The notes: generated by a model from the letters alone, not told the origin. Shown: positions 1 through 64,000, counted from the first letter of the stretch. The stretch: DNA of 64,000 nucleotides from an uncultured Candidatus Saccharibacteria bacterium (GCA_964523355.1 CAZFZV010000001.1:2213-66212), one strand, 5' to 3'. Translations and numbers: made by a program.

Positions 1-588
1 ATCCAGGACTAGTCGATAATCACATTCTGCGATTAGACCACGTTTCGTAGCCTCGACAAAGCCGAGTTCGTAAACTGGCTCGCCATAAATCTCCTCGATT
101 TTCTGACCATCAAGACGGTCAGGTGTCGCCGTTAGACCGAGTAAAAACTCCGACTGAAAATAGCGAATTGTCGGGAAATATGTTCGTGCCTTACTATGGT
201 GCGCTTCATCGACAATAATGTAGGCAAACTCATCTTTTGGGAAATTTTTGCGGTTCTCCTTCATAGTCTGGAAGGTCGCAAAAAGAAAATTCGTCGGACG
301 AGTTGTCTTATCGCTGTCAACATACATACCATAGCTAAATTCTTCACCAAAATAATCCTTAAACTTCTTTTTGGACTGGCGAAGAATCGGCTCCGAGTGG
401 CAAAGAATCAGTACGCGTCCAAACGGTTTGTCGGCAAAAAACTTTTCAACAGCAAATGCCGAAGTGTAAGTCTTGCCAAGACTACTCGCCATGACGACGA
501 GAGCGCGTTTTGCGCCTTTTGCAATGGCTTCGTCGATTGCTGCTAAACATCCCTTCTGATACTCCCTTGGTTTGATTTCTTTATTCAT
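1..588 (-). CDS. Superfamily 2 DExH helicase (type III restriction Res-like), 5' part only; runs off the window edge
   Basis: Manual translation (not in the ORF track): MNKEIKPREYQ...VMASSLGKT (Walker A-like)...IIVDEAHH...GLTATPDRLD. No stop down to base 1. AAGGAGG RBS upstream. Confidence 0.85.
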   Translation of the reverse strand, partial: MNKEIKPREYQKGCLAAIDEAIAKGAKRALVVMASSLGKTYTSAFAVEKFFADKPFGRVLILCHSEPILRQSKKKFKDYFGEEFSYGMYVDSDKTTRPTNFLFATFQTMKENRKNFPKDEFAYIIVDEAHHSKARTYFPTIRYFQSEFLLGLTATPDRLDGQKIEEIYGEPVYELGFVEATKRGLIAECDYRLVLD

Positions 589-665
589 AGAAATCCCCTC
601 CTTTTCTATTTTGAGATAAAATTCAGATATTGCGCAGTATAACAACTAACTTTTAAGGTACAGAT

Positions 666-761
666 GCCTCGCAAATCTTGCGAGGCCGGTATTTATAATA
701 AACAAAATACCGGAACTTTTGTCGATTTTGTGGCTTTTTAGCCAACTTTCGACAAGAGTTC
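666..761. other. Three tandem inverted repeats in the long 5' leader of the helicase gene
   Basis: GCCTCGCAA/TTGCGAGGC (666-686), CCGGTATTT/AAATACCGG (686-713), GAACTTTTGTCGA/TCGACAAGAGTTC (713-761). Confidence 0.55.
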
Positions 762-792
762 TAGGGGTAGACTAAAACCGTCCCATGCTTAC

Positions 793-821
793 ATTGTAGC
801 ACAGATTTGCCATTTTGTCAA
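793..821 (-). promoter_or_regulatory. Sigma70-type promoter for the helicase gene
   Basis: TTGACA-17 nt-TACAAT with extended TG on the minus strand. Confidence 0.6.
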
Positions 822-900
822 TATTTCAGTACCTCTTCGCAACCCTTGTAGCAAAATGAGATAGATTCTGTGATGCTCAGTAACTCAGGAGTTTGTTTAC

Positions 901-1293
901 TTATTCAGCGATGTATGGGCAATTTTCACGACCAGCGTGGTGTTGACCTTGTTGGTTGGCTCTATAGCCGTGACCGCGAGCTTGACTCTGGCTATTTTGG
1001 TCGCTTGAAGTATGGTAGTAATGGTGAACTTCGTGTTTCTCGTTAATGTAAGGATAGTCAGAAGATTCGTTGTATGGGCAATTTTCTTGGTTAGCGATGC
1101 GGCGATATTGTGGAGCCGACGTGACATAGGCACTGTTAGAGATAGCAGTGCGACGGGCGACGGGCGTGTTGTTATGATAGCCACCATAGCTGCCACTACC
1201 GCCTACGGCTTTAGCGACTGGGGCGATTGCAAACGCACAGCCGAGCACTGTTAGGCTAATTATCAAAGTTGTAATTTTGTAGTCTTTTGTCAT
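901..1293 (-). CDS. Secreted hypothetical protein
   Basis: Signal-peptide-like N-terminus ending in AKA; ENCPY motif occurs twice. Confidence 0.55.
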   Translation of the reverse strand: MTKDYKITTLIISLTVLGCAFAIAPVAKAVGGSGSYGGYHNNTPVARRTAISNSAYVTSAPQYRRIANQENCPYNESSDYPYINEKHEVHHYYHTSSDQNSQSQARGHGYRANQQGQHHAGRENCPYIAE

Positions 1294-1333
1294 GTTCTAT
1301 ATTATAACTTATTGGGCAGAGAAAGCAATAGTG

Positions 1334-1870
1334 CTAAATTTCGAACTCGTAGATTGCGGCGTTTTGGTAGTTGGGGACGTTGCTGGTGGGGAGATGTTTG
1401 AGAATCATCGTAAACCGCTTCATAAGGCCATTAGAACTGACGATAAGAATCGTAGCATCTCTAGGATAAGAATGTTGTAGGCTCTGCAGAAAATCTGCGG
1501 CACGGGCATGGAATTCGCAGATCGGCTCAACACCAAATGCGTCAGAGTTGAGGCCGATGTCGAGAAAATCAATCTCATTATCGAACAGTGCTGAAGGTGA
1601 GCCGCCTTCAAACTGCCCAGCATTGCGCTCGTTCAGACGGCTATCAATGATTATTGGCTGGTTGTCAGCAATAATTTCAGCAGTCTTGCGCACACGTTGG
1701 AGCGGCGAGGCGTAAATTGCATCGAACCGCAAATTACGCTGACGGATTTGGTTACGCAACGATTGAGCTTGAGCAATACCAACAGCGTTAAGCGGAATAT
1801 CGGATTGCCCCTGAAGACGATTGGCAGCGTTCCAATCAGTTTGGCCGTGACGAACGAGGTAAAGTTTCAT
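1334..1870 (-). CDS. Histidine phosphatase (phosphoglycerate mutase-like) family protein
   Basis: LVRHGQT motif, ASPLQR, RLNER; GGAGG RBS. Confidence 0.9.
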   Translation of the reverse strand: MKLYLVRHGQTDWNAANRLQGQSDIPLNAVGIAQAQSLRNQIRQRNLRFDAIYASPLQRVRKTAEIIADNQPIIIDSRLNERNAGQFEGGSPSALFDNEIDFLDIGLNSDAFGVEPICEFHARAADFLQSLQHSYPRDATILIVSSNGLMKRFTMILKHLPTSNVPNYQNAAIYEFEI

Positions 1871-1885
1871 AATATCCTCCTAGCG

Positions 1886-2458
1886 TTAATTAATCTTGTC
1901 ACCCTCGGAAGCGTCGCCGAGGTTTAGAAACTGATTGTTCCAGGGTTTGGGCGAAGAGTCATCGAGGCTGCAGGTATAAATAAGGTATTGTTGTGACTTC
2001 TCTGGCGTATCTTCGGCGGTATATGTTTCGCGCAGAGGCATGATCTTGTCGTATAGACTAACCGCAGGACGTCCGGGGAAATAGGTAGTATCAATACGAA
2101 AATATTTATAAGCGCCAAGACGGCGACAATATGCGATAGTATCGAGCAGCACTTGGCGACCAAAATGCTGACCACGAAACTCTGGCAAGATGGCAAACCA
2201 GTCCATCCAAATCGATGCGCCATGGTCATAACCCGGCTCGTCGGAATCAAAAGTAAAAACTCCGGTAAGACCTACTAGCTCACCCTGATGATAAACTAAC
2301 CATGAGACATTACTCATGTCGTCTGGGTAGAGAGGTTTGCTCAAATAATCTGCATCAACTTCCTCGCCTGGCCAAATCTGATGCTGGACCTCCAAGGCAA
2401 GTTGAAGGTTGGTGGTGTCTACTTTCTTGTATGTCAAATCTCCGGTTTGGCTTTTCAT
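1886..2458 (-). CDS. GNAT family N-acetyltransferase
   Basis: Acetyl-CoA motif A: FAILPEFRGQHFGRQVL. Confidence 0.75.
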   Translation of the reverse strand: MKSQTGDLTYKKVDTTNLQLALEVQHQIWPGEEVDADYLSKPLYPDDMSNVSWLVYHQGELVGLTGVFTFDSDEPGYDHGASIWMDWFAILPEFRGQHFGRQVLLDTIAYCRRLGAYKYFRIDTTYFPGRPAVSLYDKIMPLRETYTAEDTPEKSQQYLIYTCSLDDSSPKPWNNQFLNLGDASEGDKIN

Positions 2459-2504
2459 GGATCAAGTTTTCCTAAGAATTTTATGATTAGCGTCGGGAGG
2501 GGCT

Positions 2505-5018
2505 TCATTTAACTAAACCTTGGAGTTTCTCGTGAACGGCGCCGGAATCTTTCGCAATCAGAGCCAACCGAGCGTCGATCTCGGCGCGAGCGACTTTGAG
2601 GGTGCGAGCAAGGATTGGGTCGTCAAGCTTAGAGTCGAAGAATATGTAAAAGAGCTTAGCTTCGGCAGGAGTCTGGATCAAATTCGCAGCGTAGCGGGGG
2701 TAGTCTTCGACAGACTTGTCGCCGGTAAGCTGCACGACAAAATCCCAATGCTCGGTCAACCATTTAAGAGTCTGCTCGCGGGTGCGGTGATTGCGGAGGA
2801 GGTAAATATAGAGGAAAATATGGTCTTGCGGGCGCACGACTTCGGTCTGGTCGAGCAAGCTAAGCAGCTTCTGGAGATGGGTATCCTGCTTCGCGCCGCT
2901 CACGAGCACGGCGAGGAGAGTACGTTTAATATCGGGGTCAGATTCGGACTGGTAGCGCGCCAACCATTCGTCAAAAACGGCGGCGTCGCGTTGGAATTTT
3001 GCGGCAAGCACATGCGGACGCAACTCGGAATCAATTTGCGCAAAATCATCGCGATACAAGTTAACCAGCTCATTAAGGACAGTTTCGTCTTCAGTATAGC
3101 GCGCAATCCCGAGCAGAATATCGCGGATGCAGGCTTGGTCGGCATCTTGAACTGCGTGGAAAGCGATTTCGGCAAAACGCCCACTATATATATTATGGAG
3201 AAACTTTTTGTAATTCCCTGCGGCAGGGCTTTCGGGTGGGCAGAAAAGTTTCAAATCGCCAATCATCGTGGCGACAACTTCAAACACGGCAGCGGAATCT
3301 TCAGATCCGAACTTAGACAGCAAATCAAGCAGCGAGGTATTAGCAACATGGCCGGCTTTCGCCAAAAGCATCCGATCGAGCAGGAGGCGGATTTTCTGCT
3401 CCAAAGAAAGCTCCGTAAAACGCGTCAATTTTTCCTGAAATTCTTTGTCGCTGAGATCGATCAGGTAGTGCCCCGACATGTCGTCTTTGACTTCAGGCAA
3501 AAGCCACTCAGTATCGTCAGTCGTGCCGTCAATCAGGAAGCGTTGCTGCGCATACCAAGTCTGATCGTCATTGTGCGCGGATTGGAGCGCAGGATAGCCA
3601 GGCTGAGAAATCCAGGCATCCATGAATTGCTGTACATCGAAATCGGCATAAGACTGGAGCGCTTCCCACAAATCATCGCCTATAGTGTTCTCGTAAGCAT
3701 ACTTTCCGAAGTAATCGTGCAGGCCATCGCGGAAGTTGTCTTCGCCCATGAGGCGTATCAGCATCAGGACAAGACGAGCGCCTTTCGCGTAGACGATGGC
3801 GGAATCAAAAAGCGTAGCAATTTCCTCCGGATGATGAACCGCTTGCTTCACGGCTTGGACGCCAGGCAGACAGTCACGGCGCAGGGCTGCAAGACAGTCG
3901 CCAGTGAAAAAATCTTGCCAAACCTTGAGCTCGGGATAAAGCGCATCGGCAGCATAATATTCGATGACGGTCGCAAAGGATTCATTCAACCAAAGGTCAT
4001 CCCACCAACGCATAGTGACAAGATTGCCAAACCATTGATGCGAGAGTTCGTGCGTCACGGTCGTCGCCACAGTACGCTTCAGATCAAGGCTAGCATCGCT
4101 GCCGCTCAACATCATGGATTCGCGATAGGTCACGAGGCCCCAGTTTTCCATCGCGCCGGATTCAAAGTCAGGTAAGGCGACTTGGTCGAGCTTCGGGAGA
4201 GGATATTTCGTACCAAACTTTTCGTCGTAATATTCGAGAGCCTTAGCGGCGGTCTGATTGGCAAAAAGCAAACTCTTGAGCGGTTGGTTCAAGGCGGAAT
4301 AGGACGAGACGCGAACGCCGTTTTTGTTCACGGTCGAGACGTTTTGGAGTGGACCAACTACCCAAGCCAGGAGATAGGTCGACATGCGCGGGGTAGGAGC
4401 AAATTCAAAGCGGCCATTGGTCTGCCCTACAGGCGGCATATTTGCGAGTACAACATCCTGCGACGGATCATAGTCGGGTACAATCAAGGTCAGCTCGAAA
4501 ACGGCTTTCGCAGCGGGTTCATCGACACAAGGAAAGGCTTCGCGAGCATAATGTGACTCAAATTGCGTAGTAACGATTTTGTGCTCTTTATCATTATAAC
4601 TATATGACGAAAGGTAGCAGCCCTCCATATTACGATTCAACTTGGTAGAAAAAATGATTTTTAGATCAATATCTTGATCAAACGTGGTACAATCTGCGGC
4701 ACATTCATCAGCGTCGGCGCTACATTTCTGAATAATCTCACGCATTTCTGAAGTAAGGGGAATTTCGATAGCTTCATTGTCATACTGAAAATCACACTCC
4801 ATGAAACCATAGTTGTCGGATTCGGTCTCATAACCGCGCCAATACGGTCGCCAAGTAATCTCTTGGATCTCTAAGTCAACCGCATGTAACTTAATAGACT
4901 GCGCATCAAGGATTTTGCCAGTAATTTCTACTTTGCCTTTCAAGCGCTCCTCTTGACGAAAAATACACTCTTCGAGCTGATACTTACACGGGACAAAATA
5001 GTCTAAGAATCTTTCCAT
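2505..5018 (-). CDS. pepN: M1 family zinc aminopeptidase N
   Basis: GAMEN motif, HELSH-x18-E, AREAFPCVDEP. Start moved to ATG 5018, 6 nt downstream of TGCTATAAT. Confidence 0.93.
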   Translation of the reverse strand: MERFLDYFVPCKYQLEECIFRQEERLKGKVEITGKILDAQSIKLHAVDLEIQEITWRPYWRGYETESDNYGFMECDFQYDNEAIEIPLTSEMREIIQKCSADADECAADCTTFDQDIDLKIIFSTKLNRNMEGCYLSSYSYNDKEHKIVTTQFESHYAREAFPCVDEPAAKAVFELTLIVPDYDPSQDVVLANMPPVGQTNGRFEFAPTPRMSTYLLAWVVGPLQNVSTVNKNGVRVSSYSALNQPLKSLLFANQTAAKALEYYDEKFGTKYPLPKLDQVALPDFESGAMENWGLVTYRESMMLSGSDASLDLKRTVATTVTHELSHQWFGNLVTMRWWDDLWLNESFATVIEYYAADALYPELKVWQDFFTGDCLAALRRDCLPGVQAVKQAVHHPEEIATLFDSAIVYAKGARLVLMLIRLMGEDNFRDGLHDYFGKYAYENTIGDDLWEALQSYADFDVQQFMDAWISQPGYPALQSAHNDDQTWYAQQRFLIDGTTDDTEWLLPEVKDDMSGHYLIDLSDKEFQEKLTRFTELSLEQKIRLLLDRMLLAKAGHVANTSLLDLLSKFGSEDSAAVFEVVATMIGDLKLFCPPESPAAGNYKKFLHNIYSGRFAEIAFHAVQDADQACIRDILLGIARYTEDETVLNELVNLYRDDFAQIDSELRPHVLAAKFQRDAAVFDEWLARYQSESDPDIKRTLLAVLVSGAKQDTHLQKLLSLLDQTEVVRPQDHIFLYIYLLRNHRTREQTLKWLTEHWDFVVQLTGDKSVEDYPRYAANLIQTPAEAKLFYIFFDSKLDDPILARTLKVARAEIDARLALIAKDSGAVHEKLQGLVK

Positions 5019-5098
5019 ACCATCATTATAGCACGTAAAACCGGGCCTCGGAGAGGCTATACTTTCATTATAGCACAGTTGTAGCAAAAAGTCAAGCT

Positions 5099-6712
5099 TT
5101 AGATGACGCGCGAGACTTCCTCTAGCGTCGTTTCGCCACGCAGCGCCGCCAGGACGCCTTTCTGCTCGAGAGTCAGCATGCCGCTCGCCCGGGCAGAATC
5201 CTCAATCATGTGTGTATTCACATCTTTAACGTCACCGCGCAAATAAGCCTGGATGTCTTCGGAGACTACCATTTGCTCCATAAGAACGGTACGGCCATGG
5301 TAGCCAAACGGCGCGTCGTCGGTCGGGACAGGACGATAGAGCGTAATGTCGCCGCTCAGGTCGACGTCAAGACCGTAGAGGACGCGGCGGATATAGCTGG
5401 CGGTCGCCTCATCGGCGCGATAAGCTTCTTTACTATCGGATAGCTTACGCACAAGACGCTGGGCAATCAGCATCCGAATCGAGCTGGCGAAAATCGGATT
5501 TGTACCGATGAGATCAATCATACGAGCAAAGGCGGCAGCGGTCGAATTCGCATGGAAAGATGAAAGCACGAGGTGCCCAGTAATTGAGGCCTGGATCGCG
5601 GTCTTCGCAGTATCAGCATCACGAATCTCACCAACCATCACGACGTCCGGATCGAGGCGCAAGACAGAACGCAGACCCTCGGCGAACGAACCGCCGTCGT
5701 TAGTATGAATCGGGATCTGAGTAATCCCCGTAATACCGTATTCGATTGGATCCTCCAAAGTAATAATCTTGCGATCACTGTTGTTCAGGGCGTTGAGAAT
5801 CGAATACAAAGTTGTAGATTTACCAGAACCGGTAGGACCGACCATCAAGACAAGACCGCGCGGGTGCGAGATGATTTCCTGAATCGTAGCGCGCTCGGTT
5901 TCGGAAAGACCGAGTAGGTCTAGGTTTAGCAGACTTTCGTCAAAGTTGAACAGACGCAAGACAGCATCTTGGCCATACATCGTCGGAACGGTCTCGACGC
6001 GGATATTGAGCAAATGCGAGGAACCATTACGATAGATATCTTGTTGCATGTGGCCAGACTGCGGCTTGGTCGAAGCGGAAGAGAGATCGGCGCGTGCCGA
6101 AAGTTCGCCCATGAGAATACGGTAGCGATCGCGACTAATCTCAGCAACTGGATGAAGAATACCGTCAACACGCATACGAATACGAATCTTATCGCGGAGG
6201 TTTTCGATATGGATATCCGAAGCCTTGAGCTTGTCGGCTTGGTCAATCAAGAAGTTGAAGACTTTTTCGGTAGAAACGGAATTGAGGGTTTTGCTAACTT
6301 CGGCGATAGTCTCAGAATCACCCTCTTTCGCAATTTTAATATCGTCGTAGTGAACCTGTTGAGGAGGATCATAACGCAACATAAAAGTCTGGTAAGCGGA
6401 ATTCGAGATGAGAAAGAAATTGACATGGAGACCGTCGTTAGCATATTCTTTGCGCATTTTGCTTAAGAGGCTATTTGGCGTCTGGCTGGTAATCATAAAA
6501 CGATAGGGCTCTTCGCTATTTCCCTGCTCGAGCGGGATGATGAAGTCCTTGTGCATTTGCTCGACCGGAATCGTGTCGGATTTGTTGATGAGCGGGATAA
6601 TCTGCTCGAACTCGCGCGTATCAAGATAAGGTAATCCTAAAATTTTCGCGCGTTCACTGGTCGCACGTTCTTCATTGTCGCGTCGTTTACGTTGTACTTC
6701 TTGTTCGTCCAT
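5099..6712 (-). CDS. GspE/PilB-family type IV pilus assembly ATPase
   Basis: Walker A GPTGSGKST, ITLEDPIEY, RLDPDVVMVGEIRD, TGHLVLSSFHAN. Confidence 0.92.
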   Translation of the reverse strand: MDEQEVQRKRRDNEERATSERAKILGLPYLDTREFEQIIPLINKSDTIPVEQMHKDFIIPLEQGNSEEPYRFMITSQTPNSLLSKMRKEYANDGLHVNFFLISNSAYQTFMLRYDPPQQVHYDDIKIAKEGDSETIAEVSKTLNSVSTEKVFNFLIDQADKLKASDIHIENLRDKIRIRMRVDGILHPVAEISRDRYRILMGELSARADLSSASTKPQSGHMQQDIYRNGSSHLLNIRVETVPTMYGQDAVLRLFNFDESLLNLDLLGLSETERATIQEIISHPRGLVLMVGPTGSGKSTTLYSILNALNNSDRKIITLEDPIEYGITGITQIPIHTNDGGSFAEGLRSVLRLDPDVVMVGEIRDADTAKTAIQASITGHLVLSSFHANSTAAAFARMIDLIGTNPIFASSIRMLIAQRLVRKLSDSKEAYRADEATASYIRRVLYGLDVDLSGDITLYRPVPTDDAPFGYHGRTVLMEQMVVSEDIQAYLRGDVKDVNTHMIEDSARASGMLTLEQKGVLAALRGETTLEEVSRVI

Positions 6713-6804
6713 AAGTCTACTTAATTCTTATGCTATATATTATAGCATAGTTTGCCGGAGCCGCACTAAAAAGTCTTCGAGCAGAGGTATGATAAAATAA
6801 GATA

Positions 6805-9291
6805 GTGGAAGCCTATAAATTCTTTGTGCGTACGCTAGATGAAATGTACGCCGATGCGGAAAAACGAAAAATTATAACGCCAGCAACTATTAGTCAGGGC
6901 GAATTTGCGGACTTGAGCTATCAGATCGATGCGATTCGACAAGGTCTAGAATGTCTAGAGAAGTACAGTGGGGTAATGATTGCGGATGTTGTGGGGCTCG
7001 GGAAGTCGATTATCGCAACGGCGCTGGCTTATAATCTAGCGATGCCGCGGACGCTAATCGTCGCACCGCCACATTTAAAACCGCAATGGATAAAATATGT
7101 GGAGAAGTTCCAACTGAAGAACGCAAGCGTAGTGAGCAGTGGGAAAATTAAAGATTTACAACAGGCTGCAGAGACAGCGGAGCCGACGTTATATATAATT
7201 GACGAGGCGCACCGGTATCGAAATGAGAATACGTCAGCCTACCAACTATTACATCAAGCTGTACGCGCGAAGGCGGAGAATAAAGTCATCTTGCTAACTG
7301 CGACGCCGTATAATAATCATCCGAAAGACCTTTATGCGTTGGTAAAACTATTCCAGATTCCAAGTCGCGCAACGCTCAATACGGTGGATAATTTTGGTCT
7401 GCGGTTTGGTCAACTAATTGTAGAATATAATCAACTTGCGAAAGTAAAAAAGCGGAATACATCACCAGCGGCCGACAAGCAAATCCGCGATTTAGCTGAA
7501 CGCATGCGCACAATATTAGAGCCCGTCATTATACGTCGGTCGCGAATCGACCTGACAGAAATCACACATTATGCAGAAGATTTAGCAACGCAAAAAGTCA
7601 GCTTCGCGAACGTGAACGATCCGAAGACGATTGAGTACGACTTAGGACAGTTGACAGAGCGATATTATCGGACGCTTGAGGGACTAAATACAGAAGCATT
7701 TGCGGGTGCGAAATATAAGCCGTTGACTTATCTGGCTGACGAGGCAGAATTTAATACGAAGTATAAGACCGTTTTTAATTTTAGTCGTACGCAACAACTT
7801 AACATGGCAAAGTTAGCACAGCGGCTGTTCGTATTACGTTTTGAAAGTTCGCCGTATGCTTTCAAAACAACGTTAGAAAAAATGATCGCTGCGCACCGTA
7901 ATACGATCGAGCTGTGGCGGACGAAAGGTTTGGTGACAATTTCTAAAAATAAGGCACTCGATAAATTTGATGACGATGAGGGGGATAATTTTACAATTTC
8001 GCGCGCGATGCTGAATGATGATTTCGTGGAGGACGTCGAGGCGGACCTGGCGTGGTTGGAAAAAATATATCAGCTTTGGTTTAAGAATGGTATCGAATTC
8101 GATCCGAAACAAGCCCGAGTCGAATTAACAATCCGCGAGTTATTGCGACAAAATCCAGAACGAAAGATCGTAATATTCACGAGCTTTGCGGACACGGCAG
8201 AATATGTCGCAAGGAAGTTGCGCGAAGCTGGTCTGACGCGAACATTACTGTATACTAGCGCGCAAAGCCGAGCGCTGAAGAACATTGTGGCGCGAAATTT
8301 CGATGCGGCTCTAAGGGCGGAAGACTGCGAGAATGGATACGATATAATCGTGGCGACGGATGCTCTGTCGGAAGGGTTTAATTTACATCGTGCCGGTGTG
8401 ATTATAAATTATGATATTCCCTACAACCCGACGCGCGTAATACAAAGGGTTGGTCGGATTAATCGTATCGATCAGCAGAAATTTAAGGAGCTGGAAGTCT
8501 ATAATTTATTCCCGACGACGATTGGCGAGAATATAATTAAAGTGAAAGGGATTTCCAGCTTGAAAGTCATGCTGATGAACCAAGTCATTGGTAATGATAC
8601 GAAAGTGCTGACAAGCGACGAAGAAGTAGAAAGTTTTCTCTGTCAACAATATGAAAGCGTGAGCCCGGACAAGATTGCGGCATGGGATAATGAATATCGC
8701 AATATTTACAATCGTGTAAAAGACGATGCAGGACTAATATGCCAAGTCCGATCAAGGTCGGACAGAAAGATTACGAGAGGAGTCTACGTAGCGGATGTAA
8801 AAAGTCTGGCTTTAATACGTCGCGGGAATAATCTAGTATTTATGAGCCTGGGTGGAGATGGCACGGTGAATGTCGTGACGCCGGCGAAAGCTTTGGAGAT
8901 TTTATGCGCTGAGGAGGATGAAAAAGCCATAGCGAGCGATGAGAAAAATGAGAGTTGGGAAAGGTTTACAGCTGCCGTAGCGAAACCATATGAATTACCC
9001 AAAATGCTCGGTAATCGGGGCTATGCGCTGGATGTGATTGAGGCGTTGCGCGAGATATGTCCTGACGAAAAAACGTATCTAGACAAACTGTACGACGCGG
9101 CGAGACGATATGATGATTTGTGCGAAGCGGAGCTGCAAACTATTGTGCGATTGGACTTAAATAATATGAAAATCGCGATGGCAAAACTGCGCACGGAAAT
9201 TCCGGAATGGTACTTGGACGGGATATGCCAGAAAGCAGCTGGAGTCGAGGCGGCGCGGCCAGAGCTTATCCTAGTGGAGGATTTCGTATGA
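6805..9291 (+). CDS. SNF2-like SF2 helicase of an RM-associated locus
   Basis: ADVVGLGKS, IIDEAHRYRN, LTATP, QRVGRINRI; ATGA overlap with the downstream methyltransferase. Confidence 0.85.
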   Translation: MEAYKFFVRTLDEMYADAEKRKIITPATISQGEFADLSYQIDAIRQGLECLEKYSGVMIADVVGLGKSIIATALAYNLAMPRTLIVAPPHLKPQWIKYVEKFQLKNASVVSSGKIKDLQQAAETAEPTLYIIDEAHRYRNENTSAYQLLHQAVRAKAENKVILLTATPYNNHPKDLYALVKLFQIPSRATLNTVDNFGLRFGQLIVEYNQLAKVKKRNTSPAADKQIRDLAERMRTILEPVIIRRSRIDLTEITHYAEDLATQKVSFANVNDPKTIEYDLGQLTERYYRTLEGLNTEAFAGAKYKPLTYLADEAEFNTKYKTVFNFSRTQQLNMAKLAQRLFVLRFESSPYAFKTTLEKMIAAHRNTIELWRTKGLVTISKNKALDKFDDDEGDNFTISRAMLNDDFVEDVEADLAWLEKIYQLWFKNGIEFDPKQARVELTIRELLRQNPERKIVIFTSFADTAEYVARKLREAGLTRTLLYTSAQSRALKNIVARNFDAALRAEDCENGYDIIVATDALSEGFNLHRAGVIINYDIPYNPTRVIQRVGRINRIDQQKFKELEVYNLFPTTIGENIIKVKGISSLKVMLMNQVIGNDTKVLTSDEEVESFLCQQYESVSPDKIAAWDNEYRNIYNRVKDDAGLICQVRSRSDRKITRGVYVADVKSLALIRRGNNLVFMSLGGDGTVNVVTPAKALEILCAEEDEKAIASDEKNESWERFTAAVAKPYELPKMLGNRGYALDVIEALREICPDEKTYLDKLYDAARRYDDLCEAELQTIVRLDLNNMKIAMAKLRTEIPEWYLDGICQKAAGVEAARPELILVEDFV

Positions 9292-12266
9292 CGCAGAAAG
9301 ATTTGTTTGGCGCGAAATTCAACGAGCGAGAATTTTGTAAATTTGCCGATGAGCTATTGCCGGATTTTACCGAAGAACGCCGACCGATCGCGCCAAGTAA
9401 AATATTGACAGCGGTACGTTTGCTAGGGACAAGCCCAACTTGTCAGCTGGCAATTATTACGGCGCGCGTAGACCAAGACCATACTCGAAAGCGAGTTGAA
9501 ATCACGCAGGAAGCGTTTCGGATCTTGCGGCGACACCGCATCCGCAATGCTTTGGTCGCGTTTTATGCGGATGAGGACGGGTGGCGACTTTCTCTACTCA
9601 CTTCTACGCTAAAAATTGAGCAGGGGAAGGTAGTAGGACAAACCAGCAACCCGAAAAGATATTCATATCTACTCGGTCCAAAAGCGAAAATTAAGACTCC
9701 GACTAAGCTGCTACGCGAACAAGGCAAAGTCGCAAACTTGGATGAGCTGAAAGCAAGATTTTCAGTCGAAGTCGTCAATAAAGATTTCTATCAAGCAATC
9801 GCAAGGCAGTTTGTAAAACTAGTAGGCGGAGAGCGCGGCGAGGGTAGAGCGCACCGAGTTTATCAGCCCCAACTCATATTGCCGGCAGAACATCAAGGTC
9901 AGGCGAATGAATTTACCACGAGGCTAATCGGACGATTGATCTTTTGTTGGTTCTTGAAAGAAAAACAAAGTGCGAAAAGACTGAGCTTAATGCCGCAGAA
10001 TTTGCTCTCCGCACAGGCGGTGAATAAACACCCAGACTATTATCATAATGTACTGGAGCCAGTATTTTTTGAGTGTCTGAACACGAAATTTGAACAACGC
10101 GAGGCGATGTTTCAACGTGCGCCGTTTGAGCAAATTCCCTACTTGAATGGCGGTCTATTTAACCCGCAAAGGAATGATTTTTATAAAAATCAAGGACGTG
10201 TTGAAATTGCTGATGAATGGTTCAGAGAATTATTCCAAATTTTGGAGCAATATAATTTTACGGTCGATGAGAATACGGAGTTGGATGTCGAACTCTCGAT
10301 TGACCCAGAAATGTTGGGGAAGATTTTTGAAAATCTGCTGGCGGAAATTAGTCCCGAAACCGGCGAATCGGCACGCAAAGCGACGGGTAGCTTCTATACG
10401 CCGCGCGAGATTGTATCGTACATGGTTGACGAGGCCTTATATGAATTTCTCAAAGGACGGACTAGAATCGAGACGGAAAAACTAAAAGCACTGATTCGAT
10501 ATAAGACTGGAAGTAGTGTAGAATTAACAACGGATGAGAGACAAGCCATCGTCGACGCTCTGGCGGAACTAAAAATTCTCGATCCGGCTTGCGGCTCGGG
10601 CGCGTTTCCGATAGGGATCTTACAAAAAGTGTTTTATATTCTGCGGCAAGTTGATCCAGACGGAAGCCGGTGGTACGAAAAGCAAATTGAGTGCGAAGCG
10701 ACGCCGGAAATCACAGAAGATCTGCGGGCGAAATTTAACGATGGGAATTGTGACTATATCCGCAAATTGGGAATTATTCGGCAGAGTATTTTTGGCGTCG
10801 ATATTCAACCGATTGCGACCGAAATTACAAAGTTGCGCTGCTTTCTAACATTAGTAATCGAAGAGACGGTCGATGACGCAAAACCGAATCGCGGGATACA
10901 ACCATTGCCAAATCTAGATTTCAAATTCGTGACGGCGAATACGCTTAAATTCTTGCCGGAAAATCCGAATGACCCTCTCAATATGTTTGAAACTGGAAAC
11001 TCAGTTGAACTAGTGAGAAAAGTACGGAGTGATTATTTCTTGGCAGATAAGACCGGGCGGGCATTCCTGAAAGCAGAGTTTGGCGAGGCACAGAATGTAA
11101 TCGCCGAAACTCAGCAGGAAGTGGCGGCGGCGCGCTATAAAAACTTGGCTGCCTGGAAGCCGTTCGCCAACCAGCAGACAGATTGGTTTGATAGCCGGTG
11201 GATGTTTGGCGTCGATAACTTCGATATCGTGATTGGTAATCCGCCTTATGGCGCGACCTTAACGAAGACTGAGCAAAAGTATTGCTTACGACATTACAAA
11301 GCAGCACAATCGGTAGGTGAACTAAAAGGCTCGCTAGATACTTTCGCGTTGTTTGTCGAACGAGGATTAGGGATGCTCAAGACCGGCGGTAACTTAGCAT
11401 TCATTGTACCAATGGCGATAACGTCAAATGAAACGATGACGGCTTTACAAAAAGAATTGGAAGAAAAGTGCGAAAGAATAAGAATCGCATCTTTCACGAA
11501 TCGACCACAACAGATTTTTGAAAATGCCTGCGTGCGGACATCGATTATCTTTTGCGAAAAAACGAACACGCCGCTGCGCGGATTATACATGTCGAAGCCG
11601 ATGCGACGTGAAAGTGGCGACTCGATTCAGAATGCAATCGAAAATTTGGAGTTTGTCGAAGCTTACAAATATAAACTTTATGGTCGTTATCCGAAAATTG
11701 GCAATGAGCAGGAATTGAAGATTTTGGGAAAGATTTTTCAAGCTGAAAGATGCGTCCAGGATTATGCGGAGCCGGGCGGCAAGGAGGAATTTTATTATCG
11801 GGCGGCAGGCGGAAGATATTTTAATATCGTGACTTTAGCGCCGACTGGGACTTCGGCAGAACGAGCGTATCGGGCGCAAAATGCTGAGCTGATTGCGGCC
11901 TGCTTGTCGACGTCGCTATTTTGGTTTTATCAACAAGTGTATACTGATGGGTTGAATTTGAAGGATTATGAAATCGACCAGTTCCCTTTACCGGAATTTG
12001 AGAAAGTAGACCAAGAGCGATTAGAAAAGATTAGAGAAACTTATGCGCAGTACCTATACGAACTTGAGGGGAACGCTAGCACGAAAAATGCAGCACGGGA
12101 TTCGCGCTATAATGTGCAGCAGTTCAAGGAATATAAAGTTGCGAAGTCGAAGACGGTGATTGACGGACTGGATGATTTAATTGGGCCATTGTATGGACTG
12201 TCGGAGGGAGAGGTTGATTATATAAAAAGCTATGAGGAGAACATCAGGATGCGAGGATATAGATAG
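9288..12266 (+). CDS. N6-adenine DNA methyltransferase, Eco57I/type IIG-like
   Basis: GSFYTP (motif X), LDPACGSGAF (motif I), IGNPPY (motif IV). Start moved to ATG 9288, after a GGAGG RBS. Confidence 0.88.
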   Translation: MTQKDLFGAKFNEREFCKFADELLPDFTEERRPIAPSKILTAVRLLGTSPTCQLAIITARVDQDHTRKRVEITQEAFRILRRHRIRNALVAFYADEDGWRLSLLTSTLKIEQGKVVGQTSNPKRYSYLLGPKAKIKTPTKLLREQGKVANLDELKARFSVEVVNKDFYQAIARQFVKLVGGERGEGRAHRVYQPQLILPAEHQGQANEFTTRLIGRLIFCWFLKEKQSAKRLSLMPQNLLSAQAVNKHPDYYHNVLEPVFFECLNTKFEQREAMFQRAPFEQIPYLNGGLFNPQRNDFYKNQGRVEIADEWFRELFQILEQYNFTVDENTELDVELSIDPEMLGKIFENLLAEISPETGESARKATGSFYTPREIVSYMVDEALYEFLKGRTRIETEKLKALIRYKTGSSVELTTDERQAIVDALAELKILDPACGSGAFPIGILQKVFYILRQVDPDGSRWYEKQIECEATPEITEDLRAKFNDGNCDYIRKLGIIRQSIFGVDIQPIATEITKLRCFLTLVIEETVDDAKPNRGIQPLPNLDFKFVTANTLKFLPENPNDPLNMFETGNSVELVRKVRSDYFLADKTGRAFLKAEFGEAQNVIAETQQEVAAARYKNLAAWKPFANQQTDWFDSRWMFGVDNFDIVIGNPPYGATLTKTEQKYCLRHYKAAQSVGELKGSLDTFALFVERGLGMLKTGGNLAFIVPMAITSNETMTALQKELEEKCERIRIASFTNRPQQIFENACVRTSIIFCEKTNTPLRGLYMSKPMRRESGDSIQNAIENLEFVEAYKYKLYGRYPKIGNEQELKILGKIFQAERCVQDYAEPGGKEEFYYRAAGGRYFNIVTLAPTGTSAERAYRAQNAELIAACLSTSLFWFYQQVYTDGLNLKDYEIDQFPLPEFEKVDQERLEKIRETYAQYLYELEGNASTKNAARDSRYNVQQFKEYKVAKSKTVIDGLDDLIGPLYGLSEGEVDYIKSYEENIRMRGYR

Positions 12267-12330
12267 GCGCCCCATATAGTATATAAGTTGTACGACAGAT
12301 CGCAGTGAGGAAAATGGTATAATTAAAATA

Positions 12331-12612
12331 ATGGATATAAAAGTTATTAATAATATTGCAGTTGTAAATGGCAACGGAATTGTCATAAAAGATGCTGCCT
12401 CGGCGATTGATTGTGTGATGGAGATAAAACGAAAAGCCAATTGTAATAAAATTGTGCTGAATAAAACGGCAATTATCGAAGATTTCTTTGTCTTAAGTAG
12501 TGGCCTAGCCGGAGAGATTTTACAAAAGTTCGTCAATTACGGTATCAAGTTCGCGATCTATGGTGTCTTTGCCATCACTGCAGATGAAGCGAAAGAGATG
12601 CTAAGTCAATAG
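12331..12612 (+). CDS. DUF4180 family protein, apparently shortened
   Basis: FFVLSSGLAGEILQKFVNYGIKFAIYG is the family signature; only 93 aa. Confidence 0.7.
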   Translation: MDIKVINNIAVVNGNGIVIKDAASAIDCVMEIKRKANCNKIVLNKTAIIEDFFVLSSGLAGEILQKFVNYGIKFAIYGVFAITADEAKEMLSQ

Positions 12613-12855
12613 TTGACCTCGCCTTATCCGAGCCAAGCTTAAACAAAAATGTTATAATTAAACTAAGACAAATTATAATTTGAGAAGATTTAAGCTAATT
12701 GATGGTAAGCACAGACGCCACCCGGACTGGCAAGATCGGCGAAATTACCGGGAGTTTGTAGAGAAAAATAAAAATTAGCACAAATAGTATTGACTTTTTA
12801 TGCTAAGTGTGCTATAATTAGAAGATGGAGTGTAGCACTTGGAAGGGAGCAACTA

Positions 12856-13434
12856 ATGGTTACGAGCGTCGCCAAAGCGCCGCAACAGAGGCCGCCCGCA
12901 AGCAAATTAAGTCGAGGCGCCAAGAATACCTCACACAAAACTTACATCAGTAACGAAAAACGCATCAATAAGGCACTTTGTAAAAATATTGCTAAACGAA
13001 GGTCTGATATAGATGCGAAAGAAATTTATACGGATGCCGGGATTGCGCCACCAACGTTTTATCTCCATCATCGCAGCGTCCAGGAAGCGATATTGAGTTA
13101 CGAAACGAATCTGGAGCATGACCTGCATGACCATATGCCCGATAATCCGAAACGCGAAGTGGTCTACACCGTCCTCACTAGCCATATTGCTAGAAATCGC
13201 ATATACTTTATCGCGACGGCGAAAGGCGGTGATCATTATTTATTGAACCGGATGATTACATTCTATCGAGCGAACTTGGTCGGGGATAAGATCGACGATC
13301 GGGTGTTTAGATATTACGTCGCGACGGCGATTGTCGCAATCAACTGTTGGCTGGAACTTGACGGAGTGAATGAGGAAACAACGAAAGCTTGCTGTAAACG
13401 CTTGCTAAGAATACGCCCGATGAAATGGGAGTAG
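12856..13434 (+). CDS. TetR/AcrR-like transcriptional regulator
   Basis: HTH-like EIYTDAGIAPPTFYLHH. Promoter TTGACT(12790)-17 nt-TATAAT(12813). RBS GGAAGGGAG. Confidence 0.6.
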   Translation: MVTSVAKAPQQRPPASKLSRGAKNTSHKTYISNEKRINKALCKNIAKRRSDIDAKEIYTDAGIAPPTFYLHHRSVQEAILSYETNLEHDLHDHMPDNPKREVVYTVLTSHIARNRIYFIATAKGGDHYLLNRMITFYRANLVGDKIDDRVFRYYVATAIVAINCWLELDGVNEETTKACCKRLLRIRPMKWE

Positions 13435-14400
13435 CTAGTCGCCGGCTAACTTGTAGAAATAAATACTCTTGCCGGTTTCCCAATCCATAACTTTTACCCT
13501 CTTACCGTTGTGCAACTTAGGATCAGACCTGAGACAGCCTTCGCAGGTATGCTTTTTCACAACATCTTTTTCGCCGAGAATTTTCAGAAGCCCGGGCGCT
13601 TCGTTGATAATTTCTGCAGTGTGCCTACAACTCATTGGCACAACATATCTCAAACCGTCCATCTGAAAAAGGTTCCAGGAGATAATTATCGCCATACTCT
13701 TCAGTAACTCCAGATCTGAAGCGCTGAGGCGCTTGGCTAAATCAATCGCTTGTTGCGGAAACTTATCATTATAATAATCCACAAAAGTATAAAGGAGGTT
13801 TTCCCTCGCTATGAGCAAACTATCACCTTGCCATTCATAACCGTATGACGACTGAAAAGCGATCCGCGCCCACTTTAACCACGATTCGAGATTGTCGCAA
13901 TATTCCGAAACGACTTGTAGCTTACGATCGAGAAACCCGACACGATTTTGTAATTTGAGAACCTGCTTGCCACTTGCGGCGTTGTAACGCCCGACAATAA
14001 ACGGCGCTTCGCCACAAGTAATTTCAAGTCGCTTCTCTTTCACATAAGCTTGCCAAGTGTCTTGAGTAACTGGCCAATGTTTCAGACCCCAATCTATGTC
14101 TTGGTTCATTTGGCAAACAATGTCTTTGGGAGTAAAAACCTCAGCCTTGTCGTGCGTCCTAATTTGTTGCTCGGCTTTAGACTTACAAATACGCGGCTGG
14201 ATGAGGAATGTGTGCTCGCCAGTAATATCGGCAAGCATGATTTCGCTGGTCGCTTTATGATGGTCGTATGAATCTGTGGCCCACAAGATATTGTGAGCTT
14301 TTTGTCGCGTGGTTCTAGTCCGATCAAGAAGCAGAATCTCCAACAGCTCACCGTGTTGGCGAATTGTGTTCTCAATAATATCAGCGTCCGCAAGCTGCAC
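13435..14400 (-). CDS. DNA methyltransferase-like accessory subunit (SAM-binding half, no NPPY)
   Basis: KAEVFTP (motif X-like), LEITCGEAPF (motif I-like), YGYEWQGDSLLIAREN; starts 3 nt after the upstream fusion gene. Confidence 0.65.
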   Translation of the reverse strand: MQLADADIIENTIRQHGELLEILLLDRTRTTRQKAHNILWATDSYDHHKATSEIMLADITGEHTFLIQPRICKSKAEQQIRTHDKAEVFTPKDIVCQMNQDIDWGLKHWPVTQDTWQAYVKEKRLEITCGEAPFIVGRYNAASGKQVLKLQNRVGFLDRKLQVVSEYCDNLESWLKWARIAFQSSYGYEWQGDSLLIARENLLYTFVDYYNDKFPQQAIDLAKRLSASDLELLKSMAIIISWNLFQMDGLRYVVPMSCRHTAEIINEAPGLLKILGEKDVVKKHTCEGCLRSDPKLHNGKRVKVMDWETGKSIYFYKLAGD

Positions 14401-14403
14401 GAG

Positions 14404-17400
14404 CTAACCCTCGATGCGTGAATTGATTAGCGCAATATCTTCTGCAGTGAAGCCATATTTGTCGTAAAGCTGGCGATCAAGCTCAACACCAGATTTCGTC
14501 CAGTCGATATCGGACTGCGCGGTGAAATCTTGAGCAGGGACGTTGCCATGCCATTGGCGATACAAGTTCCAAGACGTCGCTTTCGAGTCGAGCCCGGCGC
14601 GATAGAATTTGGAGTTGAAATATTTTTCGGCATTGATAGCTTCTGCTTCGGAATCGGTAAAAATACAGAGATATTTGTCGGTAAAGATTTCGCCAGGTTT
14701 AAGAATTCTGGTCGCTAGAGGGCTTTTGTCCACGGTACCAGCTTTAGGAAAGACCATTTTCCATTTTTGAAGATTGTCGAGTTTGACGAATTCGATCCGG
14801 CCATTGCTATCTTGGTAGGAGAAATCATCATGAGGATTGATCCAGTAGAAATCTTCACCCTCACCGACCAGGATGCGAATGTTATGAGAGGCGTCGGCGG
14901 CACTTTTGAACTTTTCGACATTATTCTTAAAACATTTAGTGTTGAGTCCGAAAGGTGCCCAACTCGTGATAAGGTCGGTCATAGTCTGGACTCCGGAGCC
15001 AGCTTTCTGGATGAGCTGCTCGTAAATATGAAGGATTTGATACTTGCGATCATCTACCACGACGTCGCGATAAGACCAGTCGAGCGTACCACTTTCGACG
15101 GTGCCGTCTTTCCTATAGATGGTCTTTTCCGTCTGGGCGTAGGTCTGAGTATTATCGAAAAGCGTGATAGCAGCTTCAACTGCGACCCCGGGGAAAATTG
15201 GAGTTTTATAGAAAACGACTTTTTTCAGATGCGGGTTTTCCATAAGATAGTCGCGTAGCGGCTCAAGCTGCTGCCCACCTTTAATAAATCCATCCGGCGT
15301 AATAAAGCTAGCATACTTCGCCAGGCGCGGGTCTGTCCCACTTTTAATGAAATCTTGGTAAATGGGGATTTTCCTCCTACCAGCTTCATAGTTGTATGGT
15401 GGGTTGCCGACTACGGCGTCAAATTTGAGCATCTCTCCTTCTCCTAGACCAAATTCTTTAGTTAATGCTTGATTAAGGTCAAAGTTATCATCCTTTAACT
15501 TCTCAACTAGATTGGGGATATAAATAATATTTGTCTTCGCGCCAGTATAGCCCGCTAAGGTGCGCTCGGTAATGGTCTTAGCCATCGGGCTCTTCGTCAA
15601 GACATAAATATTTTTGTCCAGAATCTCATTCCAAAGTTGACGGAAAGTATCTTCGTCGTCAGTATGTTGCTGATGGATGCGCTTTGCGAGAGCTTGGCAA
15701 TAGAAATTGTAAGTACATAGCAGCGGATAGAGACCAGACTTACTATTAATCTCTAGGACTTTGGCGTTTTCGTCGCGCCAAAGCTCAGTAGTCGCTCCTT
15801 GGTCTTCCCAGTTTGGCAGACCAAGCATCTCGCTTTTCTGGTCGACTTCTTCTTCGAGCTCAATGATATGGTTGAAGTCGGCACCACCCAAAGTCGAGCT
15901 GAGGTGCGTATTCACGACCGACCAAGGCGTCAATACAGTTTCCTTGTCAGGATTCTTAAAGCTACTAAAAATTTCGCCAATTTCCATCACACGTTCACTC
16001 GGCGCAAGACTATCGGCTGCTAGAGCGCGCATACGAATAGTAATACCCGCGCCGATGAACACTTCATCATCATAATATTTGGCAAATTTGTCCCGCATCA
16101 TTGTTTTCGTGACGCCTTCGGGCATAAACTCTTCCCATGAAGTATCGTCGACACTATCAATAAATTGTTCGAGGCTGATTTCTTCGTCTGGACGAATCTC
16201 ATGACCGTTCTGGTCAACTTTACAACCGTAAATCAGCATCGGCATACGAATAGAAATTCCGCGCAAGATACTGATTCTAGTCCTACGTTGTTCGATAATT
16301 TCCTGCTTACGGCGCAATAATTCTTGCTCTTCCGGCGTGAGGAGTTGCTTCTCGCGTTTCTTTTTCTCGGCGTGCTCAACCTGCTCGTATTCTTCATTGT
16401 TAAAACCGTTATCGGCCATTTTGATTTTGTTCGTATCCTTGGGGCTACTCGACTTACCGACGATCTTGTTCAACTCGGCAAAGTCGGCTAGCTCTTCGTC
16501 GGTACAATTCGAGAGATTTTCCAAGTTGTATAGACGAGTATCGTCAAAGCCATTATGTGTAACTTTTTGGATAGCAACGCGCTTGACGGCGTGGAGCAAT
16601 CTCTGAGTCGAGAATTCTTCCATCTTGCCATCAGTGGCAGAAATTACAGGACAGAAATTAAGAAACTTGCGCGTAGCGGCTTTGACTTCTTCTTTGGTCG
16701 GAGACTTCTTTTTGATTTTCATCGTTTCTGCTACTACGTTGAGAGTGCGATCGGGCGCAAAATCAAAAACATAACAATCGGTTTTCAAAATACCAGCATA
16801 CTCCCATGGTGTCTGGGCGCGGAAAATCGTCTGTAGATAGGTGCTAGCTGAACTTGTGTTGCTCAGCATAAATACTGCCGACCATTCTGGCACAGAAACG
16901 CCGCGCGTCATTTTGCCGCAAGAGATGGTGATAGAATAGGAGCTGAGCGGGTCCGGCGTAATCGCCTTTTTGACTAGCTTGCGGACTTCTTTTTCGGCAA
17001 CTTCTTCGTTCCCAGCACCAGCCACGTTGGCGATATTGAAAATCCGTTTCCCAGCATTGTCGCGCTTACCAAAAATCGCATGCTGGTCTAGGAGCTTTTC
17101 GAGCGCCCGAGCTTCTTTGACTCCCGGAACAATCCAGAGGGTATGCCGTAAGTTATTACGAAACTCGGAAGAGGAATACGGAAAATTACTCTGGGATGGC
17201 ATAGTAATAAGGTTGAGGAATTGAATGACGTATTTTTCATGAACGAAGTTGCCATCTTCGTCGGTTCTGAAGAATTCCTTAAAATTAAAGGCTTTATCGT
17301 AGAGATTTTCAAACTCATTCGTGCCGAGATATTTGTCGAGCTGATAAGTATAAATCGAGAGACGTGGCAGCTTATAGTATGGATTCGGTCTGCCTGGATA

Positions 17401-18441
17401 CAGCTCATCCCATTTGGCTTTTAGCTCTTGTTCGGACGTATAGTCCCAAGAGAAAATTTCATCTTCATTATAATCTTCAAGCAAGTTAAATGGCGTACCT
17501 GAGAGCATGAGAGTAAATTTGCGTGTAATCTGCTTAATAATTTCATCTGCCAAAGCGGTCTTCACGCCTTCGTCCGCCTCATCAATAATTAGCATGTCCC
17601 AATCTTCGTGAAGAATGGCAAGCTTTTCTGCAGACTGCACTTGGTGGCGCAAATATTGAATTGAGGCGAAGTATACGAACGGATTCTCACACGTACCGTC
17701 GGCTTTGCGAATGCAACGACTTTGGAGCGCGGTAAGGTTTTCGCCTTTCTGGCGCGAACCAAAACGATAAGCTGTACCAGCAAATAGTATGTTAAAGTCC
17801 TTAAACCAATCGTCATTAACTTCGGGGCGGTGGGTAATAATAAGGACTTTGCCGTAATTCATGCGACGAACGATTTCGAGCGAAGTTAGAGTTTTGCCAA
17901 AGCGCATTTTCGCATCCCAAAGAAAGTGCTTTTTGCCTTTCTCGATAGCGCGTAGAGTTTTCCTAATAGCTTCGGTCTGCGAACCCTCACGGAACTGGAT
18001 TGTAGGAGAGTCGGGGATGATTTCTTCCGGATTGAGCGATTTGCGTCCACTTTTGGCGGCCGCAAAAGCGTTTTTGACAGTCTCGACAGAAACCTTGAAC
18101 CATTCCCCGTTGACCTTGCCTTCGGTGTGCTGAACTTTGGGAAAACCAGAACGCTGGAGAATGCTATGGACTTCGTAGTCCATGAAAGGCTTACCATCAT
18201 TGTCAATCGCAAGTTCGCAGAAAACCAAATCATAAGCCAGGTCAGCAGTAGCGGTTTGCTCTTTAATACGAGCGCGAGCGGCAGCCTCAACGGCTTTAGC
18301 TTTATCCGGTGCGGCGACGTAGTCGGAAAATTTAATACTTGCCTTACCAATCTTCAGGTCACCCGCGTGGGTCGTGACATCCGGCAAAGCGTAAGCATAG
18401 ATAATAGTATATTCAGCGGTGTTGTAATCAGTTTTAATCAT
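14404..18441 (-). CDS. GIY-YIG-like nuclease / SF2 helicase / N6-adenine methyltransferase fusion (type ISP/IIG-like RM enzyme)
   Basis: N-terminal IIYAY..LKIGK..R..EVH..GEWF (T5orf172/GIY-YIG-like); KMRFGKT; IIDEADE; ETVLTPW; LEINSKSG; VVGNPPY. Confidence 0.85.
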   Translation of the reverse strand: MIKTDYNTAEYTIIYAYALPDVTTHAGDLKIGKASIKFSDYVAAPDKAKAVEAAARARIKEQTATADLAYDLVFCELAIDNDGKPFMDYEVHSILQRSGFPKVQHTEGKVNGEWFKVSVETVKNAFAAAKSGRKSLNPEEIIPDSPTIQFREGSQTEAIRKTLRAIEKGKKHFLWDAKMRFGKTLTSLEIVRRMNYGKVLIITHRPEVNDDWFKDFNILFAGTAYRFGSRQKGENLTALQSRCIRKADGTCENPFVYFASIQYLRHQVQSAEKLAILHEDWDMLIIDEADEGVKTALADEIIKQITRKFTLMLSGTPFNLLEDYNEDEIFSWDYTSEQELKAKWDELYPGRPNPYYKLPRLSIYTYQLDKYLGTNEFENLYDKAFNFKEFFRTDEDGNFVHEKYVIQFLNLITMPSQSNFPYSSSEFRNNLRHTLWIVPGVKEARALEKLLDQHAIFGKRDNAGKRIFNIANVAGAGNEEVAEKEVRKLVKKAITPDPLSSYSITISCGKMTRGVSVPEWSAVFMLSNTSSASTYLQTIFRAQTPWEYAGILKTDCYVFDFAPDRTLNVVAETMKIKKKSPTKEEVKAATRKFLNFCPVISATDGKMEEFSTQRLLHAVKRVAIQKVTHNGFDDTRLYNLENLSNCTDEELADFAELNKIVGKSSSPKDTNKIKMADNGFNNEEYEQVEHAEKKKREKQLLTPEEQELLRRKQEIIEQRRTRISILRGISIRMPMLIYGCKVDQNGHEIRPDEEISLEQFIDSVDDTSWEEFMPEGVTKTMMRDKFAKYYDDEVFIGAGITIRMRALAADSLAPSERVMEIGEIFSSFKNPDKETVLTPWSVVNTHLSSTLGGADFNHIIELEEEVDQKSEMLGLPNWEDQGATTELWRDENAKVLEINSKSGLYPLLCTYNFYCQALAKRIHQQHTDDEDTFRQLWNEILDKNIYVLTKSPMAKTITERTLAGYTGAKTNIIYIPNLVEKLKDDNFDLNQALTKEFGLGEGEMLKFDAVVGNPPYNYEAGRRKIPIYQDFIKSGTDPRLAKYASFITPDGFIKGGQQLEPLRDYLMENPHLKKVVFYKTPIFPGVAVEAAITLFDNTQTYAQTEKTIYRKDGTVESGTLDWSYRDVVVDDRKYQILHIYEQLIQKAGSGVQTMTDLITSWAPFGLNTKCFKNNVEKFKSAADASHNIRILVGEGEDFYWINPHDDFSYQDSNGRIEFVKLDNLQKWKMVFPKAGTVDKSPLATRILKPGEIFTDKYLCIFTDSEAEAINAEKYFNSKFYRAGLDSKATSWNLYRQWHGNVPAQDFTAQSDIDWTKSGVELDRQLYDKYGFTAEDIALINSRIEG

Positions 18442-18499
18442 CTGTGAGACCTCTGTAGTAATCGTACGAAAGCCCACCCAAATCGTCTTAATTCAAACC

Positions 18500-18576
18500 T
18501 GGTACACCGGATAGGACTCGAACCTACGACCCTCTGTTCCGAAGACAGATGCTCTAATCCACTGAGCTACCGGTGC
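18500..18576 (-). tRNA. tRNA-Arg(TCG)
   Basis: Cloverleaf with anticodon loop CT-TCG-GA, encoded CCA, TGGTATAAT just upstream. Confidence 0.95.
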
Positions 18577-18603
18577 ATGTTTATATTATACCATAGTTTT
18601 AGA

Positions 18604-19836
18604 CTAAGGATACCTGACGTCTATGTCGACGCAGCCTTTAATGCCCGGGACTTTACCGGTATCGGTCAGCTGCCACATATAGAACGGCCGTTCGTAAGTC
18701 GGATGATCGTAATATTGGGCGAGCCAAACTGGGCGCGTGTTGCGTTGCCAGAATTTATCCAGATAGTTTTTGCTACCGTAAAGCATACCATCATGACCAG
18801 CGGCTTCGACTGTACTGAGAAAAGTATCAGCCGCTTTCTGTAGAGTATAGAAACTCATACCAGCCCGATTAAAGTCATTCCACTCTTCCCAGTCGAACGC
18901 GACACCAAGTTCTAATGGATAGCCCTCAGCCTGCTGCAGAACCCACTCGGCTTGGCGACGAGCTTCGTCGACACTATCAGCGCAAGAATAATAGTATATA
19001 CCGACCGGTAGACCGGCGGTAGTCGCACCGGCAATATTATCCTTGAAATTTTTGTCCAAAACATATTCTCCGCCATATTCTGCTTGGTAACCAACACGAA
19101 TCATCGCGAATTCTATGCCAGCTGCGCGTACTTTCGCCCAATCAATCTCACCTTGCCATGATGAAACGTCGATACCAATTTCGGTATTGCCGTTTTTATA
19201 ACTTGCGGTAATTTCGGAAACCGGAGTCCCGGCGTCGGGATCGGCTTGCGAACCAGTCTGTCCACCGAATGCTTCCGACGGCTTAACAACATGGAGAGTA
19301 AAAGGCTGGCGCGTAGTATTGCCGCTCGCATCAGTCACTACATATTCTAGAGCGTAGTCACCGACTTTGTTCAAATCATATTTACCACTAATCTCGCGAA
19401 CTGGATGATCATCAGCATTATCACCGCTCAGCATTAAGTCGGTCAGATCACCGTCGTAGCCAATATTTACCGTATAGGCAGGCTGCCCGTAGATTACGGG
19501 CTTTGTCGTGTCGACAATATTGACCGTGAATTCCTTAGTGCGCTTTTTGTGTTTAACGTTATGATATTGGAATTTAACCTCAACTGGACCAAGCTGCGAA
19601 GTATCGACCGTCGGATCGTCGATCGCTGAGCCATCAAGATGCCAAATAAAATCGGAAACTTTCACATCGGTACCAAACTCAGCCGTCAAAGTATCGTTCA
19701 AGACTACCGATGTAGCGTCAAGGCGACGAGTTTCGACGATATCGTGGATCAGCCAAATCGTAAACCCGATAATCGCGAGCGCTACGACGCCAGCAATGAC
19801 CGCGATCATAGTTTTGCGTTGTTTGACGTTCATCAT
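18604..19836 (-). CDS. Membrane-anchored GH25 muramidase with Ig-like stalk domains
   Basis: N-terminal TM helix, DUF5011-like repeats (DTTKPVI...DASGN), GIDVSSWQG, FDWE, WQLTDTG. Confidence 0.9.
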   Translation of the reverse strand: MMNVKQRKTMIAVIAGVVALAIIGFTIWLIHDIVETRRLDATSVVLNDTLTAEFGTDVKVSDFIWHLDGSAIDDPTVDTSQLGPVEVKFQYHNVKHKKRTKEFTVNIVDTTKPVIYGQPAYTVNIGYDGDLTDLMLSGDNADDHPVREISGKYDLNKVGDYALEYVVTDASGNTTRQPFTLHVVKPSEAFGGQTGSQADPDAGTPVSEITASYKNGNTEIGIDVSSWQGEIDWAKVRAAGIEFAMIRVGYQAEYGGEYVLDKNFKDNIAGATTAGLPVGIYYYSCADSVDEARRQAEWVLQQAEGYPLELGVAFDWEEWNDFNRAGMSFYTLQKAADTFLSTVEAAGHDGMLYGSKNYLDKFWQRNTRPVWLAQYYDHPTYERPFYMWQLTDTGKVPGIKGCVDIDVRYP

Positions 19837-22224
19837 TTAATCCAGTTGCTCCTCAAGCATGGCGCGCGAAACATGAACCGTGGCGCCATCATCAACATCG
19901 CCCGACAACATCAACTTGGCAAGGAGGTTCTCAACCGTCTTCTGGACAATGCGACGCATCGGTCGAGCTCCCATTTGGGGGTCATAACCGCGCTCGACGA
20001 GAAGAGTCTTAGCATCTTCGTCGAGAACGACGGTAATTTTACGACTGGCGAGAGTACGATTGACAGACGCCAGCATCAGATCAACGACCTTAACTAAGTC
20101 GGTCTTAGAAAGCGGCTGGAAGACGCAAATTTCGTCGAAGCGATTCAAGAATTCAGGCTTAAATTCACCGGAGCGAATCAGCTCATCAATCAATTCTTGC
20201 TTCAGTTCCCCGAAATTGGCACCCTGCGCAGCGTATTCACGAATACGATTAGCGCCGGCGTTCGACGTAGCAATAATAATTGCGTCGCGGAAAGAAACCT
20301 CGTTGTTATGGATGTCGCGCAGAATGCCTTCATCGAGCATTTGTAGCAAAGTGGTCAAAACTTGCGGATGGGCTTTCTCAATCTCATCTAGCAAGACCAC
20401 ACAGAATGGCTGCTTCAGTACACGGGCAGTCAGACTTTCGGAATTTTCTGCGCCGTCGGCAATGAGTCGCGCTACATCATCGGCTGTAACGTATTCGTTG
20501 AGATCGACGCGGACAATGTGGTTCTCACCATTGAAGTAGACTTCAGAAATAGCTTTCGCAAGCTCAGTTTTGCCGACACCAGTAGGACCGAGAAACAGAA
20601 AAGTACCAATCGGTTTTTTGTCATCACGCACACCCACCGCGGCCCGACGCAAAGCATCAGAAACCGTCTTGACGGCAGCAGCCTGGTCAATCATACGCTG
20701 ATGGATCAACTCTTCCATATGTAGCAGTTGGGTACGTTCGGCAGAACCAGTCTGCATCTTAACGCCTTGGGTCTTTTCGATAGCTTTCTGGACGGATTCG
20801 GCCGTAATGAAGCCTTGTTCAGGATAATGGCAGGCAGTTTCGAGGAGCTTCAAAGCGCGGCCGGGCATGGCGATGTCGTGGATATAACGTTCGCCGAGAC
20901 GATAAGCTTCCGTCAGAGACCAAAAAGTGCAAATCACACCATATTTCGATTCGAGCAGAGGCGCCTGGTCTTGGAGAATTTTTAAGGTTTCGTCACGGTC
21001 GGCAGCCGGGACTTTAATTTTGTTCATCGTGTTCGTCAGAGTACTATTGCTGGCCGAAATCTCAAGAAACTTTTGTTCATTCATAATGAGAATCATGCGT
21101 AACCGCCCGGCTTCAAGAATCGGCAATAGTAAATTTGAGATATCAACCGACCCAATCCCCGATTCAAAGAAAAGCTGCGCGTTGTCGAGACAGATAATAA
21201 TATTCTTCGCCGCATAGGCTTCGTTTAAGATATGTATCATGAGACTCTCCATGGCGCCCGGCCCGCTTGCGGCGGATATGAGCGAAGCGGCATTCAGCAT
21301 GAAGACTTGCTGATATTTCAGACTGGAGGGGATGGGCGCATCGGCGTCCATGAGCGTACTGGCGACGGCGTCTACTACAGTACTACGCCCGGAACCGTCT
21401 GGACCAATCAAGGCGATATTCTGACGGCCGCGGCTAGAAAAGACTGAAATAATTTTATCGACGATTTCGTGGTGAGCGGCGAGGCGGATACGCGACTCGG
21501 CAGCGCTGGCACATTGCTCGGAAATGTTCGTACCGAAGCGCTGAAGCGTAGGAATATAACCAAAATTAAGATCCCGCGCGATACCGCCGGTGCGACGATG
21601 GCGCCGCGCACTCTTAACAAGACCGTGTAAATGATTATACCAAGTAATACCAGTATAAAGATCGACTAGTTCGAGCTTCATGCGGCGTAAAATCATATCA
21701 TGTTGAGGATGAGTTTCGATGAGGGCGATCATTAGCATACCGCCAGAAATCGTCTCGCCATCAACTTTTTGCCAAATTGCGCGGGCTTTGACAAAAATGG
21801 GCGTGATATCCGAGTCAATTTCGCGGGCGATATGAGCGAGACGCTCAGGAGAGAGCCCAAAGCGTAGCGCCAGGAAACGCCCGCTGCGCGTCTGATACAG
21901 GCCGCCAACGATACCCTGCGCCGTCGGCTGACGATCGAGCGTGCGCAAGACATTGGCGGATAACAAATCATTCACACTCTGGCTTGGTCCGGCGGGCACG
22001 CGGGCGACTTCGCAAAGGTCCCAAATCAGAAACATCGTCAGAAAAATTGCCAAGGCGAGCAACAGCCAGCCCAAAGGGTGATGCAAAACAAAGAGTAAAT
22101 AAATCGCACCGGCGACGCTGAGCGCTAAAAGTAGACCGATAGAGAACTTCGCTACGCCGAGCTGGAGGACTTTACCAGCTCGAGCTTCGCGGGCACGTAA
22201 ACTATTATAATCAAACTGATCCAT
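19837..22224 (-). CDS. Membrane-anchored Clp/Hsp100 AAA+ ATPase
   Basis: Two N-terminal TM helices. D2 intact (GPTGVGKT, LLDEIEK, FKPEFLNRFD, GARPMRR). D1 degenerate (GPDGSGRS, CLDNAQ). Confidence 0.85.
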   Translation of the reverse strand: MDQFDYNSLRAREARAGKVLQLGVAKFSIGLLLALSVAGAIYLLFVLHHPLGWLLLALAIFLTMFLIWDLCEVARVPAGPSQSVNDLLSANVLRTLDRQPTAQGIVGGLYQTRSGRFLALRFGLSPERLAHIAREIDSDITPIFVKARAIWQKVDGETISGGMLMIALIETHPQHDMILRRMKLELVDLYTGITWYNHLHGLVKSARRHRRTGGIARDLNFGYIPTLQRFGTNISEQCASAAESRIRLAAHHEIVDKIISVFSSRGRQNIALIGPDGSGRSTVVDAVASTLMDADAPIPSSLKYQQVFMLNAASLISAASGPGAMESLMIHILNEAYAAKNIIICLDNAQLFFESGIGSVDISNLLLPILEAGRLRMILIMNEQKFLEISASNSTLTNTMNKIKVPAADRDETLKILQDQAPLLESKYGVICTFWSLTEAYRLGERYIHDIAMPGRALKLLETACHYPEQGFITAESVQKAIEKTQGVKMQTGSAERTQLLHMEELIHQRMIDQAAAVKTVSDALRRAAVGVRDDKKPIGTFLFLGPTGVGKTELAKAISEVYFNGENHIVRVDLNEYVTADDVARLIADGAENSESLTARVLKQPFCVVLLDEIEKAHPQVLTTLLQMLDEGILRDIHNNEVSFRDAIIIATSNAGANRIREYAAQGANFGELKQELIDELIRSGEFKPEFLNRFDEICVFQPLSKTDLVKVVDLMLASVNRTLASRKITVVLDEDAKTLLVERGYDPQMGARPMRRIVQKTVENLLAKLMLSGDVDDGATVHVSRAMLEEQLD

Positions 22225-22601
22225 TAAAACCTCACTTGGATTAATGCGCAGAACAGACAAACTACGATGAGCAGGGGAGCAAGTGGCCAAAGGAGAGCAA
22301 CGAGAGCGCCAAAGATTGCGCGCAGAATAATAACAATCGTGCCAACCACGAGCAGAAAGAGACGGACAATGGTGCCGACAATGCGAGAGAAGAGGCGATC
22401 GACGAAGGCGGAAAGCTTAATACTGAGGTCGGAGCTGACGACTTCTCCCGCGGAAATTTGGCGAAAGGGCGCAAAGAGATGCCGCACCAGCAAACCGACG
22501 GAAAAGAAGTCGACGGCGTTTTTGAGTTGATCAACGAAATGTTGCAGATAGAGTCGCCAACCGCGCGTGTACCACCACTGAAACATTCCGAGTATAAGCA
22601 T
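22224..22601 (-). CDS. Small membrane protein translationally coupled to the Clp ATPase
   Basis: Hydrophobic C-terminal helices; TAATG stop/start overlap at 22224. Confidence 0.75.
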   Translation of the reverse strand: MLILGMFQWWYTRGWRLYLQHFVDQLKNAVDFFSVGLLVRHLFAPFRQISAGEVVSSDLSIKLSAFVDRLFSRIVGTIVRLFLLVVGTIVIILRAIFGALVALLWPLAPLLIVVCLFCALIQVRF

Positions 22602-22628
22602 ATAATTATTATACAGGATGAAACCTAT

Positions 22629-23264
22629 CTAGGCTAGGGCCGGAGCGCTGATAGTCTGGGAACGCACGAGCTGGCGAATAGCGTCAAAGAGGTAAGGCTT
22701 ATAGACGGCAAGCTCGAAAGGCTCAGAGTTCATGATACAAGAAAAACAAGTCGAGCTAGTTAGCTCAATTACCATATAAAGTAAAATCTTGGGATTTTTT
22801 AGCTGGATACCGCTGCGCTCAGCGCCTTGGGTCAGGATGTGGAGAATATTGACATTTTGATTAGTAAAAAGCTCACCGAGTTGCTGATTAAAGACACCTA
22901 GAGAAAGGTCCTTTTCGATGAGTTTAAGAGCTTCCTTATTGCTAGCCAAAATATCAGTTACGTAGTCGATAATGAAGATAATTTGGTCTTCAAAACCAGT
23001 AATATTGGTCTGGCAAAGAGCGTTCAAGGCGCGCTTGAAAAGTTCGTTCGACTTCTGAGTAATCAAGCAACGGCGTAAATCTTCCTTGTCGCGAAAGTAG
23101 AGGTAAAAAGTGCCTTTCGCGACTCCGGCACGTTCGGCAATTTCTTGGACTGAGACTGAATCGAAGCCCTGCTCAAGGAAAAGTTGGTAAGCAGCTTCAA
23201 GAAGACGATTGTTTTTCGTAATCCGTTTGTCACGGCGCTTCCCTACCTGCTGTATTAAAGTCAT
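22629..23264 (-). CDS. TetR/AcrR family regulator
   Basis: AAYQLFLEQGFDSVSVQEIAERAGVAKGTFYLYF. Confidence 0.92.
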   Translation of the reverse strand: MTLIQQVGKRRDKRITKNNRLLEAAYQLFLEQGFDSVSVQEIAERAGVAKGTFYLYFRDKEDLRRCLITQKSNELFKRALNALCQTNITGFEDQIIFIIDYVTDILASNKEALKLIEKDLSLGVFNQQLGELFTNQNVNILHILTQGAERSGIQLKNPKILLYMVIELTSSTCFSCIMNSEPFELAVYKPYLFDAIRQLVRSQTISAPALA

Positions 23265-23319
23265 GTTTGTATTATAACTTTTAGGATGCGAAAAGTAAAG
23301 CATGAAATGTGACTAAAAA

Positions 23320-23399
23320 ATGACTGTTGGTCATAAAATGTCTTGACAAACCTGTTTTATAGATATAAAATCGGATGTATAAAACTGACCGTTGGTCAG
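23320..23399. promoter_or_regulatory. MMPL operon promoter flanked by two putative TetR operators
   Basis: ATGACTGTTGGTCAT (23320-23334) and CTGACCGTTGGTCAG (23385-23399); TTGACA(23343)-17 nt-TAAAAT(23366). Confidence 0.7.
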
Positions 23400-23437
23400 A
23401 AAATAATAAGTAAACGTTAATTAAATGGAGCGAAGAA

Positions 23438-25519
23438 ATGCAGAAAATTAGTGAATTTATCTGTCGACATCGTCTAGGGATCGTCATTGGCTCGTTGCTA
23501 CTGATGATTCCGGCAATATTTGGCTATCTCGCGACGAAAGTCAACTATGACTTATTGGTCTATTTGCCGTCAGATATTGAAACGATTAAAGGTCAAGAAA
23601 TCATGACGGAAGAATTTGGGACCGGGGCGTTCTCAGTGGCGGTTTTGAAAAATCTGCCGGCGAAAGAAACTTTGGAGCTGGAAGATAAAATTCGCGGAGT
23701 CGAGAGCGTCAATCAGGTCCTCAGCCTAGCGGATTTGACCGGTACGACGATACCACTAGAATTTCTGCCGACCGAAGTGCGCCAAAAGGCGACACATGAT
23801 GATACGCAGCTGATGATAATTACATTCGCTAATGGGACGAGTGATGAGGCGACGCTGGCGGCGGTAGAAGAAATCCGAGAAATTACAGGCGAAAGTTGTC
23901 TGATTGGCGGGATGAGCGCGATGGTACTTGATACGAAAATTCTGTTTAATAGTGAAACAATCTTGTATGTCAGCATTGCAGTGGCGCTATCATTGGTTGT
24001 CCTATTGCTATGTCTGGACTCGTTCGTAGTGCCATTCTTACTGCTGGGTAGTATTGGAATTGCGCTGCTATTTAATATGGGTACGAATATCTTCCTCGGC
24101 GAAATTTCTTACATCACGCAAGCGATTAGCGCCGTGCTACAGCTGGGCGTGACGATGGACTTTTCGATTTTCTTGTACCACAAATATGAAGCGGCGAAGA
24201 AACAAGAAAAGGACCGCCTGAAAGCTATGAGCAGCGCGATTCGAGAAACAGCCACGTCGGTCGTCGGAAGCGCGCTGACAACTTTTGCGGGATTCTTGGC
24301 GCTATGTACGATGAGCCTGACCCTCGGCACGGACATTGGGATTGTAATGGCGAAAGGCGTGGTCTTGGGTGTAGTTTGCGCAATTACGACTTTTCCAGCT
24401 TTACTATTGGTCTGCGATAAATGGGTCGAGAAAACACGACACAAAGTCGTAATTCCGGAGTTCAAAACAGTGACGAATTTTATCGTCGCGAAACGCAAAA
24501 TTATTCTAGCAATTTTCCTAATATTATTAATCCCAGCATATTTAATTCAAAGTAAAACGGAAGTTTATTACAAACTGGATTCGTCAATTCCGGAAAGTTA
24601 TGAATATACGCGAGCCATGACGGCGCTGCGAGAAGACTATGGGATGGAATCACAGATGATGATCTTAACCAGAAATGAGACGAGCAACGCCGAGGTGAAT
24701 GCAATGGCGCACGAAATCGAAAGTTTGGATGGCGTAGATGCGGTAGTCGGGTCGAGTTTGCTATCGGACTATGGAATCACTACGGATATCATGGGCGACG
24801 AACTGCGCTCGGTCCTGGAGACGGAAGATTATTCGATGATGTTGGTCTTGTCAAACTATGGAATTGCGACTGACGAGCTCAACCAGCAAATTGCGCAGAT
24901 TAATGAGATTGTCGACGCACATGACGAGGGAGCGATAGTGGCGGGTGAGGGACCACTAATGAAAGATCTGGTCGAGACTTCGGACCGAGATTTCACGAAT
25001 GTAAACTTTGTGTCGATTGGCGTGATTTTCGTAATTATGGCGCTGGTCTTGAAGTCAATTTCCCTGCCGGTACTTTTGATGGCGGCGATTGAGTTTGCGA
25101 TTTTCATCAACCTCGGGTGCGCGTTCTTGACTGGTACGGAGATTCCGTTCATTGCGTCGATTGTGATTGGGACAATCCAGCTCGGAGCGACGATCGACTA
25201 TGCGATTTTGCTCACAACTAAATATTTGGAGGAGCGGAAAAACGGCAAAGCAAAAGTCCAGGCGGCGAAGACCGCGCTCGGGAGCTCAATTCAATCAATT
25301 TTCGTGAGCGCGATGTGCTTCTTCGGCGCGACCATCGGAGTCGGATTATTCTCGCAGATTGATATGATTGGTTCGCTGTGTACGTTGATCGCGCGAGGAG
25401 CGATCGTCAGTATGGTGATCGTCGTGACAGTCGTGCCAGCGCTCTTGGTATCGTGCGATGGATTGATTCGGAAGACAACGTTAGGATTTAAGGAAACAGC
25501 GCGGAAAATTGCGCAGTAA
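23438..25519 (+). CDS. MMPL/RND family transporter
   Basis: Two TM-bundle repeats with LGVTMDFSIFL and LGATIDYAILL. Confidence 0.9.
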   Translation: MQKISEFICRHRLGIVIGSLLLMIPAIFGYLATKVNYDLLVYLPSDIETIKGQEIMTEEFGTGAFSVAVLKNLPAKETLELEDKIRGVESVNQVLSLADLTGTTIPLEFLPTEVRQKATHDDTQLMIITFANGTSDEATLAAVEEIREITGESCLIGGMSAMVLDTKILFNSETILYVSIAVALSLVVLLLCLDSFVVPFLLLGSIGIALLFNMGTNIFLGEISYITQAISAVLQLGVTMDFSIFLYHKYEAAKKQEKDRLKAMSSAIRETATSVVGSALTTFAGFLALCTMSLTLGTDIGIVMAKGVVLGVVCAITTFPALLLVCDKWVEKTRHKVVIPEFKTVTNFIVAKRKIILAIFLILLIPAYLIQSKTEVYYKLDSSIPESYEYTRAMTALREDYGMESQMMILTRNETSNAEVNAMAHEIESLDGVDAVVGSSLLSDYGITTDIMGDELRSVLETEDYSMMLVLSNYGIATDELNQQIAQINEIVDAHDEGAIVAGEGPLMKDLVETSDRDFTNVNFVSIGVIFVIMALVLKSISLPVLLMAAIEFAIFINLGCAFLTGTEIPFIASIVIGTIQLGATIDYAILLTTKYLEERKNGKAKVQAAKTALGSSIQSIFVSAMCFFGATIGVGLFSQIDMIGSLCTLIARGAIVSMVIVVTVVPALLVSCDGLIRKTTLGFKETARKIAQ

Positions 25520-25533
25520 GAGAAAGGAAGTTT

Positions 25534-27030
25534 ATGAAAAAGTATCAAAAGCAAATTATCGGAATAGCAATCATGGGGATGGCGGCGCTGCTGCCGGCAA
25601 GCACAACGCAGGCGCTAGCGCAAGACGAAACGGTGTATGCGAAGCTCGGAAGCGACGGAGCGGCTTACGAAACTTCTGTAGTCGAGCATCTCAAAAACGA
25701 CAAGAAAGATTATCAACTGTTCGATAAAACTAACTTGCGCGATATTGAAAATTTGAATGGGTTTGAGAATTTCGTAGTCGAGGACGGCAAGGTAATTTGG
25801 AACGCGAACGGGAAAGATATTTATTACCGTGGCAAGACGCAAGCGGAGTTGCCAGTACAGCTCAGCGTGACTTATAAAATGAACGGCGAGATCAAAACGC
25901 TGGAGGAAATCGTAGGAAAGTCGGGCGAATTTGAGGTGAGCTATAAGTTCAAGAATTTGTCGAAAGTTGGGGATATGTATACGCCGTTTGTGGCAGCGCT
26001 GGCGACAAGTTTTAAGGAGGGAGCAGTGTCGGGCCTAGATGTGCAGAATGGCAAAGTCGAAAGCAATGGACGAACGCTCGCGGTGGCGGGAGTAGCGGCG
26101 CCCGGACTATACGAGAGCCTAGGAATTGAAGAACTAAAAGGCACCGATGAAATTAGCTTGAAATTTGAAACTGAAAAATTCGAGATGAATGATGTCTACG
26201 TGGTCGTGACACCAAAGTTGCTGGAGAGTGAAGATCTGAGAGTGTTCGCAGAGCTTGACAGTCTGTCGGAGAGTGCGAATGTCTTAGCAAATAGCAGTAA
26301 ACAGCTGGTCGATGGGAGCGGTCGCCTGAAGGCAGGGCTCGCAGAATTGCAGGCGGGGATTATGGCGGCGAAACAGCAAATTGGCAGCTTCGCGGCGAAC
26401 ATTGATAGCGGTATGATGGCGCAGATCAAGAATCTCGCCGCGGCGCAAGCGGAGCAAGCTGTCGAAACGAAGCGAGCGGAGATTGAGGCGGGAGTCGCAG
26501 CCCAGTTGGCAGGGAATAATGTATTGAAGAATGCGCTACATTTACAGGCTCAGGCGATGTGTAGCGCACAAATTGGCGGAGCAGCTTGTCCAGACGTACA
26601 AGTGCAAGCCGTGGAGGCGCAATTACTCACAGAGGTCAAACAACAATTAGCCGAAAGCTCAATGACAATCGCAAAGCAGACTGCGCGCGAAACCGCGAGC
26701 GCGACCGCCGAGCAAGTCGCGACACAAGTTGCGAGTACAATACAAGCTAAAGTAGCGCCAGCTGTAACTGGAGCGCTGGATACAATCTTGGGCGGCGTAA
26801 ACCAACTGGCGCAAGGGGCGAATGATTTGAATGCGGGGATGACAAAATTCGATCAGACCGGAATTCAGCCGCTAGCAGATTTCGTCAATGGAAAAATCAA
26901 AGTAACTGCGAATCGAGTCGAGAGATTACTACAACTCGCGGACGATTATCGAAGCTATGCTGGCATTGTGGAAGACGTAAAGGGCGAGACGAAGTTTGTC
27001 TTAATGATCGAGGGTAGGAAAGCGAAATAG
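25534..27030 (+). CDS. Secreted coiled-coil protein (YhgE/Pip-like) associated with MMPL
   Basis: Signal peptide, DETVY motif, LxxGxxxL heptad repeats; typical MMPL partner. Confidence 0.65.
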   Translation: MKKYQKQIIGIAIMGMAALLPASTTQALAQDETVYAKLGSDGAAYETSVVEHLKNDKKDYQLFDKTNLRDIENLNGFENFVVEDGKVIWNANGKDIYYRGKTQAELPVQLSVTYKMNGEIKTLEEIVGKSGEFEVSYKFKNLSKVGDMYTPFVAALATSFKEGAVSGLDVQNGKVESNGRTLAVAGVAAPGLYESLGIEELKGTDEISLKFETEKFEMNDVYVVVTPKLLESEDLRVFAELDSLSESANVLANSSKQLVDGSGRLKAGLAELQAGIMAAKQQIGSFAANIDSGMMAQIKNLAAAQAEQAVETKRAEIEAGVAAQLAGNNVLKNALHLQAQAMCSAQIGGAACPDVQVQAVEAQLLTEVKQQLAESSMTIAKQTARETASATAEQVATQVASTIQAKVAPAVTGALDTILGGVNQLAQGANDLNAGMTKFDQTGIQPLADFVNGKIKVTANRVERLLQLADDYRSYAGIVEDVKGETKFVLMIEGRKAK

Positions 27031-27044
27031 GCTAGTAGGCTGAG

Positions 27045-28703
27045 CTAGACCAAGTCGGAATTAAGATAGTAATAATATTCGAGTAGCTCCGGAGAATAAT
27101 TCTTGATCACGGCAAGTGCGGGGCGCTTAGTCTGTGCATCCACCTCGTTGCGGGACGGGAGGATGAGCATACGAGTAATACCGATTTGCTCGACGAAAGC
27201 CGGGTTGTGACTGACCATAATAATTGTACCAGTATAATCTTTGAGATTCTCACCGATAATCTTCTGAGTTTCGGGATCGAAGTGATTAGTCGGCTCATCG
27301 AGAATGATAAGATTAGCGCGCTGGAGGAGGATTTTACAAAGCGCAACTCGGGCTTTCTCGCCGGGGGATAAAACTGCGATCTTTTTATAAACGTCGTCAT
27401 CGTAGAAAAGAAAATTACTTAACATACTACGGAGTTCTGTGTCGGTAAAATCATAACTTTGGACGTTTTCGAGAATCGTACGGCGCTCATCTAAGATTTC
27501 GAGCTCCTGCGCATAATAAGCGATGGTGGTATTCTGGTTGAGAATGATCGAACCTGCCTTGGGCTGGAGTTCGCCGACAATGAGCTTCAATAAAGTAGAT
27601 TTTCCGACGCCGTTTTCGCCCACGATGAGGAACTTTTCGCCACGAGTCAAAGAAAAATTGAGACGTTCGTAGAGCAAATTATCCGGTTCGTAGCCGAAAG
27701 AAAGATTTTGGACTTCGAGCGGAACCTTGCCGCCGAGCTGCGCGGGAGTGATGCGCATTTCGACACGCGCGTATTCACGTTCGCGAGTGCCAAGTTCGCT
27801 AAGCTTCTTCGCAAGAACTTTTTCGCGTTGATGGCCCATACCGATGAGCGCAGTATTAGAGCGTTTCGCAGCACGCGCACGGGTAACAAATTCACTGAGG
27901 CGTTTAATTTCCCTTTCCTGCTCGGTAATACGCGCGTCTTCGGCAGCTTTTTCTTCAGCATATTGACGGCGAAAATCAGCGTAGTTACCACGATAAACTT
28001 TCATTTTGTGGGTAGTTTTATTTACAAAAAGTGTCTTATTCGTCACGGTGTTGAGAAAATCAATGTCGTGCGAAATGACGAGCACCATACCGTGATAATT
28101 GCGCAGATAATTAGCGACGAAACGTTTAGTCACGACATCGAGATGGTTGGTCGGTTCGTCAAGCAGCAAGAGCCCAGCATTCTCGAAAAGGACACGGGCG
28201 AAAGCAACTTTGGATTTCTGACCACCAGAAAGTTCACGCATTTTTTGATCAACGAGGTCGGAAAGATGCATCTTGTCGAGAATTTTGAGTAGCTCGTAGT
28301 CGAAATTAGCCAGATCGTAAGAATCAATCAGGTCTTGGAGCTTGGTAATACGATCGAGGATGGTCGTACTGTCCGGATATTTGGCAAGTTTTTCGTATTC
28401 GGCATTAAGCTGAGCCTGGAGATCGTCTACGGGACGGCCAGCCGCGACATATTCCCAGACCGTAATGTCGTCGTGCTCGGGAGGAATAGTAACCTCCTGC
28501 GGCAGATAACCCAGGCGGAGACTAGGCAACTCAATATCACCCGAATCAAGCTCTTGCTGGCCGAGAATTATACGGAAAAGCGTCGTCTTCCCGGCGCCAT
28601 TGACACCAACAATGCCAGCCTTGTCTTCAGAATCAAGGCGAAAGTTACAGTCGTCGTAAATGATTTTTGTGCCGTAGGCGAGATGGAGGTGGGAGGCGTT
28701 CAT
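27045..28703 (-). CDS. ABC-F family ATP-binding protein
   Basis: Two ABC domains (GVNGAGKTT/LSGGQ/LLDEPTNHLD and GENGVGKST/LSPGE), no TM segments. Confidence 0.92.
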   Translation of the reverse strand: MNASHLHLAYGTKIIYDDCNFRLDSEDKAGIVGVNGAGKTTLFRIILGQQELDSGDIELPSLRLGYLPQEVTIPPEHDDITVWEYVAAGRPVDDLQAQLNAEYEKLAKYPDSTTILDRITKLQDLIDSYDLANFDYELLKILDKMHLSDLVDQKMRELSGGQKSKVAFARVLFENAGLLLLDEPTNHLDVVTKRFVANYLRNYHGMVLVISHDIDFLNTVTNKTLFVNKTTHKMKVYRGNYADFRRQYAEEKAAEDARITEQEREIKRLSEFVTRARAAKRSNTALIGMGHQREKVLAKKLSELGTREREYARVEMRITPAQLGGKVPLEVQNLSFGYEPDNLLYERLNFSLTRGEKFLIVGENGVGKSTLLKLIVGELQPKAGSIILNQNTTIAYYAQELEILDERRTILENVQSYDFTDTELRSMLSNFLFYDDDVYKKIAVLSPGEKARVALCKILLQRANLIILDEPTNHFDPETQKIIGENLKDYTGTIIMVSHNPAFVEQIGITRMLILPSRNEVDAQTKRPALAVIKNYSPELLEYYYYLNSDLV

Positions 28704-28944
28704 TTGCTAATTATAGCACAGCTTCTCGATAGAATACTGCGTGACATAGTTGAGCACATCAGGAAGCTTAAACTCTAACGCGAAAAAAAATTAGGCTTCA
28801 CCCAAAAACTGCGAAAGGATAACTTTTGACGGCGCAAATAATCTTTCACGCTCGTACTCTAAAAGTTCAAGCCCTAGCTGTTGGACAATGGAAAAATCAT
28901 CAAGGTTTGCGCGTCTAGTTTTTTATTGCTAATATTTATAAAAC

Positions 28945-28961
28945 TGGTACGCCCGACAGGA
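28945..28961 (-). repeat. 17-bp duplicate of the tRNA-Arg(CCG) 3' end (att-like)
   Basis: TGGTACGCCCGACAGGA is identical at 28945-28961 and 29137-29153. Confidence 0.85.
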
Positions 28962-29103
28962 ACAATCTTTTCCTTTGGAAAAGATTGCCGCAGTCGCAGC
29001 GTCCAAAAAGCAAACAAGTCTTGCTTTTTGTTCTACAGCCGCTCCTGCGTTACGAACCTAGCCATACTGGCTCCTGATTCTTATATCAGACGAATGTTAA
29101 AAA

Positions 29104-29135
29104 CTTAAAAATATTTCAAATGAAATATTTTTAAG
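29104..29135 (-). terminator. Inverted repeat downstream of tRNA-Arg(CCG)
   Basis: 15-bp arms CTTAAAAATATTTCA/TGAAATATTTTTAAG. Confidence 0.65.
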
Positions 29136-29136
29136 T

Positions 29137-29213
29137 TGGTACGCCCGACAGGATTTGAACCTACGACCTTTGGTTCCGGAAACCAACGCTCTATCCAGCT
29201 GAGCTACGGGCGC
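29137..29213 (-). tRNA. tRNA-Arg(CCG)
   Basis: Cloverleaf, anticodon loop TT-CCG-GA, encoded CCA. Confidence 0.95.
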
Positions 29214-29236
29214 ACATACTCTTATTATACCACACT

Positions 29237-29554
29237 CTATGACCGCTTTTTCTTCTTGGGGAGTGGGGTGACGGCCTCAACCAAGCTAACGACTTCGCGC
29301 GCAAAATCGGCATCGTCAATATCGAGAATATAGTGTAATTTTGCGCCCTGATAGGGGAAGCCGGTTTTAGCTGAGCGCATCTGCTCTGCAATGCAATCAA
29401 GTTGTTTGACGAAAACGGTATTATCACAAACCGTGAGGACGGGCTTATCATTGACGTAAATCATATATTCGCCGAACATCTTACGATAGCGCAGCTCGCC
29501 GACACCATGTAGCTGTTCGCAAACGTATTCAATAAAACTTAAATCAGTTGCCAT
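29237..29554 (-). CDS. TfoX/Sxy N-terminal domain protein
   Basis: RKMFGEYMIYVNDK...DNTVFVK signature. Confidence 0.85.
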   Translation of the reverse strand: MATDLSFIEYVCEQLHGVGELRYRKMFGEYMIYVNDKPVLTVCDNTVFVKQLDCIAEQMRSAKTGFPYQGAKLHYILDIDDADFAREVVSLVEAVTPLPKKKKRS

Positions 29555-29562
29555 AATATATA

Positions 29563-30027
29563 TTATATACTGGTTTTAACGTAATGCGTGAACCAATCGC
29601 TAAAGCCATCTGCGGAAGTATAAGCAGCTGCGTCTTCGTCACTATTCGCCTCGAGAAAATCGACGACTTTACCATCATGGAAGATTACAAAACTCGGGTA
29701 GAAATGTAAATCGGGTAATATTTGACTGTCTTTAAGTGTAGAAAAACTGATTTCGTAAAACTTGAGCGGCTGCGAAGTGAGGAATTCATCAAGATGATGC
29801 TCGAGATCGGCCGAAGCCTGGCAGGCAGGCTGCGAAACAAAGAGGCCAAAAGACTTCCGGTCGCTGATGAGGGTTTGTAAGTCGTCGAGACTGATAGTTT
29901 CGATCTCGGACGTACCATAATACTCTGGGCTGAGCGCAAACTGCGAGTTTTGGATATGGAAAAGCACTAGACCGATGACGCCAAGCGAAATAATAATCGC
30001 GAAGATCGCAGGAGCTTTAGATTTCAT
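29563..30027 (-). CDS. Membrane-anchored thioredoxin-like fold protein
   Basis: N-terminal TM helix, CQAS (CxxS), YPSFVIFHDGKVV. Confidence 0.55.
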   Translation of the reverse strand: MKSKAPAIFAIIISLGVIGLVLFHIQNSQFALSPEYYGTSEIETISLDDLQTLISDRKSFGLFVSQPACQASADLEHHLDEFLTSQPLKFYEISFSTLKDSQILPDLHFYPSFVIFHDGKVVDFLEANSDEDAAAYTSADGFSDWFTHYVKTSI

Positions 30028-30746
30028 GACTTTTTAGTCTCGTGAAGAGTGGCAAAATCAATGTTGTGATACGGAACTTTCCAGAAATCGTAAGTAGTCT
30101 CGCCGTCATGGGTATTTTTAACTTCAACATTATGCTCGCCATCGTAATACCAATGACCGCCAACGTTATATATTTTATTACTATCCCAACCGAGCGAGAC
30201 TAGAAGATGCTTCATAGCCCCAGCATAACCACCACCGCCACACATAAGGAAAATGTTTTTGTCTTTCGGGAAGAGATCATTCAGGATTTGGAGAGACTCT
30301 TGGTAATTTGGGCGATAATTCCCGGAACCGTCGTCGGTAAAAAGCGTGGCACCCTCATAGCTCGCGCCAACTTCGGGCGGAAGACCGGAGACGTTAACAA
30401 TGTAAGGATAAGGAACAATCTCAAAGCCATCGACGAAGCCCGAAAGATAGGAATCGCCGCCAATAGCTTCATAATTCCCGGGGTCTTCAAGCATACGCAA
30501 ATCACGATAAACGGAGTCAGTGCGTCCGAGATATTGATCAATCGTAGACTCGTTAATATTTTTATCAATACCAAACTGGCTACCACGGATACCCTCGGCG
30601 AGTTCCGGCGCAGGCAAAGAAGTATCGCTGAGCGTGGACGACTTTTTGTTGGTAAAAATTAATAATACCACCGTCAAACAAATCAAGATACCTAGGACGA
30701 CGGCGATAATGATTTTACTAGCTTTGGAACGAGGTTTTGTATTCAT
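30024..30746 (-). CDS. Membrane-anchored rhodanese-like protein
   Basis: TM helix, YRDLR, IFLMCGGGGYA active-site loop, IYNVGG. Start moved to ATG 30746. Confidence 0.7.
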   Translation of the reverse strand: MNTKPRSKASKIIIAVVLGILICLTVVLLIFTNKKSSTLSDTSLPAPELAEGIRGSQFGIDKNINESTIDQYLGRTDSVYRDLRMLEDPGNYEAIGGDSYLSGFVDGFEIVPYPYIVNVSGLPPEVGASYEGATLFTDDGSGNYRPNYQESLQILNDLFPKDKNIFLMCGGGGYAGAMKHLLVSLGWDSNKIYNVGGHWYYDGEHNVEVKNTHDGETTYDFWKVPYHNIDFATLHETKKS

Positions 30747-30767
30747 GATTACATTATAAAGCATAAA

Positions 30768-31004
30768 TGTTAAAATTGGTATGTGGAGTGATTGGCTTTT
30801 GTCCGTAGCGGGAACGTGAATATTAACGACGGCAGGGTTAACTACGTCGGCGAGTGGGGCTGGGATTGGTCGCGTACCGCCCAATCATCTACCAACGCTT
30901 ACAACCTACAGTTCGGCGTATCCGCCATCAACCCGTCAAACAACAACAACCGTCGGAACGGTTTCCCCCTCCGCTGAGTATTTGCCGGTTTGGTGCCGAT
31001 CTTT
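30768..31004 (+). ncRNA. DGR-template-like cassette 1 (leader largely missing)
   Basis: TGTTAAAAT promoter, GTGG at 30783, template 30792-30974 (LAFVRSG...GFPLR, 11 AAC codons), 3' motif CCGGTTTGGTGCCGATCTTT at 30985-31004. Confidence 0.75.
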
Positions 31005-31042
31005 CATAGAAAATACTCCACAAAAGTGGAGTATTTTCTATG
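31005..31042. terminator. Probable bidirectional terminator between cassette 1 and tRNA-Lys
   Basis: Perfect 17-bp stem CATAGAAAATACTCCAC/GTGGAGTATTTTCTATG. Confidence 0.8.
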
Positions 31043-31117
31043 GTGAGTCGGGAGGGGCTCGAACCCTCGACACCCTGCTTAAGAGGCAGGTGCTCTAACC
31101 AGCTGAGCTACCGACCC
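31041..31117 (-). tRNA. tRNA-Lys(CTT)
   Basis: Cloverleaf, anticodon loop CT-CTT-AA, encoded CCA. Confidence 0.95.
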
Positions 31118-31190
31118 AGATACGTTTGTATTATATCACGTTAGAGGCGAAAATGAAAGCCTGATTTGGGTTTTATGCTAAAATAGTAGA

Positions 31191-32291
31191 ATGAAGATAC
31201 GCGAGAATGTACCAATTTCTGAGCTAACGACGATGCGACTGGGCGGCGCGACGCGGTATCTCGTGGAAGTTGAGCAGGAAGATGATATTCGAGCGGCCTA
31301 TGAGTTTGCGCGAGAGCGTGGTTTGCCGGTCTGGATTATGGGAGGGGGCGCGAATACGATTGGACGCGATGAGGGTTTCGCGGGCGTAATAATCCTGAAC
31401 CGATTGAAAGGAATTTTCGTACAGCAGGGCGATAAACTAGTCGCAGCGCAGGATTCGAATGACGCAGAGCTAGGGGATGAATTAACAATCGTGGCGATGG
31501 GGGGAGAAATTTGGGATGATTTGGTGAAATTTGCTGCCGAAAAGGGCTATACGGGGATCGAAGCAATGAGCATGATACCGGGGACGGTAGGGGCGGCGCC
31601 AGTACAGAATATCGGGGCTTATGGTCAGGAATTGTCGCAAGTCATAGAGTGGGTCCGAGCGTATGATACGAAGAGCGGCGAAATCGTGACTTTGACAAAA
31701 CCGGAGATGAAGATGGGCTACCGGACGACGCGGTTTAATACGGGAGAGGACGTCGGGAGATTCTTTATTATTTCAGTGACACTTAAGTTGCGGCGAGGAG
31801 AGCTAGAGCCGCCTTTCTATAATTCCCTACAGCGCTATATTGATGAACACGGCGTGAAGGATTTTTCGCCGGTAAGTATTCGGGAAATGGTTTGCGAGAT
31901 TCGCGACCAGAAATTACCTGACCCCGAGAAAGTGGCTAACGCCGGAAGCTTTTTCAAGAATGTACGTGTGACGCCGGAAGAGGTCGAGAGCGTGAAGGCA
32001 AAAGGAATGCCAGTATGGGTAAATGCGGACGGGAGCGGAAAGCTGAATTCTGGCTGGTTAATCGAAGCTTGTGGGCTCAAAGGTAAAGAGGCGTATGGAT
32101 TCCGCGTGAGTGATAAAGCGGCGCTGGTGCTAATCAATGAGAGCGCGAAATCGTATGCGGATTTGGCGAAAGCAAGGCAAGAGGTAATCGATGCGGTGCG
32201 GGAGAAATTTGGATTCGTATTAGAACAGGAGCCGGTAGAAATATATCATGAGACGAATAATATTCAAAGCGATGATGCGGGAGATGAATAA
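31191..32291 (+). CDS. murB: UDP-N-acetylmuramate dehydrogenase
   Basis: TTMRLGG, GGGAN, IPGTVGAAPVQNIGAYG, NAGSFFKN, EQEP. Confidence 0.95.
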   Translation: MKIRENVPISELTTMRLGGATRYLVEVEQEDDIRAAYEFARERGLPVWIMGGGANTIGRDEGFAGVIILNRLKGIFVQQGDKLVAAQDSNDAELGDELTIVAMGGEIWDDLVKFAAEKGYTGIEAMSMIPGTVGAAPVQNIGAYGQELSQVIEWVRAYDTKSGEIVTLTKPEMKMGYRTTRFNTGEDVGRFFIISVTLKLRRGELEPPFYNSLQRYIDEHGVKDFSPVSIREMVCEIRDQKLPDPEKVANAGSFFKNVRVTPEEVESVKAKGMPVWVNADGSGKLNSGWLIEACGLKGKEAYGFRVSDKAALVLINESAKSYADLAKARQEVIDAVREKFGFVLEQEPVEIYHETNNIQSDDAGDE

Positions 32292-33154
32292 TGAAAGAGT
32301 TGAATGGTCGAGAGCTAGCAGGCTATATGAAAGAGAACCAGGCGCATACGGTGCGCAGCTTAAAGGCGCGTGGCGTGCGGCCAAAGCTAATCATTATCCG
32401 CGATAATGACAATCCGGTGATTGCGAAATATGTACATTTGAAGCGACTGTACGGCGAAGATATAGGGGTAGAAGTCGAGGATTGGCTACGAGATGACGTC
32501 ACTAGAGCGATCCAGGAAGCGAATCAAGATACGAGCGTACATGGCATAATTGTGCAGCTACCACTCAAAGATAAGAGTATGACGGACGCCGTGGTAAGAG
32601 AAATTGTACCAGAAAAAGATGTGGATGGCCTCGCGAGCAATATTCACCAGATGAATAATGCTTCAGAAGAATATTCATCTGATGATATAATAAGTCAGCA
32701 AGTGCAGTTTGAATCGGCGACGGCGACGGCAATAAATTGGCTCTTGGCGGGGTATGATATCGATTTGGTCGGTAGACGAATTGCGATAGTAGGATATGGT
32801 AGGCTAGTGGGGGCGCCACTGGAGCGGATGTGGCGCAATTCGGGATATGACGTGAGCGTGTTTCGAAGCAAGGATAGTTTAGAAACATTGCCGGAGTATG
32901 ATGTGATTGTGAGCGCGACGGGTGTGCCGCATTTGATTAAAGATGAGTTAGTCGGAAGCGGAGCAGTCGTAGTCGATGCTGGGACGGCGAGTGAGGGTGG
33001 CGTATTAGTCGGCGATGTAGACGATGCAGTGCACGAGCGGAAAGATTTGAAAGCGATTACACCGAAAATAGGAGGAGTGGGGCCGTTGACGGTGACGGCG
33101 CTGTTTGAGCATGTTTTGATGGCAGCGGAGAGAGCTAGTCGCGTTTCAGCATAA
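32291..33154 (+). CDS. folD: Methylenetetrahydrofolate dehydrogenase/cyclohydrolase
   Basis: HGIIVQLPL, EKDVDG, VGAP, ITPKIGGVGPLT. Confidence 0.92.
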   Translation: MKELNGRELAGYMKENQAHTVRSLKARGVRPKLIIIRDNDNPVIAKYVHLKRLYGEDIGVEVEDWLRDDVTRAIQEANQDTSVHGIIVQLPLKDKSMTDAVVREIVPEKDVDGLASNIHQMNNASEEYSSDDIISQQVQFESATATAINWLLAGYDIDLVGRRIAIVGYGRLVGAPLERMWRNSGYDVSVFRSKDSLETLPEYDVIVSATGVPHLIKDELVGSGAVVVDAGTASEGGVLVGDVDDAVHERKDLKAITPKIGGVGPLTVTALFEHVLMAAERASRVSA

Positions 33155-34913
33155 CGGTAAAGGCTTCGGAGGGGATGTCGATTTTGCCGAAGCGTTTCAT
33201 GCGTGCTTTACCCTTTTTCTGTTTTTCGAGCAGCTTAGCTTTGCGGTCGCGATCGCCGGTATGAATCTTCACGGTAACATCTTTGCGATAAGCGCCGATG
33301 GTTTCGCGGGCGATGATTTTAGCACCGATAGCAGCTTGGAGGGCAACCTCGAAATTCTGACGCGGGATGACTTCCTTGAGCTTTTTCGTAATTTCGCGAC
33401 CGAGCGCATCGGCTTCGCTACGGTGGCACATAATACTGAGAGCGTCGATACGGTTCCCTGCCACCAGAAAATCGAGACGGACGAGGTCTTCGGCACGATA
33501 ATCCGACAGCTCGTAGTTAAAACTAGCGTACCCAGACGTAATGCTCTTCAGCTGGTCATAAAAATCCGTCAGGAGATTCGCCATCGGTGCCTCAAAGTCA
33601 ATCACAGCGCGATCTTCAATATAGCTAAGATTGGTCTGGTGACCGCGTTTTTCGTTAATCAGGCCGAGGACGCCGCCAATCATATTCTGCGGCAAGATAA
33701 TTTCGCCTTTCACCCAGGGCTCGCGAATCTCGAGAATCGTAGATTGGTCAGGGAGATCGGAAGCGGAGCGAATGTTGAGATTTTCGCCGTCAGTCGTCGT
33801 AACTTCGTAATTGGTCGACGGATTGGTCACGACAAGGTCAAGGTTGAATTCACGTTCGAGTCGCTCGCGAATAATATCCATATGGAGCAGCCCGAGGAAT
33901 CCAATACGCAGACCAAAGCCAAGGATGGGGGAGTTTTCCGGCTCAAAATGGAGGGCGGAATCGGAGAGGGCAAGCTTTTCGACGGCATCTTTCAAATCTT
34001 GGTACTGGTCGTTTGAGACAGGAAAAAATCCGGCGTAGACGAAAGGTAGGACATCTTTGTAACCTGGGAGCGGAGTAGTAGCAGGATGCTGCGCAAGCGT
34101 CACAGTGTCGCCGACTTTGGCTTCGCGGGTAGTCTTGAGGTTGGTCACAATATAGCCAATACTACCTTCGTCGAGACTGGCGGCGGGGGTCATTTTGGGA
34201 GTCAAGGCGCCAACTTCGAGCGCAAGACCGTTAGTCTCGGCGGCCATCATGCGGATTTCGGCGTTTTTCGGAATGACACCCTCAAAAACGCGAACATACA
34301 GAATGACGCCACGATAGTCGTCAAAGTAGGAATCGAAAATCAGGGCTCTAGTATCTCGTGAGTTGGTGGTCAACTCACGAGGGGCTGGAGCTTTTTCGAT
34401 GATCGTATTGAGAATATCGGTGACGCCTTGGCCAGTTTTGCCGGAGGCGAGGATGATATCCTCGGCCGGACAGCCTAGAAGATTGATAATCTGGGCGCTG
34501 ACTTTCTCGACGTCGGCGGCGGGGAGGTCGACCTTGTTAATCACGGGGATAATATACAAATCTTGCTCGAGTGCCAGATAGACATTGGCGAGGGTTTGCG
34601 CTTGGATACCTTGCGTAGCATCAACAACTAAGACCGCCGCTTCGACGGCTTGGAGCGAGCGGGAAACTTCATAAGAGAAATCGACGTGCCCTGGCGTATC
34701 GATCAGGTTCAAAATATAACCTTGCCAACGCATCTGGACGGGGGCGAGCTTAATCGTAATTCCCTTTTCGCGCTCCAGCTCCATAGAGTCAAGCAACTGT
34801 GATTTCATTTCACGCTGCGAAACTGTACCAGTGAGCTCCATCATGCGGTCGGCGATAGTCGATTTGCCGTGGTCGATATGAGCGATGATACAGAAATTGC
34901 GAATTTTATCCAT
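33135..34913 (-). CDS. lepA: Elongation factor 4
   Basis: IRNFCIIAHIDHGKST, DTPGHVDF, GFLGLLH, LLEKQKKGKARMK. Confidence 0.97.
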   Translation of the reverse strand: MDKIRNFCIIAHIDHGKSTIADRMMELTGTVSQREMKSQLLDSMELEREKGITIKLAPVQMRWQGYILNLIDTPGHVDFSYEVSRSLQAVEAAVLVVDATQGIQAQTLANVYLALEQDLYIIPVINKVDLPAADVEKVSAQIINLLGCPAEDIILASGKTGQGVTDILNTIIEKAPAPRELTTNSRDTRALIFDSYFDDYRGVILYVRVFEGVIPKNAEIRMMAAETNGLALEVGALTPKMTPAASLDEGSIGYIVTNLKTTREAKVGDTVTLAQHPATTPLPGYKDVLPFVYAGFFPVSNDQYQDLKDAVEKLALSDSALHFEPENSPILGFGLRIGFLGLLHMDIIRERLEREFNLDLVVTNPSTNYEVTTTDGENLNIRSASDLPDQSTILEIREPWVKGEIILPQNMIGGVLGLINEKRGHQTNLSYIEDRAVIDFEAPMANLLTDFYDQLKSITSGYASFNYELSDYRAEDLVRLDFLVAGNRIDALSIMCHRSEADALGREITKKLKEVIPRQNFEVALQAAIGAKIIARETIGAYRKDVTVKIHTGDRDRKAKLLEKQKKGKARMKRFGKIDIPSEAFTVMLKRD

Positions 34914-34935
34914 AATAGTGCTAAAATTATATCAT

Positions 34936-35826
34936 ATGAAGATAATTTTGGCAATTTCGGGGGGCGTGGATTCGATGGTGATGCTCGACATGGCGCGGAA
35001 AATGGAGGGATTGACCAAAGAAGACTTAATCGTTGCGCATTTTGACCATGGGATGCGGGAGAATTCGGGCGAAGATGCGGAATTTGTGCGGAGGAAAGCG
35101 GGAGAGTATGGCCTAGAATGCCGGATCCAGCGCGGCAGACTTAAGCCCGGCGCGGCGGAGGCGGAGGCGCGGAAAGCGCGGTATGCATTCTTGGAGACGA
35201 TCCGGCGCGAAATTTATGAGCAGAGCGAGGAGGAGAGCGAGATTTGGACTGCGCATCATCTGGACGACTTAGTAGAATCCGTAGCGATTAATTTCATCCG
35301 CGGGACGGGCTGGCGGGGACTGGCCGTACTAGATAGTAGGGGAGTAAGGCGGCCATTTTTGGATCGTAAAATCGTTGATCAGCCGATGGATAAAGCGGCA
35401 ATTTTTAGATATGCCGGGGCGCACGGGATTGAGTTTCGGGAGGATCAGAGTAACTCATGGGATGAATATTTGCGCAATCGGCTACGTCACCAGATGAATA
35501 ATAACGGTAGGCTGAGTAGCGATAAAAAGCTGCGGATTTATGAGCTTTGGCGACAACAGCGGCAACTAAAGACGGAGATAAATACGTTGGTGGATATAGT
35601 AATACCGTCGGAGGATAAAGAGTGGCGACGGAAGTGGTTTGAGGGGCTAGAAAAAGATATAGCGCTAGAACTATTGAGGCGAGGGGCTGGCCGCAAGGGC
35701 ATAGAAGCGACACGGCCACAGCTGGAGGATTTCAGGCAGGCGATTATCAGCTATGGTTCGGGGAAATATTTTAATTTACCCGGGGACAAACTGGTGAAGC
35801 TAAAAAAAGAGACTTTTGAAATCTAA
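34936..35826 (+). CDS. tilS: tRNA(Ile)-lysidine synthetase
   Basis: AISGGVDS PP-loop, AHFDHG, RKARY, AHHLDD, EDQSN, RNRLR. Confidence 0.92.
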   Translation: MKIILAISGGVDSMVMLDMARKMEGLTKEDLIVAHFDHGMRENSGEDAEFVRRKAGEYGLECRIQRGRLKPGAAEAEARKARYAFLETIRREIYEQSEEESEIWTAHHLDDLVESVAINFIRGTGWRGLAVLDSRGVRRPFLDRKIVDQPMDKAAIFRYAGAHGIEFREDQSNSWDEYLRNRLRHQMNNNGRLSSDKKLRIYELWRQQRQLKTEINTLVDIVIPSEDKEWRRKWFEGLEKDIALELLRRGAGRKGIEATRPQLEDFRQAIISYGSGKYFNLPGDKLVKLKKETFEI

Positions 35827-35867
35827 TTTTGTGCTATAATAGCGGCAGATTAAAGTGGAGTTTGTAT

Positions 35868-36701
35868 ATGATTACGAAAGCAATTATTCCAGTCGCAGGT
35901 TGGGGGACACGGAGATTACCGATTACGAAGATTATTGAGAAGTCGATGCTGCCGGTCGGAAATCGGCCGTTGGTAGATTACTCGGTCCAAGAACTGATTA
36001 AGGCGGGCGTGAAAGATATTTACATGGTAATTTCTAATGTCGAGCCGTGCCAAGTAAAAGCCTTTTATCAGAAAAATACAGCGCTGGATCAGTACTTGAT
36101 TGACAGAGGTAAAGAAGATAGATTGAAGCTGGCGCATACTTTGCCGGACGATGTAAAAATTCACTACGTACAGCAGGACCCGGCCGGAAAATATGGAACG
36201 GCGGTGCCGATTGCGATGGTGGTAGAAGAATACAAGATTGATGAGCCAGTGCTGGTCTTCATGGGCGATGATTTTATTTGGAATCCGGACGGAGAGTCGG
36301 CTAGTGATTCCCTGCTACAGGCGCTACAAGAGGAGGGTGAGTCGGCAATTCTGGGCGTAGAAGTGGACAAAAATCAGGTAGATAAATATGGTGTGTTGTC
36401 GGTCGAGGATGGGAAGCTGACTGCGATTGTAGAGAAGCCAGAAGTCGAAGCGGCGCCGTCGAATTTGATTAACGTCAGCAAGTATGTCATGTCGCCAGAG
36501 CTATTAAAAGAAATTGTGGATTATGTACAAGAGCACGATTTTGGGCCGAAAGATCAGGAGTATCTTGTCACCGATCCGATTGAGTCGTACTTGGAAAAAG
36601 GCGGCGTAATGCGAGTTGCGCCGACGACTGGCGAATACCTTGATGGGGGCAGCGTCGAGGGCTGGCTACACGCGAATAACGTAGTCTGTGGCGGAGAATA
36701 A
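35868..36701 (+). CDS. galU: UTP-glucose-1-phosphate uridylyltransferase family protein
   Basis: KAIIPVAGWGTRRLPITK, KSMLPV, VEKP. Confidence 0.8.
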   Translation: MITKAIIPVAGWGTRRLPITKIIEKSMLPVGNRPLVDYSVQELIKAGVKDIYMVISNVEPCQVKAFYQKNTALDQYLIDRGKEDRLKLAHTLPDDVKIHYVQQDPAGKYGTAVPIAMVVEEYKIDEPVLVFMGDDFIWNPDGESASDSLLQALQEEGESAILGVEVDKNQVDKYGVLSVEDGKLTAIVEKPEVEAAPSNLINVSKYVMSPELLKEIVDYVQEHDFGPKDQEYLVTDPIESYLEKGGVMRVAPTTGEYLDGGSVEGWLHANNVVCGGE

Positions 36702-36801
36702 TTCCTTAAAGTTTATATCACTACACGAATAATTGTAAAAGTCAATATGCGTGTGGTGATATATTTTGTGCTATAATCGTAATATGAGGAAACACTTAGA
36801 T

Positions 36802-38391
36802 ATGACTTATCAGGAAAAAATTGGACACGTAGTGGAGCGGCTACGGACCGAAAAAGGTTGGACGCAAATGCAGCTCGCGGAGGCGATTGGGAGTAGCCAG
36901 TCGGCGGTGCATCGGATTGAGAAAGGCGGCCAGAATATTTCGCTGGAGCTAATCCGGAAGTTGTCTCAAGCGCTGGGCGGGCAGATTCTGTCGATTAATG
37001 ACAGCGTTTCGCAGAGTTACTGTATTCATGGCGGGAAAGAATTACACGGCGAGGCGACTATCAATACGAGCAAAAATGCGGCTGTGGCGTTGCTCTGTGC
37101 GAGTTTGCTGAATAGCGGGGTGACGACGCTGAGGCATGTGGCGCGGATTGAAGAAGTGTTTCGGATTATCGAAGTGCTGGAGTCGCTAGGAGTTAAGTGC
37201 CGTTGGATAAACTCCAATCGCGATTTAGAGATTACGCCGCCACGTAAACTGGACCTCGAGAAGATTAATGTCGAAGCGGCGCGGCGGACGCGGTCAGTGC
37301 TGATGTTCATGGGGCCGCTGTTACATAAGTTTAAGAAGTTTCGGCTGCCTTATGCGGGAGGATGCACGCTCGGGACACGCACGATTGAACCGCATCTGAG
37401 AGCCTTGTCGACGTTTGGACTAAAAGTCGATGCGACGAACTGCAGTGGGTTCTATGAGGCGACGGTGGCGCCCGCGAAACCGACAATGAAGCCAAAAGAT
37501 GAAGAGATGCCGCGCAATATTGACCAGGTGGGGCCGAAGTTCCCGCCGAAGCGGATTGTGCTGATTGAGCGCGGAGATACGGTGACGGAAAATGCTTTGA
37601 TGGCGGCGGCGTTATACCCGGGCGAGACGACGATCGTGGGCGCATCATCAAATTATATGGTCCAAGATTTGTGCTTTTTCTTGGAAAAGCTAGGGGTGAA
37701 AGTGCGCGGGGTGGGGTCGACGACTTTACGAGTCTCTGGTAAGGCGACGATTGATATGGATGTGGAGTATTCGCCAGCTGAAGATCCGATTGAGGCAATG
37801 TCGTTTATAGCGGTGGCGCTAGTGACGCAGTCGAATTTGACAATCCGACGGGCGCCGATTGAATTTCTCGAGATTGAACTGGAGATTTTGCGCAGTATGG
37901 GCGCGAGGATAGAGCGATCGCCAGAGTATTACAGTACAAATGGACGAACGCGGCTGGTGGATTTGAAGATTAAGAAGTCTAAGTTGGTGGCGCCGACAGA
38001 TAAGATTGCACCGATGCCATTCCCGGGGCTGAATATTGATAATCTGCCGTTCTTCGGCGTGATTGCGGCAACCGCGGAGGGGCGAACGCTGATTCATGAC
38101 TGGGTGTTTGAGAATCGAGCAGTATATATTACTTACCTTGAGAGCCTGAATGCGAAAGTCGAGCTCCTAGACGCGCACCGGGTGTATATTGAGGGGCCGA
38201 CGAATTGGCGAGCAGCTGAGCTAGTAGCGCCGCCCGCATTGCGACCGGCGGTCGTAGTATTGATAGCCATGCTGGCAGCGCCAGGGACTTCGATCTTGCG
38301 GAATATTTATTCAATTAACCGCGGATACCAAGATTTCGCAGCCCGACTGAATAATCTGGGAGCTGATATTCAGCCGCTGAGCGGAATTTAG
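36802..38391 (+). CDS. murA: XRE-family HTH fused to UDP-N-acetylglucosamine 1-carboxyvinyltransferase
   Basis: N-terminal WTQMQLAEAIGSSQSAVHRIEKG; SKNAA, catalytic GGC, PFPG, LRPA, RGY. Confidence 0.9.
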   Translation: MTYQEKIGHVVERLRTEKGWTQMQLAEAIGSSQSAVHRIEKGGQNISLELIRKLSQALGGQILSINDSVSQSYCIHGGKELHGEATINTSKNAAVALLCASLLNSGVTTLRHVARIEEVFRIIEVLESLGVKCRWINSNRDLEITPPRKLDLEKINVEAARRTRSVLMFMGPLLHKFKKFRLPYAGGCTLGTRTIEPHLRALSTFGLKVDATNCSGFYEATVAPAKPTMKPKDEEMPRNIDQVGPKFPPKRIVLIERGDTVTENALMAAALYPGETTIVGASSNYMVQDLCFFLEKLGVKVRGVGSTTLRVSGKATIDMDVEYSPAEDPIEAMSFIAVALVTQSNLTIRRAPIEFLEIELEILRSMGARIERSPEYYSTNGRTRLVDLKIKKSKLVAPTDKIAPMPFPGLNIDNLPFFGVIAATAEGRTLIHDWVFENRAVYITYLESLNAKVELLDAHRVYIEGPTNWRAAELVAPPALRPAVVVLIAMLAAPGTSILRNIYSINRGYQDFAARLNNLGADIQPLSGI

Positions 38392-38523
38392 GGAAATTGC
38401 GGGGCGAGCGGACTTTTTGTAAAAAACATCAAGCTTGTGTTTGTAAGTTGGGCGAAATTTGATATATAGTGACAGCATACGCGTATTTATAATGCTATAA
38501 TAAGAGTAGTAAAGGAAGGTAAT

Positions 38524-39609
38524 ATGACTACGAAGACTAAGAAAACCACGAAGGCAGAAAGTTCAGCGGACGAATCAGGCAAGAAACAGGCGCTTGACCT
38601 CGCGATAGCGCAGATTACGAAGCAGTTTGGGGACGGTTCGATTATGAAATTGGGTGAGAGTCAGAAGATTGATGTCGAGTTGCTGCCGTCAGGCTCTCTG
38701 TCGTTGGATATGGCGCTCGGGGGTGGCTATCCGAAAGGGCGAATTATTGAGATTTATGGCCCAGAGTCTTCCGGTAAGACAACTCTGGCGCTGCACGCGA
38801 TTGCGGAAATTCAGAAGCAAGGCGGGCAGGCAGCGTTTATCGACGCCGAGCATGCTCTAGATCCGGCGTATGCGAAGAAAATTGGAGTGGATACGGATAA
38901 CCTGTTCATCTCGCAGCCGGATAATGGTGAGCAAGCATTGGAGATCTGCGAAACGTTGGTGCGAAGCGGAGCGGTGGATTTGATTGTGGTTGATTCGGTC
39001 GCAGCGCTGGTGCCGCAAGCTGAGATTGATGGCGATATGGGCGATGCGCAGATGGGTCTACAAGCGAGACTAATGTCGCAGGCGATGCGGAAATTAACTG
39101 GGATCATCTCAAAGAGCAAAGCGACGGTGATTTTCATCAATCAAATTCGCATGAAGATTGGGGTGATGTTTGGTAACCCAGAGACAACGACTGGCGGGAA
39201 CGCCTTGAAATTCTACGCGTCGGTGCGGATGGATATTCGCAGGATTGGACAGATTAAGGACGGAGATAACATTGCTGGTAACCGTACAAAAGTGAAGATT
39301 GTGAAAAATAAGATTGCGGCACCATTTCGGACGGCAGAGTTTGATATTATGTATAACGAGGGGATTAGTAAGTCAGGCGACGTGCTAGATTTAGCAATAC
39401 AGAAAGGGATTATCGATAAGGCTGGGGCGTTCCTAAAATATAATGGCGAAACGATTGCACAAGGACGCGAGGCGGCAAAGAAGTTATTTAAGGAAAAGCC
39501 GGAGCTGATGGAAGAGATTGACCATAAGGTTAGAGCGGCGGCAGGTTTGCTTGGGGATGAGGCGACGGCGATTGGGGCGCCAGAGGAAACCAGTAGCGAA
39601 GAAGAATAG
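38524..39609 (+). CDS. recA: Recombinase A
   Basis: [30 protein letters not shown]. Confidence 0.98.
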
Positions 39610-39615
39610 GCAGGG

Positions 39616-40392
39616 ATGGGGCTGAAGATTGAGGGGCTAGGCGACGTTATAGAAGATAACGCAGGGGGCGCCGAGGCCGAGAATTGGTTGGACCAGTTTG
39701 TCGCTGAGCAAACATGCTTGCCACGAGTAACGAGGCTCACAGCTGGGGTACGCGATCCAAATCGAGTAAACGTGTTTCTTGATGGAAGGTTTGCGTTTTC
39801 GCTCGACGTCGCCCAAGTGGTAGAGCTTGGCGTCAAGGTCGACCAAGAACTCAGCCCTGAGCGCCTAAAAGAGTTGCAGGACGCGTCGGAGTTCGGAAAG
39901 TTATACCAGCGCACGCTGGAGTGGGTTTTGACGCGTCCACATTCGGTGCGCGAGACTCAAGATTACCTGCGTCGCCGGCAAATTAAACGCCGGCAGCTCA
40001 ATCGCCAACGTGAGCGCGAAGAGAAAAAACCATTTCCAGAATTAAGGAGCGATATGATGGAGCTGGTCGTCGAGCGATTGATCAATAAGGGTTATTTGAA
40101 CGACGAGAAATTTGCGGCATATTATATAGAGAACCGCTACGTACGGCGGGGAGTTAGCCACAGACGCCTGAAAGTTGAACTGCAGAAAAAAGGCGTGGAC
40201 CCGGAGATAATTAATCAACTATTGTCTCAAGAATCGCGCGATGAGAATGAAGAGATTATAAAAATGATTGCGAAGAAACGACGGAAATATGACGACAATA
40301 AACTAGTGAACTACCTCGTCAGGCAGGGATTTGGTTATCAGTTGGCGAAAGATGCAGTCGAGCGCTACAAAGAGGATAGTGTAGAAGAGTGA
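39616..40392 (+). CDS. recX: Regulatory protein RecX
   Basis: Immediately after recA; RPHSVRE, GYLNDEKFA, LKVELQKKGV, YLVRQGF. Confidence 0.9.
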   Translation: MGLKIEGLGDVIEDNAGGAEAENWLDQFVAEQTCLPRVTRLTAGVRDPNRVNVFLDGRFAFSLDVAQVVELGVKVDQELSPERLKELQDASEFGKLYQRTLEWVLTRPHSVRETQDYLRRRQIKRRQLNRQREREEKKPFPELRSDMMELVVERLINKGYLNDEKFAAYYIENRYVRRGVSHRRLKVELQKKGVDPEIINQLLSQESRDENEEIIKMIAKKRRKYDDNKLVNYLVRQGFGYQLAKDAVERYKEDSVEE

Positions 40393-40446
40393 GCTATGGT
40401 TGTTCTTAGGTTGCGTTGCTCTATGACGGCTCTTATGGCTGCTAGA

Positions 40447-41037
40447 TTATTCGGTCGATTTTGAGTTCGGGTCCGAGGCAAAATCTGGCTCACGGAAAGG
40501 ATTGATAAAGCTAGGGGTGAAGTTAGCTTGGGCTTCTTCCTTGATTTTAGCTTCGTTGTCTTTGACGGTCACTTTGTAATCATCAATTTCAATAATTTGA
40601 CTACGAGAAACAATTAACTCTGGGTCAATGAAAGCTTTGAGAAGCGGGCGCTGAACAATGAGCTGTTCGATCTGCCATGTTTCTGGGTTCGCAGTAGAAT
40701 CGGTCACTTTACCGAGTTTGGCGCCTTTTTTCGTCTCAACTTTGAGCCCGACGAGATTGAAGTTGAGCGCTAAAACATCGCGAATACGTACAATCTCTTC
40801 CGCATCAACTAGCTCGTCAGTCGAGTCAATAATGATGCCAAGGCGAGAGAACTCGCGGACGCTCGTCATCGGAAGAATATCACCGACTTCTTTGCCGACG
40901 AGCGGGCCATCGACGCGACAAGCAATGATTTTAAGGCTGTCAGGGTCAACTACTACTTCAGTAACAGTAGCAACTTTCCCTCCGACATGGAGGCTGAGGA
41001 TCGGGCAATTAATCAGGCGAGAAGTGTTGATAAGCAT
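40447..41037 (-). CDS. Tandem PRC-barrel domain protein
   Basis: Two PRC-like repeats (VTEVVVDP; VETKKGAKLGKV). Confidence 0.7.
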   Translation of the reverse strand: MLINTSRLINCPILSLHVGGKVATVTEVVVDPDSLKIIACRVDGPLVGKEVGDILPMTSVREFSRLGIIIDSTDELVDAEEIVRIRDVLALNFNLVGLKVETKKGAKLGKVTDSTANPETWQIEQLIVQRPLLKAFIDPELIVSRSQIIEIDDYKVTVKDNEAKIKEEAQANFTPSFINPFREPDFASDPNSKSTE

Positions 41038-41090
41038 AATTAATTATAGTATAGCACAGTTTACGATAAATGCATTAATCCTTACTCGGA

Positions 41091-42749
41091 TTAGCCGATT
41101 AGCGGTTTGCGCCAGCTGGCGGGATAATCTGGTAGTCCAAGTAGGAGCGCAATAGTGGCAGCGAGGTTAGTTAAACCAGGATTGCTTACGTCTTTGGCTG
41201 CAGTATACTTCTTGGCGTTCTTCGTATTGTCATAGAAAATACAAGGAACTGGATTGCTAGTATGGGAAGTTTTTGGAATGCCGTCTTTGTCGAGCAGCTC
41301 TTCGGCGTTGCCGTGGTCAGCTGTGATAATCATCATGCCACCCAGCTCGTCAACCTTTTTCGCAAGACGTGCGAGCTGAACGTCGATCGCTTCGAGCGCG
41401 ATAATCGTCGGCTGGAGCTCAGCAAAATGGCCCACCATATCACCGCCCGGATAGTTCAGGCGCACAAATTGGTACTGGTCAAGATTTTCGAGCACGGTAT
41501 CGGTAATCTCGGCGCTCTTCATCCAAGGACAAATATTAAACGGGCGAGTATCGGATTCAATCTCGATTTGTTTCTCGCCGGGAGCTTTTTTATAACTATT
41601 ACCATTAAAATAATATGTCACATGACCGAACTTAACGGTCTCGGAGATGGCAAGTTGGGAAATCTGATTCTGGCCCAGGAAAGTATTGAGCGGCGAATCG
41701 ATCGCAATCGGCGGGACGAGAATATGCTTCGGGATGTGGCGATCCGAGTCGTATTCAGTCAATCCGGCGAAGAAAATATCAGGTAATTTGCCACGATCAA
41801 ACTTGTCAAATTTCTCGGCTGTAAAAGCAGTCGCAATCTCGACAGCGCGATCGGCGCGGAAATCATAATAAATGAAAGCGTCGCCATCGCGTACGACACC
41901 TACCGGCCGAGCGCCACGTTTTGAATCAGCAACCGAACTCTTTGCGACTTCGGCACGCGCAGCAAGGGCAGAATTGGCTGCAGCATTCTCGACAACGATA
42001 AAGGCCGGCAAATATTGATCCTGGATACTTGGATCTTCGCGACGCAAAGTTTTAATCGCTTCGCTAGCAGACTTAAACTCACGCGGAGCTTTACCGCGAA
42101 CCATCATATCCCAGCCGAGTTTCACCATGTTCCAGTCGTTCTCATAGCGGTCAGCAGTAGCAACCATGCGACCAGCGCCGGAAGCGATACGAAAATCCGC
42201 ATCCTGGAACTTACTACAGAATTTTTCTAGACGTTCGATATATTTCGGCTCAGATTGCGGGGCAACATCACGGCCATCAAAGACACAATGAATACGAATA
42301 CGACGTACGCCGTCATCATAAGCACGCTGAATCATTTGTTCGAGATGTTTGATATCGCTATGGACCCCACCGTCAGAGAAAATACCACAAAAGTGTAAAG
42401 TTGGCTCTTTCCCTTTGCTCTCGGAAAGGAATTTCATTGCGCCGCGCCAAGCTTTGCTTTCCCAAATATCTCCGGTCGCGAAAGCGGCTTCAATTCCGGC
42501 AATTCCCTGCTTGATAATCTGACCAGCGCCAATGGCATTGTGCCCTACTTCTGAGTTCCCCATTTGACCGGGCATAATACCGACGGCTTCGCCGGAAGCA
42601 GCCAGCGGGATATTAAGATAATTCGCCATTGCGTAATCTAAGAATTCGGTATGCGCCTGGCGCACAGCGTTGCCGCTACGGGCGGTACGAAGACCGACGC
42701 CGTCTAAGATTGCTAAAACAATTGGACCATCATAATGTAACTTTTGCAT
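41091..42749 (-). CDS. gpmI: 2,3-bisphosphoglycerate-independent phosphoglycerate mutase
   Basis: ILDGVG, GNSEVGH, DGGVHS, ETVKFGHVTY, DMVGH, TADHGN. Confidence 0.95.
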   Translation of the reverse strand: MQKLHYDGPIVLAILDGVGLRTARSGNAVRQAHTEFLDYAMANYLNIPLAASGEAVGIMPGQMGNSEVGHNAIGAGQIIKQGIAGIEAAFATGDIWESKAWRGAMKFLSESKGKEPTLHFCGIFSDGGVHSDIKHLEQMIQRAYDDGVRRIRIHCVFDGRDVAPQSEPKYIERLEKFCSKFQDADFRIASGAGRMVATADRYENDWNMVKLGWDMMVRGKAPREFKSASEAIKTLRREDPSIQDQYLPAFIVVENAAANSALAARAEVAKSSVADSKRGARPVGVVRDGDAFIYYDFRADRAVEIATAFTAEKFDKFDRGKLPDIFFAGLTEYDSDRHIPKHILVPPIAIDSPLNTFLGQNQISQLAISETVKFGHVTYYFNGNSYKKAPGEKQIEIESDTRPFNICPWMKSAEITDTVLENLDQYQFVRLNYPGGDMVGHFAELQPTIIALEAIDVQLARLAKKVDELGGMMIITADHGNAEELLDKDGIPKTSHTSNPVPCIFYDNTKNAKKYTAAKDVSNPGLTNLAATIALLLGLPDYPASWRKPLIG

Positions 42750-42820
42750 GTTTTTATTATAGCACAACCAAAACCCACCCTATTGAATTAGGGTGGATTT
42801 GCGACCATAAACACGTAAGG

Positions 42821-43918
42821 CTATGGTTTCGGGACTTGTTGAGTAATACAGTGAATATTACCGCCACCAAGCAAAATCTCACGGGCGTAAATTGGTTCAA
42901 TTACTTTGTCTGGGAAGAGCTCTTGGAGAGTGTCGATTGCGGCTTGGTCGTGTTCGTCATTGAAAACTGGCAAGATAACAGCGCCATTACAGTTATAATA
43001 GTTCACATAACTGGCTGGCAAGCGATCGCCCTCGTTGCGCGGGAAAGTCCCTTCGACAACATCAACACCTTGAGATTCTTCAGCGGTAATCGTAATTGGA
43101 TTCGGAACATGGATTTTTACCACCTCAATTTTGCGACCTTTCGCATCGGTCTCGCTTTCGAGATAATCTAGCGCGGCTTTCGAGCGCTCGTATTGTGGAT
43201 CGTCTTCGTTGTCTTCCCAAGCTAAGACGACTTTGCCCGGCGCGACAAACTGACAAATGTTGTCAACATGGCCATTAGTATCTTCGTCCATATAGATGCC
43301 TTTTGGAATCCAGAGAACTTTCTCCGCACCAAGATATTCTTTGAGTTTTTCCTCGATTTGTTCTTTAGTCAAATCAGGATTTCTTCCTGGGTCGAGCAAG
43401 CATTCCTCGGTCGTCAGAATCGTGCCTTCGCCGTCGGAGTGGATTGAACCGCCCTCAAGAATGAACTCACGAACGCGATAAAAATCAACAGCCTCGACGT
43501 TTGCCATTTTTGCAGCAACGAGATCATCTTGATCCCACGGAAAATACAAACCATTGACGAGACCACCCCACGCATTAAAGCCAAAATCATTTGCTCGCAA
43601 CCCACCTCGGCCATTAATGACGAAAGTTGCGCCACAGTCACGGATCCATGAGTCATTATTGGTCATTTCAATGACTTGAATGTTTGGCATGTTAAGATCA
43701 AGTGCGATAGGATATTCGCGCGGGCTAGCACACATGACTACCGGCTCATATTTAGCAATCGTACGGGCAACTTCACAGAACACATGTTCAGCTTTTTCAG
43801 CATTAAAACGCCAGTTATCGCCACGTTCAGGCCAGAGCATATACGTACAGCGGTGCTCGGCGAGCTCAGACGGCATATAGTAGCCATCTTGCTTCGGCGT
43901 AGAAGTTGTAATTTTCAT
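42821..43918 (-). CDS. aguA: Agmatine deiminase
   Basis: WIRDCG, LEGGSIH, DTNGHVDN, GGGNIHCITQQ. Confidence 0.93.
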   Translation of the reverse strand: MKITTSTPKQDGYYMPSELAEHRCTYMLWPERGDNWRFNAEKAEHVFCEVARTIAKYEPVVMCASPREYPIALDLNMPNIQVIEMTNNDSWIRDCGATFVINGRGGLRANDFGFNAWGGLVNGLYFPWDQDDLVAAKMANVEAVDFYRVREFILEGGSIHSDGEGTILTTEECLLDPGRNPDLTKEQIEEKLKEYLGAEKVLWIPKGIYMDEDTNGHVDNICQFVAPGKVVLAWEDNEDDPQYERSKAALDYLESETDAKGRKIEVVKIHVPNPITITAEESQGVDVVEGTFPRNEGDRLPASYVNYYNCNGAVILPVFNDEHDQAAIDTLQELFPDKVIEPIYAREILLGGGNIHCITQQVPKP

Positions 43919-43920
43919 TA

Positions 43921-45366
43921 TTATGCCTCCTCGGTAATTTGTTTGGTAGTTGTATTTTTATTACGGCGTACATTAACCATAATCTCGCCAATAATAACCG
44001 CAATACAAACTCCGGTAATAAGTGGCCATTGATATTCAAACATTTCGAGATTGAACTCAGGGAAGAGAGTAAAGAATAACGCAATAAGCAATAGTATAAA
44101 TGGCACGAAGCTATATAATGCAATCTTGGCCTTTCCGCCCTCAATCCAAAAACCATTCTTAGTAGCAGGGCCTTGACGGTGTAGCTTCCAGAAAGCGAGG
44201 AACATTGGAAGATAGACAAGTAAAAGACAGACGAGGCTAAGCGAGAAGAAAGTCCAGAATAAGTTGGTAATATCTTCGCTAACAAATTCGGCGCAAAGAA
44301 TACCAGCGACAGAGATAATCGTAGCGATTACACCAGTCCAAATTGAAACGACGTAGGGTACACCATCTTTGTTGCGTTTTGCCCAGGATTTCGGAAAAGT
44401 TCCATCTTCGGCAGCATACGCAATCACTGAGTTGACACCAAAATTCCAAGCGGCAATATTGGTAATCAGAGTATAGATAAATAATCCACCAACAACGACA
44501 ATGATGGCTTGAATTGCACCAGCAGTCAGACCGACGCTTTCGAGTAAAATTTGATACGAATCGAGCAAACCAGTGTCAGTACTGAGCTCTTCGACCGGAA
44601 TTGCAACACCAATGCCGAAACTTGGTAAAAGATAAAAAATTGCGATTAAGATGCCGCCATAAATAATGGCTTTAGGGATTTGCTTTTTGGGGTTTTCTAG
44701 GTCATCAGCAAAGGTAGAAACTACTTCAAATCCAAGCATATTAAAGATAATGAGCGATACAAAACCGAGACCAGCTAAGTCAATGCCACCATTCTCCCCG
44801 ACAAGCGGGAGAAGATCGCCAATAGAATTAATCGGGTTTGCGGTACCACGAGTGACTAAAATATAGATCCCGAGTCCACCAAGGCCTGCCATAAAGATAA
44901 ATTTAGCAATAGCACCGACATTAGCCAAGACGTCACTTTGCGACATACGCAAACACCCTAAAACGCTCACAAGGACGATGTAGAAAACTTGAATCGCCAG
45001 GATTAGCGGCCAAGTCATTTCAAAACCAAGCATTTGCATAAGATAGGTTGTGACAAGGTCGGCAAGTGACGCAATCCAGAGCGGATAGTTTACCCAGTAG
45101 AACCAAGCCACACGTCCAGCCCATTTTTCACCAAAGGCCTTTTTCACCCAAGTGTAGAGACCACCTTCAGACGGATACTGGGTGCCAAGTTCAGCCGAAA
45201 TCAAACCGTAGGGGATGAAGAAGCCCAAAATCATAATTATCCACCAAACGTACTGCGAATTGCCAATGGACGCAGTAGGTGCGACAGCATCACCGACAAG
45301 AATGATACAGACAGTAGCGAGTACGGCGCTAAACAGCCTGAATTTATATTTATGTTTTTTAGGCAT
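43921..45366 (-). CDS. aguD: APC-family permease, likely agmatine/putrescine antiporter
   Basis: About 12 TM helices; EGGLYTWV, GFEV; lies between aguB and aguA. Confidence 0.8.
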   Translation of the reverse strand: MPKKHKYKFRLFSAVLATVCIILVGDAVAPTASIGNSQYVWWIIMILGFFIPYGLISAELGTQYPSEGGLYTWVKKAFGEKWAGRVAWFYWVNYPLWIASLADLVTTYLMQMLGFEMTWPLILAIQVFYIVLVSVLGCLRMSQSDVLANVGAIAKFIFMAGLGGLGIYILVTRGTANPINSIGDLLPLVGENGGIDLAGLGFVSLIIFNMLGFEVVSTFADDLENPKKQIPKAIIYGGILIAIFYLLPSFGIGVAIPVEELSTDTGLLDSYQILLESVGLTAGAIQAIIVVVGGLFIYTLITNIAAWNFGVNSVIAYAAEDGTFPKSWAKRNKDGVPYVVSIWTGVIATIISVAGILCAEFVSEDITNLFWTFFSLSLVCLLLVYLPMFLAFWKLHRQGPATKNGFWIEGGKAKIALYSFVPFILLLIALFFTLFPEFNLEMFEYQWPLITGVCIAVIIGEIMVNVRRNKNTTTKQITEEA

Positions 45367-46381
45367 TATTTTCCTCCTTTGCCTTTATAATATCAAGCGC
45401 TGCTTGAGCTTTGCCACTGAAGTAAAGCAATAAACCACGTTGCGCTGTCAAACGATTTTCAGCTTCGTCCCAAGCGACAGAATGTGGGCCATCAAGGACG
45501 CTATTAGTCACCTCTTCATTGCGATTTGCGGGGAGACAATGCATAAATTTCACGTTCGGATTGCCGGTCAGAGCAAGCATTTCATCGTTAACTTGGTACT
45601 TCGGGTAGAATTCGCGCATGTAGACTTCTTTCGGCGTTTCCTTGTCATAAAGTCCGTACCAAACATCAGTATAGATAAAATCAGCGCCCTCAAGGTATGC
45701 CGGATTGTCAGTCACATGGACGCTACCGCCATACATTTGGTTATTAGCGCGACCAATCTTCAAGAAGTCGTCGCTGAGCCACTTCGCAGGAGGGCCGTAT
45801 TGAATGAAGTTCATGCCCATCTTAGTCGTAATCATCATCAAAGAAGCACAAACTTGGGTACAATCACCCGCAAAAACGACCTTGACCTTGTTCCAGGGTT
45901 TGTCTTGGGAGAGGTGATCGAAAATCGTGATAATATCGCCGAGTTCTTGCGTAGGGTGGTTGTAATCCGACATACCATTAATGACGGGAACACTTGAGCG
46001 AGCGGCAAGTTCAAGCACGCTCTCGTGGCGGTCGACGCGCGCCATAATCAGATCACACATGCGGCTCAATACTTCAGCAGTATCACCAATGGTTTCATGC
46101 GCGCCAAGCTGAATCGCACCAGGAGCGAGATTGAGCGCATGACCACCAAGCTGCTCCATGCCAACCTCAAATGAAACGCGAGTGCGAGTGGATTTTTGCT
46201 CGAACAACATCGCAAGATTCTTGTGGTAAAGCGTATCTAGCGTACCGCCCGATTTGATATAATCACGTACGACCGTCGACACTTTAACCATATCAAGAAT
46301 TTCCGATTGGTCAAAATCGGAAGTGTCGATATAGTCCTTGTGCGTCGGGGTCTTGTGGGTTAAAACATAAGGGTTATCCAT
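45359..46381 (-). CDS. aguB: Putrescine carbamoyltransferase
   Basis: STRTR, HPTQ, HCLP; DVWYGLY loop characteristic of putrescine (not ornithine) transcarbamylase. Confidence 0.88.
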   Translation of the reverse strand: MDNPYVLTHKTPTHKDYIDTSDFDQSEILDMVKVSTVVRDYIKSGGTLDTLYHKNLAMLFEQKSTRTRVSFEVGMEQLGGHALNLAPGAIQLGAHETIGDTAEVLSRMCDLIMARVDRHESVLELAARSSVPVINGMSDYNHPTQELGDIITIFDHLSQDKPWNKVKVVFAGDCTQVCASLMMITTKMGMNFIQYGPPAKWLSDDFLKIGRANNQMYGGSVHVTDNPAYLEGADFIYTDVWYGLYDKETPKEVYMREFYPKYQVNDEMLALTGNPNVKFMHCLPANRNEEVTNSVLDGPHSVAWDEAENRLTAQRGLLLYFSGKAQAALDIIKAKEENNA

Positions 46382-46396
46382 ATGTATATTATATGG

Positions 46397-47458
46397 CTAA
46401 CGCTTAATCTTCGCAAGATGCTCCTTGGCTTTCGCAGTGACAGCACGGCCACGCGGCGTGCGCTCAATCAGGCCAAGCTGCAACATGTACGGCTCATAAT
46501 AATCTTCAATCGTGGCAGCTTCGTCTCCGGTCAGAGCGGCGATGGTATTAAGACCAACCGGGCGGCTACCATAATTCTCCAGCATGAGCTCAAGCATGTT
46601 GCGATCAGCGGGGTCAAGCCCGAGATCGTCAATCTCCATCATTTCGAGGGCGGAGCGAGCGAGATCAACATCAATAAAACCATCACCATTCACGTCAGCA
46701 TAATCACGCACGCGTTTCGTAAGACGATTCGCGATACGTGGCGTGAGGCGCGAGCGCGTAGCGAGGAGGTTTGTAGCTTCCGGAGCAATACCGGTGCCGA
46801 GTAGACTAGCGGTGCGAGAAATAATGCGTTCGATTTCTGGAATCTTGTAATACTCAAGGCGATGAATGAGCCCAAAACGATCGCGGAGCGGACCGGCGAG
46901 CGAGCCGGTGCGAGTAGTGGCGCCAATAACTGTGAATTTTGGCAAGTCGAGACGCACCGAGCGCGCGGCGGGACCTTTACCGATCACGATGTCGAGCTTG
47001 TAGTCCTCCATCGCGGAATAAAGGATCTCTTCAACAGCGCGACGCAAACGATGAATTTCATCAATAAAAAGCACGTCGCCATTCTGGAGATTAGTGAGGA
47101 TAGAAGCAAGATCGCCGGCGCGCTCAATCGCGGGGCCAGACGTGACACGGAGATTAGCACCCATTTCGCGCGCGATGACATTCGCCATCGTAGTCTTCCC
47201 TAGCCCCGGAGGGCCATAGAGCAAGACGTGATCTAGCGCCGTACCGTCATCGCGTTTTTTCACAGCGTCAATAGCGAGCTTGAGATTCGTTTTCAATCTT
47301 TCCTGTCCGATATAATCTGCGAAAGTTAGTGGACGTAAGGTTGCTTCTTCATTTTGCTCGGCAAGATTGCCGCCATCTAGACTAGAGTCGACTAGGCGGT
47401 GGTGTTCTTTCGGCTGCTTCGCGGATTTGGCGTTATCAACACTTCTTTCAATTCCCAT
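46397..47458 (-). CDS. ruvB: Holliday junction branch migration helicase
   Basis: [31 protein letters not shown]. Confidence 0.97.
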
Positions 47459-47520
47459 TACTCTATAATTATAACACCAAAAAGAGGCAGCAGCGCTACC
47501 TCTTTGTCATAGACTATAGT

Positions 47521-48066
47521 CTAGTAGTTCTCAGCGCGGATTTCAAAGAAAGCGCGAGGATGAGCGCAAACTGGGCAGACTTCTGGCGCTTCTTCACCAG
47601 TGAAGACGTAGCCACAATTACGACACTTCCAAACTGTCACATCATTGCCCTTAAAGACAACGTCGTGCTCAACTTCGTTGTGGAGCTTCAAATAGCGCGC
47701 TTCGTGTTCTTTCTCGATAGCGGCGACTTGCTCGAATTTTGTAGCGATATCATCATAACCTTCTTCACGAGCTTCGCGAGCGAAATCTTCGTACATGGTC
47801 GTCCATTCATAATTTTCGCCCTTAGCGGCGGCTTCGAGATTGTCAGCAGTTGGACCAACTTCGCCATCGTGGAGCAATTTGTACCAAATCTTCGCGTGTT
47901 CTTTCTCATTGTGTGAGGTTTCGTCGAAGATGCTACTGATTTGCTCGTAACCGTCTTTTTTCGCGCGCGATGCAAAATATTGGTACTTAATCGCAGCCTG
48001 CGATTCACCGGCAAAAGCGGACTCGAGATTTTTCCAAGTTTTACTATTTTGGTCTAATTGTGCCAT
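47521..48066 (-). CDS. rbr: Rubrerythrin
   Basis: AFAGES, NEKEHA, EKEH, CRNC...CPVC rubredoxin domain. Confidence 0.93.
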   Translation of the reverse strand: MAQLDQNSKTWKNLESAFAGESQAAIKYQYFASRAKKDGYEQISSIFDETSHNEKEHAKIWYKLLHDGEVGPTADNLEAAAKGENYEWTTMYEDFAREAREEGYDDIATKFEQVAAIEKEHEARYLKLHNEVEHDVVFKGNDVTVWKCRNCGYVFTGEEAPEVCPVCAHPRAFFEIRAENY

Positions 48067-48106
48067 ATGTATTAACTCCTTTTATCTTCCGTATTATTAT
48101 AGCACA

Positions 48107-49348
48107 TTACTCGGAGAGCGTGCCATTGTTGGGGCAAGTGCCGCTCTCTGTCCAGCAGTTATAAGTGATCCAGAAATTTTTCCAAAGTTTCGAGTCCGAA
48201 TCGCCATCCAGCTCAGCGGCGAATTGCGGATACGGGAAGTAACTGTCGACTGGATCAAGACGAGTCTCGACGCGACGATAGAGCTGGTTAGCGCGACCGG
48301 TGGAGTCGACGCTGATTTGGGCGCCTTTGAAACCAATAACCTCGTTGCTACTGTTGTACATGGTAACTACAAAATCAGAAACAACGCCACCATACGGCAT
48401 GGACACAATAAGTAGAGCGTTGCCGGAAGCAGGTAGTTGGTTGTCTACTTGGAGATCTACGTTGCAGGCAAAATCACCTTTACTGCAGCTAATGAGGAAA
48501 GGCTCGTTACGAGTAGTGTCGTCATTGCTCCCTGCCTTATGCGTGGCATTAGAATTACCTGCTCTTTGAATCTCATTCCACGTGATCGTATTTGTTGATT
48601 TATCAACGTTAGTCTCGCCAGGCAAGAGTATCATTGTATCATAATTTTGGCTAGTGCTATTATTAAAATCGCTAATACTAAACTGTTCGTCGTCGGTATA
48701 AAGGAGGGTTAATGAGATGACAGGGATATCCGACGTAGAACCTTGAGGACGTAGGGCTTTATCCTTATAGAGCTTTAGAGTCTCAATATCAGTACCATTG
48801 TTTTCGGAAAACCATTTAAACTCCACTCGTGCCACGCTCCTAAGATCTGCGCCGTCAATGCCGAGCGGAACAACACGTACCCGAGTATCATTAGTTAACG
48901 TAGAGCGGTAATCCTCGACTTCGCGAGACATTGTGATACACGTATAGGCTTGATCGGTCGTAGTTTCTTGGCCTTTACCGACTACACTGCTACTTTCCTG
49001 AATCTTAATCTCGCCTTCGGTTTGATAGCCAAGAACCTGCTTTAAATGTGAGCCAAGGGCACTGTTGAAACTAGAACAGTCTGCGTCAAATGGTTCAACA
49101 CAGTTTGTGCCTCCTTTATTCAAACAGTCATAATACTTGTTAACAGCTCGCTTCGCGTCTTCAACGCCAGCGAGAGCGGAGTCATATGCAGATTGCGAAA
49201 GCTCGTCATCGCCGCTCTGCCGGGCTTCAGATAGAATAATGCGTACGAAGCTTAAAGTAATCACACCAAACAAAATCGTAGCAAACACGACTGCATAAAG
49301 CGAAGCAACACCTTTTTTTGACCCAGATAACATCCGCATTTTCCTCAT
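48107..49348 (-). CDS. PilX-like minor pilin
   Basis: KKG|VASLYAVVF prepilin site without E5; SQSAYDSALAGVEDA. Confidence 0.75.
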   Translation of the reverse strand: MRKMRMLSGSKKGVASLYAVVFATILFGVITLSFVRIILSEARQSGDDELSQSAYDSALAGVEDAKRAVNKYYDCLNKGGTNCVEPFDADCSSFNSALGSHLKQVLGYQTEGEIKIQESSSVVGKGQETTTDQAYTCITMSREVEDYRSTLTNDTRVRVVPLGIDGADLRSVARVEFKWFSENNGTDIETLKLYKDKALRPQGSTSDIPVISLTLLYTDDEQFSISDFNNSTSQNYDTMILLPGETNVDKSTNTITWNEIQRAGNSNATHKAGSNDDTTRNEPFLISCSKGDFACNVDLQVDNQLPASGNALLIVSMPYGGVVSDFVVTMYNSSNEVIGFKGAQISVDSTGRANQLYRRVETRLDPVDSYFPYPQFAAELDGDSDSKLWKNFWITYNCWTESGTCPNNGTLSE

Positions 49349-49352
49349 TCTC

Positions 49353-50270
49353 CTATACTCCTGCCGTACGAGCGGCGAAATTAAATTTGTTGATGGCGCA
49401 ATAATTAAACTCAGCACCAAGATTATCTAGCTGGCTGGTTTCGCTATTTTGGCAATAGTCACCTGTCGTCGTAATATCAATACCGCCACGCTCAGTCGCA
49501 AGGACGAAATTACCCGCCATATATGTGCGAAGCGTAATTGAGTCCTGGCTAATCTGATGGATAATAAGTTCGTAGAGCATAAGATCTAGGTCAAAAGCGC
49601 TGAGGTAGCCATTAGTTGGGTTCCGAATCGGGTTGTGCGCACCGTTATTGGCCTCGTCTGTAATATCAAGCTCCCAGTCGCCATTGTTTGCGCCGTCATT
49701 TTCTTGCTTATCAAGGAATGCAGAACAAACACGATGAGTCCGGTCTTCAATACGAATAAGCCGTGCATTTTTAATTGGGTTAGGAGCAATATTGCCGTAT
49801 TCATTGCGATATTTTAACGACAATGTACGGGGTTGTGGCTGGCCTAACTCTAATCCATATTTCGTATTCCAAAGGTAAGAATAATTACCAGTACAAAATA
49901 CACCACTGTACTGGCGACCATTGCTATCGGAACGGTCATTGTAGACATACTTATATGCATGGTCATTGACGCAGCTCGTTTGGTTCCCTTTGTAGCCAAA
50001 ATTGGGATTTGCTGCAAGGTGATTACAGAGGCTAGTTGTATCGACGGCAGGGGCAGAATTGATCGAAGTAGTCAACTCTTCGATCAAGCTCCGGCCCACA
50101 CTATTCACAGCTTTGAGTGCGAGACCACGTTGGTAAATCGAAACAATATTAATTGTAACTATGGCAATCGCGATCAGAAGCGTCGCGACAAAAGTCATAG
50201 CGAGCATAAGTTCAATGATAGTGAAACCCTGTTTTGATTGTGTGAGGCTGTGTTTCATTTTATTTTTCAT
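49353..50270 (-). CDS. PilW-like minor pilin
   Basis: QG|FTIIELMLAM. Confidence 0.8.
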   Translation of the reverse strand: MKNKMKHSLTQSKQGFTIIELMLAMTFVATLLIAIAIVTINIVSIYQRGLALKAVNSVGRSLIEELTTSINSAPAVDTTSLCNHLAANPNFGYKGNQTSCVNDHAYKYVYNDRSDSNGRQYSGVFCTGNYSYLWNTKYGLELGQPQPRTLSLKYRNEYGNIAPNPIKNARLIRIEDRTHRVCSAFLDKQENDGANNGDWELDITDEANNGAHNPIRNPTNGYLSAFDLDLMLYELIIHQISQDSITLRTYMAGNFVLATERGGIDITTTGDYCQNSETSQLDNLGAEFNYCAINKFNFAARTAGV

Positions 50271-51154
50271 GGTAATTTTTTAGCTCCTGGATTATATAAA
50301 CGAATAACCGTATCAAGAATGGTCGGAGAGAGAGAATTGGGAGCATTCCAACAAGTTTGAATATAAAAATCGTAGAATGGGATGGGTGAACCTTCACCTT
50401 GTATGGCAACCACCCAAATACCTTCTGCACGCGCAACGTTGTTATATACGTTGCGCGAAGTGACGCCATCGTCGCTCGTCCCAATAGGGCTAGCTGTATT
50501 GTTATAAATAATGCGTGCACCAAGAGAAGTTGGCGTAAAGCGAATATTTGGATTTGTATCATCAGAATTGTCCGAAACATTCATAGCGTCGGCTGGTATA
50601 AGTGCTCGTGCAGCAGCACCGGCAGTAATGTCCGCAGCAGAAACGCTAAGGTCACGGGTATTGAGGATGAAAGCTTGATTTTCAGTCAATAAGCTATGTC
50701 CATTAATGGTCGGCGCGTATGCGCGGTTGCAACCAACAAAGTCGCTGTACTTAGCATAACTATTATTGTTTAATGTATTTGTAATATCAATAATGTCATC
50801 TTGGTGATCCGCTTTTGCTTTACGAGAACGTCCAGTAATAGCATCCCATAACGCCGTGTATCTTTGACATTTTTCACCCTCGTCAGCGTCGCTAGGACAC
50901 TTTGGCAGAGCTAGCTCGGCCGTATAGGCACTGTGAACGAAACGTAATGCTTCTGCCTGAGCGTTGAGTTCGTGCCTGGCAGTAGTAAGCTCGAGCGAGC
51001 CCTCAGCATTCGCAGTGCCAAGGTTCATCATCGATATCGTAATAACTGCGACTAAGCTAAAAACTGCGATCGCAAACATAACTTCAATGATCGTATCACC
51101 ACGCTTCGTGGCGAGGCTTTTTTCGTAAAGGGTTTGGGCTATTTTTGTGCGCAT
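50267..51154 (-). CDS. PilV-like minor pilin
   Basis: RG|DTIIEVMFAI. Confidence 0.8.
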   Translation of the reverse strand: MRTKIAQTLYEKSLATKRGDTIIEVMFAIAVFSLVAVITISMMNLGTANAEGSLELTTARHELNAQAEALRFVHSAYTAELALPKCPSDADEGEKCQRYTALWDAITGRSRKAKADHQDDIIDITNTLNNNSYAKYSDFVGCNRAYAPTINGHSLLTENQAFILNTRDLSVSAADITAGAAARALIPADAMNVSDNSDDTNPNIRFTPTSLGARIIYNNTASPIGTSDDGVTSRNVYNNVARAEGIWVVAIQGEGSPIPFYDFYIQTCWNAPNSLSPTILDTVIRLYNPGAKKLP

Positions 51155-51954
51155 TTGTTATCCTCCCCATCTGCGGGTATTAGACTAACGGCGGAAGAAT
51201 TATGCCCATCTGCGGCGAGACGGATGTCACGGACAATGCGACTATTATCGGAAACAATGCAGAAATCAACCTCGGCTTCTTTGAACTCGCCAGCATTACC
51301 TTGGATCGCATTATACATGTCATTGCTTGCCTTACCATTATTTGGAGCGCATTCTTTTTTGAGGTCTAGGTGGACCTTGGGCGAAAAATATGTATGCACA
51401 GTGCCTGAAGCAGGAGAGCGAGCAATAATGAGAGTACCCTTAAAAGTTTTATTCTCTGTGTTGTTAATTTTGGCTTCCCACATTGGAATATATTCATCAA
51501 CCGTTGAGGCTCTTTCCGTAACGCCCGAACCGGGCTCATTACCGCAAAATAACTTCGCCTCAACCTTAGCAAGTTCGTCCATAAGACCAGATTCGCCGCG
51601 TGGAGGTTTAACATCGCCAATCAAAGTTGCCGTGTAGACAGTATCAGCGGTTTCTGGATCGGTTATGTCGTTTGTCTCCGCATTTGCCCCAAATGCTATA
51701 ACTTTCCCATACACCGCTTCGTGATCGGAATTACCTTCGCCGAGCGATTGGGGGCTAATAACTTCGGCGAAGACTTGGCGAAGAAACTCCGAAAAAGAGC
51801 GTACCGAATCGTTGTAACGCTGGGTGGCAATTGAAGAATAAGTACCAGCAATCACGCCAACGAGCATGAGGCCGGTGATAGCAAGGACCAGCATAACCTC
51901 AATGATAGTAAAACCCGGTTTTGTTTTTTCGGCGGGATTGTCTGCTTTGGTCAC
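51139..51954 (-). CDS. FimU/FimT-like minor pilin
   Basis: PG|FTIIEVMLVL. Confidence 0.8.
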   Translation of the reverse strand: MTKADNPAEKTKPGFTIIEVMLVLAITGLMLVGVIAGTYSSIATQRYNDSVRSFSEFLRQVFAEVISPQSLGEGNSDHEAVYGKVIAFGANAETNDITDPETADTVYTATLIGDVKPPRGESGLMDELAKVEAKLFCGNEPGSGVTERASTVDEYIPMWEAKINNTENKTFKGTLIIARSPASGTVHTYFSPKVHLDLKKECAPNNGKASNDMYNAIQGNAGEFKEAEVDFCIVSDNSRIVRDIRLAADGHNSSAVSLIPADGEDNKCAQK

Positions 51955-52032
51955 AGTTCACTCCTCACTACATACACCCACGACTCATTCATATTTTCAT
52001 TTTAGCATAAGTCGGATGTTTGGTTAAGCATT

Positions 52033-52470
52033 TTACCAGCGAATTCCAAACAAGAAAGCAATCCATTGCTCGAAATTACTCATGGTGTCGGGCGCGATAG
52101 CCTCCGTAGCGCTAGGTTCCGGAGCAGACGGTTCAATATTGTCTGAACTTTCAGGTAGATAAACCATAGTCTCTCCGGGCAACAACTTGTCTTGATATTT
52201 GCGAGCGGCAAGCTCTTTATATTCATCGGAAAGATAGTATTCGTTCTCGAGTTCAAGCGTTTCAACTTCAAGCTCGAGGAGGGCTTTTTCGCGTTGGCGA
52301 TTCATGAGTTCTTGGGCGAGGCCCCAGTTGCGCGTCATAGAGGAGATTGAACCCCAAGTCCAGACAAGGCAGAAGACGAGAGCAATCATCAAGATAACAT
52401 TATCAAAAACAAAGAGGTCGTGTTTCAGCCAATACTGTGTTTTGCGTAACCGCGTTTTTAACTCGCCCAT
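52033..52470 (-). CDS. FtsB/DivIC-like septum formation initiator protein
   Basis: One TM helix, coiled coil, Y.ELAARK....LPGETMV. Confidence 0.65.
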   Translation of the reverse strand: MGELKTRLRKTQYWLKHDLFVFDNVILMIALVFCLVWTWGSISSMTRNWGLAQELMNRQREKALLELEVETLELENEYYLSDEYKELAARKYQDKLLPGETMVYLPESSDNIEPSAPEPSATEAIAPDTMSNFEQWIAFLFGIRW

Positions 52471-52522
52471 GGTTATATATTATTATAGCACTGAACCAAT
52501 AAAATCACAGTATGCCCGGTTA

Positions 52523-52953
52523 TGCTAAAATAGGAACGTGGATGTAGCAGTCCATGGGAACTGCGGGCGGTTTTTGAGGTCAGGCTCCAATCTCCAGAAG
52601 TTCTCGTTTCTCAAAGATCGTGAGGTTGCGCTTCTACGATAAAGGATATTATTGGAAGTCTAGATTTCGAGCTAAGTCACGGTTTAGTCTCGCACAAAGT
52701 AGCCTCTTTGCTTGGGTTGTAGCTCATAGTTGGTTTTCTGGCTTTTGTCCGTAGCGATGCTATCCGCCTTAACGAGGGCACTGTCGGATACGCTGGCAAC
52801 AACGGGTACGCCTGGTCGCGTACGGCTAAATCGTCCACCAACGCCTACAACTTGGACATGAATCCTACAAATGTCAACCCGTCGAACGCTAACAACCGCT
52901 GGTACGGTTTCCCCCTCCGCTGAGGAGTTACCGGTTCGGTGCCGATCTTTGAG
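52523..52953 (+). ncRNA. DGR-template-like cassette 2
   Basis: TGCTAAAAT, GTGG at 52538, 200-nt structured leader, template 52738-52920 (LAFVRSDAIRLNEG...RWYGFPLR), 3' motif 52931-52953. Confidence 0.8.
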
Positions 52954-52966
52954 CAAGGCGTTATCA

Positions 52967-53400
52967 TGATAGAATGAGAGAGTGGGCATTACCCATGGGA
53001 ACTATAATAAGCACTTGAGGTCATGCTCCGGCTGATTGTCGTTCTCTCGTTCAAGATCGTGAAGCCATTCTCTAAGCTTATTAGGAAAGTAATCTCTAGA
53101 GGATAGAAAGTTAACTCTAGCTAAGGTTAGAGCTGTATGTAGTTGGCTTCTTTTTCCGTATTGACGATGGATACTATGGATTTATGCATTTGGCTTTTGT
53201 CCGTAGCGGGTATGTTAATCTCCCTGGCGGCAATATCAACAACGTCGGCCACAACGGCTACGACTGGTCGCGTACGGCGAACTCAGCTACCAACGCCTAC
53301 CGTCTGAACTTCAACCCTACGGGCATGAATATGAATGCTGAAAACCGCTACTGGGGTTTCTCCCTCCGCTGGAGAACTGCCGGTTCGGTGCCGATCTTGA
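52967..53400 (+). ncRNA. DGR-template-like cassette 3
   Basis: TGATAGAAT, GTGG at 52982, 208-nt leader, template 53190-53369 (LAFVRSGYVN...RYWGFSLR), 3' motif 53380-53400. Confidence 0.8.
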
Positions 53401-53442
53401 TGATTATATAAAAAATAAGAGTCGATAGGCTCTGCTTGCGTA

Positions 53443-53458
53443 TTGGTGGGGGCGGTTG
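53443..53458 (-). repeat. Duplicate of the tRNA(CAT) 3' end (att-like)
   Basis: TTGGTGGGGGCGGTTG is identical at 53443-53458 and 53501-53516. Confidence 0.8.
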
Positions 53459-53501
53459 ATCAGCGTAAAAAATGAGAACCAAATGGTTCTTCTTTTAGCG
53501 T

Positions 53502-53577
53502 TGGTGGGGGCGGTTGGGCTCGAACCAACGACCAAGCGGTTATGAGCCGCCTGCTCTAACCCCTGAGCTACGCCCCC
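53502..53577 (-). tRNA. tRNA with CAT anticodon, most likely tRNA-Ile2
   Basis: Cloverleaf, loop CT-CAT-AA, paired 1-72, overall resemblance to Ile2-type tRNAs; tilS is present in the window. Confidence 0.85.
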
Positions 53578-53635
53578 AAGGATATATATATATTATATAT
53601 TTATTTCTAAGAGACAACAAGGTCTTAAAATTGCA

Positions 53636-53730
53636 GGCGACAGCCCTTGAACTGGCGAGGATAGCGAATAGAAAGAATGCTAGCATTCTTTCTTGAGCGA
53701 CGCAGCCAGCAAATGGGCGACAGCCCTTGA
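53636..53730. repeat. 15-bp direct repeat flanking a 24-bp palindrome
   Basis: GGCGACAGCCCTTGA at 53636 and 53716; AGAAAGAATGCTAGCATTCTTTCT between them. Confidence 0.7.
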
Positions 53731-53772
53731 CAATCCCCTAAAGTTTTGCGAGAATAGGACTATTGTTGGTTG

Positions 53773-53862
53773 TTACCGCCGTCGTTTCCGTACGACGGTA
53801 ACGTTAATTTTGAACAAGGTGAATCTAAACGCAAAGCGCCAGATTCGGAACTTGATCTCCAT
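53773..53862 (-). CDS. 29-aa cationic/aromatic small peptide
   Basis: MEIKFRIWRFAFRFTLFKINVTVVRKRRR preceded by AGGAGGAAGGAGG. Confidence 0.5.
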   Translation of the reverse strand: MEIKFRIWRFAFRFTLFKINVTVVRKRRR

Positions 53863-54155
53863 CAGAGCCTCCTTCCTCCTTTCCCCATTTTGTTAACTGA
53901 TGCTAATTGCCAGGACTGATCGCCCTGCATTCAACTTAGCACAAAGTGAGTAAAAGTTGCAAACATAGGCGTCTTTATAGTTGCAACAATCTGCTTAAGA
54001 TTGCTTAATATGCTATTTTGTAGTAGAATTAAATAACTATTGATTGATAGAAGAATCAAGGACCTTAAAATGATAAAGACAGTTCAGTTATTGTTCTGAG
54101 GTTCTCTAATCTTCTACATCAATCTACAACTATAAAATAAAAAGGAGTGGAAAAA

Positions 54156-55280
54156 ATGAAGAAAAGATTTTTTGTAGCATTGATGGTAGTAGCATGTTTG
54201 ACGCTTGGAGGGTGCGGAGATAGCAATACTTCGGTTGATAATATGGACGCGGAAGTACACGAGAGCGAAGATGTGTTGGAGGCGGAAGATATTACAACGG
54301 AAGATTCTGAGGTTGACATGTCAGAAGAAGAAACGGATGGGGGTGATGAGGAAAGTAATGCTGAGGTAAAAGGGATTGTGGCGATGGTATCACGCGCAAC
54401 GATACATTCAAATACTATTCAAATCATTAGTATTGACCCGGACACTGGCATTCAGGAAATTATTTCCGAATTTCTTATAAAAAGTAATAGTGACGAGGCT
54501 TACCAACGGGCGGATAACCGGGTCGTAACGCGTAACTGGTTTTCTAATGATTATACCAAGATGGCTATCAGCAAGCGTTTTTTAAATGCAAGTCAAAGTT
54601 ATCTAAATGAGGATCATGCTGGGTGGATTGATACTAACGGAGACTTTTTCGATATGACCGAAGCGAGCGGACTGAGACCGGAGGACACCTTTTCTAATAC
54701 GGACGTGCTGAGACACAAAACACTGGGGTTTTTCGATGATGACTTTGTGTTTTTAGATACCGCAACTGAGAAAGTCTACTACATGCCGTTTGATAATGTC
54801 TCCGAAATGGGAGCTGCTGAGTTAAGCGAAGAAAACGACTATATATACATGTATCTGCTTAAGCACCCAGTAAACGTACGGCCAACGTGTCAAATTGATG
54901 AACATACCTATATTGTAGACCTTGGGATCGATCAGACATCCAGACCTAGTCCTCTCAGTGTTATTTACGATTTTGATACCGACGAGGAGAGATCATATAT
55001 TCCAGAGAGTAGTCGCTGGAATTGGAGTGGAGTCATGAGTCCGGACGGAGATATGGTAGCCTTTTTCTCGTCGTTGAAAGATGGTATGGGGAAGGTAGAA
55101 CTATACAAAGTGCCATCGTCTGGGGGTGAACCAACGAAGATTACGTTAAAAGCCAATGACGACGTGATTGTGGATTTGACTGCATTACCCGCTCCGTCAT
55201 ACGAGCATCCATCTGGTGGAGTGGATGATTTTCTTAAGCTTCATGATGCTCAATATTGTCGTTTGTTGGAGTGGAGATAA
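54156..55280 (+). CDS. Lipoprotein with acidic linker and TolB/PD40-like C-terminal repeats
   Basis: Lipobox LGGC, SPDGDMVAF, LYKVPSSGGEP; AAGGAG RBS. Confidence 0.75.
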   Translation: MKKRFFVALMVVACLTLGGCGDSNTSVDNMDAEVHESEDVLEAEDITTEDSEVDMSEEETDGGDEESNAEVKGIVAMVSRATIHSNTIQIISIDPDTGIQEIISEFLIKSNSDEAYQRADNRVVTRNWFSNDYTKMAISKRFLNASQSYLNEDHAGWIDTNGDFFDMTEASGLRPEDTFSNTDVLRHKTLGFFDDDFVFLDTATEKVYYMPFDNVSEMGAAELSEENDYIYMYLLKHPVNVRPTCQIDEHTYIVDLGIDQTSRPSPLSVIYDFDTDEERSYIPESSRWNWSGVMSPDGDMVAFFSSLKDGMGKVELYKVPSSGGEPTKITLKANDDVIVDLTALPAPSYEHPSGGVDDFLKLHDAQYCRLLEWR

Positions 55281-55300
55281 TTAAGAAAGGTGGGATGAAA

Positions 55301-55804
55301 ATGACAATACCTAATATTACACAGCGTCGGAAGGCGAAGGTATCCAGTGCGTCAGAACAATCGATAAAGTTACCGTTTCAGAAGCGGATTGCGATTCGTA
55401 ACCCAAACCGACATTATGTCGGAAGCAGTTCTAAGGGTGATTGTCATATTTGCGGGAGATGTATGGGCAACGATAATTGTGTTCCGTGGTATGAAAGCAT
55501 GTGTGAGAGGTGCCGCCAACGATATATAGATGATCTGGCCAATGGGTGGACAACAACTATTTCGGAAGAAATTGACCCAAAGTACCAAGTTGTACTTTGG
55601 CGATTTCAGCAATGCATACTGTTTGACCTAAAAGATGAGAAAATCTCCGAAGCAGAAGCACGTGAAGAATTAAAGGAAGTGGTTGGCATTGCACGAATAG
55701 AAATTGACAAGATAAAACGCCAAGAAGTGGAGCGCACTGCCCGGTCTAATGAATGGGAATCTGAGTCGCAGCAAATAAAAAGTCTCTCTCACCGCCTTTT
55801 GTAG
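55301..55804 (+). CDS. Hypothetical protein with Cys cluster (possible Zn finger)
   Basis: CHICGRC...C...CERC; AAAGGTGG RBS; start could also be 55295. Confidence 0.55.
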   Translation: MTIPNITQRRKAKVSSASEQSIKLPFQKRIAIRNPNRHYVGSSSKGDCHICGRCMGNDNCVPWYESMCERCRQRYIDDLANGWTTTISEEIDPKYQVVLWRFQQCILFDLKDEKISEAEAREELKEVVGIARIEIDKIKRQEVERTARSNEWESESQQIKSLSHRLL

Positions 55805-55887
55805 GCAAGTATCTTCTTCAGCTGTCTTTATCTTCAAATCCGAATAGAGTCGAAGCACAGCTGCTTCGCCTATTCAAAGAATGCTTA

Positions 55888-55915
55888 TGCCCGGTTCTCT
55901 ATGGAGGACCGGGCA
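55888..55915. terminator. Hairpin between convergent genes
   Basis: TGCCCGGTTC/GGACCGGGCA. Confidence 0.65.
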
Positions 55916-55923
55916 AAACTTTT

Positions 55924-58900
55924 CTATGGGAGAATAATGCCGCCACCGTTATTGTTGTTTCCACCTCCATTGTTGTGCTGGCGCATCTGACGCTCAAAGT
56001 CGCGAATCTGTGAACCAGTTAGGTCGCCATTTTGACCGTTACGAGGTATAACAATACCACTGTCATTTTCTGTGAAACCTCCAGGTACTGGCGCTGAATT
56101 GCCTGAATTATGTTGTACGTGAAGTGAGTATGGAATTTCTGTACGGCCGTCAAGCGCGCGGATATTATTTAGCTTCATCGCTGATTCTTGCGTTAATGTA
56201 ACTGCCCCATTATTGGCAGCATTCAATGTTGCTTCGGCAATATTAGCCAATTGTGCGCGTTCATCAGCGCCAATAGACCCAGAGCTAATACTAGCAGAGA
56301 TGCGATTTAGCTCAGCCTGACTCGCATTCGCCATAGAACGTATGCTGGTGTTATCAACCGTGCTAACACTGGAGTTGCTACCTGTCCCTCCCGTAGGTGC
56401 ATCGTACTCCATATTGGCAATTGTATTGAGGCCGCGGCCAACATCACCTTTCACAGCAATATTTTCGTTATTCATCGCTTCACGAGCTTGAGCGATCAAA
56501 TTATTGCGCGCTTCACCTTGAATATTACCGTTTCGGAGGCCTTCAATAGCCATGCGACGGTATCCATCATCAGTATTAGCGAGTTGTTCTGCGCCAATAT
56601 CTCGCGCTTTCTCTTGTAGGTAGTTCTTGTTTGCAAGAAATGTGTTTCCGTCATTATCATGTGTCGATATGATATCGGATGCATTATAGGCGTAGCTTCC
56701 ACTGGCGAGTTTATTAAGGTTCTTAAATGTGTTTGGATTCTTAGCCTTATAATCACCTCCTGCCGCATTCCGTACAGCGCTAGCTGCCCATTGGATGCCT
56801 TTGTTGGAGGTTTCGCCAGCGAGCGCGGAAGCACGTACCCCACCGTTAAGTACACTGTCAACATACTGCCGACCTGCGTCGCTTGTATTAAGGTTATGCA
56901 TTGCTGATGTAAATCTTGCCCTTGCGTCAACATTTGTGCTGTCTGCCCTAAGCTCATTCAACGCCTCCTCGAGCTTCGCAGCAGCGGAGCTTTCCTCTGC
57001 GAATGTCCCATCGTTTTCCCAAGCATCCGTATAATCCTTAGCTAGCTCCATCACATGCCTTTGAGTAAATGCGTCTGTACGGTCGCGATTTGCCAGATCT
57101 TGCGCTAAGACGGCATTCTGTGCTCGATTACTGCGGCGATTATGCGAACTTTTAGCCATGCTTGCCAACCGTCCGTTACCTTGACGCATTCGAGCATTAA
57201 TGCCCTCCATCGGATGCATAACATTGTTTAGCCAACGCCGCCGTCTGCCTAATTCGCGATTCTGCTCACGATTAATATATCTTTGCGCATTATGACCGGC
57301 TAGTCGAGCTTGGCGATCTCTGTAGCCCTCTGACCGACGAATTCCGCCCGTGACGCTGTGGCCCAAGCGACTTCCAAATGTAGAAAGTTTGGTTCCCAGA
57401 TTCCCCATGGCCTGGAATGAACTTTTTAAGATTGTGGGCACGAAGAAAATCGGGATAGCTTGAATTAGAACAGAAACGAACACATAAAATATGCCCGAAT
57501 CACCATTAGCATTCGCTAGTAATAACTTTGATGCAAACTGTCCTCCACCCATTAAAGCTCCACAAATTGGATACACAATTAGCATTCCAAAGAACAGCTT
57601 CCACCAACGGTTAAAGACATTCTTCGTGTTCGGGAGCGCATAACAGATTATTGCCAATGGCGATAACGCAACTAAGATAATGATCGCTGCTTGGCGTACG
57701 CCAAGCAATAAGAAAAACGCCAAAATACTAATAATCCCTACGATAAGCAGAAGTACAAACGGCATAATCCAGAATTCAACCGTATTCGCAAGTGCAATCC
57801 CACTCCCGACGACAAGTGCTGCTGAAACTACCGTGGCGATAATTGCGCCCAATCCACCGTTGCCATATTCGCTACCGATTGATACTCCTTCGCTAATGCC
57901 AACAAATAGTTCTTTAATATCGTGCCCGATGATATTTGATAAGTCGACGGCAATTTGACATAGGAAAAAGGATAAATTAACAAGTACCGCTACTAAAATC
58001 AAGCTCGGTAGCATCTTTTTCACACCATAATTACTAACACCAAACCCTGTAATCTGCGAGAGGATAATGACTAGAAGAGCTATTGCAAAAGCAATATTAG
58101 CCAAATTACGGAATGTCTCCCAAGCTTGGTGTGTGCCACTAGTGTCGTTGACATATTCGACGTCGGTCTGGAGATAGCTCTGCTCAATAAAATCGTAAAA
58201 CCAATCGGCCGCTTTACCAAGTGCTTGTACTACTGGGCAAACAATCCAACCAAGTGCACCAGAAGCCTTAGAGCAGGGGCTAGCCTCTTCTTGTGTACCG
58301 CCGCCATCATTATTCGCGTCATCCGTAATATCACCAACGATATCGTCAGTTGTGGTGTCATTACCGCTCTCGTCTTTGTCTTTTTCGGTCTTATCAAGCG
58401 CTTTTTTGACAGCTGGAGCGGTATCGTTAATACGCTCAACGGCGCCATCGCAAGTGTGTTTCCCGGATTTCTTGCTCACCCAGCTACTGTCCCAATCGTT
58501 CTTAACGATATCTTGGTTAGAGTAATATTTCTTCTCCATTTTGCCGGTGCTAGGATTCGGAACCTTAACTTCAAAGTAGTTGTTTTTATTCATCAAATCC
58601 GGATCACCGCTATAAGGACTTGATTTGCTACAAGCGGTCGTAAAATCATTGAAGTACAAGAAATAATTAATTAAGTCGTCTGTGAAAGTTCCCCGATCTC
58701 CCCATGAAACCAGATAGCTATTGCTTTTCTTTTTGTTATTGTAGAGCTTTTTCACATGATCCATCGCTCCATCCGTATTCAGCCAGAATGTAATACCATC
58801 TTGTCCGATCGCATCGCTACATTTAGCAACTTTGTCGCCCCTAATACCACCATTGCTAAAATAAGGCACCAACAGACCGGGTTTGTCGCCATCGCAAACC

Positions 58901-59298
58901 AGCTCTTTCTCGGAAATACCTAGTGTAGACTTAAATAGATTCACTAAGTTTTCGCTATTATCATCGCAATATATCGTCCCATTATTAACCTTGCCCTGTA
59001 TTTGGTTTTCCAGCCAGGCTCCAGTCGGTATTTCGATATGTTCTCCCCAACCTCCAAGACTATTAAAGAAATTCTTGCTAGGGTTACCGCCAGAATATTG
59101 TATAGAGGCATCTTCTTCAACTTTCTGCTTGACGCACTTACTGAACACATTCGCCACTAACTGAATTTTTCCGGCTTCTTTCATCTGGCTCAAAGCTTCT
59201 GAGGTCTTGATCGCCATTACTTGCGAACCAATTACTGTGCCGAGCAGCGTAGAAATGACCGCTGCCCAGATTACAAATTTTTTCCAGCCGTTTTTCAT
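55924..59298 (-). CDS. Large VirB6/TrbL-like membrane protein
   Basis: Signal/TM helix, Cys-containing ectodomain, LGWIVCP, AWETFRNLAN, multi-TM core, long low-complexity C-terminal tail. Confidence 0.7.
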   Translation of the reverse strand: MKNGWKKFVIWAAVISTLLGTVIGSQVMAIKTSEALSQMKEAGKIQLVANVFSKCVKQKVEEDASIQYSGGNPSKNFFNSLGGWGEHIEIPTGAWLENQIQGKVNNGTIYCDDNSENLVNLFKSTLGISEKELVCDGDKPGLLVPYFSNGGIRGDKVAKCSDAIGQDGITFWLNTDGAMDHVKKLYNNKKKSNSYLVSWGDRGTFTDDLINYFLYFNDFTTACSKSSPYSGDPDLMNKNNYFEVKVPNPSTGKMEKKYYSNQDIVKNDWDSSWVSKKSGKHTCDGAVERINDTAPAVKKALDKTEKDKDESGNDTTTDDIVGDITDDANNDGGGTQEEASPCSKASGALGWIVCPVVQALGKAADWFYDFIEQSYLQTDVEYVNDTSGTHQAWETFRNLANIAFAIALLVIILSQITGFGVSNYGVKKMLPSLILVAVLVNLSFFLCQIAVDLSNIIGHDIKELFVGISEGVSIGSEYGNGGLGAIIATVVSAALVVGSGIALANTVEFWIMPFVLLLIVGIISILAFFLLLGVRQAAIIILVALSPLAIICYALPNTKNVFNRWWKLFFGMLIVYPICGALMGGGQFASKLLLANANGDSGIFYVFVSVLIQAIPIFFVPTILKSSFQAMGNLGTKLSTFGSRLGHSVTGGIRRSEGYRDRQARLAGHNAQRYINREQNRELGRRRRWLNNVMHPMEGINARMRQGNGRLASMAKSSHNRRSNRAQNAVLAQDLANRDRTDAFTQRHVMELAKDYTDAWENDGTFAEESSAAAKLEEALNELRADSTNVDARARFTSAMHNLNTSDAGRQYVDSVLNGGVRASALAGETSNKGIQWAASAVRNAAGGDYKAKNPNTFKNLNKLASGSYAYNASDIISTHDNDGNTFLANKNYLQEKARDIGAEQLANTDDGYRRMAIEGLRNGNIQGEARNNLIAQAREAMNNENIAVKGDVGRGLNTIANMEYDAPTGGTGSNSSVSTVDNTSIRSMANASQAELNRISASISSGSIGADERAQLANIAEATLNAANNGAVTLTQESAMKLNNIRALDGRTEIPYSLHVQHNSGNSAPVPGGFTENDSGIVIPRNGQNGDLTGSQIRDFERQMRQHNNGGGNNNNGGGIILP

Positions 59299-60287
59299 TA
59301 CTCCTCCAATTTCTCGATTACCCGCTGCATCGCGTCAACTACGGCATTCTCCTCACCATAAGTAATCTCGTCATTCTCATCGTACGCAAAGAAAATTGCC
59401 TGCGGCACGGAAAAACTTTGACTCATCGATTCTAGAGTATCCTTGTAGTCTGCGACAATCTCCGTACAATCCGCAGCAATACTATTGCCATCTAGCGCAC
59501 AGTTATTCGCATCCATTGCGATCTGCAAATCTTTCTTCTCTTGGACAAACTCATCGAACCGCTCCGCTACGGTCGCTATAGTATAGTTCTCACTTGTCAG
59601 ATAATCTTTGAGAGGATCGGTGTTCTCGGTTTTGTAAACAGTATACAGTATATTGTATAAGTCCACGGATTGTCTAAAGGCTCCGGCCTGCTTCGCTAGG
59701 GTGTCCTGTATTTTTTTCACATCGTCGCGCACCTCTGTATCAAGCTTGTCAGCATTGAACTTCGTAAGCTTATCTCGAAATTGAACGAACTGCTCAATAT
59801 TTTGATTAAGCATATCTCGTGTCTCGGGATTCATAATGTCATTGGTGGTTTTTTCGCGAAAATAGACGTCCTGGAAGAAAGACTCAATTTGACGTGTGGA
59901 GTTAAGATTCTGCTGGAATAGGGCTAAGATATCTTGATTATTGTTTTTGAACAAAAACGGCAGGGTTATTAATAGGACAAATAGACCCACTGCTCCAACA
60001 ATTAAGGCTATGATTAACGGTCTTCTATTGCTACGGGGTCTATTATTGACTACCACATCCCCCTCCCCACTGCCTACTGTCTGTATTGGGTGTAGGGGGT
60101 CTGTCGGCAAGGGAGCGTTCAGCGGCGTCGGAGGAGTGAGGTTGGCGGAGGAAATGATTTTATTGTTGGCGGTCGAATCTGGGGAGACTAGAGAATTTGT
60201 AGGGTGGGTGGGTGGCTGAACTGGAGTATCAAACGCGTCAGCGTTTCGCGCTCCGGCCGTGCCCAAAGAATCCTTACCTTCATCCAT
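59298..60287 (-). CDS. Single-pass membrane protein coupled to the VirB6-like gene
   Basis: Pro-rich N-terminus, one TM helix, helical ectodomain; TAATG overlap at 59298. Confidence 0.7.
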   Translation of the reverse strand: MDEGKDSLGTAGARNADAFDTPVQPPTHPTNSLVSPDSTANNKIISSANLTPPTPLNAPLPTDPLHPIQTVGSGEGDVVVNNRPRSNRRPLIIALIVGAVGLFVLLITLPFLFKNNNQDILALFQQNLNSTRQIESFFQDVYFREKTTNDIMNPETRDMLNQNIEQFVQFRDKLTKFNADKLDTEVRDDVKKIQDTLAKQAGAFRQSVDLYNILYTVYKTENTDPLKDYLTSENYTIATVAERFDEFVQEKKDLQIAMDANNCALDGNSIAADCTEIVADYKDTLESMSQSFSVPQAIFFAYDENDEITYGEENAVVDAMQRVIEKLEE

Positions 60288-60371
60288 ATTTATTATGTTA
60301 GCATAATCGGCATGTGATGACAAGTTGGGATTTTGTGAATGACGTGAGCGGAAAATGTTGTCGAGTTGATG

Positions 60372-60446
60372 CTAGAGTCTGCCACTGCATCCGCCGAGCA
60401 TGGGACAAGCCACTACCAATAACGCTACTATCTTTCTTCTCCGCAT
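60372..60446 (-). pseudogene. Truncated lipoprotein remnant (signal peptide only)
   Basis: MRRRKIVALLVVACPMLGGCSGRL-stop with GGAGGTGG RBS; closely resembles the N-terminus of the 54156 lipoprotein. Confidence 0.55.
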
Positions 60447-60538
60447 ATTACCACCTCCATTCTCTGCGGCATTGGTCTACAAGTTGCGTGAATCTTCTGG
60501 TAGCACGTAATGCTCCAGATTGAGTAATTTTTCCTCAT
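60428..60538 (-). CDS. 36-aa small ORF of unknown function
   Basis: MRKNYSIWSITCYQKIHATCRPMPQRMEVVICGEER after AAGGAGG. Confidence 0.35.
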   Translation of the reverse strand: MRKNYSIWSITCYQKIHATCRPMPQRMEVVICGEER

Positions 60539-60681
60539 TGCTTCTTATCCTCCTTCTTGTCAATGTACTTATTCCCAGTGGGTAGTCCTCCGATTTTACT
60601 ATGATTCCCTATTTTATGCAATTATAAGCGGTTTCAAGAGTATTTCATCCCTCTAATGGTACGAGCGTGAGTTATCATACA

Positions 60682-61112
60682 TGCTAGAATGAGACTGTGG
60701 ATAAAAATATCCATGGGGTCTGAAGCGGTTCACTGAGTTTTTACTCCAACTAGCGAATGCCCTCAATAATTGAAGATCGTGAAGTTACTCTCTAATCCTA
60801 GACAGGAAAGGGTCGAGAAAAGCTGCTTGGGCCTAGCTATGGCTAGTCACCACTTGAAGTAACTTCTTTAGTCTGAGCTTGCATCGGATAACGTTTTGGC
60901 TTTTGTCCGTAGCGGGGTTATCTATCCCAACAATGGTACGGCTGGCAACGTCGGCAACAACGGCAACTGGTGGGCGCGTACTGCTAAATCCGCTACCAAC
61001 GCCTATGATTTGGGCATGAATCCCTCCAATGTCAACTCAGAGTCAAATAATAACAACCGTTATCATGGTTTCTCCCTCCGCTGGAGGTTGCCGGTTGCGG
61101 TGCCGATCTTTG
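60682..61112 (+). ncRNA. DGR-template-like cassette 4
   Basis: TGCTAGAAT, GTGG at 60697, 199-nt leader, template 60896-61081 (LAFVRSGVIY...RYHGFSLR), 3' motif 61091-61112. Confidence 0.8.
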
Positions 61113-61132
61113 TTACTATGGATTCCAAAAAC

Positions 61133-61161
61133 ACAGAACCCCTCCTTGCGGGGGGTTCTGT
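61133..61161. terminator. Terminator between cassette 4 and the convergent surface-protein gene
   Basis: ACAGAACCCCT...GGGGGTTCTGT stem. Confidence 0.75.
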
Positions 61162-61197
61162 CTAAGTTGAGCGATCAAACAATGTGATTGCCCGCGC

Positions 61198-62598
61198 TTA
61201 GCGCAACTGGCGGCGGCTAGCAATGTAGTAGCCTGCAGCAGTTACGATTGAGCCAGTAGCGATGACGCCACCAACAATGGCTTCTGGACCAGTAGTCGGC
61301 AACTCTTTCGGAGTTTCCGGAGTCGGTTCTGGAGTTGGGGTTGGAGTTGGTTCATCCTTACAGTATTTGTTGAGCTTGACGCTCGCGCTGTCTTGGATGG
61401 TCTTCTGACCAACACCGGCTTGCGCCCAGTTGATCAAAGTGTTATCACCACAAGCAAGGTTCTCGTCTACAACTTCAGCAGTGAAGTAGATGTAGGCGTT
61501 CGCACCTGAAGCATAGTTACCGATACGAATACCGTTCGTGACGATAGAATCTTGAACAATCTTAGCACCATTCGGGTGGTTAGAGTTCTTGATAACGCTT
61601 GAGCCAACAACATATTTCAAGTTTGCTGGAAGGATATCTTTGATAGCAACGCCACTTTGGCTTTTGTCGCTAGTGTTCTCATAACCAATACGGAACTCTA
61701 CCTTATCGCCAACCTTAGCGTCGACTGACTCTTTCCAAGTGCGATCTTCGCTACCAGCGAGACGAACTTTCTTGTCGACAGTGTATTCGTAATCAAATAC
61801 AGCTTTCACCTGGATGGTGACATAGTTCGCATACTGGTAACAACCAGGTACGCGACCATCAAGAGCGTCGTAACCAATCATGGTACCACCACTCTTTGAC
61901 TTAACGATGTCATCGCTTAGGGTCAAACCGCCGAGACCAATGCTATTGTTCTCAAGCAAAGCGGAACCGTAAACGTACTCCAAGTGGAAAGGAACATCGT
62001 CTTCTTTTTTGCTATTAAAGTTGACGTAATCCCAGTACTCGGTTGGAGTAGCGTTTGATGAATCAATGAAACCATTGACCTTAACTTGCTTACCAACAGT
62101 GCTTGGAATGCTGAAGGAAACATGAGTGTTCTCAGCTACAGCATCAGTACCGTTCGGGTTATTGTTGTGGACATACATACGAATGATGTAGGTCTTACCA
62201 TCTTCAACTTCGATGTCGTTGTTGTTCCAGATGTTAGTTTTGTTATCGCCTTCACAGCGTTTGTCATCGCGGAGCACACATTCGCGCGCACCGACGAAGT
62301 TCTTTTCGCTGCCACCGATAGGTTCGCTATCAGAGATCGAGTTAAAGACAACTTTGCCTGGGTATTTAGGATCATTTTTACAGCTCTCATAGTCGGCAGA
62401 AGCTTTGTTACAAGTCTTGCCGAGAGCGCCACCGTTAATTTGTTCAACTGTGTAGCTTGAGCGACCATTCTTGCCGGTCTCTGGGTTGTAACCGAAGTTA
62501 TCACCCCAAGCCGAAACGAGCGTTGGCAACGCCGCTACACCCGCGATAGAGGCCGCAGTGGCCGCAACCGCAATTGTAGATTTAATTGCTGATTTCAT
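61198..62598 (-). CDS. Surface protein with DUF11-like domain and LPxTG-type anchor
   Basis: Signal peptide, KVGDKVEFRIGYEN...DILPANLKYV, PT/PE linker, LPTTG + TM + RR tail. Confidence 0.8.
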   Translation of the reverse strand: MKSAIKSTIAVAATAASIAGVAALPTLVSAWGDNFGYNPETGKNGRSSYTVEQINGGALGKTCNKASADYESCKNDPKYPGKVVFNSISDSEPIGGSEKNFVGARECVLRDDKRCEGDNKTNIWNNNDIEVEDGKTYIIRMYVHNNNPNGTDAVAENTHVSFSIPSTVGKQVKVNGFIDSSNATPTEYWDYVNFNSKKEDDVPFHLEYVYGSALLENNSIGLGGLTLSDDIVKSKSGGTMIGYDALDGRVPGCYQYANYVTIQVKAVFDYEYTVDKKVRLAGSEDRTWKESVDAKVGDKVEFRIGYENTSDKSQSGVAIKDILPANLKYVVGSSVIKNSNHPNGAKIVQDSIVTNGIRIGNYASGANAYIYFTAEVVDENLACGDNTLINWAQAGVGQKTIQDSASVKLNKYCKDEPTPTPTPEPTPETPKELPTTGPEAIVGGVIATGSIVTAAGYYIASRRQLR

Positions 62599-62721
62599 AA
62601 TAATCTCCTTTTCGTGGATTATGATACTTGATAAAATTAAAGATTATTTGTTTTCGCTTTAGCTTAAATTAATATCAGTTTGTTTTCTACTCCTGGTCCA
62701 TTTTGTTAAACTCCATAGTCC

Positions 62722-62771
62722 GCAATCGAATCATCTCAAACACAAGGCTTGGTATGTGGGTGGCGAAATAT
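62722..62771 (+). repeat. Left arm of an imperfect ~50-bp inverted repeat
   Basis: GCAATCGAATCATCTCAAACACAA...TGGTATGTG...GAAATAT; matches the reverse complement of 63219-63268. Confidence 0.65.
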
Positions 62772-62825
62772 AAGGCGCCACCCAGAAGAGTAATGTGCAT
62801 CTTCCCCTGGAGGGCATACTTAAAT

Positions 62826-63197
62826 TCAAATTTGAGTTTTCATCGCCAGATACATGACAATCTGTACTGTCATACTGTAGGCGATGTAAATTGTAGCCAA
62901 TCCGATACCGGCTCTGATTGCGAGTTGCAACATGGTGAAGTTTCCGCCAATCTTTTTGTGCCGGCGGTAAGAGTGGATGGTTGCTACCAAAAACGCAAAC
63001 GCCAAAATAGCGATTACGACGCGCGGCCAGACCAACGATGTCCTTTTCACCAGCCAAAGCGAGACGACTACGGATGCGACAATAAAGCCGTAGCGCTGCT
63101 TATCTGTCCACTCCCAGTGATTAGTCTTCAAGTCGTAGACCATCGCCCCCATAAAAACGAGCGGGGCCATTGTTAACAGTGCGAAAAACGTATTCAT
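62826..63197 (-). CDS. Small 4-TM membrane protein
   Basis: Four hydrophobic segments; AAGGAGGG RBS; start moved to ATG 63197. Confidence 0.7.
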   Translation of the reverse strand: MNTFFALLTMAPLVFMGAMVYDLKTNHWEWTDKQRYGFIVASVVVSLWLVKRTSLVWPRVVIAILAFAFLVATIHSYRRHKKIGGNFTMLQLAIRAGIGLATIYIAYSMTVQIVMYLAMKTQI

Positions 63198-63218
63198 AAT
63201 AAATCGCCCTCCTTTTTG

Positions 63219-63268
63219 ATATTTCAGACACATACCAGTTAAGGTTGTATCTGAGATGATTCGACTGC
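63219..63268 (-). repeat. Right arm of the imperfect inverted repeat (5' UTR of the 4-TM gene)
   Basis: GCAGTCGAATCATCTCAGATACAA...TGGTATGTG...GAAATAT on the minus strand. Confidence 0.65.
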
Positions 63269-63589
63269 TAATGGACCTCAGCCCAAACCGCTTTTGCCCG
63301 GTTTGTACCGACTGATTCCATTGTAGCACACATCATAGAAAAAGTCAAGTATTTTATCATAAAATAGCAATAGCGTAATGAAAGTAATTTTACCTCTGTT
63401 ATAATTGGTAATTCTGCGAAAGATGATTTTGGGAAAATAATTATGTATAGATATAAGCATAAGCTTGACGGGTGATATTTATTATTCTTATGTTTGTAAA
63501 ATATGGGATTTATAGATGGAAATTAGTTCCATATTATGGCAAGAGTGTCAATCTCAAGCAATTTCGTTAATTTATGGCAAAAAGAAATA

Positions 63590-63609
63590 CCCCGCAGCAA
63601 GCTGCGGGG
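63590..63609 (-). terminator. Hairpin downstream of the partial CDS
   Basis: CCCCGCAGC/GCTGCGGGG followed by a T-rich tract on the minus strand. Confidence 0.6.
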
Positions 63610-63670
63610 GTGTAGGACTGGGATGGGGGTTAATAGTTACAAATACAGGTTAACGGGAACAGGAATGGAA

Positions 63671-64000
63671 TTATTCTTCCGGCGGGATCTGGTTGTCATA
63701 CCCAAGGTCTTTAAGCCACTGATTCATGTAATCCAAGGAAACAAGCTGGTCGAGATTTTTAATCTCTCCCTGCAACATTTTTGGCTTCTCATCAATACCG
63801 TAGAGAGCAAGGCAATCAAATACATGCGCTATCGTTACTTTAGGCTTTTTAGCGGGGCCAGATTCTGCGGGCTTTTCATCCTTACCAGAAGACTGGTCGT
63901 CTGAGCCGGTTCCAGAAGGGTCTGCCTTTGTGCCTTTATCGCCTTTGGAATTGCCAGACGAATCCTGATGAGGATTCGTCTGCTGGTCAGCAGACTTGAG
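63671..64000 (-). CDS. 3' end of a hypothetical protein entering from the window edge
   Basis: Open frame LKSADQQ...low-complexity S/G/D/K linker...YDNQIPPEE-TAA. Confidence 0.7.
   Translation of the reverse strand, partial: LKSADQQTNPHQDSSGNSKGDKGTKADPSGTGSDDQSSGKDEKPAESGPAKKPKVTIAHVFDCLALYGIDEKPKMLQGEIKNLDQLVSLDYMNQWLKDLGYDNQIPPEE

Follow-up and report, generated by a model that had tools for sequence, protein, structure and literature searches.

Template-RNA genes of a probable diversity-generating retroelement dispersed in a Saccharibacteria chromosome

Four anchored units and their parts

The window, by which the whole 64-kb stretch of DNA analysed is meant, carries four intergenic units (U1 to U4) without any long ORF. 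An earlier note had described in them shared anchors and a common tail, an Asn-rich frame poor in wobble adenines and a promoter-like motif, and each of these observations was borne out. The 18-nt 5′ anchor TGGCTTTTGTCCGTAGCG has four exact copies in the window (30793, 52739, 53191 and 60897), all on the + strand, at a chance expectation of 0.03 with up to three mismatches allowed; four exact copies were also found of the 3′ anchor GGTTTCYCCCTCCGCTG (30960, 52906, 53355 and 61067; 0.09 expected) and of the tail GGTGCCGATCTT. The four-unit observation is real and far above chance. Read in the AFVRS... frame, U1 to U4 contain 12, 11, 12 and 14 Asn codons (a recount of 11-14 among 59-61 codons), end 5, 3, 2 and 3 codons in A and carry 18-21, 19-21 and 2-5 adenines at codon positions 1, 2 and 3, respectively; they are AAY-rich (Asn/AAC), with adenines avoided at the third position.

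Upstream of the repeats, TGnTA(A/G)AAT is followed 6 nt later by GTGG in all four units (30768-30786, 52523-52541, 52967-52985 and 60682-60700), and this spacing is kept across ~33 related copies. A conserved leader of ~200 nt lies between promoter and 5′ anchor in U2 to U4; in U1, where no leader was detected by nhmmer, the promoter is joined straight to the anchor. The leader lies inside the coordinates given for U2 to U4 in the earlier note and was left uninterpreted there. The features are as follows.

30768-30786, +: U1 promoter, extended -10 TGTTAAAAT, 6 nt, then GTGG (putative transcription start); read directly, with a TG-extended -10 called at 30748-30776 by promoter scan
30793-30976, +: U1 template repeat, 5′ anchor 30793-30810 and 3′ anchor 30960-30976; anchors, codon statistics
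30985-31003, +: U1 tail CCGGTTTGGTGCCGATCTT; sequence read
31008-31039, +: U1 stem-loop past the tail, 14-bp stem and AAAA loop; sequence read
52523-52541, +: U2 promoter TGCTAAAAT, 6 nt, then GTGG; conservation, promoter scan (52504-52531, with TG)
52538-52738, +: U2 structured leader (nhmmer E 2e-35; RNAalifold, covariation), with P1 hairpin GTGGAT..ATCCATGGG, apical GAGGTCAGGCTC hairpin, AAAGATCG at 52613-52620 and nested helices
52739-52922, +: U2 template repeat; anchors, codon statistics
52931-52950, +: U2 tail, in which CGATCTTT (52943-52950) pairs with leader 52613-52620 as helix 4
52967-52985, +: U3 promoter TGATAGAAT, 6 nt, then GTGG; begins 17 nt past the U2 tail
52982-53190, +: U3 structured leader, AAGATCG at 53053-53059; nhmmer E 2e-36, covariation
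53191-53371, +: U3 template repeat; anchors, codon statistics
53380-53398, +: U3 tail CCGGTTCGGTGCCGATCTT; sequence read
60682-60700, +: U4 promoter TGCTAGAAT, 6 nt, then GTGG; read, conservation
60697-60896, +: U4 structured leader, GAAGATCG at 60772-60779; nhmmer E 1e-31, covariation
60897-61083, +: U4 template repeat; anchors, codon statistics
61091-61110, +: U4 tail CCGGTTGCGGTGCCGATCTT; sequence read
61139-61155, +: U4 terminator-like stem-loop, GC-rich

The U1 stem-loop may serve in termination or in the binding of a protein; comparable stem-loops stand after most related copies. The absence of a reverse transcriptase (RT) or target nearby, also claimed earlier, holds for the full 64 kb: neither an RT or RT accessory gene nor a copy of a target was found by regex, by Pfam on 18 ORFs or by tblastn, for which the RT of a relative, the accessory ORF and variable proteins were the queries.

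Related copies and adenine-specific differences

Further cassettes, for which the earlier note had proposed a search, were found by scanning with the two anchors, which gave 74 copies with the window's four included; the 70 that lie elsewhere occupy 61 loci, at ~20 per genome in three Saccharibacteria MAGs. Two classes of copy were distinguished: T, composed of leader, AAY-rich cassette and tail; and V, AAY-poor and forming the ends of small ORFs (...GFPLRCLYPGSA). Three related Saccharibacteria MAGs hold 9-11 T units each, at syntenic loci, and V copies are about as numerous and often stand in convergent pairs. At L052 a small tyrosine recombinase, the only one of its kind seen, adjoins a V copy.

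Between MAGs, the interiors of orthologous T units share 97-100% identity, whereas those of orthologous V copies are only 49-68% identical at 3 of 5 loci. At one orthologous V locus, flanks of ~95% identity enclose three interiors that are unrelated to one another and whose limits coincide with the anchors, and these variable regions (VRs) stem from different templates in different species. The VR of L051 is a mosaic from two templates. The syntenic counterpart of U1 in L002 has a leader.

Target ORFs with differences from a template almost only at its adenines had been proposed in the earlier note, and such ORFs, ending in ...GF(P/S)LRC, were identified in the relatives. Three T/V pairs, each with its members on different contigs, differ at template adenines in 17/17 (L059/L044), 9/9 (L015-L023/L047) and 9/10 (L019+/L021) positions. 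The orthologue family of U4 (L015/L023/L056) has L047 as its VR, with 9/9 changes at A, and that of U2 (L019+/L041/L055) has a VR with 9/10; across genomes, L187 differs from a U1-type template by 13 changes at A and 5 elsewhere. For about 30 of the 36 V copies, no known T unit can be matched without many differences at positions other than A, and such copies are either old or inactive, or their own templates are unsampled. One V protein (P0045) occurs with its exact sequence on 9 contigs from at least 4 different assemblies; hence, the turnover rate may be low.

Adenine-biased targets were also recovered from the window's own sequencing runs (X1-X4). In X4, a 294-nt contig with V-type flanks covers the U2 repeat from one anchor to the other; of the 16 differences listed, 12 fall at A. 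In X1 and X4, a further contig is a mosaic of U3 53209-53293 and U2 52842-52922, and nearly every difference in it is at A. No cognate VR for U1 was found in X1, X2 and X4. U2 and U3 look active in the window genome; U4 is intact and without a cognate VR in the X1-X4 contigs; and U1, its leader lost, is probably a crippled, dead template. The runs labelled 'RNA?' are low-depth Logan contigs of uncertain RNA origin, in which genes and T units are covered alike.

The VRs end small ORFs of 80-150 aa, many of them 5′-truncated. Their C-termini (...CP.G..LP...GSFYNLL...YWS..A.....AY.L.......R..G..(L/V)RC) are like those of FISUMP/Fib_succ_major (TIGR02145, PF09603); the V proteins differ in being so short, and all matches fall below the curated cut-offs (14.4-31.8 bits vs 41.65, and 14.7 vs 33.9). 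The resemblance is limited to the C-terminal two thirds of the domain; P0087, from a relative, aligns to positions 42-175 of the 176 in the TIGR02145 profile (E 2e-7, sub-cut-off). The V protein has no sequence match in the PDB, and its AlphaFold (AF2) model, with pLDDT 36, is unusable; a C-type-lectin (or Ig) fold, as expected of DGR targets, is at most putative for these ORFs. The earlier designation of the targets as surface proteins was not upheld, as the sequences, inspected by eye, have no evident signal peptide and their similarity to FISUMP is sub-threshold.

The structured leader and the reverse transcriptase

The leader structure was derived from an alignment of 24 copies with 46 pairs (RNAalifold and covariation), in which 94.3% of cells are paired and 27 pairs show compensatory changes. 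The covariation of 0.458 compares with 0.213 for shuffled alignments (0/500) and 0.09-0.14 for slid controls. The leader AAAGATCG and tail CGATCTTT are paired in 24/24 copies; this long-range helix is mostly invariant, with covariation support at its two outer pairs only. In a search of the window against Rfam only tRNAs reached the gathering score, and nothing credible at E<=5 was obtained across U2-U3. The predicted ~200-nt structured leader of U2 to U4, supported by covariation and paired with the 3′ tail, is new here.

In the relatives, one T unit in L031 and in L048 is immediately preceded by the gene for a 405-aa RT (IGNLTSQ...YVDDF). This RT matches Pfam RVT_1 above threshold, and in the PDB it comes closest to 8ub7_A (E 7.7e-21), which we take to be the Bordetella phage bRT because of its length of 328 aa and the existence of a bRT cryo-EM preprint. 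In each of X1-X4 a contig aligns at ~84% identity with the RT of L031 and its accessory ORF, and the depth of this contig in the four runs (20.3, 27.6, 125.5 and 45-48) is close to that of the window (20-21, 25-26, 104-109 and 44-48). The window genome would accordingly encode a DGR-class RT elsewhere, linked to the window by matching depth only, in four runs.

In the relatives the RT lies on other contigs than most templates, and the clean adenine pairs use templates (L059, L015/L023 and L019+) that are not RT-adjacent and lie on contigs without RT. The earlier proposal of dispersed templates uncoupled from the RT stands for most of them, although the uncoupling is not total because one template stays RT-adjacent in the relatives. 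Of the RT and Avd expected in that proposal, the former was found and the latter was not: no match in Pfam, NCBIfam or PDB was obtained for the 325-aa ORF next to the RT, and no accessory protein of the Avd, HRDC, MSL or CH1 type was recognised. In DGR surveys, CPR DGRs are described as poorly characterised with respect to accessory proteins (PMC5758913).

Comparison with known systems and interpretation

The system resembles the BPP-1 DGR (mtd-VR, avd, TR, Sp RNA, brt) in the adenine-specific transfer from an invariant template to a VR at the 3′ end of a gene and in its RT, which in the relatives is closest in the PDB to 8ub7_A, the presumed bRT. In both, the template lies within a structured RNA and the sequences up- and downstream of the template repeat (TR) form a duplex, in permuted order in the U-type units relative to BPP-1. 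The leader-tail helix may be compared with the 'cPRT Stop' duplex described in a preprint (10.1101/2023.10.23.563531). The GC-rich 3′ boundary and the small palindrome past the VR are comparable to the IMH and its hairpin (PMC5758913). In contrast to the single template of BPP-1, there are ~5-11 per genome here, each with a promoter of its own, and in most cases they are separated from the RT by tens of kilobases or lie on a different contig altogether; the large structured RNA domain precedes the template on its 5′ side, while the Sp of BPP-1 lies 3′; Avd was not found; the anchors are common to all templates and targets; and the targets are ORFs of 80-150 aa. According to DGR surveys, action in trans of one RT on several VRs is known (PMC5758913, PMC11661182), TR and RT can form separate transcription units (PMC5758913), and DGRs whose targets are remote or multiple, or whose cassette has two or more TRs, consist of local cassettes (PMC5758913, PMC11661182), unlike the dispersed units described here. 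In the searchable literature no account was met of a genome-wide set of TR RNA genes that are syntenically conserved, have promoters of their own and share one leader, nor of several templates that can replace one another at a single target.

It is very probable that U1 to U4 are template-RNA genes of a diversity-generating retroelement in a rodent-gut Saccharibacteria chromosome, with the RT encoded elsewhere. The DGR-template reading made earlier is supported by the adenine pairs, the DGR-class RT and the invariance of T against the variability of V. The units might instead be DGR templates by descent, the dispersed copies being relics conserved for some other reason or decaying, with only the RT-adjacent template in use. 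The lost leader of U1, the lack of cognate VRs for U1 (X1, X2, X4) and U4 (X1-X4), the V copies that mostly fit no template cleanly and the V protein identical on 9 contigs would agree with this; it is nevertheless unlikely, as the clean adenine-only pairs in relatives use the non-RT-adjacent L059, L015/L023 and L019+, identity among the dispersed T units is 97-100%, their promoters are intact and their leaders show compensatory changes, and V copies derived from U2 and U3 occur in the window's own runs.

Neisseria pilS/pilE, Borrelia vls and shufflons likewise have several unexpressed donors with conserved borders, and their expressed copies can be mosaic; in the present case the donor units encode RNAs that carry a structured leader, and the adenine-mutagenesis signature of reverse transcription is present. 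It appears quite improbable that the units are silent donors of the pilS/pilE or shufflon kind, from which cassettes would pass without RT, by gene conversion or by site-specific exchange, with the anchors as recombination sites. Such a scheme would account for identical anchors in all copies, convergent V pairs, different cassettes at one orthologous V locus, mosaics and the recombinase adjoining the L052 V copy. Plain recombination fails to explain differences confined to adenines (17/17, 9/9 and 9/10), and the exclusion of A from codon position 3, the DGR-class RT fused to one unit and the conserved structured leader with its own promoter would also be left unexplained; no recombinase lies beside the units in the window (Pfam on 18 ORFs). 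A reading of the units as lectin-like genes reduced to pseudogene fragments, or as a functionless repeat family, can hardly be maintained: they are intergenic, have no long ORF and match nothing in Rfam or Pfam, but their syntenic conservation across species (97-100%), conserved promoter, compensatory base-pair changes and retained AAY-rich frame argue against it.

As template-RNA genes, the units would each yield, from an extended -10 promoter of their own, a transcript of ~410-435 nt, comprising the ~200-nt structured 5′ leader, the AAY-rich repeat (181-187 nt) and, at the 3′ end, the short tail. The tail CGAUCUUU is predicted to pair back onto the leader AAAGAUCG, in a structure supported by covariation though mostly invariant in this long-range helix, and the template would therefore be looped out of a common scaffold. 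Following the Bordetella phage paradigm, the RT and the adjacent 325-aa ORF may recognise this scaffold on any template RNA, in trans, and the RT would copy the template from 3′ to 5′ anchor, misincorporating opposite adenines; the adenine-specific outcome is that seen in the T/V pairs. The cDNA would then replace the inter-anchor stretch in scattered small genes for FISUMP-like variable proteins, an outcome also seen in the copies. By comparison of the sequences, the anchors are universal to templates and targets, which is new here; hence, any template could overwrite any target and two-template mosaics could arise, in line with the comparison of orthologous loci. The many-template layout is unusual, and with it every template is apparently able to overwrite each of several small genes for variable proteins.

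Template units and their leader RNA

Four DGR-template-like units, referred to as U1 to U4, lie in the window as follows:

30768 (start), + strand: U1, ~40 nt before tRNA-Lys (31041-31117; tRNA gene on the opposite strand)
52523 (start), + strand: U2
52967 (start), + strand: U3, ~100 nt before tRNA-Met (53502-53577; tRNA gene on the opposite strand)
60682 (start), + strand: U4

The 18-nt 5' anchor and the 17-nt 3' anchor that border the units each occur in exactly four copies in the window, where 0.03 (at ≤3 mismatches) and 0.09 matches would be expected, respectively, and the tail GGTGCCGATCTT is present in four exact copies. When read in the AFVRS...GF(P/S)LR frame, each unit contains 11-14 Asn codons among 59-61, and its adenines are found at codon positions 1 (18-21 per unit) and 2 (19-21), with only 2-5 at position 3. 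All four units are preceded by TGnTA(A/G)AAT, followed after 6 nt by GTGG. No reverse transcriptase (RT), RT-accessory gene or target-like copy was detected in the 64-kb window, either with motif regular expressions and Pfam searches of 18 ORFs or by tblastn with a relative's RT, its neighbour ORF and the variable proteins described below. These counts and searches confirmed what had been observed in the earlier note, namely the anchors, the Asn-rich frame, the promoter motif and the lack of an RT or target nearby. In two runs of one study (X20 and X25), a contig over 52926-53398 skips 53088-53207, so that the U3 leader lacks its distal half and the unit its 5' anchor; this is either a strain variant or an assembly artefact.

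A consensus fold was computed from an alignment of 24 template copies (T copies, consisting of leader, AAY-rich cassette and tail). The leader has a 5' hairpin (GTGGAT...ATCCATGGG), a helix with an invariant GAGGTCAAGCTC hairpin as its cap and a helix GAAGTTA/TAACTTC that encloses two variable hairpins, and a small CGCTG/CGGTG hairpin is located at the 3' end of the template. A long-range helix between AAAGATCG in the leader and CGATCTTT in the tail (strands also written AAAGAUCG:CGAUCUUU) closes the template into a loop. Covariation statistics covered 46 pairs, all outside the template; 94.3% of cells were paired, changes on both sides were seen in 27 pairs, and the covariation score was 0.458, compared with 0.213 in shuffles (0 of 500 reaching the real value) and 0.09-0.14 when the partners were slid. 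The long-range helix is nearly invariant and covaries at its two outer pairs only. No Rfam family matched the units, at gathering score or at E ≤ 5. Exactly three leaders were found in the window by nhmmer (U2, U3 and U4) and none at U1, of which the syntenic copy in L002, a locus outside the window, carries a leader; U1 is likely inactive.

Adenine-specific transfer in related genomes

Related copies were sought in one genome per species, with both anchors required. As the earlier note had anticipated, more cassettes exist: 70 copies were found in 61 loci outside the window (74 with the window's four), nearly all of the 70 in three Saccharibacteria MAGs, at ~20 per genome. These divide cleanly into T copies, which resemble the window units in their layout of promoter, ~200-nt leader, AAY-rich cassette and tail CCGGTTCGGTGCCGATCTT, and V copies, which are AAY-poor, end a small ORF and continue to ...GFPLRCLYPGSA-stop, often with a conserved CCGGCGCCACCACCATAGTACAGTTACCAT before and TGCCTCTACCCAGGTAGTGCC after. 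Each of the three MAGs has 9-11 T loci, which are orthologous and in synteny between the genomes and have interiors 97-100% identical; the interiors of orthologous V copies are just 49-68% identical at three of five loci. When viral contigs were scanned for the leader motif, only chance matches in high-GC coding DNA were obtained; the same scan of metagenomes gave mostly chance matches, with 17 true elements after filtering, including one (L092) in which leader and tail are the same and the anchors have diverged.

For several V copies, the differences from a template fall almost entirely at template adenines, as the earlier note had predicted for targets.

Differences between V copies and templates
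V copy; template; differences at template A; location
L044; L059; 17/17; different contigs
L047; L015/L023 (U4 orthologue family); 9/9; different contigs
L021; L019+ (U2 orthologue family); 9/10; different contigs

For L187, a V copy from another genome, 13 of the differences from the U1-type template are at adenines and 5 are elsewhere. The T/V homology extends from one base ahead of the 5' anchor to CGCTG(CCTCTA), beyond which the template runs into the tail and the target into CCCAGGTAG....

The DGR-class RT looked for in the earlier note is present in relatives. One T unit in L031 and L048 is immediately preceded by a 405-aa ORF that carries the DGR hallmark IGNLTSQ...YVDDF and scores above the Pfam RVT_1 threshold. 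The closest solved relative of this ORF is chain 8ub7_A (E 7.7e-21); from its length of 328 aa and the bRT cryo-EM preprint, we take the chain to be bRT of the Bordetella phage. The start of the RT gene is overlapped by a 325-aa ORF (L031 2615-3592, - strand), for which no match was found by sequence search in Pfam, NCBIfam or PDB. Avd, a DGR accessory protein also looked for in the earlier note, had no homologue here, and the 325-aa ORF is a candidate novel DGR accessory protein.

In four sequencing runs with the window's organism (X1-X4), a contig was found that aligns with the L031 RT and its upstream neighbour, the 325-aa ORF, at ~84% nucleotide identity. Its depth was 20.3, 27.6, 125.5 and 45-48, that of the window ~20-21, 25-26, 104-109 and 44-48. 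Because the depth profiles match across the four samples, the RT contig very likely belongs to the same genome as the window, a link drawn from depth and not from physical linkage. A 294-nt contig from these runs covers the U2 template from one anchor to the other; it has V-type flanks and 19 differences, and 12 of the 16 listed are at template adenines. In a 171-nt contig, the 5' part of the U3 template is joined to the 3' part of the U2 template, again with differences almost all at adenines. No cognate variable regions of U1 and U4 were found among the X1-X4 contigs. Rough depth ratios gave ~4-5 T copies (from the tail) and ~8-14 T and V copies (from the 3' anchor) per genome equivalent. 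In runs flagged 'RNA?', which were examined for transcription of the units, the contigs were of low depth, and genes and T units were covered alike.

Target proteins and genomic setting

In a collection of 5.8 billion proteins, all V-like proteins were 80-200 aa long and none had a Pfam domain; their similarity to the FISUMP domain is recognisable and below curated cut-offs. A PDB profile search with V proteins gave no match, and AlphaFold2 produced no usable fold for a 141-aa V protein (31-sequence alignment, pLDDT 36). A subfamily of 140-150 aa has its own promoter and Shine-Dalgarno sequence, and many other V proteins are 5'-truncated to the last 80-100 residues. Longer target genes (long ORFs upstream of V, with recoding or frameshift) were considered and dropped, as homologues show that the family is genuinely 80-200 aa. 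The targets had been called surface proteins in the earlier note; this label is unsupported, because no signal peptide was apparent on reading the sequences.

Some V genes look leaderless, with TATAAT, 3 nt and ATG (L187 2990-3010; L047 3300-3345), and many are preceded by an AT-rich palindrome, GGTTAAAATTTTT...AAAATTTTAACC. Other arrangements of V copies are tandem in-frame arrays (proteins P0019 and P0032), convergent pairs that meet tail to tail, their inverted 3' anchors ~46-250 nt apart, and 5'-truncated fragments of graded length; loci with such arrangements include L057 7048-7457, L187 3062-3696 and L189 3283-3468. They suggest that the target module was repeatedly duplicated or inserted at ectopic sites. 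In L052, a 190-aa tyrosine recombinase (Phage_integrase; 4375-4947) is convergent with a V copy, and a second small V ORF is found at 443-775.

The window otherwise has the gene content of an ordinary chromosome, with MurB, FolD, a ClpB-like ATPase, an M1 peptidase, pilin-like proteins, four tRNAs and restriction-modification genes. A defence-like cluster (6805-18477) includes an SNF2/helicase protein, a 1019-aa Eco57I/MmeI-type methylase fusion and a 1357-aa fusion of ResIII helicase and Eco57I methylase. Between U3 and U4 (55924-60323) are ORFs of 1124 aa and 341 aa, neither with a Pfam match; their homologues adjoin a V copy in L007, where that of the 1124-aa ORF appears multi-pass-membrane-like by sequence. 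A 303-kb contig of a mouse-gut Candidatus Saccharibacteria MAG shares synteny with about 5 kb of the window, the nucleotide identity being 73-81%, and the window was detected in rat and mouse gut sequencing runs. Exact-protein look-ups with window genes gave no match. The same T and V elements are found on contigs filed as Lachnospiraceae (L009 and L035 (NZ_CALPDG010000030.1), L007, L014, L046 and L052). Among these contigs are one of 46 kb from the cultured isolate Mediterraneibacter agrestimuris DSM 111629 and one of 176 kb from a MAG; synteny with the window (55818-62367), at 70-73% identity, is seen in L009 and L007. This suggests that the assemblies include Saccharibacteria DNA, through mis-binning or from a co-cultured episymbiont, or else that horizontal transfer took place.

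Dispersed templates that probably act in trans

An orthologous V locus present in three species has ~95% identical sequence on either side and three unrelated interiors between the anchors, one U4-type-derived, one U2-type-derived and one without a known template; the variable region of L051 is a mosaic of two templates, as is the U3/U2 contig. On the simplest reading of these sequences, the borders common to all would let any template home into any target. The convergent V pairs could also be read as a shufflon or invertible segments; the adenine bias argues for a DGR, but recombination between the anchors may contribute as a second process. The adenine-specific T/V pairs and the relatives' RT support, in its essentials, the earlier inference that the units are dispersed DGR template-RNA genes acting in trans. 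We see about an even chance that they form a combinatorial network, in which a single RT would serve ~5-11 template RNAs with universal anchors, and any template, or a mosaic, would be transferred to any of ~5-13 targets. The template RNAs would be independently transcribed with one common structured 5' scaffold, mosaics of two templates would arise by template switching, and cassette choice would come in addition to adenine hypermutation; the 5' leader would recruit the RT and serve priming in a new, permuted way that needs no Avd.

The usual description of a DGR, which detection software also follows, is of one RT with a single template beside it and targets close by. Remote and multiple targets are known from DGR surveys (PMC5758913, PMC11661182), and in some DGRs the template and the RT are transcribed separately (PMC5758913). 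The leader-tail duplex flanking the template resembles the 'cPRT Stop' of the Bordetella phage DGR, in which sequences on the two sides of the template also pair (10.1101/2023.10.23.563531); however, the large functional RNA of that system is 3' of the template, whereas the leader is 5' here. In the searchable literature, neither genome-wide self-promoted template RNA genes with a common structured leader nor any link of DGRs of this type to Saccharibacteria was found; an earlier description of the layout may exist, because the key CPR DGR paper (Paul et al. 2017) lies outside the literature covered. It is this layout that appears to be new, the DGR itself being of a known kind.

A ~1-Mb episymbiont genome appears to devote ~10 loci to template RNAs and a similar number to small variable genes, made interoperable by the anchors. 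If confirmed, RT-centred DGR finders would undercount templates and targets. The leader-template-tail RNA would be a compact scaffold, modular by nature and known in many natural variants with compensatory changes; it could define what a DGR RT recognises and would be a candidate for programmable mutagenesis tools that multiplex templates. For the organism, it would illustrate how a symbiont with a reduced genome could derive a very large diversity of binding proteins from little DNA.

Follow-up and report, generated by a model that had tools for sequence, protein, structure and literature searches.

Four template repeats with common ends

The window, a stretch of 64,000 nt (64 kb) from an uncultured Candidatus Saccharibacteria bacterium (GCA_964523355.1 CAZFZV010000001.1:2213-66212), carries four related repeats on the + strand: T1 (30792-30976), T2 (52738-52922), T3 (53190-53371) and T4 (60896-61083). 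All four are intergenic and non-coding; their lengths in frame are 61, 61, 60 and 62 codons, and their cores differ. An earlier sequence-only reading had described four templates with common ends but cores of different sequence and length, and the four copies agree with that description. The C-terminal strings that it quoted (NPSNNNNRRN, NPSNANNRWY, NMNAENRYW and NSESNNNNRYH) were found exactly in frame. Its claim of invariant end anchors stands for the 3' anchor, GGTTTCYCCCTCCGCTG, whose four matches in the window cover all four copies, but only in part for the 5' anchor, TTGGCTTTTGTCCGTAGCG, which is exact in three copies and has one mismatch in T2 (CTGG...). Shuffled versions of the window gave on average 0.03 matches to the 5' anchor and 0.09 to the 3' anchor, and 0/100 shuffles reached the observed count. 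A fifth 5'-anchor match, with three mismatches at 61657, was not accepted as a copy, and no further copies were found in the 64 kb with a profile built from T1-T4. The internal GCGTAC and ACCAACGC are invariant across the four copies, as had been stated.

Between pairs of copies, 48-65 nt differ, with adenine involved in only 15-31 of them, and there are one or two whole-codon indels. Thus, no copy is simply an A-mutated version of another, in line with the earlier claim. The differences were also said to gather at AAC codons, which was supported by column counts: AAY occurs in at least one copy in 18 of the 35 variable columns compared with 4 of the 27 invariant ones (Fisher p = 0.003). Each copy contains 11-14 AAY codons, and the adenines at codon positions 1/2/3 number 18/19/5 in T1, 19/19/3 in T2, 19/19/2 in T3 and 21/21/3 in T4.

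Architecture of the template units

T2, T3 and T4 each lie in a ~430-nt unit that also includes promoter, structured leader and tail, which the sequence-only reading had missed. In the T2 unit, an extended -10 promoter, TGCTAAAAT (52523-52531, +), whose position is conserved in 20 of 21 leader-bearing units, precedes a 5' structured domain with helices P1-P4 (52538-52625, +) that ends in the 5' strand of helix P5. This strand is CAAAGATCG (52612-52620), reported within AAGATCGTGAGG (52614-52625). The template repeat (TR) of 22.2% A, for which a contig with a cognate variable region (VR) exists in runs X2-X4, is followed by a tail (52923-52951, +) holding GGTGCCGATCTT at 52938-52949 and CGATCTTTG (52943-52951), the 3' strand of helix P5.

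The T3 unit has the same order: extended -10 promoter TGATAGAAT (52967-52975, +), 5' structured domain (52982-53064, +) ending in AAGATCGTGAAG (53053-53064), a TR of 22.0% A and a tail (53372-53399, +) with GGTGCCGATCTT at 53387-53398, after which comes a tRNA-Met gene on the opposite strand (53502-53577). T3 is 84% identical to a TR of equal length (60 codons) in genome MGBC126680 (L034:2775). The T4 unit consists of promoter TGCTAGAAT (60682-60690, +), also an extended -10, a 5' structured domain (60697-60784, +) ending in AAGATCGTGAAG (60773-60784), a TR of 23.9% A and a tail (61084-61111, +) with GGTGCCGATCTT at 61099-61110, and is followed by a terminator-like hairpin at ~61133-61162.

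T1 departs from this plan. An extended -10-like element, TGTTAAAAT (30768-30776, +), lies 16 nt before the TR, and there is no 5' leader domain, a further point missed earlier. The TR (22.7% A, 11 AAC codons) carries GAG TGG GGC TGG GAT where the other TRs carry AAC. Its TR-class tail (30977-31004, +; GGTGCCGATCTT at 30992-31003) is succeeded by a hairpin at ~31008-31040 and a tRNA-Lys gene on the opposite strand (31041-31117). The syntenic orthologue, TR L008:4765, is 82% identical to T1 and has a full leader. Elsewhere in run X1, neither a T1-like copy nor a full-length VR was found at 83% identity or more. Judged from its sequence, T1 looks like a unit that lost its 5' domain and appears disabled.

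Template and VR classes across Saccharibacteria

A genome collection was scanned with the 3' anchor, and the Saccharibacteria copies were sorted into a TR class and a VR class by their 3' continuation. TR-class copies continue to ...GGTGCCGATCTT, and VR-class copies reach an ORF end (CLYPGSA* or CLSTVLDI*). A candidate IMH is GGTTTCYCCCTCCGCTG, common to both classes, which continues as AGGAG..GGTGCCGATCTT in TRs and as CCTCTACCCAGG in VRs. Promoter and leader motifs were present in 21/22 TR-class copies versus 0/71 VR-class copies from Saccharibacteria MAGs, and the mean A fraction was higher in the TR class (0.213 versus 0.181, p = 7e-4).

The RNA structure was assessed over 20 units. It comprises 25 pairs, with 95.4% of cells paired and compensatory changes at nine pairs; 0/500 shuffles reached the observed value, and slid controls were 38-56% paired. 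The helix joining leader and tail shows covariation at its outer pairs.

These data mark T1-T4 as TRs, not VRs: all are intergenic, carry the TR-class tail and concentrate their adenines in the first two codon positions. The template identity proposed earlier is further supported by the leaders of T2-T4, by VRs cognate to T2 and T4 and by a TR/VR pair of a relative that differs at TR adenines alone. Not every unit of the class is a working template, since in L117-L120 the unit beside the reverse transcriptase (RT) holds an A-poor sequence identical to the adjoining VR. Host RNA-seq gave no reads from TR units, and in metatranscriptome-like contigs the depth of the units is as low as that of adjacent sequence.

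Target genes and the reverse transcriptase

The VR-class copies, dozens per genome, are mostly found in short open frames (68-120 aa), which often start a few codons before the 5' anchor. Upstream of the VR, the short frames keep a segment GW.LP...SGSFY..L in two distant clades. Four targets of the Saccharibacteria type gave no Pfam match even at E up to 5; P0141, a differently tailed match, reached Fib_succ_major (PF09603) at E = 2e-4, below the cut-off. The AlphaFold model of a target was uninformative (pLDDT 33), and the sole positive pointer to FISUMP is a motif resemblance (CP.G.W.LP ... W.S.T...AY.L ... GFxLRC).

Pfam scans of ~40 ORFs and a motif scan found no RT in the 64-kb window, nor does the window hold a VR, both points absent from the earlier reading. 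No RT lies within at least 30 kb of any of its TRs, so the canonical layout with the TR beside the RT is not seen here. The window also contains recA and recX.

A relative carries both an RT and a VR. The VR at L009:4089-3888 adjoins an RT (RVT_1 E = 9e-10; motif IGNLTSQ, of the IGxxxSQ type) whose best solved-structure match is the 328-aa RT 8ub7_A (E = 4e-22) and whose family has >7,000 members. The relatives' RT had no match to an NCBIfam model specific to diversity-generating retroelements (DGRs). Compared with this VR, TR L057:2258 has its mismatches at TR adenines in 11/11 cases, or 13/13 with extended ends; this TR and the L009 RT and VR lie on different contigs. A unit directly after the RT occurs only in L117-L120. 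As for an accessory protein of the Avd or HRDC type, the small ORFs next to the L117 RT (112 and 147 aa) and a 340-aa ORF of L009 matched no NCBIfam family, and the latter also matched no Pfam family. From the VR variation described below and from the relatives, we infer that the window's organism has an RT.

VRs cognate to the window's templates

A T2-type VR was found on a 294-nt contig at genome depth, in runs where 98% of the words sampled from the window are present. It differs from T2 by 19 changes and, among those listed, 12/16 fall at TR adenines. Run X1 and a minor contig of X3 share its non-adenine changes but not its adenine-site changes, which indicates variation of the T2-type VR between and within samples. 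Because there are at least four non-adenine differences to T2, this VR was not rewritten very recently.

For T4, VRs from related strains (L127/L128 and L129) align to the template gap-free over 188 nt. Of the 13 sites that distinguish these VRs from one another, 12 coincide with T4 adenines (p = 1e-7), and the flanks of their two loci are unrelated. Runs X1 and X3 showed no full-length VR with a similarity to T4 of 85% or more. In another genome, four VRs all match their own genome's TR L100 far better than any other TR.

The sequence-only reading had also raised chimeras that switch at an internal anchor. A 171-nt contig, which each of the window's own four runs contains at 2x genome depth, offers a candidate: it is T3-like on its 5' side, with nine differences from T3, most of those listed being at adenines, and turns T2/T1-like after the internal ACCAACGCC anchor. 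This T3/T2 candidate may instead be a VR that derives from a fifth TR located outside the window. A further TR-class tail at genome depth was located outside the window, and the genome probably holds at least one more TR unit there.

A conserved repertoire and the exchange of VRs

The view of the templates as a repertoire was strengthened by the relatives. At least two to three TR units per genome occur in CARYFM, CASXXK, CAPFSK and CANBEI, and MGBC126680, which matches the window at ~76% identity where the two are syntenic, carries both a T1-type TR (L008) and a T3-type TR (L034). On these comparisons, the reading of an old repertoire, in which TR types would have been kept as distinct lineages across species, holds.

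Strict pairing of one template with one locus, which had been named as the outcome that would speak against free use of the templates, is not the pattern found. T4-type VRs stand at two unrelated loci. Moreover, at an orthologous locus (target-TPR-YchF) with flanks 91-96% identical, the VRs measure 188, 194 and 185 nt and are only 62-69% alike. How VR types come to be exchanged in this way can be read in two ways.

In the first, each template would serve only its own VR type, and VR types would move by RecA-type gene conversion in the manner of antigenic variation from silent cassettes, on top of the DGR; we regard this as quite possible, if short of probable. Every demonstrable TR-VR relation is gapless and type-specific. 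L127 and L130 differ at four positions in the first 17 nt past CGCTG and then agree over 70 bases. Because no TR contains this 17-nt stretch, the swap cannot be TR-templated, and its extent, ~17 nt past TR homology, favours recombination between paralogues over cross-template retrohoming. The dozens of short VR-class frames per genome resemble donor cassettes, recA and recX are at hand in the window, and in L117-L120 a VR with ~95 nt of its 3' flank was copied into the unit beside the RT, or the reverse, which shows recombination between repeats. However, no single expression locus was identified, the conserved GW.LP...SGSFY..L segment suggests small real proteins rather than dead cassettes, and gene conversion of this kind is compatible with occasional cross-template homing.

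The second, cross-template retrohoming, holds that the common anchors let any TR overwrite any VR, swapping the scaffold before adenine mutagenesis; it appears somewhat unlikely. The anchors of all four TRs are also identical in the VR class, and both the placement of T4-type VRs and the dissimilar VRs within the near-identical flanks of the target-TPR-YchF locus are what it would produce. L127 and L132 are identical over 47 nt beyond the 3' anchor, which is compatible with a TR-limited tract, and the 171-nt contig could record a switch between templates. Yet that contig is equally explained as the VR of a fifth TR, and the alternative VRs at the target-TPR-YchF locus have no cognate in the assembled TR set, where the best candidates show 26-34 non-adenine mismatches or gaps. 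In addition, the upstream scaffolds of VR paralogues are nearly identical, so homologous recombination would be easy. The earlier proposal, that shared anchors could let any template retrohome to the same targets, is not what the best-resolved swap indicates: that swap exceeds TR homology by ~17 nt and points to recombination between VR paralogues.

That the copies are functionless relics, decayed TRs or pseudo-VRs of an extinct DGR, is very improbable: it would fit the leaderless T1 with its non-AAC codons and lack of a close copy in run X1, the absence of an RT from the 64 kb and the non-adenine differences of the T2-type VR, but T2-T4 retain their promoters, their adenine placement, intact anchors and every helix, with compensatory changes in the helices; different species have kept the TR types; and VRs vary at adenine sites between samples.

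Proposed mechanism and comparison with known systems

T1-T4 are probably TR RNA genes of a DGR of rodent-gut Saccharibacteria, organized as free-standing units that are scattered, several per genome, and remote from the RT. The TR of this lineage would be a putative transcription unit of its own and not a silent stretch beside the RT. The predicted order begins with an extended -10 promoter, after which come a ~90-nt structured 5' domain, a spacer that varies from 100 to 180 nt, the TR (180-215 nt) and a tail of ~30 nt. The tail sequence CGATCTTT would pair back with AAAGATCG, in which the 5' domain ends, closing spacer and TR in one large loop. A single RT acting in trans may recognize the common 5' domain and tail and copy the TR, making errors specific to adenines; the resulting cDNA would then replace a VR that lies between the same two anchors, at the end of a small ORF elsewhere in the genome. 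VRs written by a given TR type would share its length and its sequence outside the adenines, with one type able to serve more than one locus, and VR cassettes would also be traded between loci, partly by ordinary recombination between paralogues. The mutagenic system thus probably draws on a template library instead of the usual single template.

A bolder version, which we consider unlikely as a whole, has one trans-acting RT read the common RNA handle (5' domain and closing helix) and write any template into any of at least 12 anchor-bounded VR cassettes, while recombination returns VRs to template units and so creates templates. If true, diversity would arise from combinations of template choice, adenine mutagenesis and locus, and evolution would also act on the library of templates.

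In the DGR of phage BPP-1 (mtd VR, avd, TR, spacer RNA and brt), the RT copies a template RNA with adenine-specific errors, and the cDNA replaces the VR at the 3' end of the gene, with a G+C-rich stretch common to TR and VR as the 3' boundary. One TR lies beside the RT, and a functional structured RNA (Sp) lies 3' of the TR. The Saccharibacteria system is similar in that structured RNA flanks the TR and TR/VR differences fall at adenines (T2 and T4 of the window; L057/L009). In contrast, its several TRs are dispersed, lie far from the RT and have individual promoters; the structured domain is 5' of the TR, with a short 3' tail pairing back to it; and no Avd homologue was identified from family matches of the RT-adjacent ORFs in L117 and L009.

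Neisseria pilE/pilS and Borrelia vlsE use many promoterless variable cassettes with conserved borders, with no RT, template RNA or adenine pattern. Replacement of a variable segment within constant flanks and the many short promoterless VR-class frames recall these systems. Unlike them, the present one has an adenine-specific pattern, and no single expression site was found, no locus standing out.

Candidate Phyla Radiation/Patescibacteria bacteria carry a cellular clade of DGRs (PMC8144416, PMC11661182), which shares with the present system the phylum-level hosts, a chromosomal rather than viral location and many paralogous targets. The searchable literature yielded no account of multiple, free-standing TR units, or of a leader-tail RNA, in these DGRs. 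The DGR of Stenotrophomonas sp. SKA14, given as a single example with two TRs, has six VRs (PMC6642488); it likewise combines more than one TR with several target ORFs, whereas here at least four TR units are distributed across an RT-free stretch of at least 30 kb and their distinct types are conserved across species. In Treponema denticola, one TR serves several targets, some of them remote, and TR variants exist within the species, one per genome in different strains and in a fixed cassette (PMC4891356). Service of several targets by one TR and the existence of TR variants are common to both systems, but in Saccharibacteria the variants coexist in one genome.

Template-like repeats in the window

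Four copies of a repeat element of the 182-188 nt class lie on the forward strand of the window: T1 (30792-30976), T2 (52738-52922), T3 (53190-53371) and T4 (60896-61083). All four are intergenic. In a search of the window, the 5' anchor TTGGCTTTTGTCCGTAGCG and the 3' anchor GGTTTCYCCCTCCGCTG were confined to these copies, the sole exception being a 5'-anchor match with three mismatches at 61657, which was rejected as a copy. Chance matches averaged 0.03 (5') and 0.09 (3'), and the observed count was reached in none of 100 window shuffles. A profile built from T1-T4 found no fifth copy in the 64 kb.

The copies comprise 61, 61, 60 and 62 in-frame codons, and the internal GCGTAC and ACCAACGC are invariant across them. 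The sequence-only reading had described these codon counts, the C-terminal ends and the invariant internal anchors, and every detail of that description holds. It had also stated that no copy is an A-mutated version of another, which is borne out by pairwise comparison: 48-65 nt differ between copies, adenine is involved in only 15-31 of these, and each pair is further separated by one or two whole-codon indels. The proposed clustering of differences at AAC-type codons was likewise recovered, AAY codons being enriched in variable columns (18 of 35, vs 4 of 27 others; p = 0.003). Each copy contains 11-14 AAY codons and 22-24% A, with adenines nearly all at codon positions 1 and 2 (19/19/2 over the three positions in T3). 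By A content, codon-position bias and AAY codons, T1-T4 look like template repeats (TRs) of a diversity-generating retroelement (DGR).

Template units as probable free-standing RNA genes

A 3'-anchor scan of one genome per species returned at least 116 loci, at least about 75 of them from Saccharibacteria; TR and variable region (VR) counts per genome are lower bounds. The copies split into two classes by the sequence 3' of the anchor. The first class, which includes all four window copies, runs into ...GCCGGTTCGGTGCCGATCTT, while in the second the anchor runs into the end of an open reading frame (GFSLRCLYPGSA-stop or GFSLRCLSTVLDI-stop). Among the matches listed, 21 of 22 first-class copies share the same upstream parts. 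These are an extended -10 promoter, TGnTAnAAT, located 200-275 nt 5' of the repeat in 20 of the 21 leader-bearing units; a CCATGGG-type hairpin motif, exact in most units; and a box, AAGATCGTGAAG, after which a variable spacer spans 103-178 nt. The box was found in 0 of 71 second-class copies among the matches listed. Within the window, T2, T3 and T4 are complete units.

For 20 distinct units, RNAalifold predicted four local helices and a long-range helix in which xAAAGATCG at the leader end pairs with CGATCTTTx in the tail. In this predicted structure 95.4% of cells are paired, and compensatory changes occur in 9 of 25 pairs. None of 500 shuffles matched the observed values, and slid partners gave pairing of 38-56%. 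The leader matched no Rfam family, whether by gathering or by E-value threshold. Host RNA-seq yielded 0 reads, and contig depth in four RNA-labelled metagenome runs was low and flat, with RNA not separable from DNA. Judged by their architecture, the elements appear to be DGR templates arranged as free-standing RNA genes.

T1, the exception among the 22 TR-class units listed, lacks the promoter and the 5' domain and has only TGTTAAAAT 16 nt upstream. In this region (30700-31040), a minus-strand gene begins about 45 nt upstream and abuts T1. The syntenic orthologue L008, a locus of genome MGBC126680 (L008:2297-4949), has the full leader and about 1.5 kb of extra DNA relative to the T1 region. 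No T1 look-alike at 83% or more was found elsewhere in X1, one of the sequencing runs holding the window's genome.

A probably remote reverse transcriptase

Neither Pfam analysis of about 40 ORFs nor a YxDD scan in six frames revealed a reverse transcriptase (RT) in the 64-kb window, which also contains no VR. In the MAG SRP287540_co1_127 (locus L009), an RT lies 1.1 kb from a VR. This RT matches RVT_1 (E = 9e-10), carries the motif IGNLTSQ and has as its best solved-structure relative 8ub7_A, a 328-aa RT (E = 4e-22) and probably that of BPP-1. Its family is a large one in Saccharibacteria, counting more than 7,000 database relatives. A first-class unit on another contig, L057, matches the L009 VR over 200 nt with 11 of 11 mismatches at template adenines (13 of 13 when the ends are extended), and the homology ends 7 nt past CGCTG. 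Because the L057 TR and the L009 RT and VR are on different contigs, the RT that uses a TR-class unit is not necessarily nearby. From its sequences, the system appears to be a DGR.

A repertoire of templates

At least three TR units were counted in each of the genomes CARYFM and CASXXK, and at least two in each of CAPFSK, CANBEI, L048 and L064; several templates per genome is a trait of the lineage. T1 is syntenic with, and 82% identical to, L008, and T3 is 84% identical to L034, both having 60 codons. L008 and L034 occur together in a genome whose identity to the window is only about 76%, and the template types are apparently old and long-lived. Four VRs of the L100 genome have L100 as their best template by a clear margin, and T4-type VRs occur at two loci with unrelated flanks, so that a single template appears to serve several loci. 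At the target-TPR-YchF locus (L127, L130/131, L132 and L133), the 170 nt before the VR and the 700 nt after it are 91-96% identical, and the VRs, of 188, 194, 185 and 185 nt, are only 62-69% alike.

The repertoire proposed in the sequence-only reading is supported: several distinct templates coexist, and their types are kept across species. Strict pairing of one template with one locus was not observed, because VRs of one template type lie at several loci and one locus carries several VR types. Genomes of this lineage hold several distinct, long-lived templates remote from the RT; a literature search found no description of multi-TR DGRs in Saccharibacteria.

Variable regions matching the window's own templates

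Each template was compared with Logan contigs from the runs that contain the window's genome (X1-X4). For T2, a 294-nt contig at genome depth in X2-X4 corresponds to T2 with 19 changes and no gaps, and 12 of the 16 changes listed are at adenine sites. X1 and a minor X3 contig carry the same non-adenine changes (C>T at 52779, T>C at 52827) and lack the adenine-site changes. This combination of common non-adenine and unlike adenine-site changes indicates that the same T2-type VR varies at adenines between and within samples.

For T4, searches of X1 and X3 found no full-length VR of 85% or higher similarity. Protein and contig look-ups identified T4-type VRs in related strains (L127/L128 and L129) that are gapless against T4 over 188 nt and show 53-67 mismatches plus gaps against T1-T3. 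Both have an identical set of eight non-adenine differences from T4, so the T4 orthologue of the L127-L129 strains must differ from the window's T4. Between L127/L128 and L129, 12 of the 13 differing sites are T4 adenines (p = 1e-7).

The only candidate for T3 is a 171-nt contig at twice genome depth, which is T3-like from 53209 to about 53293 and T2/T1-like thereafter; in its T3-like part there are nine changes, and adenine sites account for most of those listed. Some TR tails at genome depth match none of T1-T4, which indicates at least one further, putative TR outside the window. Separately, a T2-to-T3 contig of a related strain in the RNA-labelled runs X25 and X26 skips 120 nt (53088-53207), covering the T3 spacer end and the T3 5' anchor. 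The gap could represent either a strain deletion disabling T3 or processed RNA.

Possible retrohoming and recombination

The alternative VRs at the target-TPR-YchF locus had no cognate TR in the assembled set. The boundary between L127 and L132 fits both retrohoming and recombination. L127 and L130 show four differences in the first 17 nt past CGCTG, followed by 70 identical bases. This divergent 17-nt stretch is present in no TR, which argues for an exchange from another VR paralogue rather than from a template. Insertion of any template into any target, as suggested in the sequence-only reading, may occur; the single resolvable swap, L127/L130, favours recombination between paralogues.

In L117-L120, which are four independent assemblies, the unit directly after the RT includes A-poor sequence (10% A). 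Over about 310 nt, among them the GTGCCGATCTTT tail and some 95 nt of 3' flank, its identity to the inverted VR end of the adjoining gene (606 aa) is 100%; the regions concerned in L117 are 11187-11800 and 12690-12997. It looks as though a target had overwritten its template, or vice versa, and from these identities recombination among the repeats seems evident in L117-L120. Where other templates have AAC, T1 has non-AAC codons, and these could likewise have originated by repeat recombination.

Targets

VR-class copies (L003-L115) lie mostly in open frames of only 68-120 aa, many starting a few codons 5' of the 5' anchor. Better-preserved targets are 117-140 aa long, with a short conserved segment before the VR (CPSGTGGNWVLPLSG..SGSFYNLL or GWMLPTAG..SGSFYYML). 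The RT-adjacent VR in L009 is in a 117-aa ORF whose ATG falls within the conserved GWMLPT motif. No signal peptide was recognised by eye in the targets, searches against Pfam, NCBIfam and PDB sequences gave no match, and an AlphaFold model from a 12-sequence alignment was uninformative (pLDDT 33). The FISUMP label appears to reflect motif resemblance only.

Four further proteins from ENA and Logan contigs (P0121, P0122, P0125 and P0126) are ORFs of two or three tandem VR units, each LAFVRSG...GFPLR(C/H), linked by ..TIVQLP. Repeated or slipped insertion at common anchors would fit this arrangement.

Implications

The common picture of a DGR, and the usual pattern in searches, is a single RT next to a single TR. 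In these genomes each TR would be an RNA gene of its own, marked by a recognisable handle; several versions occur per genome, with the RT remote, and these free-standing TR genes are conserved throughout a group of host-associated Saccharibacteria. Pipelines seeking TRs near RTs are expected to under-count both templates and targets here. A candidate RT-recognition module is formed by the conserved 5' domain together with the closing helix, whereas the well-studied spacer RNA of BPP-1 lies on the opposite side of the TR from this domain. Such a module would be relevant to programmable mutagenesis tools in which one RT has to serve several templates. The system is also a concrete one in which to ask whether retroelement mutagenesis and cassette recombination cooperate; such cooperation would vary proteins of an obligate epibiont whose genome measures about 1 Mb.

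Genomic surroundings

The window is chromosomal, of Saccharibacteria (TM7) type and 46.8% G+C, with genes for type IV pilins, agmatine deiminase, ornithine carbamoyltransferase (OTC), RecA/RecX, MurB and LepA. Its closest relatives among the matches listed are mouse and rat gut Saccharibacteria MAGs. It is present nearly in full in four runs of one 2021 study (98% of sampled words) and partially in rodent gut metagenomes.

Two minus-strand ORFs adjacent to T4, of 341 aa (59298-60323) and 1124 aa (55924-59298), have no Pfam family. The 341-aa ORF was compared with the ORF upstream of the L009 RT and is unrelated to it. Together with the adjoining 3' end of the 1124-aa ORF, it is kept beside TR units in L064 (NZ_CALPDG010000030.1), a 46-kb contig with two TR units and 81% identity to window 59132-60113, from the assembly of the isolate Mediterraneibacter agrestimuris DSM 111629. 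TR units also occur in L048 and L075, binned as Lachnospiraceae and Clostridia. The placement of these three contigs could reflect contamination, mis-binning or a Saccharibacteria epibiont carried with the culture.

The non-coding region 3' of tRNA-Met (53600-54000) contains GGCGACAGCCCTTGA twice and shares 72% identity with L129:264-540, a stretch in a related strain with a VR gene on either side. At 6805-18477, three large helicase/methylase genes encode a SNF2-type helicase, an Eco57I/MmeI-like methylase of 1019 aa and an Eco57I-like methylase of 1357 aa with a ResIII helicase domain; this is a restriction or defence island, unrelated to the TR finding.

Follow-up and report, generated by a model that had tools for sequence, protein, structure and literature searches.

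In retrons, the a1/a2 inverted repeat flanks a structured RNA and a template, with a conserved G beside the 5' arm, and self-priming from a 2'-OH is a feature of retrons and the phage DGR alike. The DGR RNA of Bordetella phage BPP-1 comprises the 3' end of avd, the template repeat (TR), and a 140-nt spacer, Sp, and its reverse transcription is cis-primed (bioRxiv 10.1101/2023.10.23.563531; NAR 2018 PMC6182149). In this RNA, the template is looped out between two adjacent duplexes that lie 2 nt apart, the primer strand standing 2 nt before the strand of the stop duplex (bioRxiv 10.1101/2023.10.23.563531). An upstream:downstream duplex around the template is established for the Bordetella phage and has been predicted for 207 other DGRs (bioRxiv 10.1101/2023.10.23.563531). 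The published survey examined no more than 40 nt on the upstream side of templates and 100 nt on the downstream side (bioRxiv 10.1101/2023.10.23.563531) and would miss a form whose scaffold lies upstream.

We analyzed 64,000 nt of DNA (the window) from an uncultured Candidatus Saccharibacteria bacterium (GCA_964523355.1 CAZFZV010000001.1:2213-66212); the genome is that of a rodent-gut member of the Saccharibacteria. The template units that it carries are probably autonomous transcription units, each making a cis-acting DGR template RNA, with the RT encoded elsewhere in the genome.

Template cassettes and their leaders

The window contains four template-like cassettes (c1 to c4) of about 185 nt each, three of which (c2, c3, and c4) come with a leader of about 180 nt that contains helices P1 to P7 and is preceded by an extended -10 box, and with a 3' CGATCTT motif that takes part in a long-range (LR) duplex. 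Their features are as follows.

30768..31003, + strand: c1, comprising a -10 box TGTTAAAAT, a 6-nt spacer, GTGGAG, the template repeat, and a CGATCTT tail
30792-30976, + strand: c1 template repeat
52523..52531, + strand: c2 extended -10 box TGCTAAAAT, 6 nt 5' of P1
52538..52605, + strand: c2 leader domain 1, with the P1 hairpin and a nested P2/P3/P4 stem
52610..52620, + strand: c2 LR duplex, 5' strand CTCAAAGATCG, 11 bp with 52943-52953, covarying across lineages
52622..52706, + strand: c2 leader domain 2, in which P5 closes the P6 and P7 hairpins; P7 loop UANG
52738..52922, + strand: c2 template repeat (TR-like cassette)
52943..52953, + strand: c2 LR duplex, 3' strand CGATCTTTGAG
52967..52975, + strand: c3 extended -10 box TGATAGAAT
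52982..53150, + strand: c3 leader (P1-P4 52982-53046, LR 5' strand 53051-53059, P5-P7 53061-53150)
53190..53371, + strand: c3 template repeat
53392..53400, + strand: c3 LR duplex, 3' strand CGATCTTGA
60682..60690, + strand: c4 extended -10 box TGCTAGAAT
60697..60866, + strand: c4 leader (P1-P4 60697-60764, LR 5' strand 60771-60779, P5-P7 60781-60866)
60896..61083, + strand: c4 template repeat
61104..61112, + strand: c4 LR duplex, 3' strand CGATCTTTG, 7 Watson-Crick and 2 G-U pairs
61139-61155: terminator-like hairpin 3' of the c4 LR strand

Domain 1 of the c2 leader includes a conserved UGAGGUCARGCUCC hairpin, and the c2 tail ahead of the LR 3' strand (52923-52942) forms two small hairpins. 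Translated, the c2 template resembles the C-terminal half of a FISUMP/C-type-lectin-like domain; it has nine AAC codons and lacks a start codon. The c4 template peptide is 98% identical to cassettes of three other MAGs. Conserved end blocks of 18 nt and 17 nt are common to all cassettes. Among the leader-bearing units examined, 34 of 35 have a TGnTAnAAT box at a constant distance, 6 nt before P1 (GTGG); the sole exception, L015:157, lies at a contig edge, and the box of c2 was also picked up by a generic promoter scan. Cassette c1 is without a leader, and the leader covariance model described below gives no match there: its GTGGAG corresponds to the initial 6 nt of P1, a deletion has removed about 195 nt of leader, and full leaders are present at the loci syntenic to c1 (L016, L019, and L021).

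A conserved and covarying RNA structure

The structured leader and the LR duplex are real features of these units. A sequence-only reading had described leaders with little primary identity and the same helices, and all of its elements were found, at coordinates that are exact or off by no more than 1 nt. The c2, c3, and c4 leaders are 49-54% identical, and P1 to P7 as well as the LR duplex are common to the three. P1 lies at 52538-43/52550-55, 52982-86/52992-96, and 60697-703/60708-14; the GAG..CTC hairpin, our P4, is present in c2, c3, and c4; and the multibranch stem, our P5, lies at 52622-29/52699-706, 53061-67/53144-50, and 60781-88/60859-66. P2 pairs as GGGAAC/GTTCTC in c2 and c3, as had been proposed, and contains one U-C mismatch in c4. 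The LR duplex comprises 11 bp in c2 (52610-20/52943-53) and 9 bp in c3 (53051-59/53392-400), while in c4 the 7 Watson-Crick and 2 G-U pairs stand and the 3' arm needs correction to 61104-61112 from 61103-61111. The small 3' hairpins (CTCC..GGAG and CCG..CGG) occur in 4/4 window copies; they are not general, since about 18 of 30 window-clade units and none of six diverged units have them.

Covariation was assessed on 32 and on 36 homologous units, drawn from MAGs of Saccharibacteria and from metagenomes, and the compensatory changes reported for the window extend to this larger set. Pair cells in the 36 units were paired in 86.4% of cases, compared with 36-48% with slid partners, and 328 double-compensatory cells were observed, compared with 73-108, counts that overstate independent events because a large share of the units are orthologous copies in three closely related MAGs; the observed values for pairing and double changes were reached by 0/500 shuffles. 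In the same 36 units, P5 is 93.8% paired, with six of its eight pairs compensated, and P7 is 91.3% paired, with compensation at 7/7 pairs. P2 and P3 show recurrent mismatches (83% and 71% paired), which counts against our preferred explanation; RNAalifold recovered P2 to P7 de novo. G.U outnumbers A.C among pair cells (182 versus 56), which identifies the + strand RNA as the strand that folds.

The 8-bp core of the LR duplex is paired in 36/36 units and exists in nine compensated sequence versions; as the core does not vary inside the window clade, the evidence for its covariation comes from about six diverged lineages, where fully compensated versions of the AAGATCG/CGATCTT duplex are found. 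The inner 5 bp are its most conserved part across the 36 units. Of 48 units, 43-44 have a perfect 8-bp match and the other 4 have G.U at the eighth pair; for control 8-mers from the leader, the match rate is 0.4%.

A covariance model of the leader (180 positions, 43 pairs) scored 136.9 bits at the c3 leader and 114.3 bits at the c4 leader. Outside its training set, it matched L036 (104.8 bits), L020 (101.3), L026 (82), L044 (74.9), and L054 (104), as well as eight tandem units in L053, none of which had been used in building the model. Single-sequence folding energies were not significant (z = -0.27, -1.96, and -0.52), and the minimum free energy fold of c4 is without the LR duplex.

The suggestion of an undescribed ncRNA family agrees with our searches. 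An Rfam scan of the window returned only four tRNAs at the gathering score, a permissive threshold applied to 52480-53430 gave only two sub-threshold chance matches, and the leader RNA was not found described in the literature searched. Known Rfam families (riboswitch, ribozyme, group II intron domains, sRNA) were rejected on these covariance-model results.

A DGR-type RT and adenine-biased variable partners

Assignment of the units to a DGR is supported. Related genomes have one DGR-type RT with a leader-template unit directly 3' of it (L004, L012, L013, L031, and L045), plus many dispersed or tandem units. The RT carries the motifs IGNLTSQ and YVDD and an RVT_1 match. Its best match among solved structures is 8ub7_A (E = 7.7e-21), which we take to be the Bordetella phage RT, with Drt2 far behind at 3.9e-8; retron RTs match it at 8.7e-5 or weaker, and the NCBIfam retron model is far below its cut-off. 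In two metagenomes, a contig with about 84% identity to the accessory gene plus RT is present at the depth of the window genome. Within the 64-kb window, no RT was found, and in metatranscriptome data the contigs have even, low depth; both observations count against our preferred explanation. A 325-aa accessory ORF is coupled to the RT and overlaps its start. No Avd homologue was detected, this ORF having no Pfam, NCBIfam, or PDB sequence match. Avd is common, not universal, among DGRs.

Differences between templates and variable regions (VRs) are concentrated at adenines. The TR of L012 and the VR of L018 mismatch at 11/48 A sites and 4/130 non-A sites, and the TR of L026 and the VR of L033 have 17 A-site mismatches and 1 non-A mismatch. 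Cassette c2 differs at 19 sites from a metagenome contig at the depth of the genome, adenines accounting for 12/16 among the differences listed (binomial P about 1e-4), and c3 differs from a VR-like contig at nine positions over 53209-53300, six or seven of them adenines. For c4, no variable partner was detectable in the metagenome contigs searched, which again counts against our explanation, and no variable copy was found within the 64-kb window. Two templates contributed to one mosaic variable region, in which the middle segment is without adenine changes.

Proposed role of the leader RNA

The leader most likely recruits the RT and sets the start and stop of DNA copying, and we infer that, as the sequence-only reading had put forward, it serves in RT recognition and priming. 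Each unit consists of a promoter, a leader of about 180 nt, a template repeat of about 185 nt, and a tail of about 30 nt. The leader forms two domains, P1 with the nested P2/P3/P4 and P5 closing P6 and P7, and AAGAUCG between these domains pairs with CGAUCUU behind the template, thereby looping the template out and bringing its 3' end beside the leader. The LR duplex would be the counterpart of the phage template:primer duplex: its leader strand ends in an invariant G, and copying would begin at an invariant C immediately 5' of the tail strand. P5, one nt beyond LR, would act as the adjacent "stop" duplex, with its other strand upstream of the template, and P6/P7 and P1-P4 are candidate protein-binding grapples. 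The cDNA across the template would carry errors at adenines and would replace a variable cassette that has the A-poor end blocks TTGGCTTTTGTCCGTAGCG and GGTTTCCCCCTCCGCTG in common with it. In L026, the LR 3' strand begins 4 nt past the end of TR/VR homology; in the window clade, a tail of about 30 nt separates the two, so that a cDNA begun at LR would have a non-homologous 5' stretch. Provided that this general role is right, the chance that the leader RNA is a circular permutation of the phage DGR RNA is slightly short of even.

A DGR template RNA with other wiring, in which LR is the phage "cPRT Stop" clamp and priming proceeds from the tail (e.g., from the CCG..CGG strand 5' of CGAUCUU), is unlikely, though it deserves weight. 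In the phage, the stop element is the duplex that joins the upstream and downstream sides of the template, the kind of duplex predicted in the 207 DGRs, and the window copies have a 4-bp hairpin 2 nt before the LR 3' strand. However, the tail hairpins are absent from 6 diverged units, where only 4-12 nt lie between template end and LR, leaving no room for a separate template:primer duplex. In addition, about 125 nt separate the LR 5' strand from the template downstream of it, and since P5-P7 intervene, a polymerase leaving the template would meet P5 first, not LR.

We consider it highly improbable that the units encode a retron-like ncRNA, in which the roles of a1/a2, msr, and msd would fall to the repeats, the leader, and the cassette, respectively, yielding msDNA for defence and not protein diversification. 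The topology resembles that of msr-msd, an inverted repeat around structured RNA followed by template, with an invariant G right after the 5' arm. The associated RT is, however, of another clade (8ub7 at 7.7e-21 versus 1e-4 or weaker for retron RTs); the template is a protein-coding repeat, its reading frame open and lectin-like in 50/50 cassettes; its variable partners differ at adenines; and P1-P4 constitute an extra structured domain 5' of and outside the repeat. A retron ncRNA served by a retron-clade RT is rejected on the RT scores (7.7e-21 for 8ub7 versus 8.7e-5 or weaker).

Complementarity might alternatively operate at the DNA level: cassettes would be shuffled or inverted by recombination at the repeats and blocks, and folding of the RNA would be incidental. 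The end blocks common to all cassettes would fit, as would the convergent pairs in which leaderless cassettes are found, the cassette body that L001 and L003 share in opposite orientations, and the mosaic variable region with its middle segment free of adenine changes. Nevertheless, G.U exceeds A.C three to one, seven more helices covary inside the leader, the LR arms are not at unit ends, and the promoter is fixed upstream of units (34/35), making this reading very unlikely; DNA recombination may coexist with an RNA function, yet it leaves the leader unexplained. Finally, a 5' UTR, riboswitch, or small RNA governing translation of a short cassette peptide is scarcely credible: gene callers do place 63-111-aa ORFs on such cassettes (84/84 database "proteins" on them are of this size) and c3 has an in-frame ATG, but c2 is without a start codon, a Shine-Dalgarno sequence is present in no unit, the ORF is the C-terminal half of a domain only, the leader is full of stops, its pairing partner sits behind the ORF, and Rfam has no match.

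Going beyond a single template RNA, we tentatively propose a multi-template DGR, in which one RT would be served by about a dozen autonomous, promoter-bearing RNAs with permuted scaffolds, dispersed or in tandem arrays of at least eight, combining cassette-style combinatorial variation with adenine mutagenesis. Given the common A-poor end blocks of templates and variable cassettes, any template could rewrite any variable cassette, and mosaics would then arise from template switching or successive partial homing.

Significance and comparison with described systems

The principle of a template-clamping duplex is not new, being already established for the Bordetella phage DGR. What looks new is an upstream, multi-copy, and apparently permuted form of the scaffold with its own promoter. 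It would represent a second, independently evolved template-RNA arrangement for DGR biology, with the same duplex logic as the phage and other connectivity, providing a natural test of what the RNA must contain for cis-priming, processivity, and termination to work. The system shows that templates can multiply and uncouple from the RT, and it raises the question of whether these episymbionts vary surface lectin-like proteins by cassette choice and mutagenesis. The covariance model locates DGR templates without a nearby RT or variable repeat. This should help with fragmented CPR assemblies, in which templates of this kind are now annotated as small hypothetical proteins. The compact, modular scaffold may also suit engineered DGR mutagenesis with several templates.

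As in pilS/pilE and vls, partial gene copies that are not translated occur in large numbers and have conserved end blocks, and two donors have contributed to a mosaic in at least one variable copy. Unlike in those systems, donor transcripts include an RT scaffold and the differences are adenine-biased, so transfer probably proceeds via cDNA and not only by DNA recombination. DGRs with remote or multiple targets (Treponema, Legionella, and CPR "B3"; PMC5758913) likewise use one RT for dispersed components, and CPR "B3" DGRs share the CPR lineage and C-type-lectin variable regions (PMC5758913); in contrast to all of these (PMC5758913), templates are also multiplied here (4 in the window, 8 in tandem in L053), each with its own scaffold and promoter. 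The BPP-1 DGR shares flanking cis RNA for the template, upstream/downstream pairing that loops the template out, two neighbouring duplexes (LR and P5 lie 1 nt apart here, 2 nt in the phage), a DGR-type RT whose best solved relative is 8ub7, and adenine-specific differences between template and variable copies. It differs from the units described here in that their structured RNA (about 180 nt) lies upstream of the template, with a tail of only 10-35 nt; that a recognisable Avd is missing and their sequence shows no similarity to Sp; that each has its own promoter, possibly far from the RT, with many templates per genome; and that their RNA would end at the other duplex, as a circular permutation of the phage RNA.

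Template copies in the window

A repeat of ~185 nt occurs four times in the window, always on the + strand, with TTGGCTTTTGTCCGTAGCG at its 5' end, GGTTTCYCCCTCCGCTG at its 3' end, and GGTGCCGATCTT ~20-30 nt past the repeat end.

Repeat copies in the template-like cassettes c1 to c4
30792-30976, + strand, c1 repeat
52738-52922, + strand, c2 repeat
53190-53371, + strand, c3 repeat
60896-61083, + strand, c4 repeat

Read in frame, the repeat gives the C-terminal half of a FISUMP/C-type-lectin-like domain (LAFVRSG..NNGY.WSRTA.S.TNAY..N..NR..GFSLR), and its 8-11 AAC codons are as expected of the template repeat (TR) of a diversity-generating retroelement (DGR). An extended -10 box (TGnTAnAAT) stands exactly 6 nt 5' of GTGG in all four copies; the ~200 nt upstream of c2, c3, and c4 are each rich in stop codons, and c2 has no start codon. 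Searches of the 64 kb revealed neither a reverse transcriptase (RT) nor a variable copy of the repeat, an Rfam scan of the window returned four tRNAs and nothing else, and exact-protein look-up of two window genes yielded no matching record.

In c1 (30768-31003) the leader carries an internal deletion: its first six bases, GTGGAG, still follow the -10 box and the 6-nt spacer but run directly into the repeat, the other ~195 nt of leader are gone, and the 3' CGATCTT is retained. Loci syntenic to c1 (L016, L019, and L021, where tRNA-Lys is also next) have full leaders and different cassette content; since the c1 content instead matches L017/L018, cassette bodies seem to be mobile among loci. Opposite-strand tRNA genes lie immediately downstream of c1 (tRNA-Lys, 31041-31117) and c3 (tRNA-Met, 53502-53577), so that template units are wedged between convergent genes. 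No terminator intervenes between c2 and the c3 promoter. A conserved non-coding stretch (53610-53900), located between tRNA-Met and the ORF at 54147 and containing a repeated GGCGACAGCCCTTGA, has a homologue in another MAG, in the sequence flanking a leaderless cassette (L014:653).

A covarying leader and a long-range duplex

The sequence-only reading had proposed that leaders of little primary identity share helices (here numbered within P1-P7) and that a leader strand, AAGAUCG, pairs with CGAUCUU in the tail (the long-range duplex, LR), looping out the template. The c2, c3, and c4 leaders are indeed only 49-54% identical, and every helix listed is present in the window sequence, with three amendments: the 3' arm of the c4 LR lies at 61104-61112, one base further on; c4 P2 contains one U-C mismatch; and the two small 3' hairpins, present in all four window copies, belong to only part of the window clade (the close relatives of the window units). 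Single-sequence folding was not counted as evidence, because its z-scores (-0.27, -1.96, and -0.52 for c2, c3, and c4) were not significant and the minimum-energy fold of c4 lacked LR.

Scanning species-representative genomes with cassette peptides identified 38 loci, nearly all in Saccharibacteria MAGs, and a census of 50 cassettes of two kinds. Thirty-five are template-like, Asn-rich, with a leader and a CGATCTT tail; 14 are variable-like, with neither leader nor tail, diversified, and preceded by a conserved ..GATTIVQLPLA; the remaining one is window c1, with the tail and no leader. Additional units came from an RT-based metagenome scan and three exact-protein look-ups. Covariation was counted on MAFFT alignments of whole units, over a structure with 8 helices and 55 pairs; four members of the 36-unit set are known only through the covariance model described below.

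Covariation across whole units
Cells paired: 87.3% in 32 units (36-48% with 3' partners slid 1-3 columns); 86.4% in 36 units
Double-compensatory cells: 281 in 32 units (57-90 slid); 328 in 36 units
Covariation score: 0.422 in 32 units (~0.10 slid); 0.430 in 36 units
Column shuffles matching the observed pairing, double changes, and score: 0/500 in 32 units; 0/500 in 36 units

The proposed covariation of leader and LR thus held in the larger alignment, with 328 double-compensatory cells in 36 units and no shuffle of 500 matching the observed values. By pairing, P5 (94%), P7 (91%), and P1 (91%) are the cleanest helices and P2 (83%) and P3 (71%) are weaker; RNAalifold, given no structure, predicted P2-P7. 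G.U exceeded A.C among pair cells (182 versus 56), indicating that the folded strand is the one read from the -10 box.

As the sequence-only reading had suggested, Rfam was searched for a match to the leader, without a hit, and a leader covariance model (180 positions, 43 pairs) was built. It matched c2, c3, and c4 in the window and nothing else, and recovered further units in Saccharibacteria and metagenomes: outside its training set it found L036, L020, L026, L044/L046, and L054, as well as an array in L053 in which eight or more units follow one another in tandem at ~450-nt intervals. The array occupies the end (L053:1-3868) of a 29.9-kb contig (ENA ERZ14651336), and its units each carry a TATAAT box and their own version of LR (GGAGATCG/CGATCTCC).

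Within the window clade, the LR core AAGAUCG:CGAUCUU is invariant and compensation is limited to outer positions (A-U, C-G, G-C, and G.U). In diverged lineages, the core itself is fully compensated.

Compensated LR cores in diverged lineages
UAGGAUCG:CGAUCCUA, L020, L026, and L036
CAGGAUCG:CGAUCCUG, L045
UUAGGAUUG:CAAUCCUAA, L044
UUUUGGGAUUG:CAAUCCCAAAA, L031
GGAGAUCG:CGAUCUCC, seven units of L053

A perfect 8-bp LR match occurs in 43-44 of 48 units, with G.U at the eighth pair in 4 of 48; other leader 8-mers have a downstream complement in 0.4% of cases. A group II intron or trans-splicing reading of the leader was rejected, there being no same-strand upstream exon, no domain V/VI, and no Rfam match.

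Reverse transcriptase and diversified partners

The leader-template units very probably belong to a DGR. At one locus in each of three MAGs (L004, L012, and L013), a 405-aa RT (IGNLTSQ, YVDD) is followed directly by the -10 box, leader, and template, and L031 and L045 share this arrangement. In seven of nine metagenome loci with a close RT (63-77% identity, L039-L047), the RT is not directly followed by a leader; in L045 it is, and in L044 and L046 a leader lies ~770 nt downstream. The closest relative of the RT with a solved structure is 8ub7_A (a 328-aa RT, nine entries, E = 7.7e-21, database label 'Reverse transcriptase'), which we take to be the Bordetella phage RT; Drt2 against the RT gave 3.9e-8. 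A 325-aa ORF without a detectable family (L012:7598-8575) overlaps the RT start and is translationally coupled to it, and sequence comparison detected no Avd. Small ORFs flank two RT-linked template units: one (L012:10312-10731, - strand) matches Pfam CdiA_C, a toxin-like C-terminal domain, and another (L044:~1700-2090, + strand) resembles it by eye only.

Templates and variable repeats (VRs) differ mainly at adenines. The L012 TR differs from the VR at L018:16900 at 4 of 130 non-A and 11 of 48 A positions, and the L026 TR differs from the VR of L033, in an 805-aa protein, at 17 A sites and one other. All but one of the 14 leaderless VR-like cassettes lacked a match among the retrieved templates, with 3-9 non-A mismatches per 30 nt; the documented cases in their clade are a single TR/VR pair and a single mosaic. 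The mosaic, which is the VR at L018:16900 (L018:16860-17119), combines two templates of the same MAG, L012:9966-10240 and L005:7740-8019 (- strand): both flanks come from the RT-linked template and are changed at adenines alone, and its middle ~28 nt are identical to an orphan leader-template, with no adenine changed. As a single case, it is a hint that one target may draw on several templates; DNA recombination is another possible source.

Leaderless diversified cassettes (L001:10237-10814, L002:10237-10657, L003:10535-10714, L014:7052-7453, and L018:8946-9740 and 15958-17082), each preceded by ..GATTIVQLPLA, form convergent or divergent pairs with short ORFs (85-141 aa). One cassette body has opposite orientations in L001 (+ strand) and L003 (- strand), suggesting shufflon-like inversion between inverted 18-nt end blocks. 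A protein search with cassette peptides for long targets gave 63-111-aa ORFs called on cassettes and nothing else. Some ORFs predicted on these cassettes (proteins P0052-P0082; L053:2516-2797) match Pfam PF26707 (DUF8237), a 'protein family' that may be built at least partly on untranslated template repeats.

The window organism inhabits the gut of rat and mouse. In two metagenome runs, a 3.5-kb contig ~84% identical to the accessory gene and RT had depths of 20.3 and 125.5, versus 20.9 and 118.6 for the window genome. A 294-nt contig (depth 110) aligns to the c2 template and differs from it at 19 sites, 12 of the 16 listed being adenines (P ~1e-4); it is absent from a second sample with the same organism. 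For c3 there is a partial partner, with adenines accounting for 6-7 of its 9 differences, and none was found for c4 in the metagenome contigs. Given the genome-depth RT contig and the adenine-biased c2 and c3 partners, the orphan units of the window appear, from these sequences, to behave as live templates. With depth read at 53190-53212 and 52891-52936 in runs X1 and X3, the conserved 5' block reached 13-23x genome depth in metagenomes with this organism, pointing to a dozen or more cassettes beyond these four in the genome or in co-resident strains. Metatranscriptome contigs had an even depth of 2-7 and were uninformative on transcript ends or enrichment.

Proposed working of the RNA

In the Bordetella phage DGR, a strand of the spacer pairs with the 3' end of the template and serves as primer through the 2'-OH of its final nucleotide (bioRxiv 10.1101/2023.10.23.563531; PMC6182149). 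Two nucleotides further on, a 'stop' duplex joins the spacer to sequence upstream of the template, which is looped out between the two duplexes (bioRxiv 10.1101/2023.10.23.563531), and stem-loops at both spacer ends hold Avd and RT (bioRxiv 10.1101/2023.10.23.563531; PMC6182149). The Saccharibacteria RNA has a similar pair of adjacent duplexes, although the gap between LR and P5 is one nucleotide rather than two. Its template emerges between the 3' strands of P5 and LR, the circular order being P5 3' strand, template, LR 3' strand, RNA ends, P1-P4, LR 5' strand, P5 5' strand, and P6/P7.

By analogy, we infer that LR may be the template:primer duplex and P5 the stop for copying. Priming would start from the invariant G that ends AAGAUCG, or the next U, and the first base copied would be the invariant C before CGAUCUU. 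This mapping is supported by the L026 LR strand, which starts 4 nt past the end of TR/VR homology, by diverged units that leave no space for a further duplex, and by the inner 5 bp of LR being the most conserved; the ~30-nt non-homologous tail of the window clade opposes it. An alternative wiring, with LR as a stop clamp, is less probable though plausible. A retron-like msDNA element is very improbable, as RT clade, coding template, and adenine bias all argue against it. Equally improbable are DNA-level recombination sites, which would leave seven covarying helices and the G.U excess unexplained. A UTR or riboswitch controlling a small peptide is the least credible of all.

Comparison with known systems

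Literature searches, the survey of Wu et al. (PMC5758913), and Rfam yielded no description of a scaffold upstream of the template, of a family backed by covariation, of autonomous template units with promoters of their own, or of many templates per RT. A published DGR survey took in no more than 40 nt of sequence before and 100 nt after each template (bioRxiv 10.1101/2023.10.23.563531). That a duplex clamps the template, and that flanking RNA is required, is already published; the leader-template system is a variant of the DGR, new in form.
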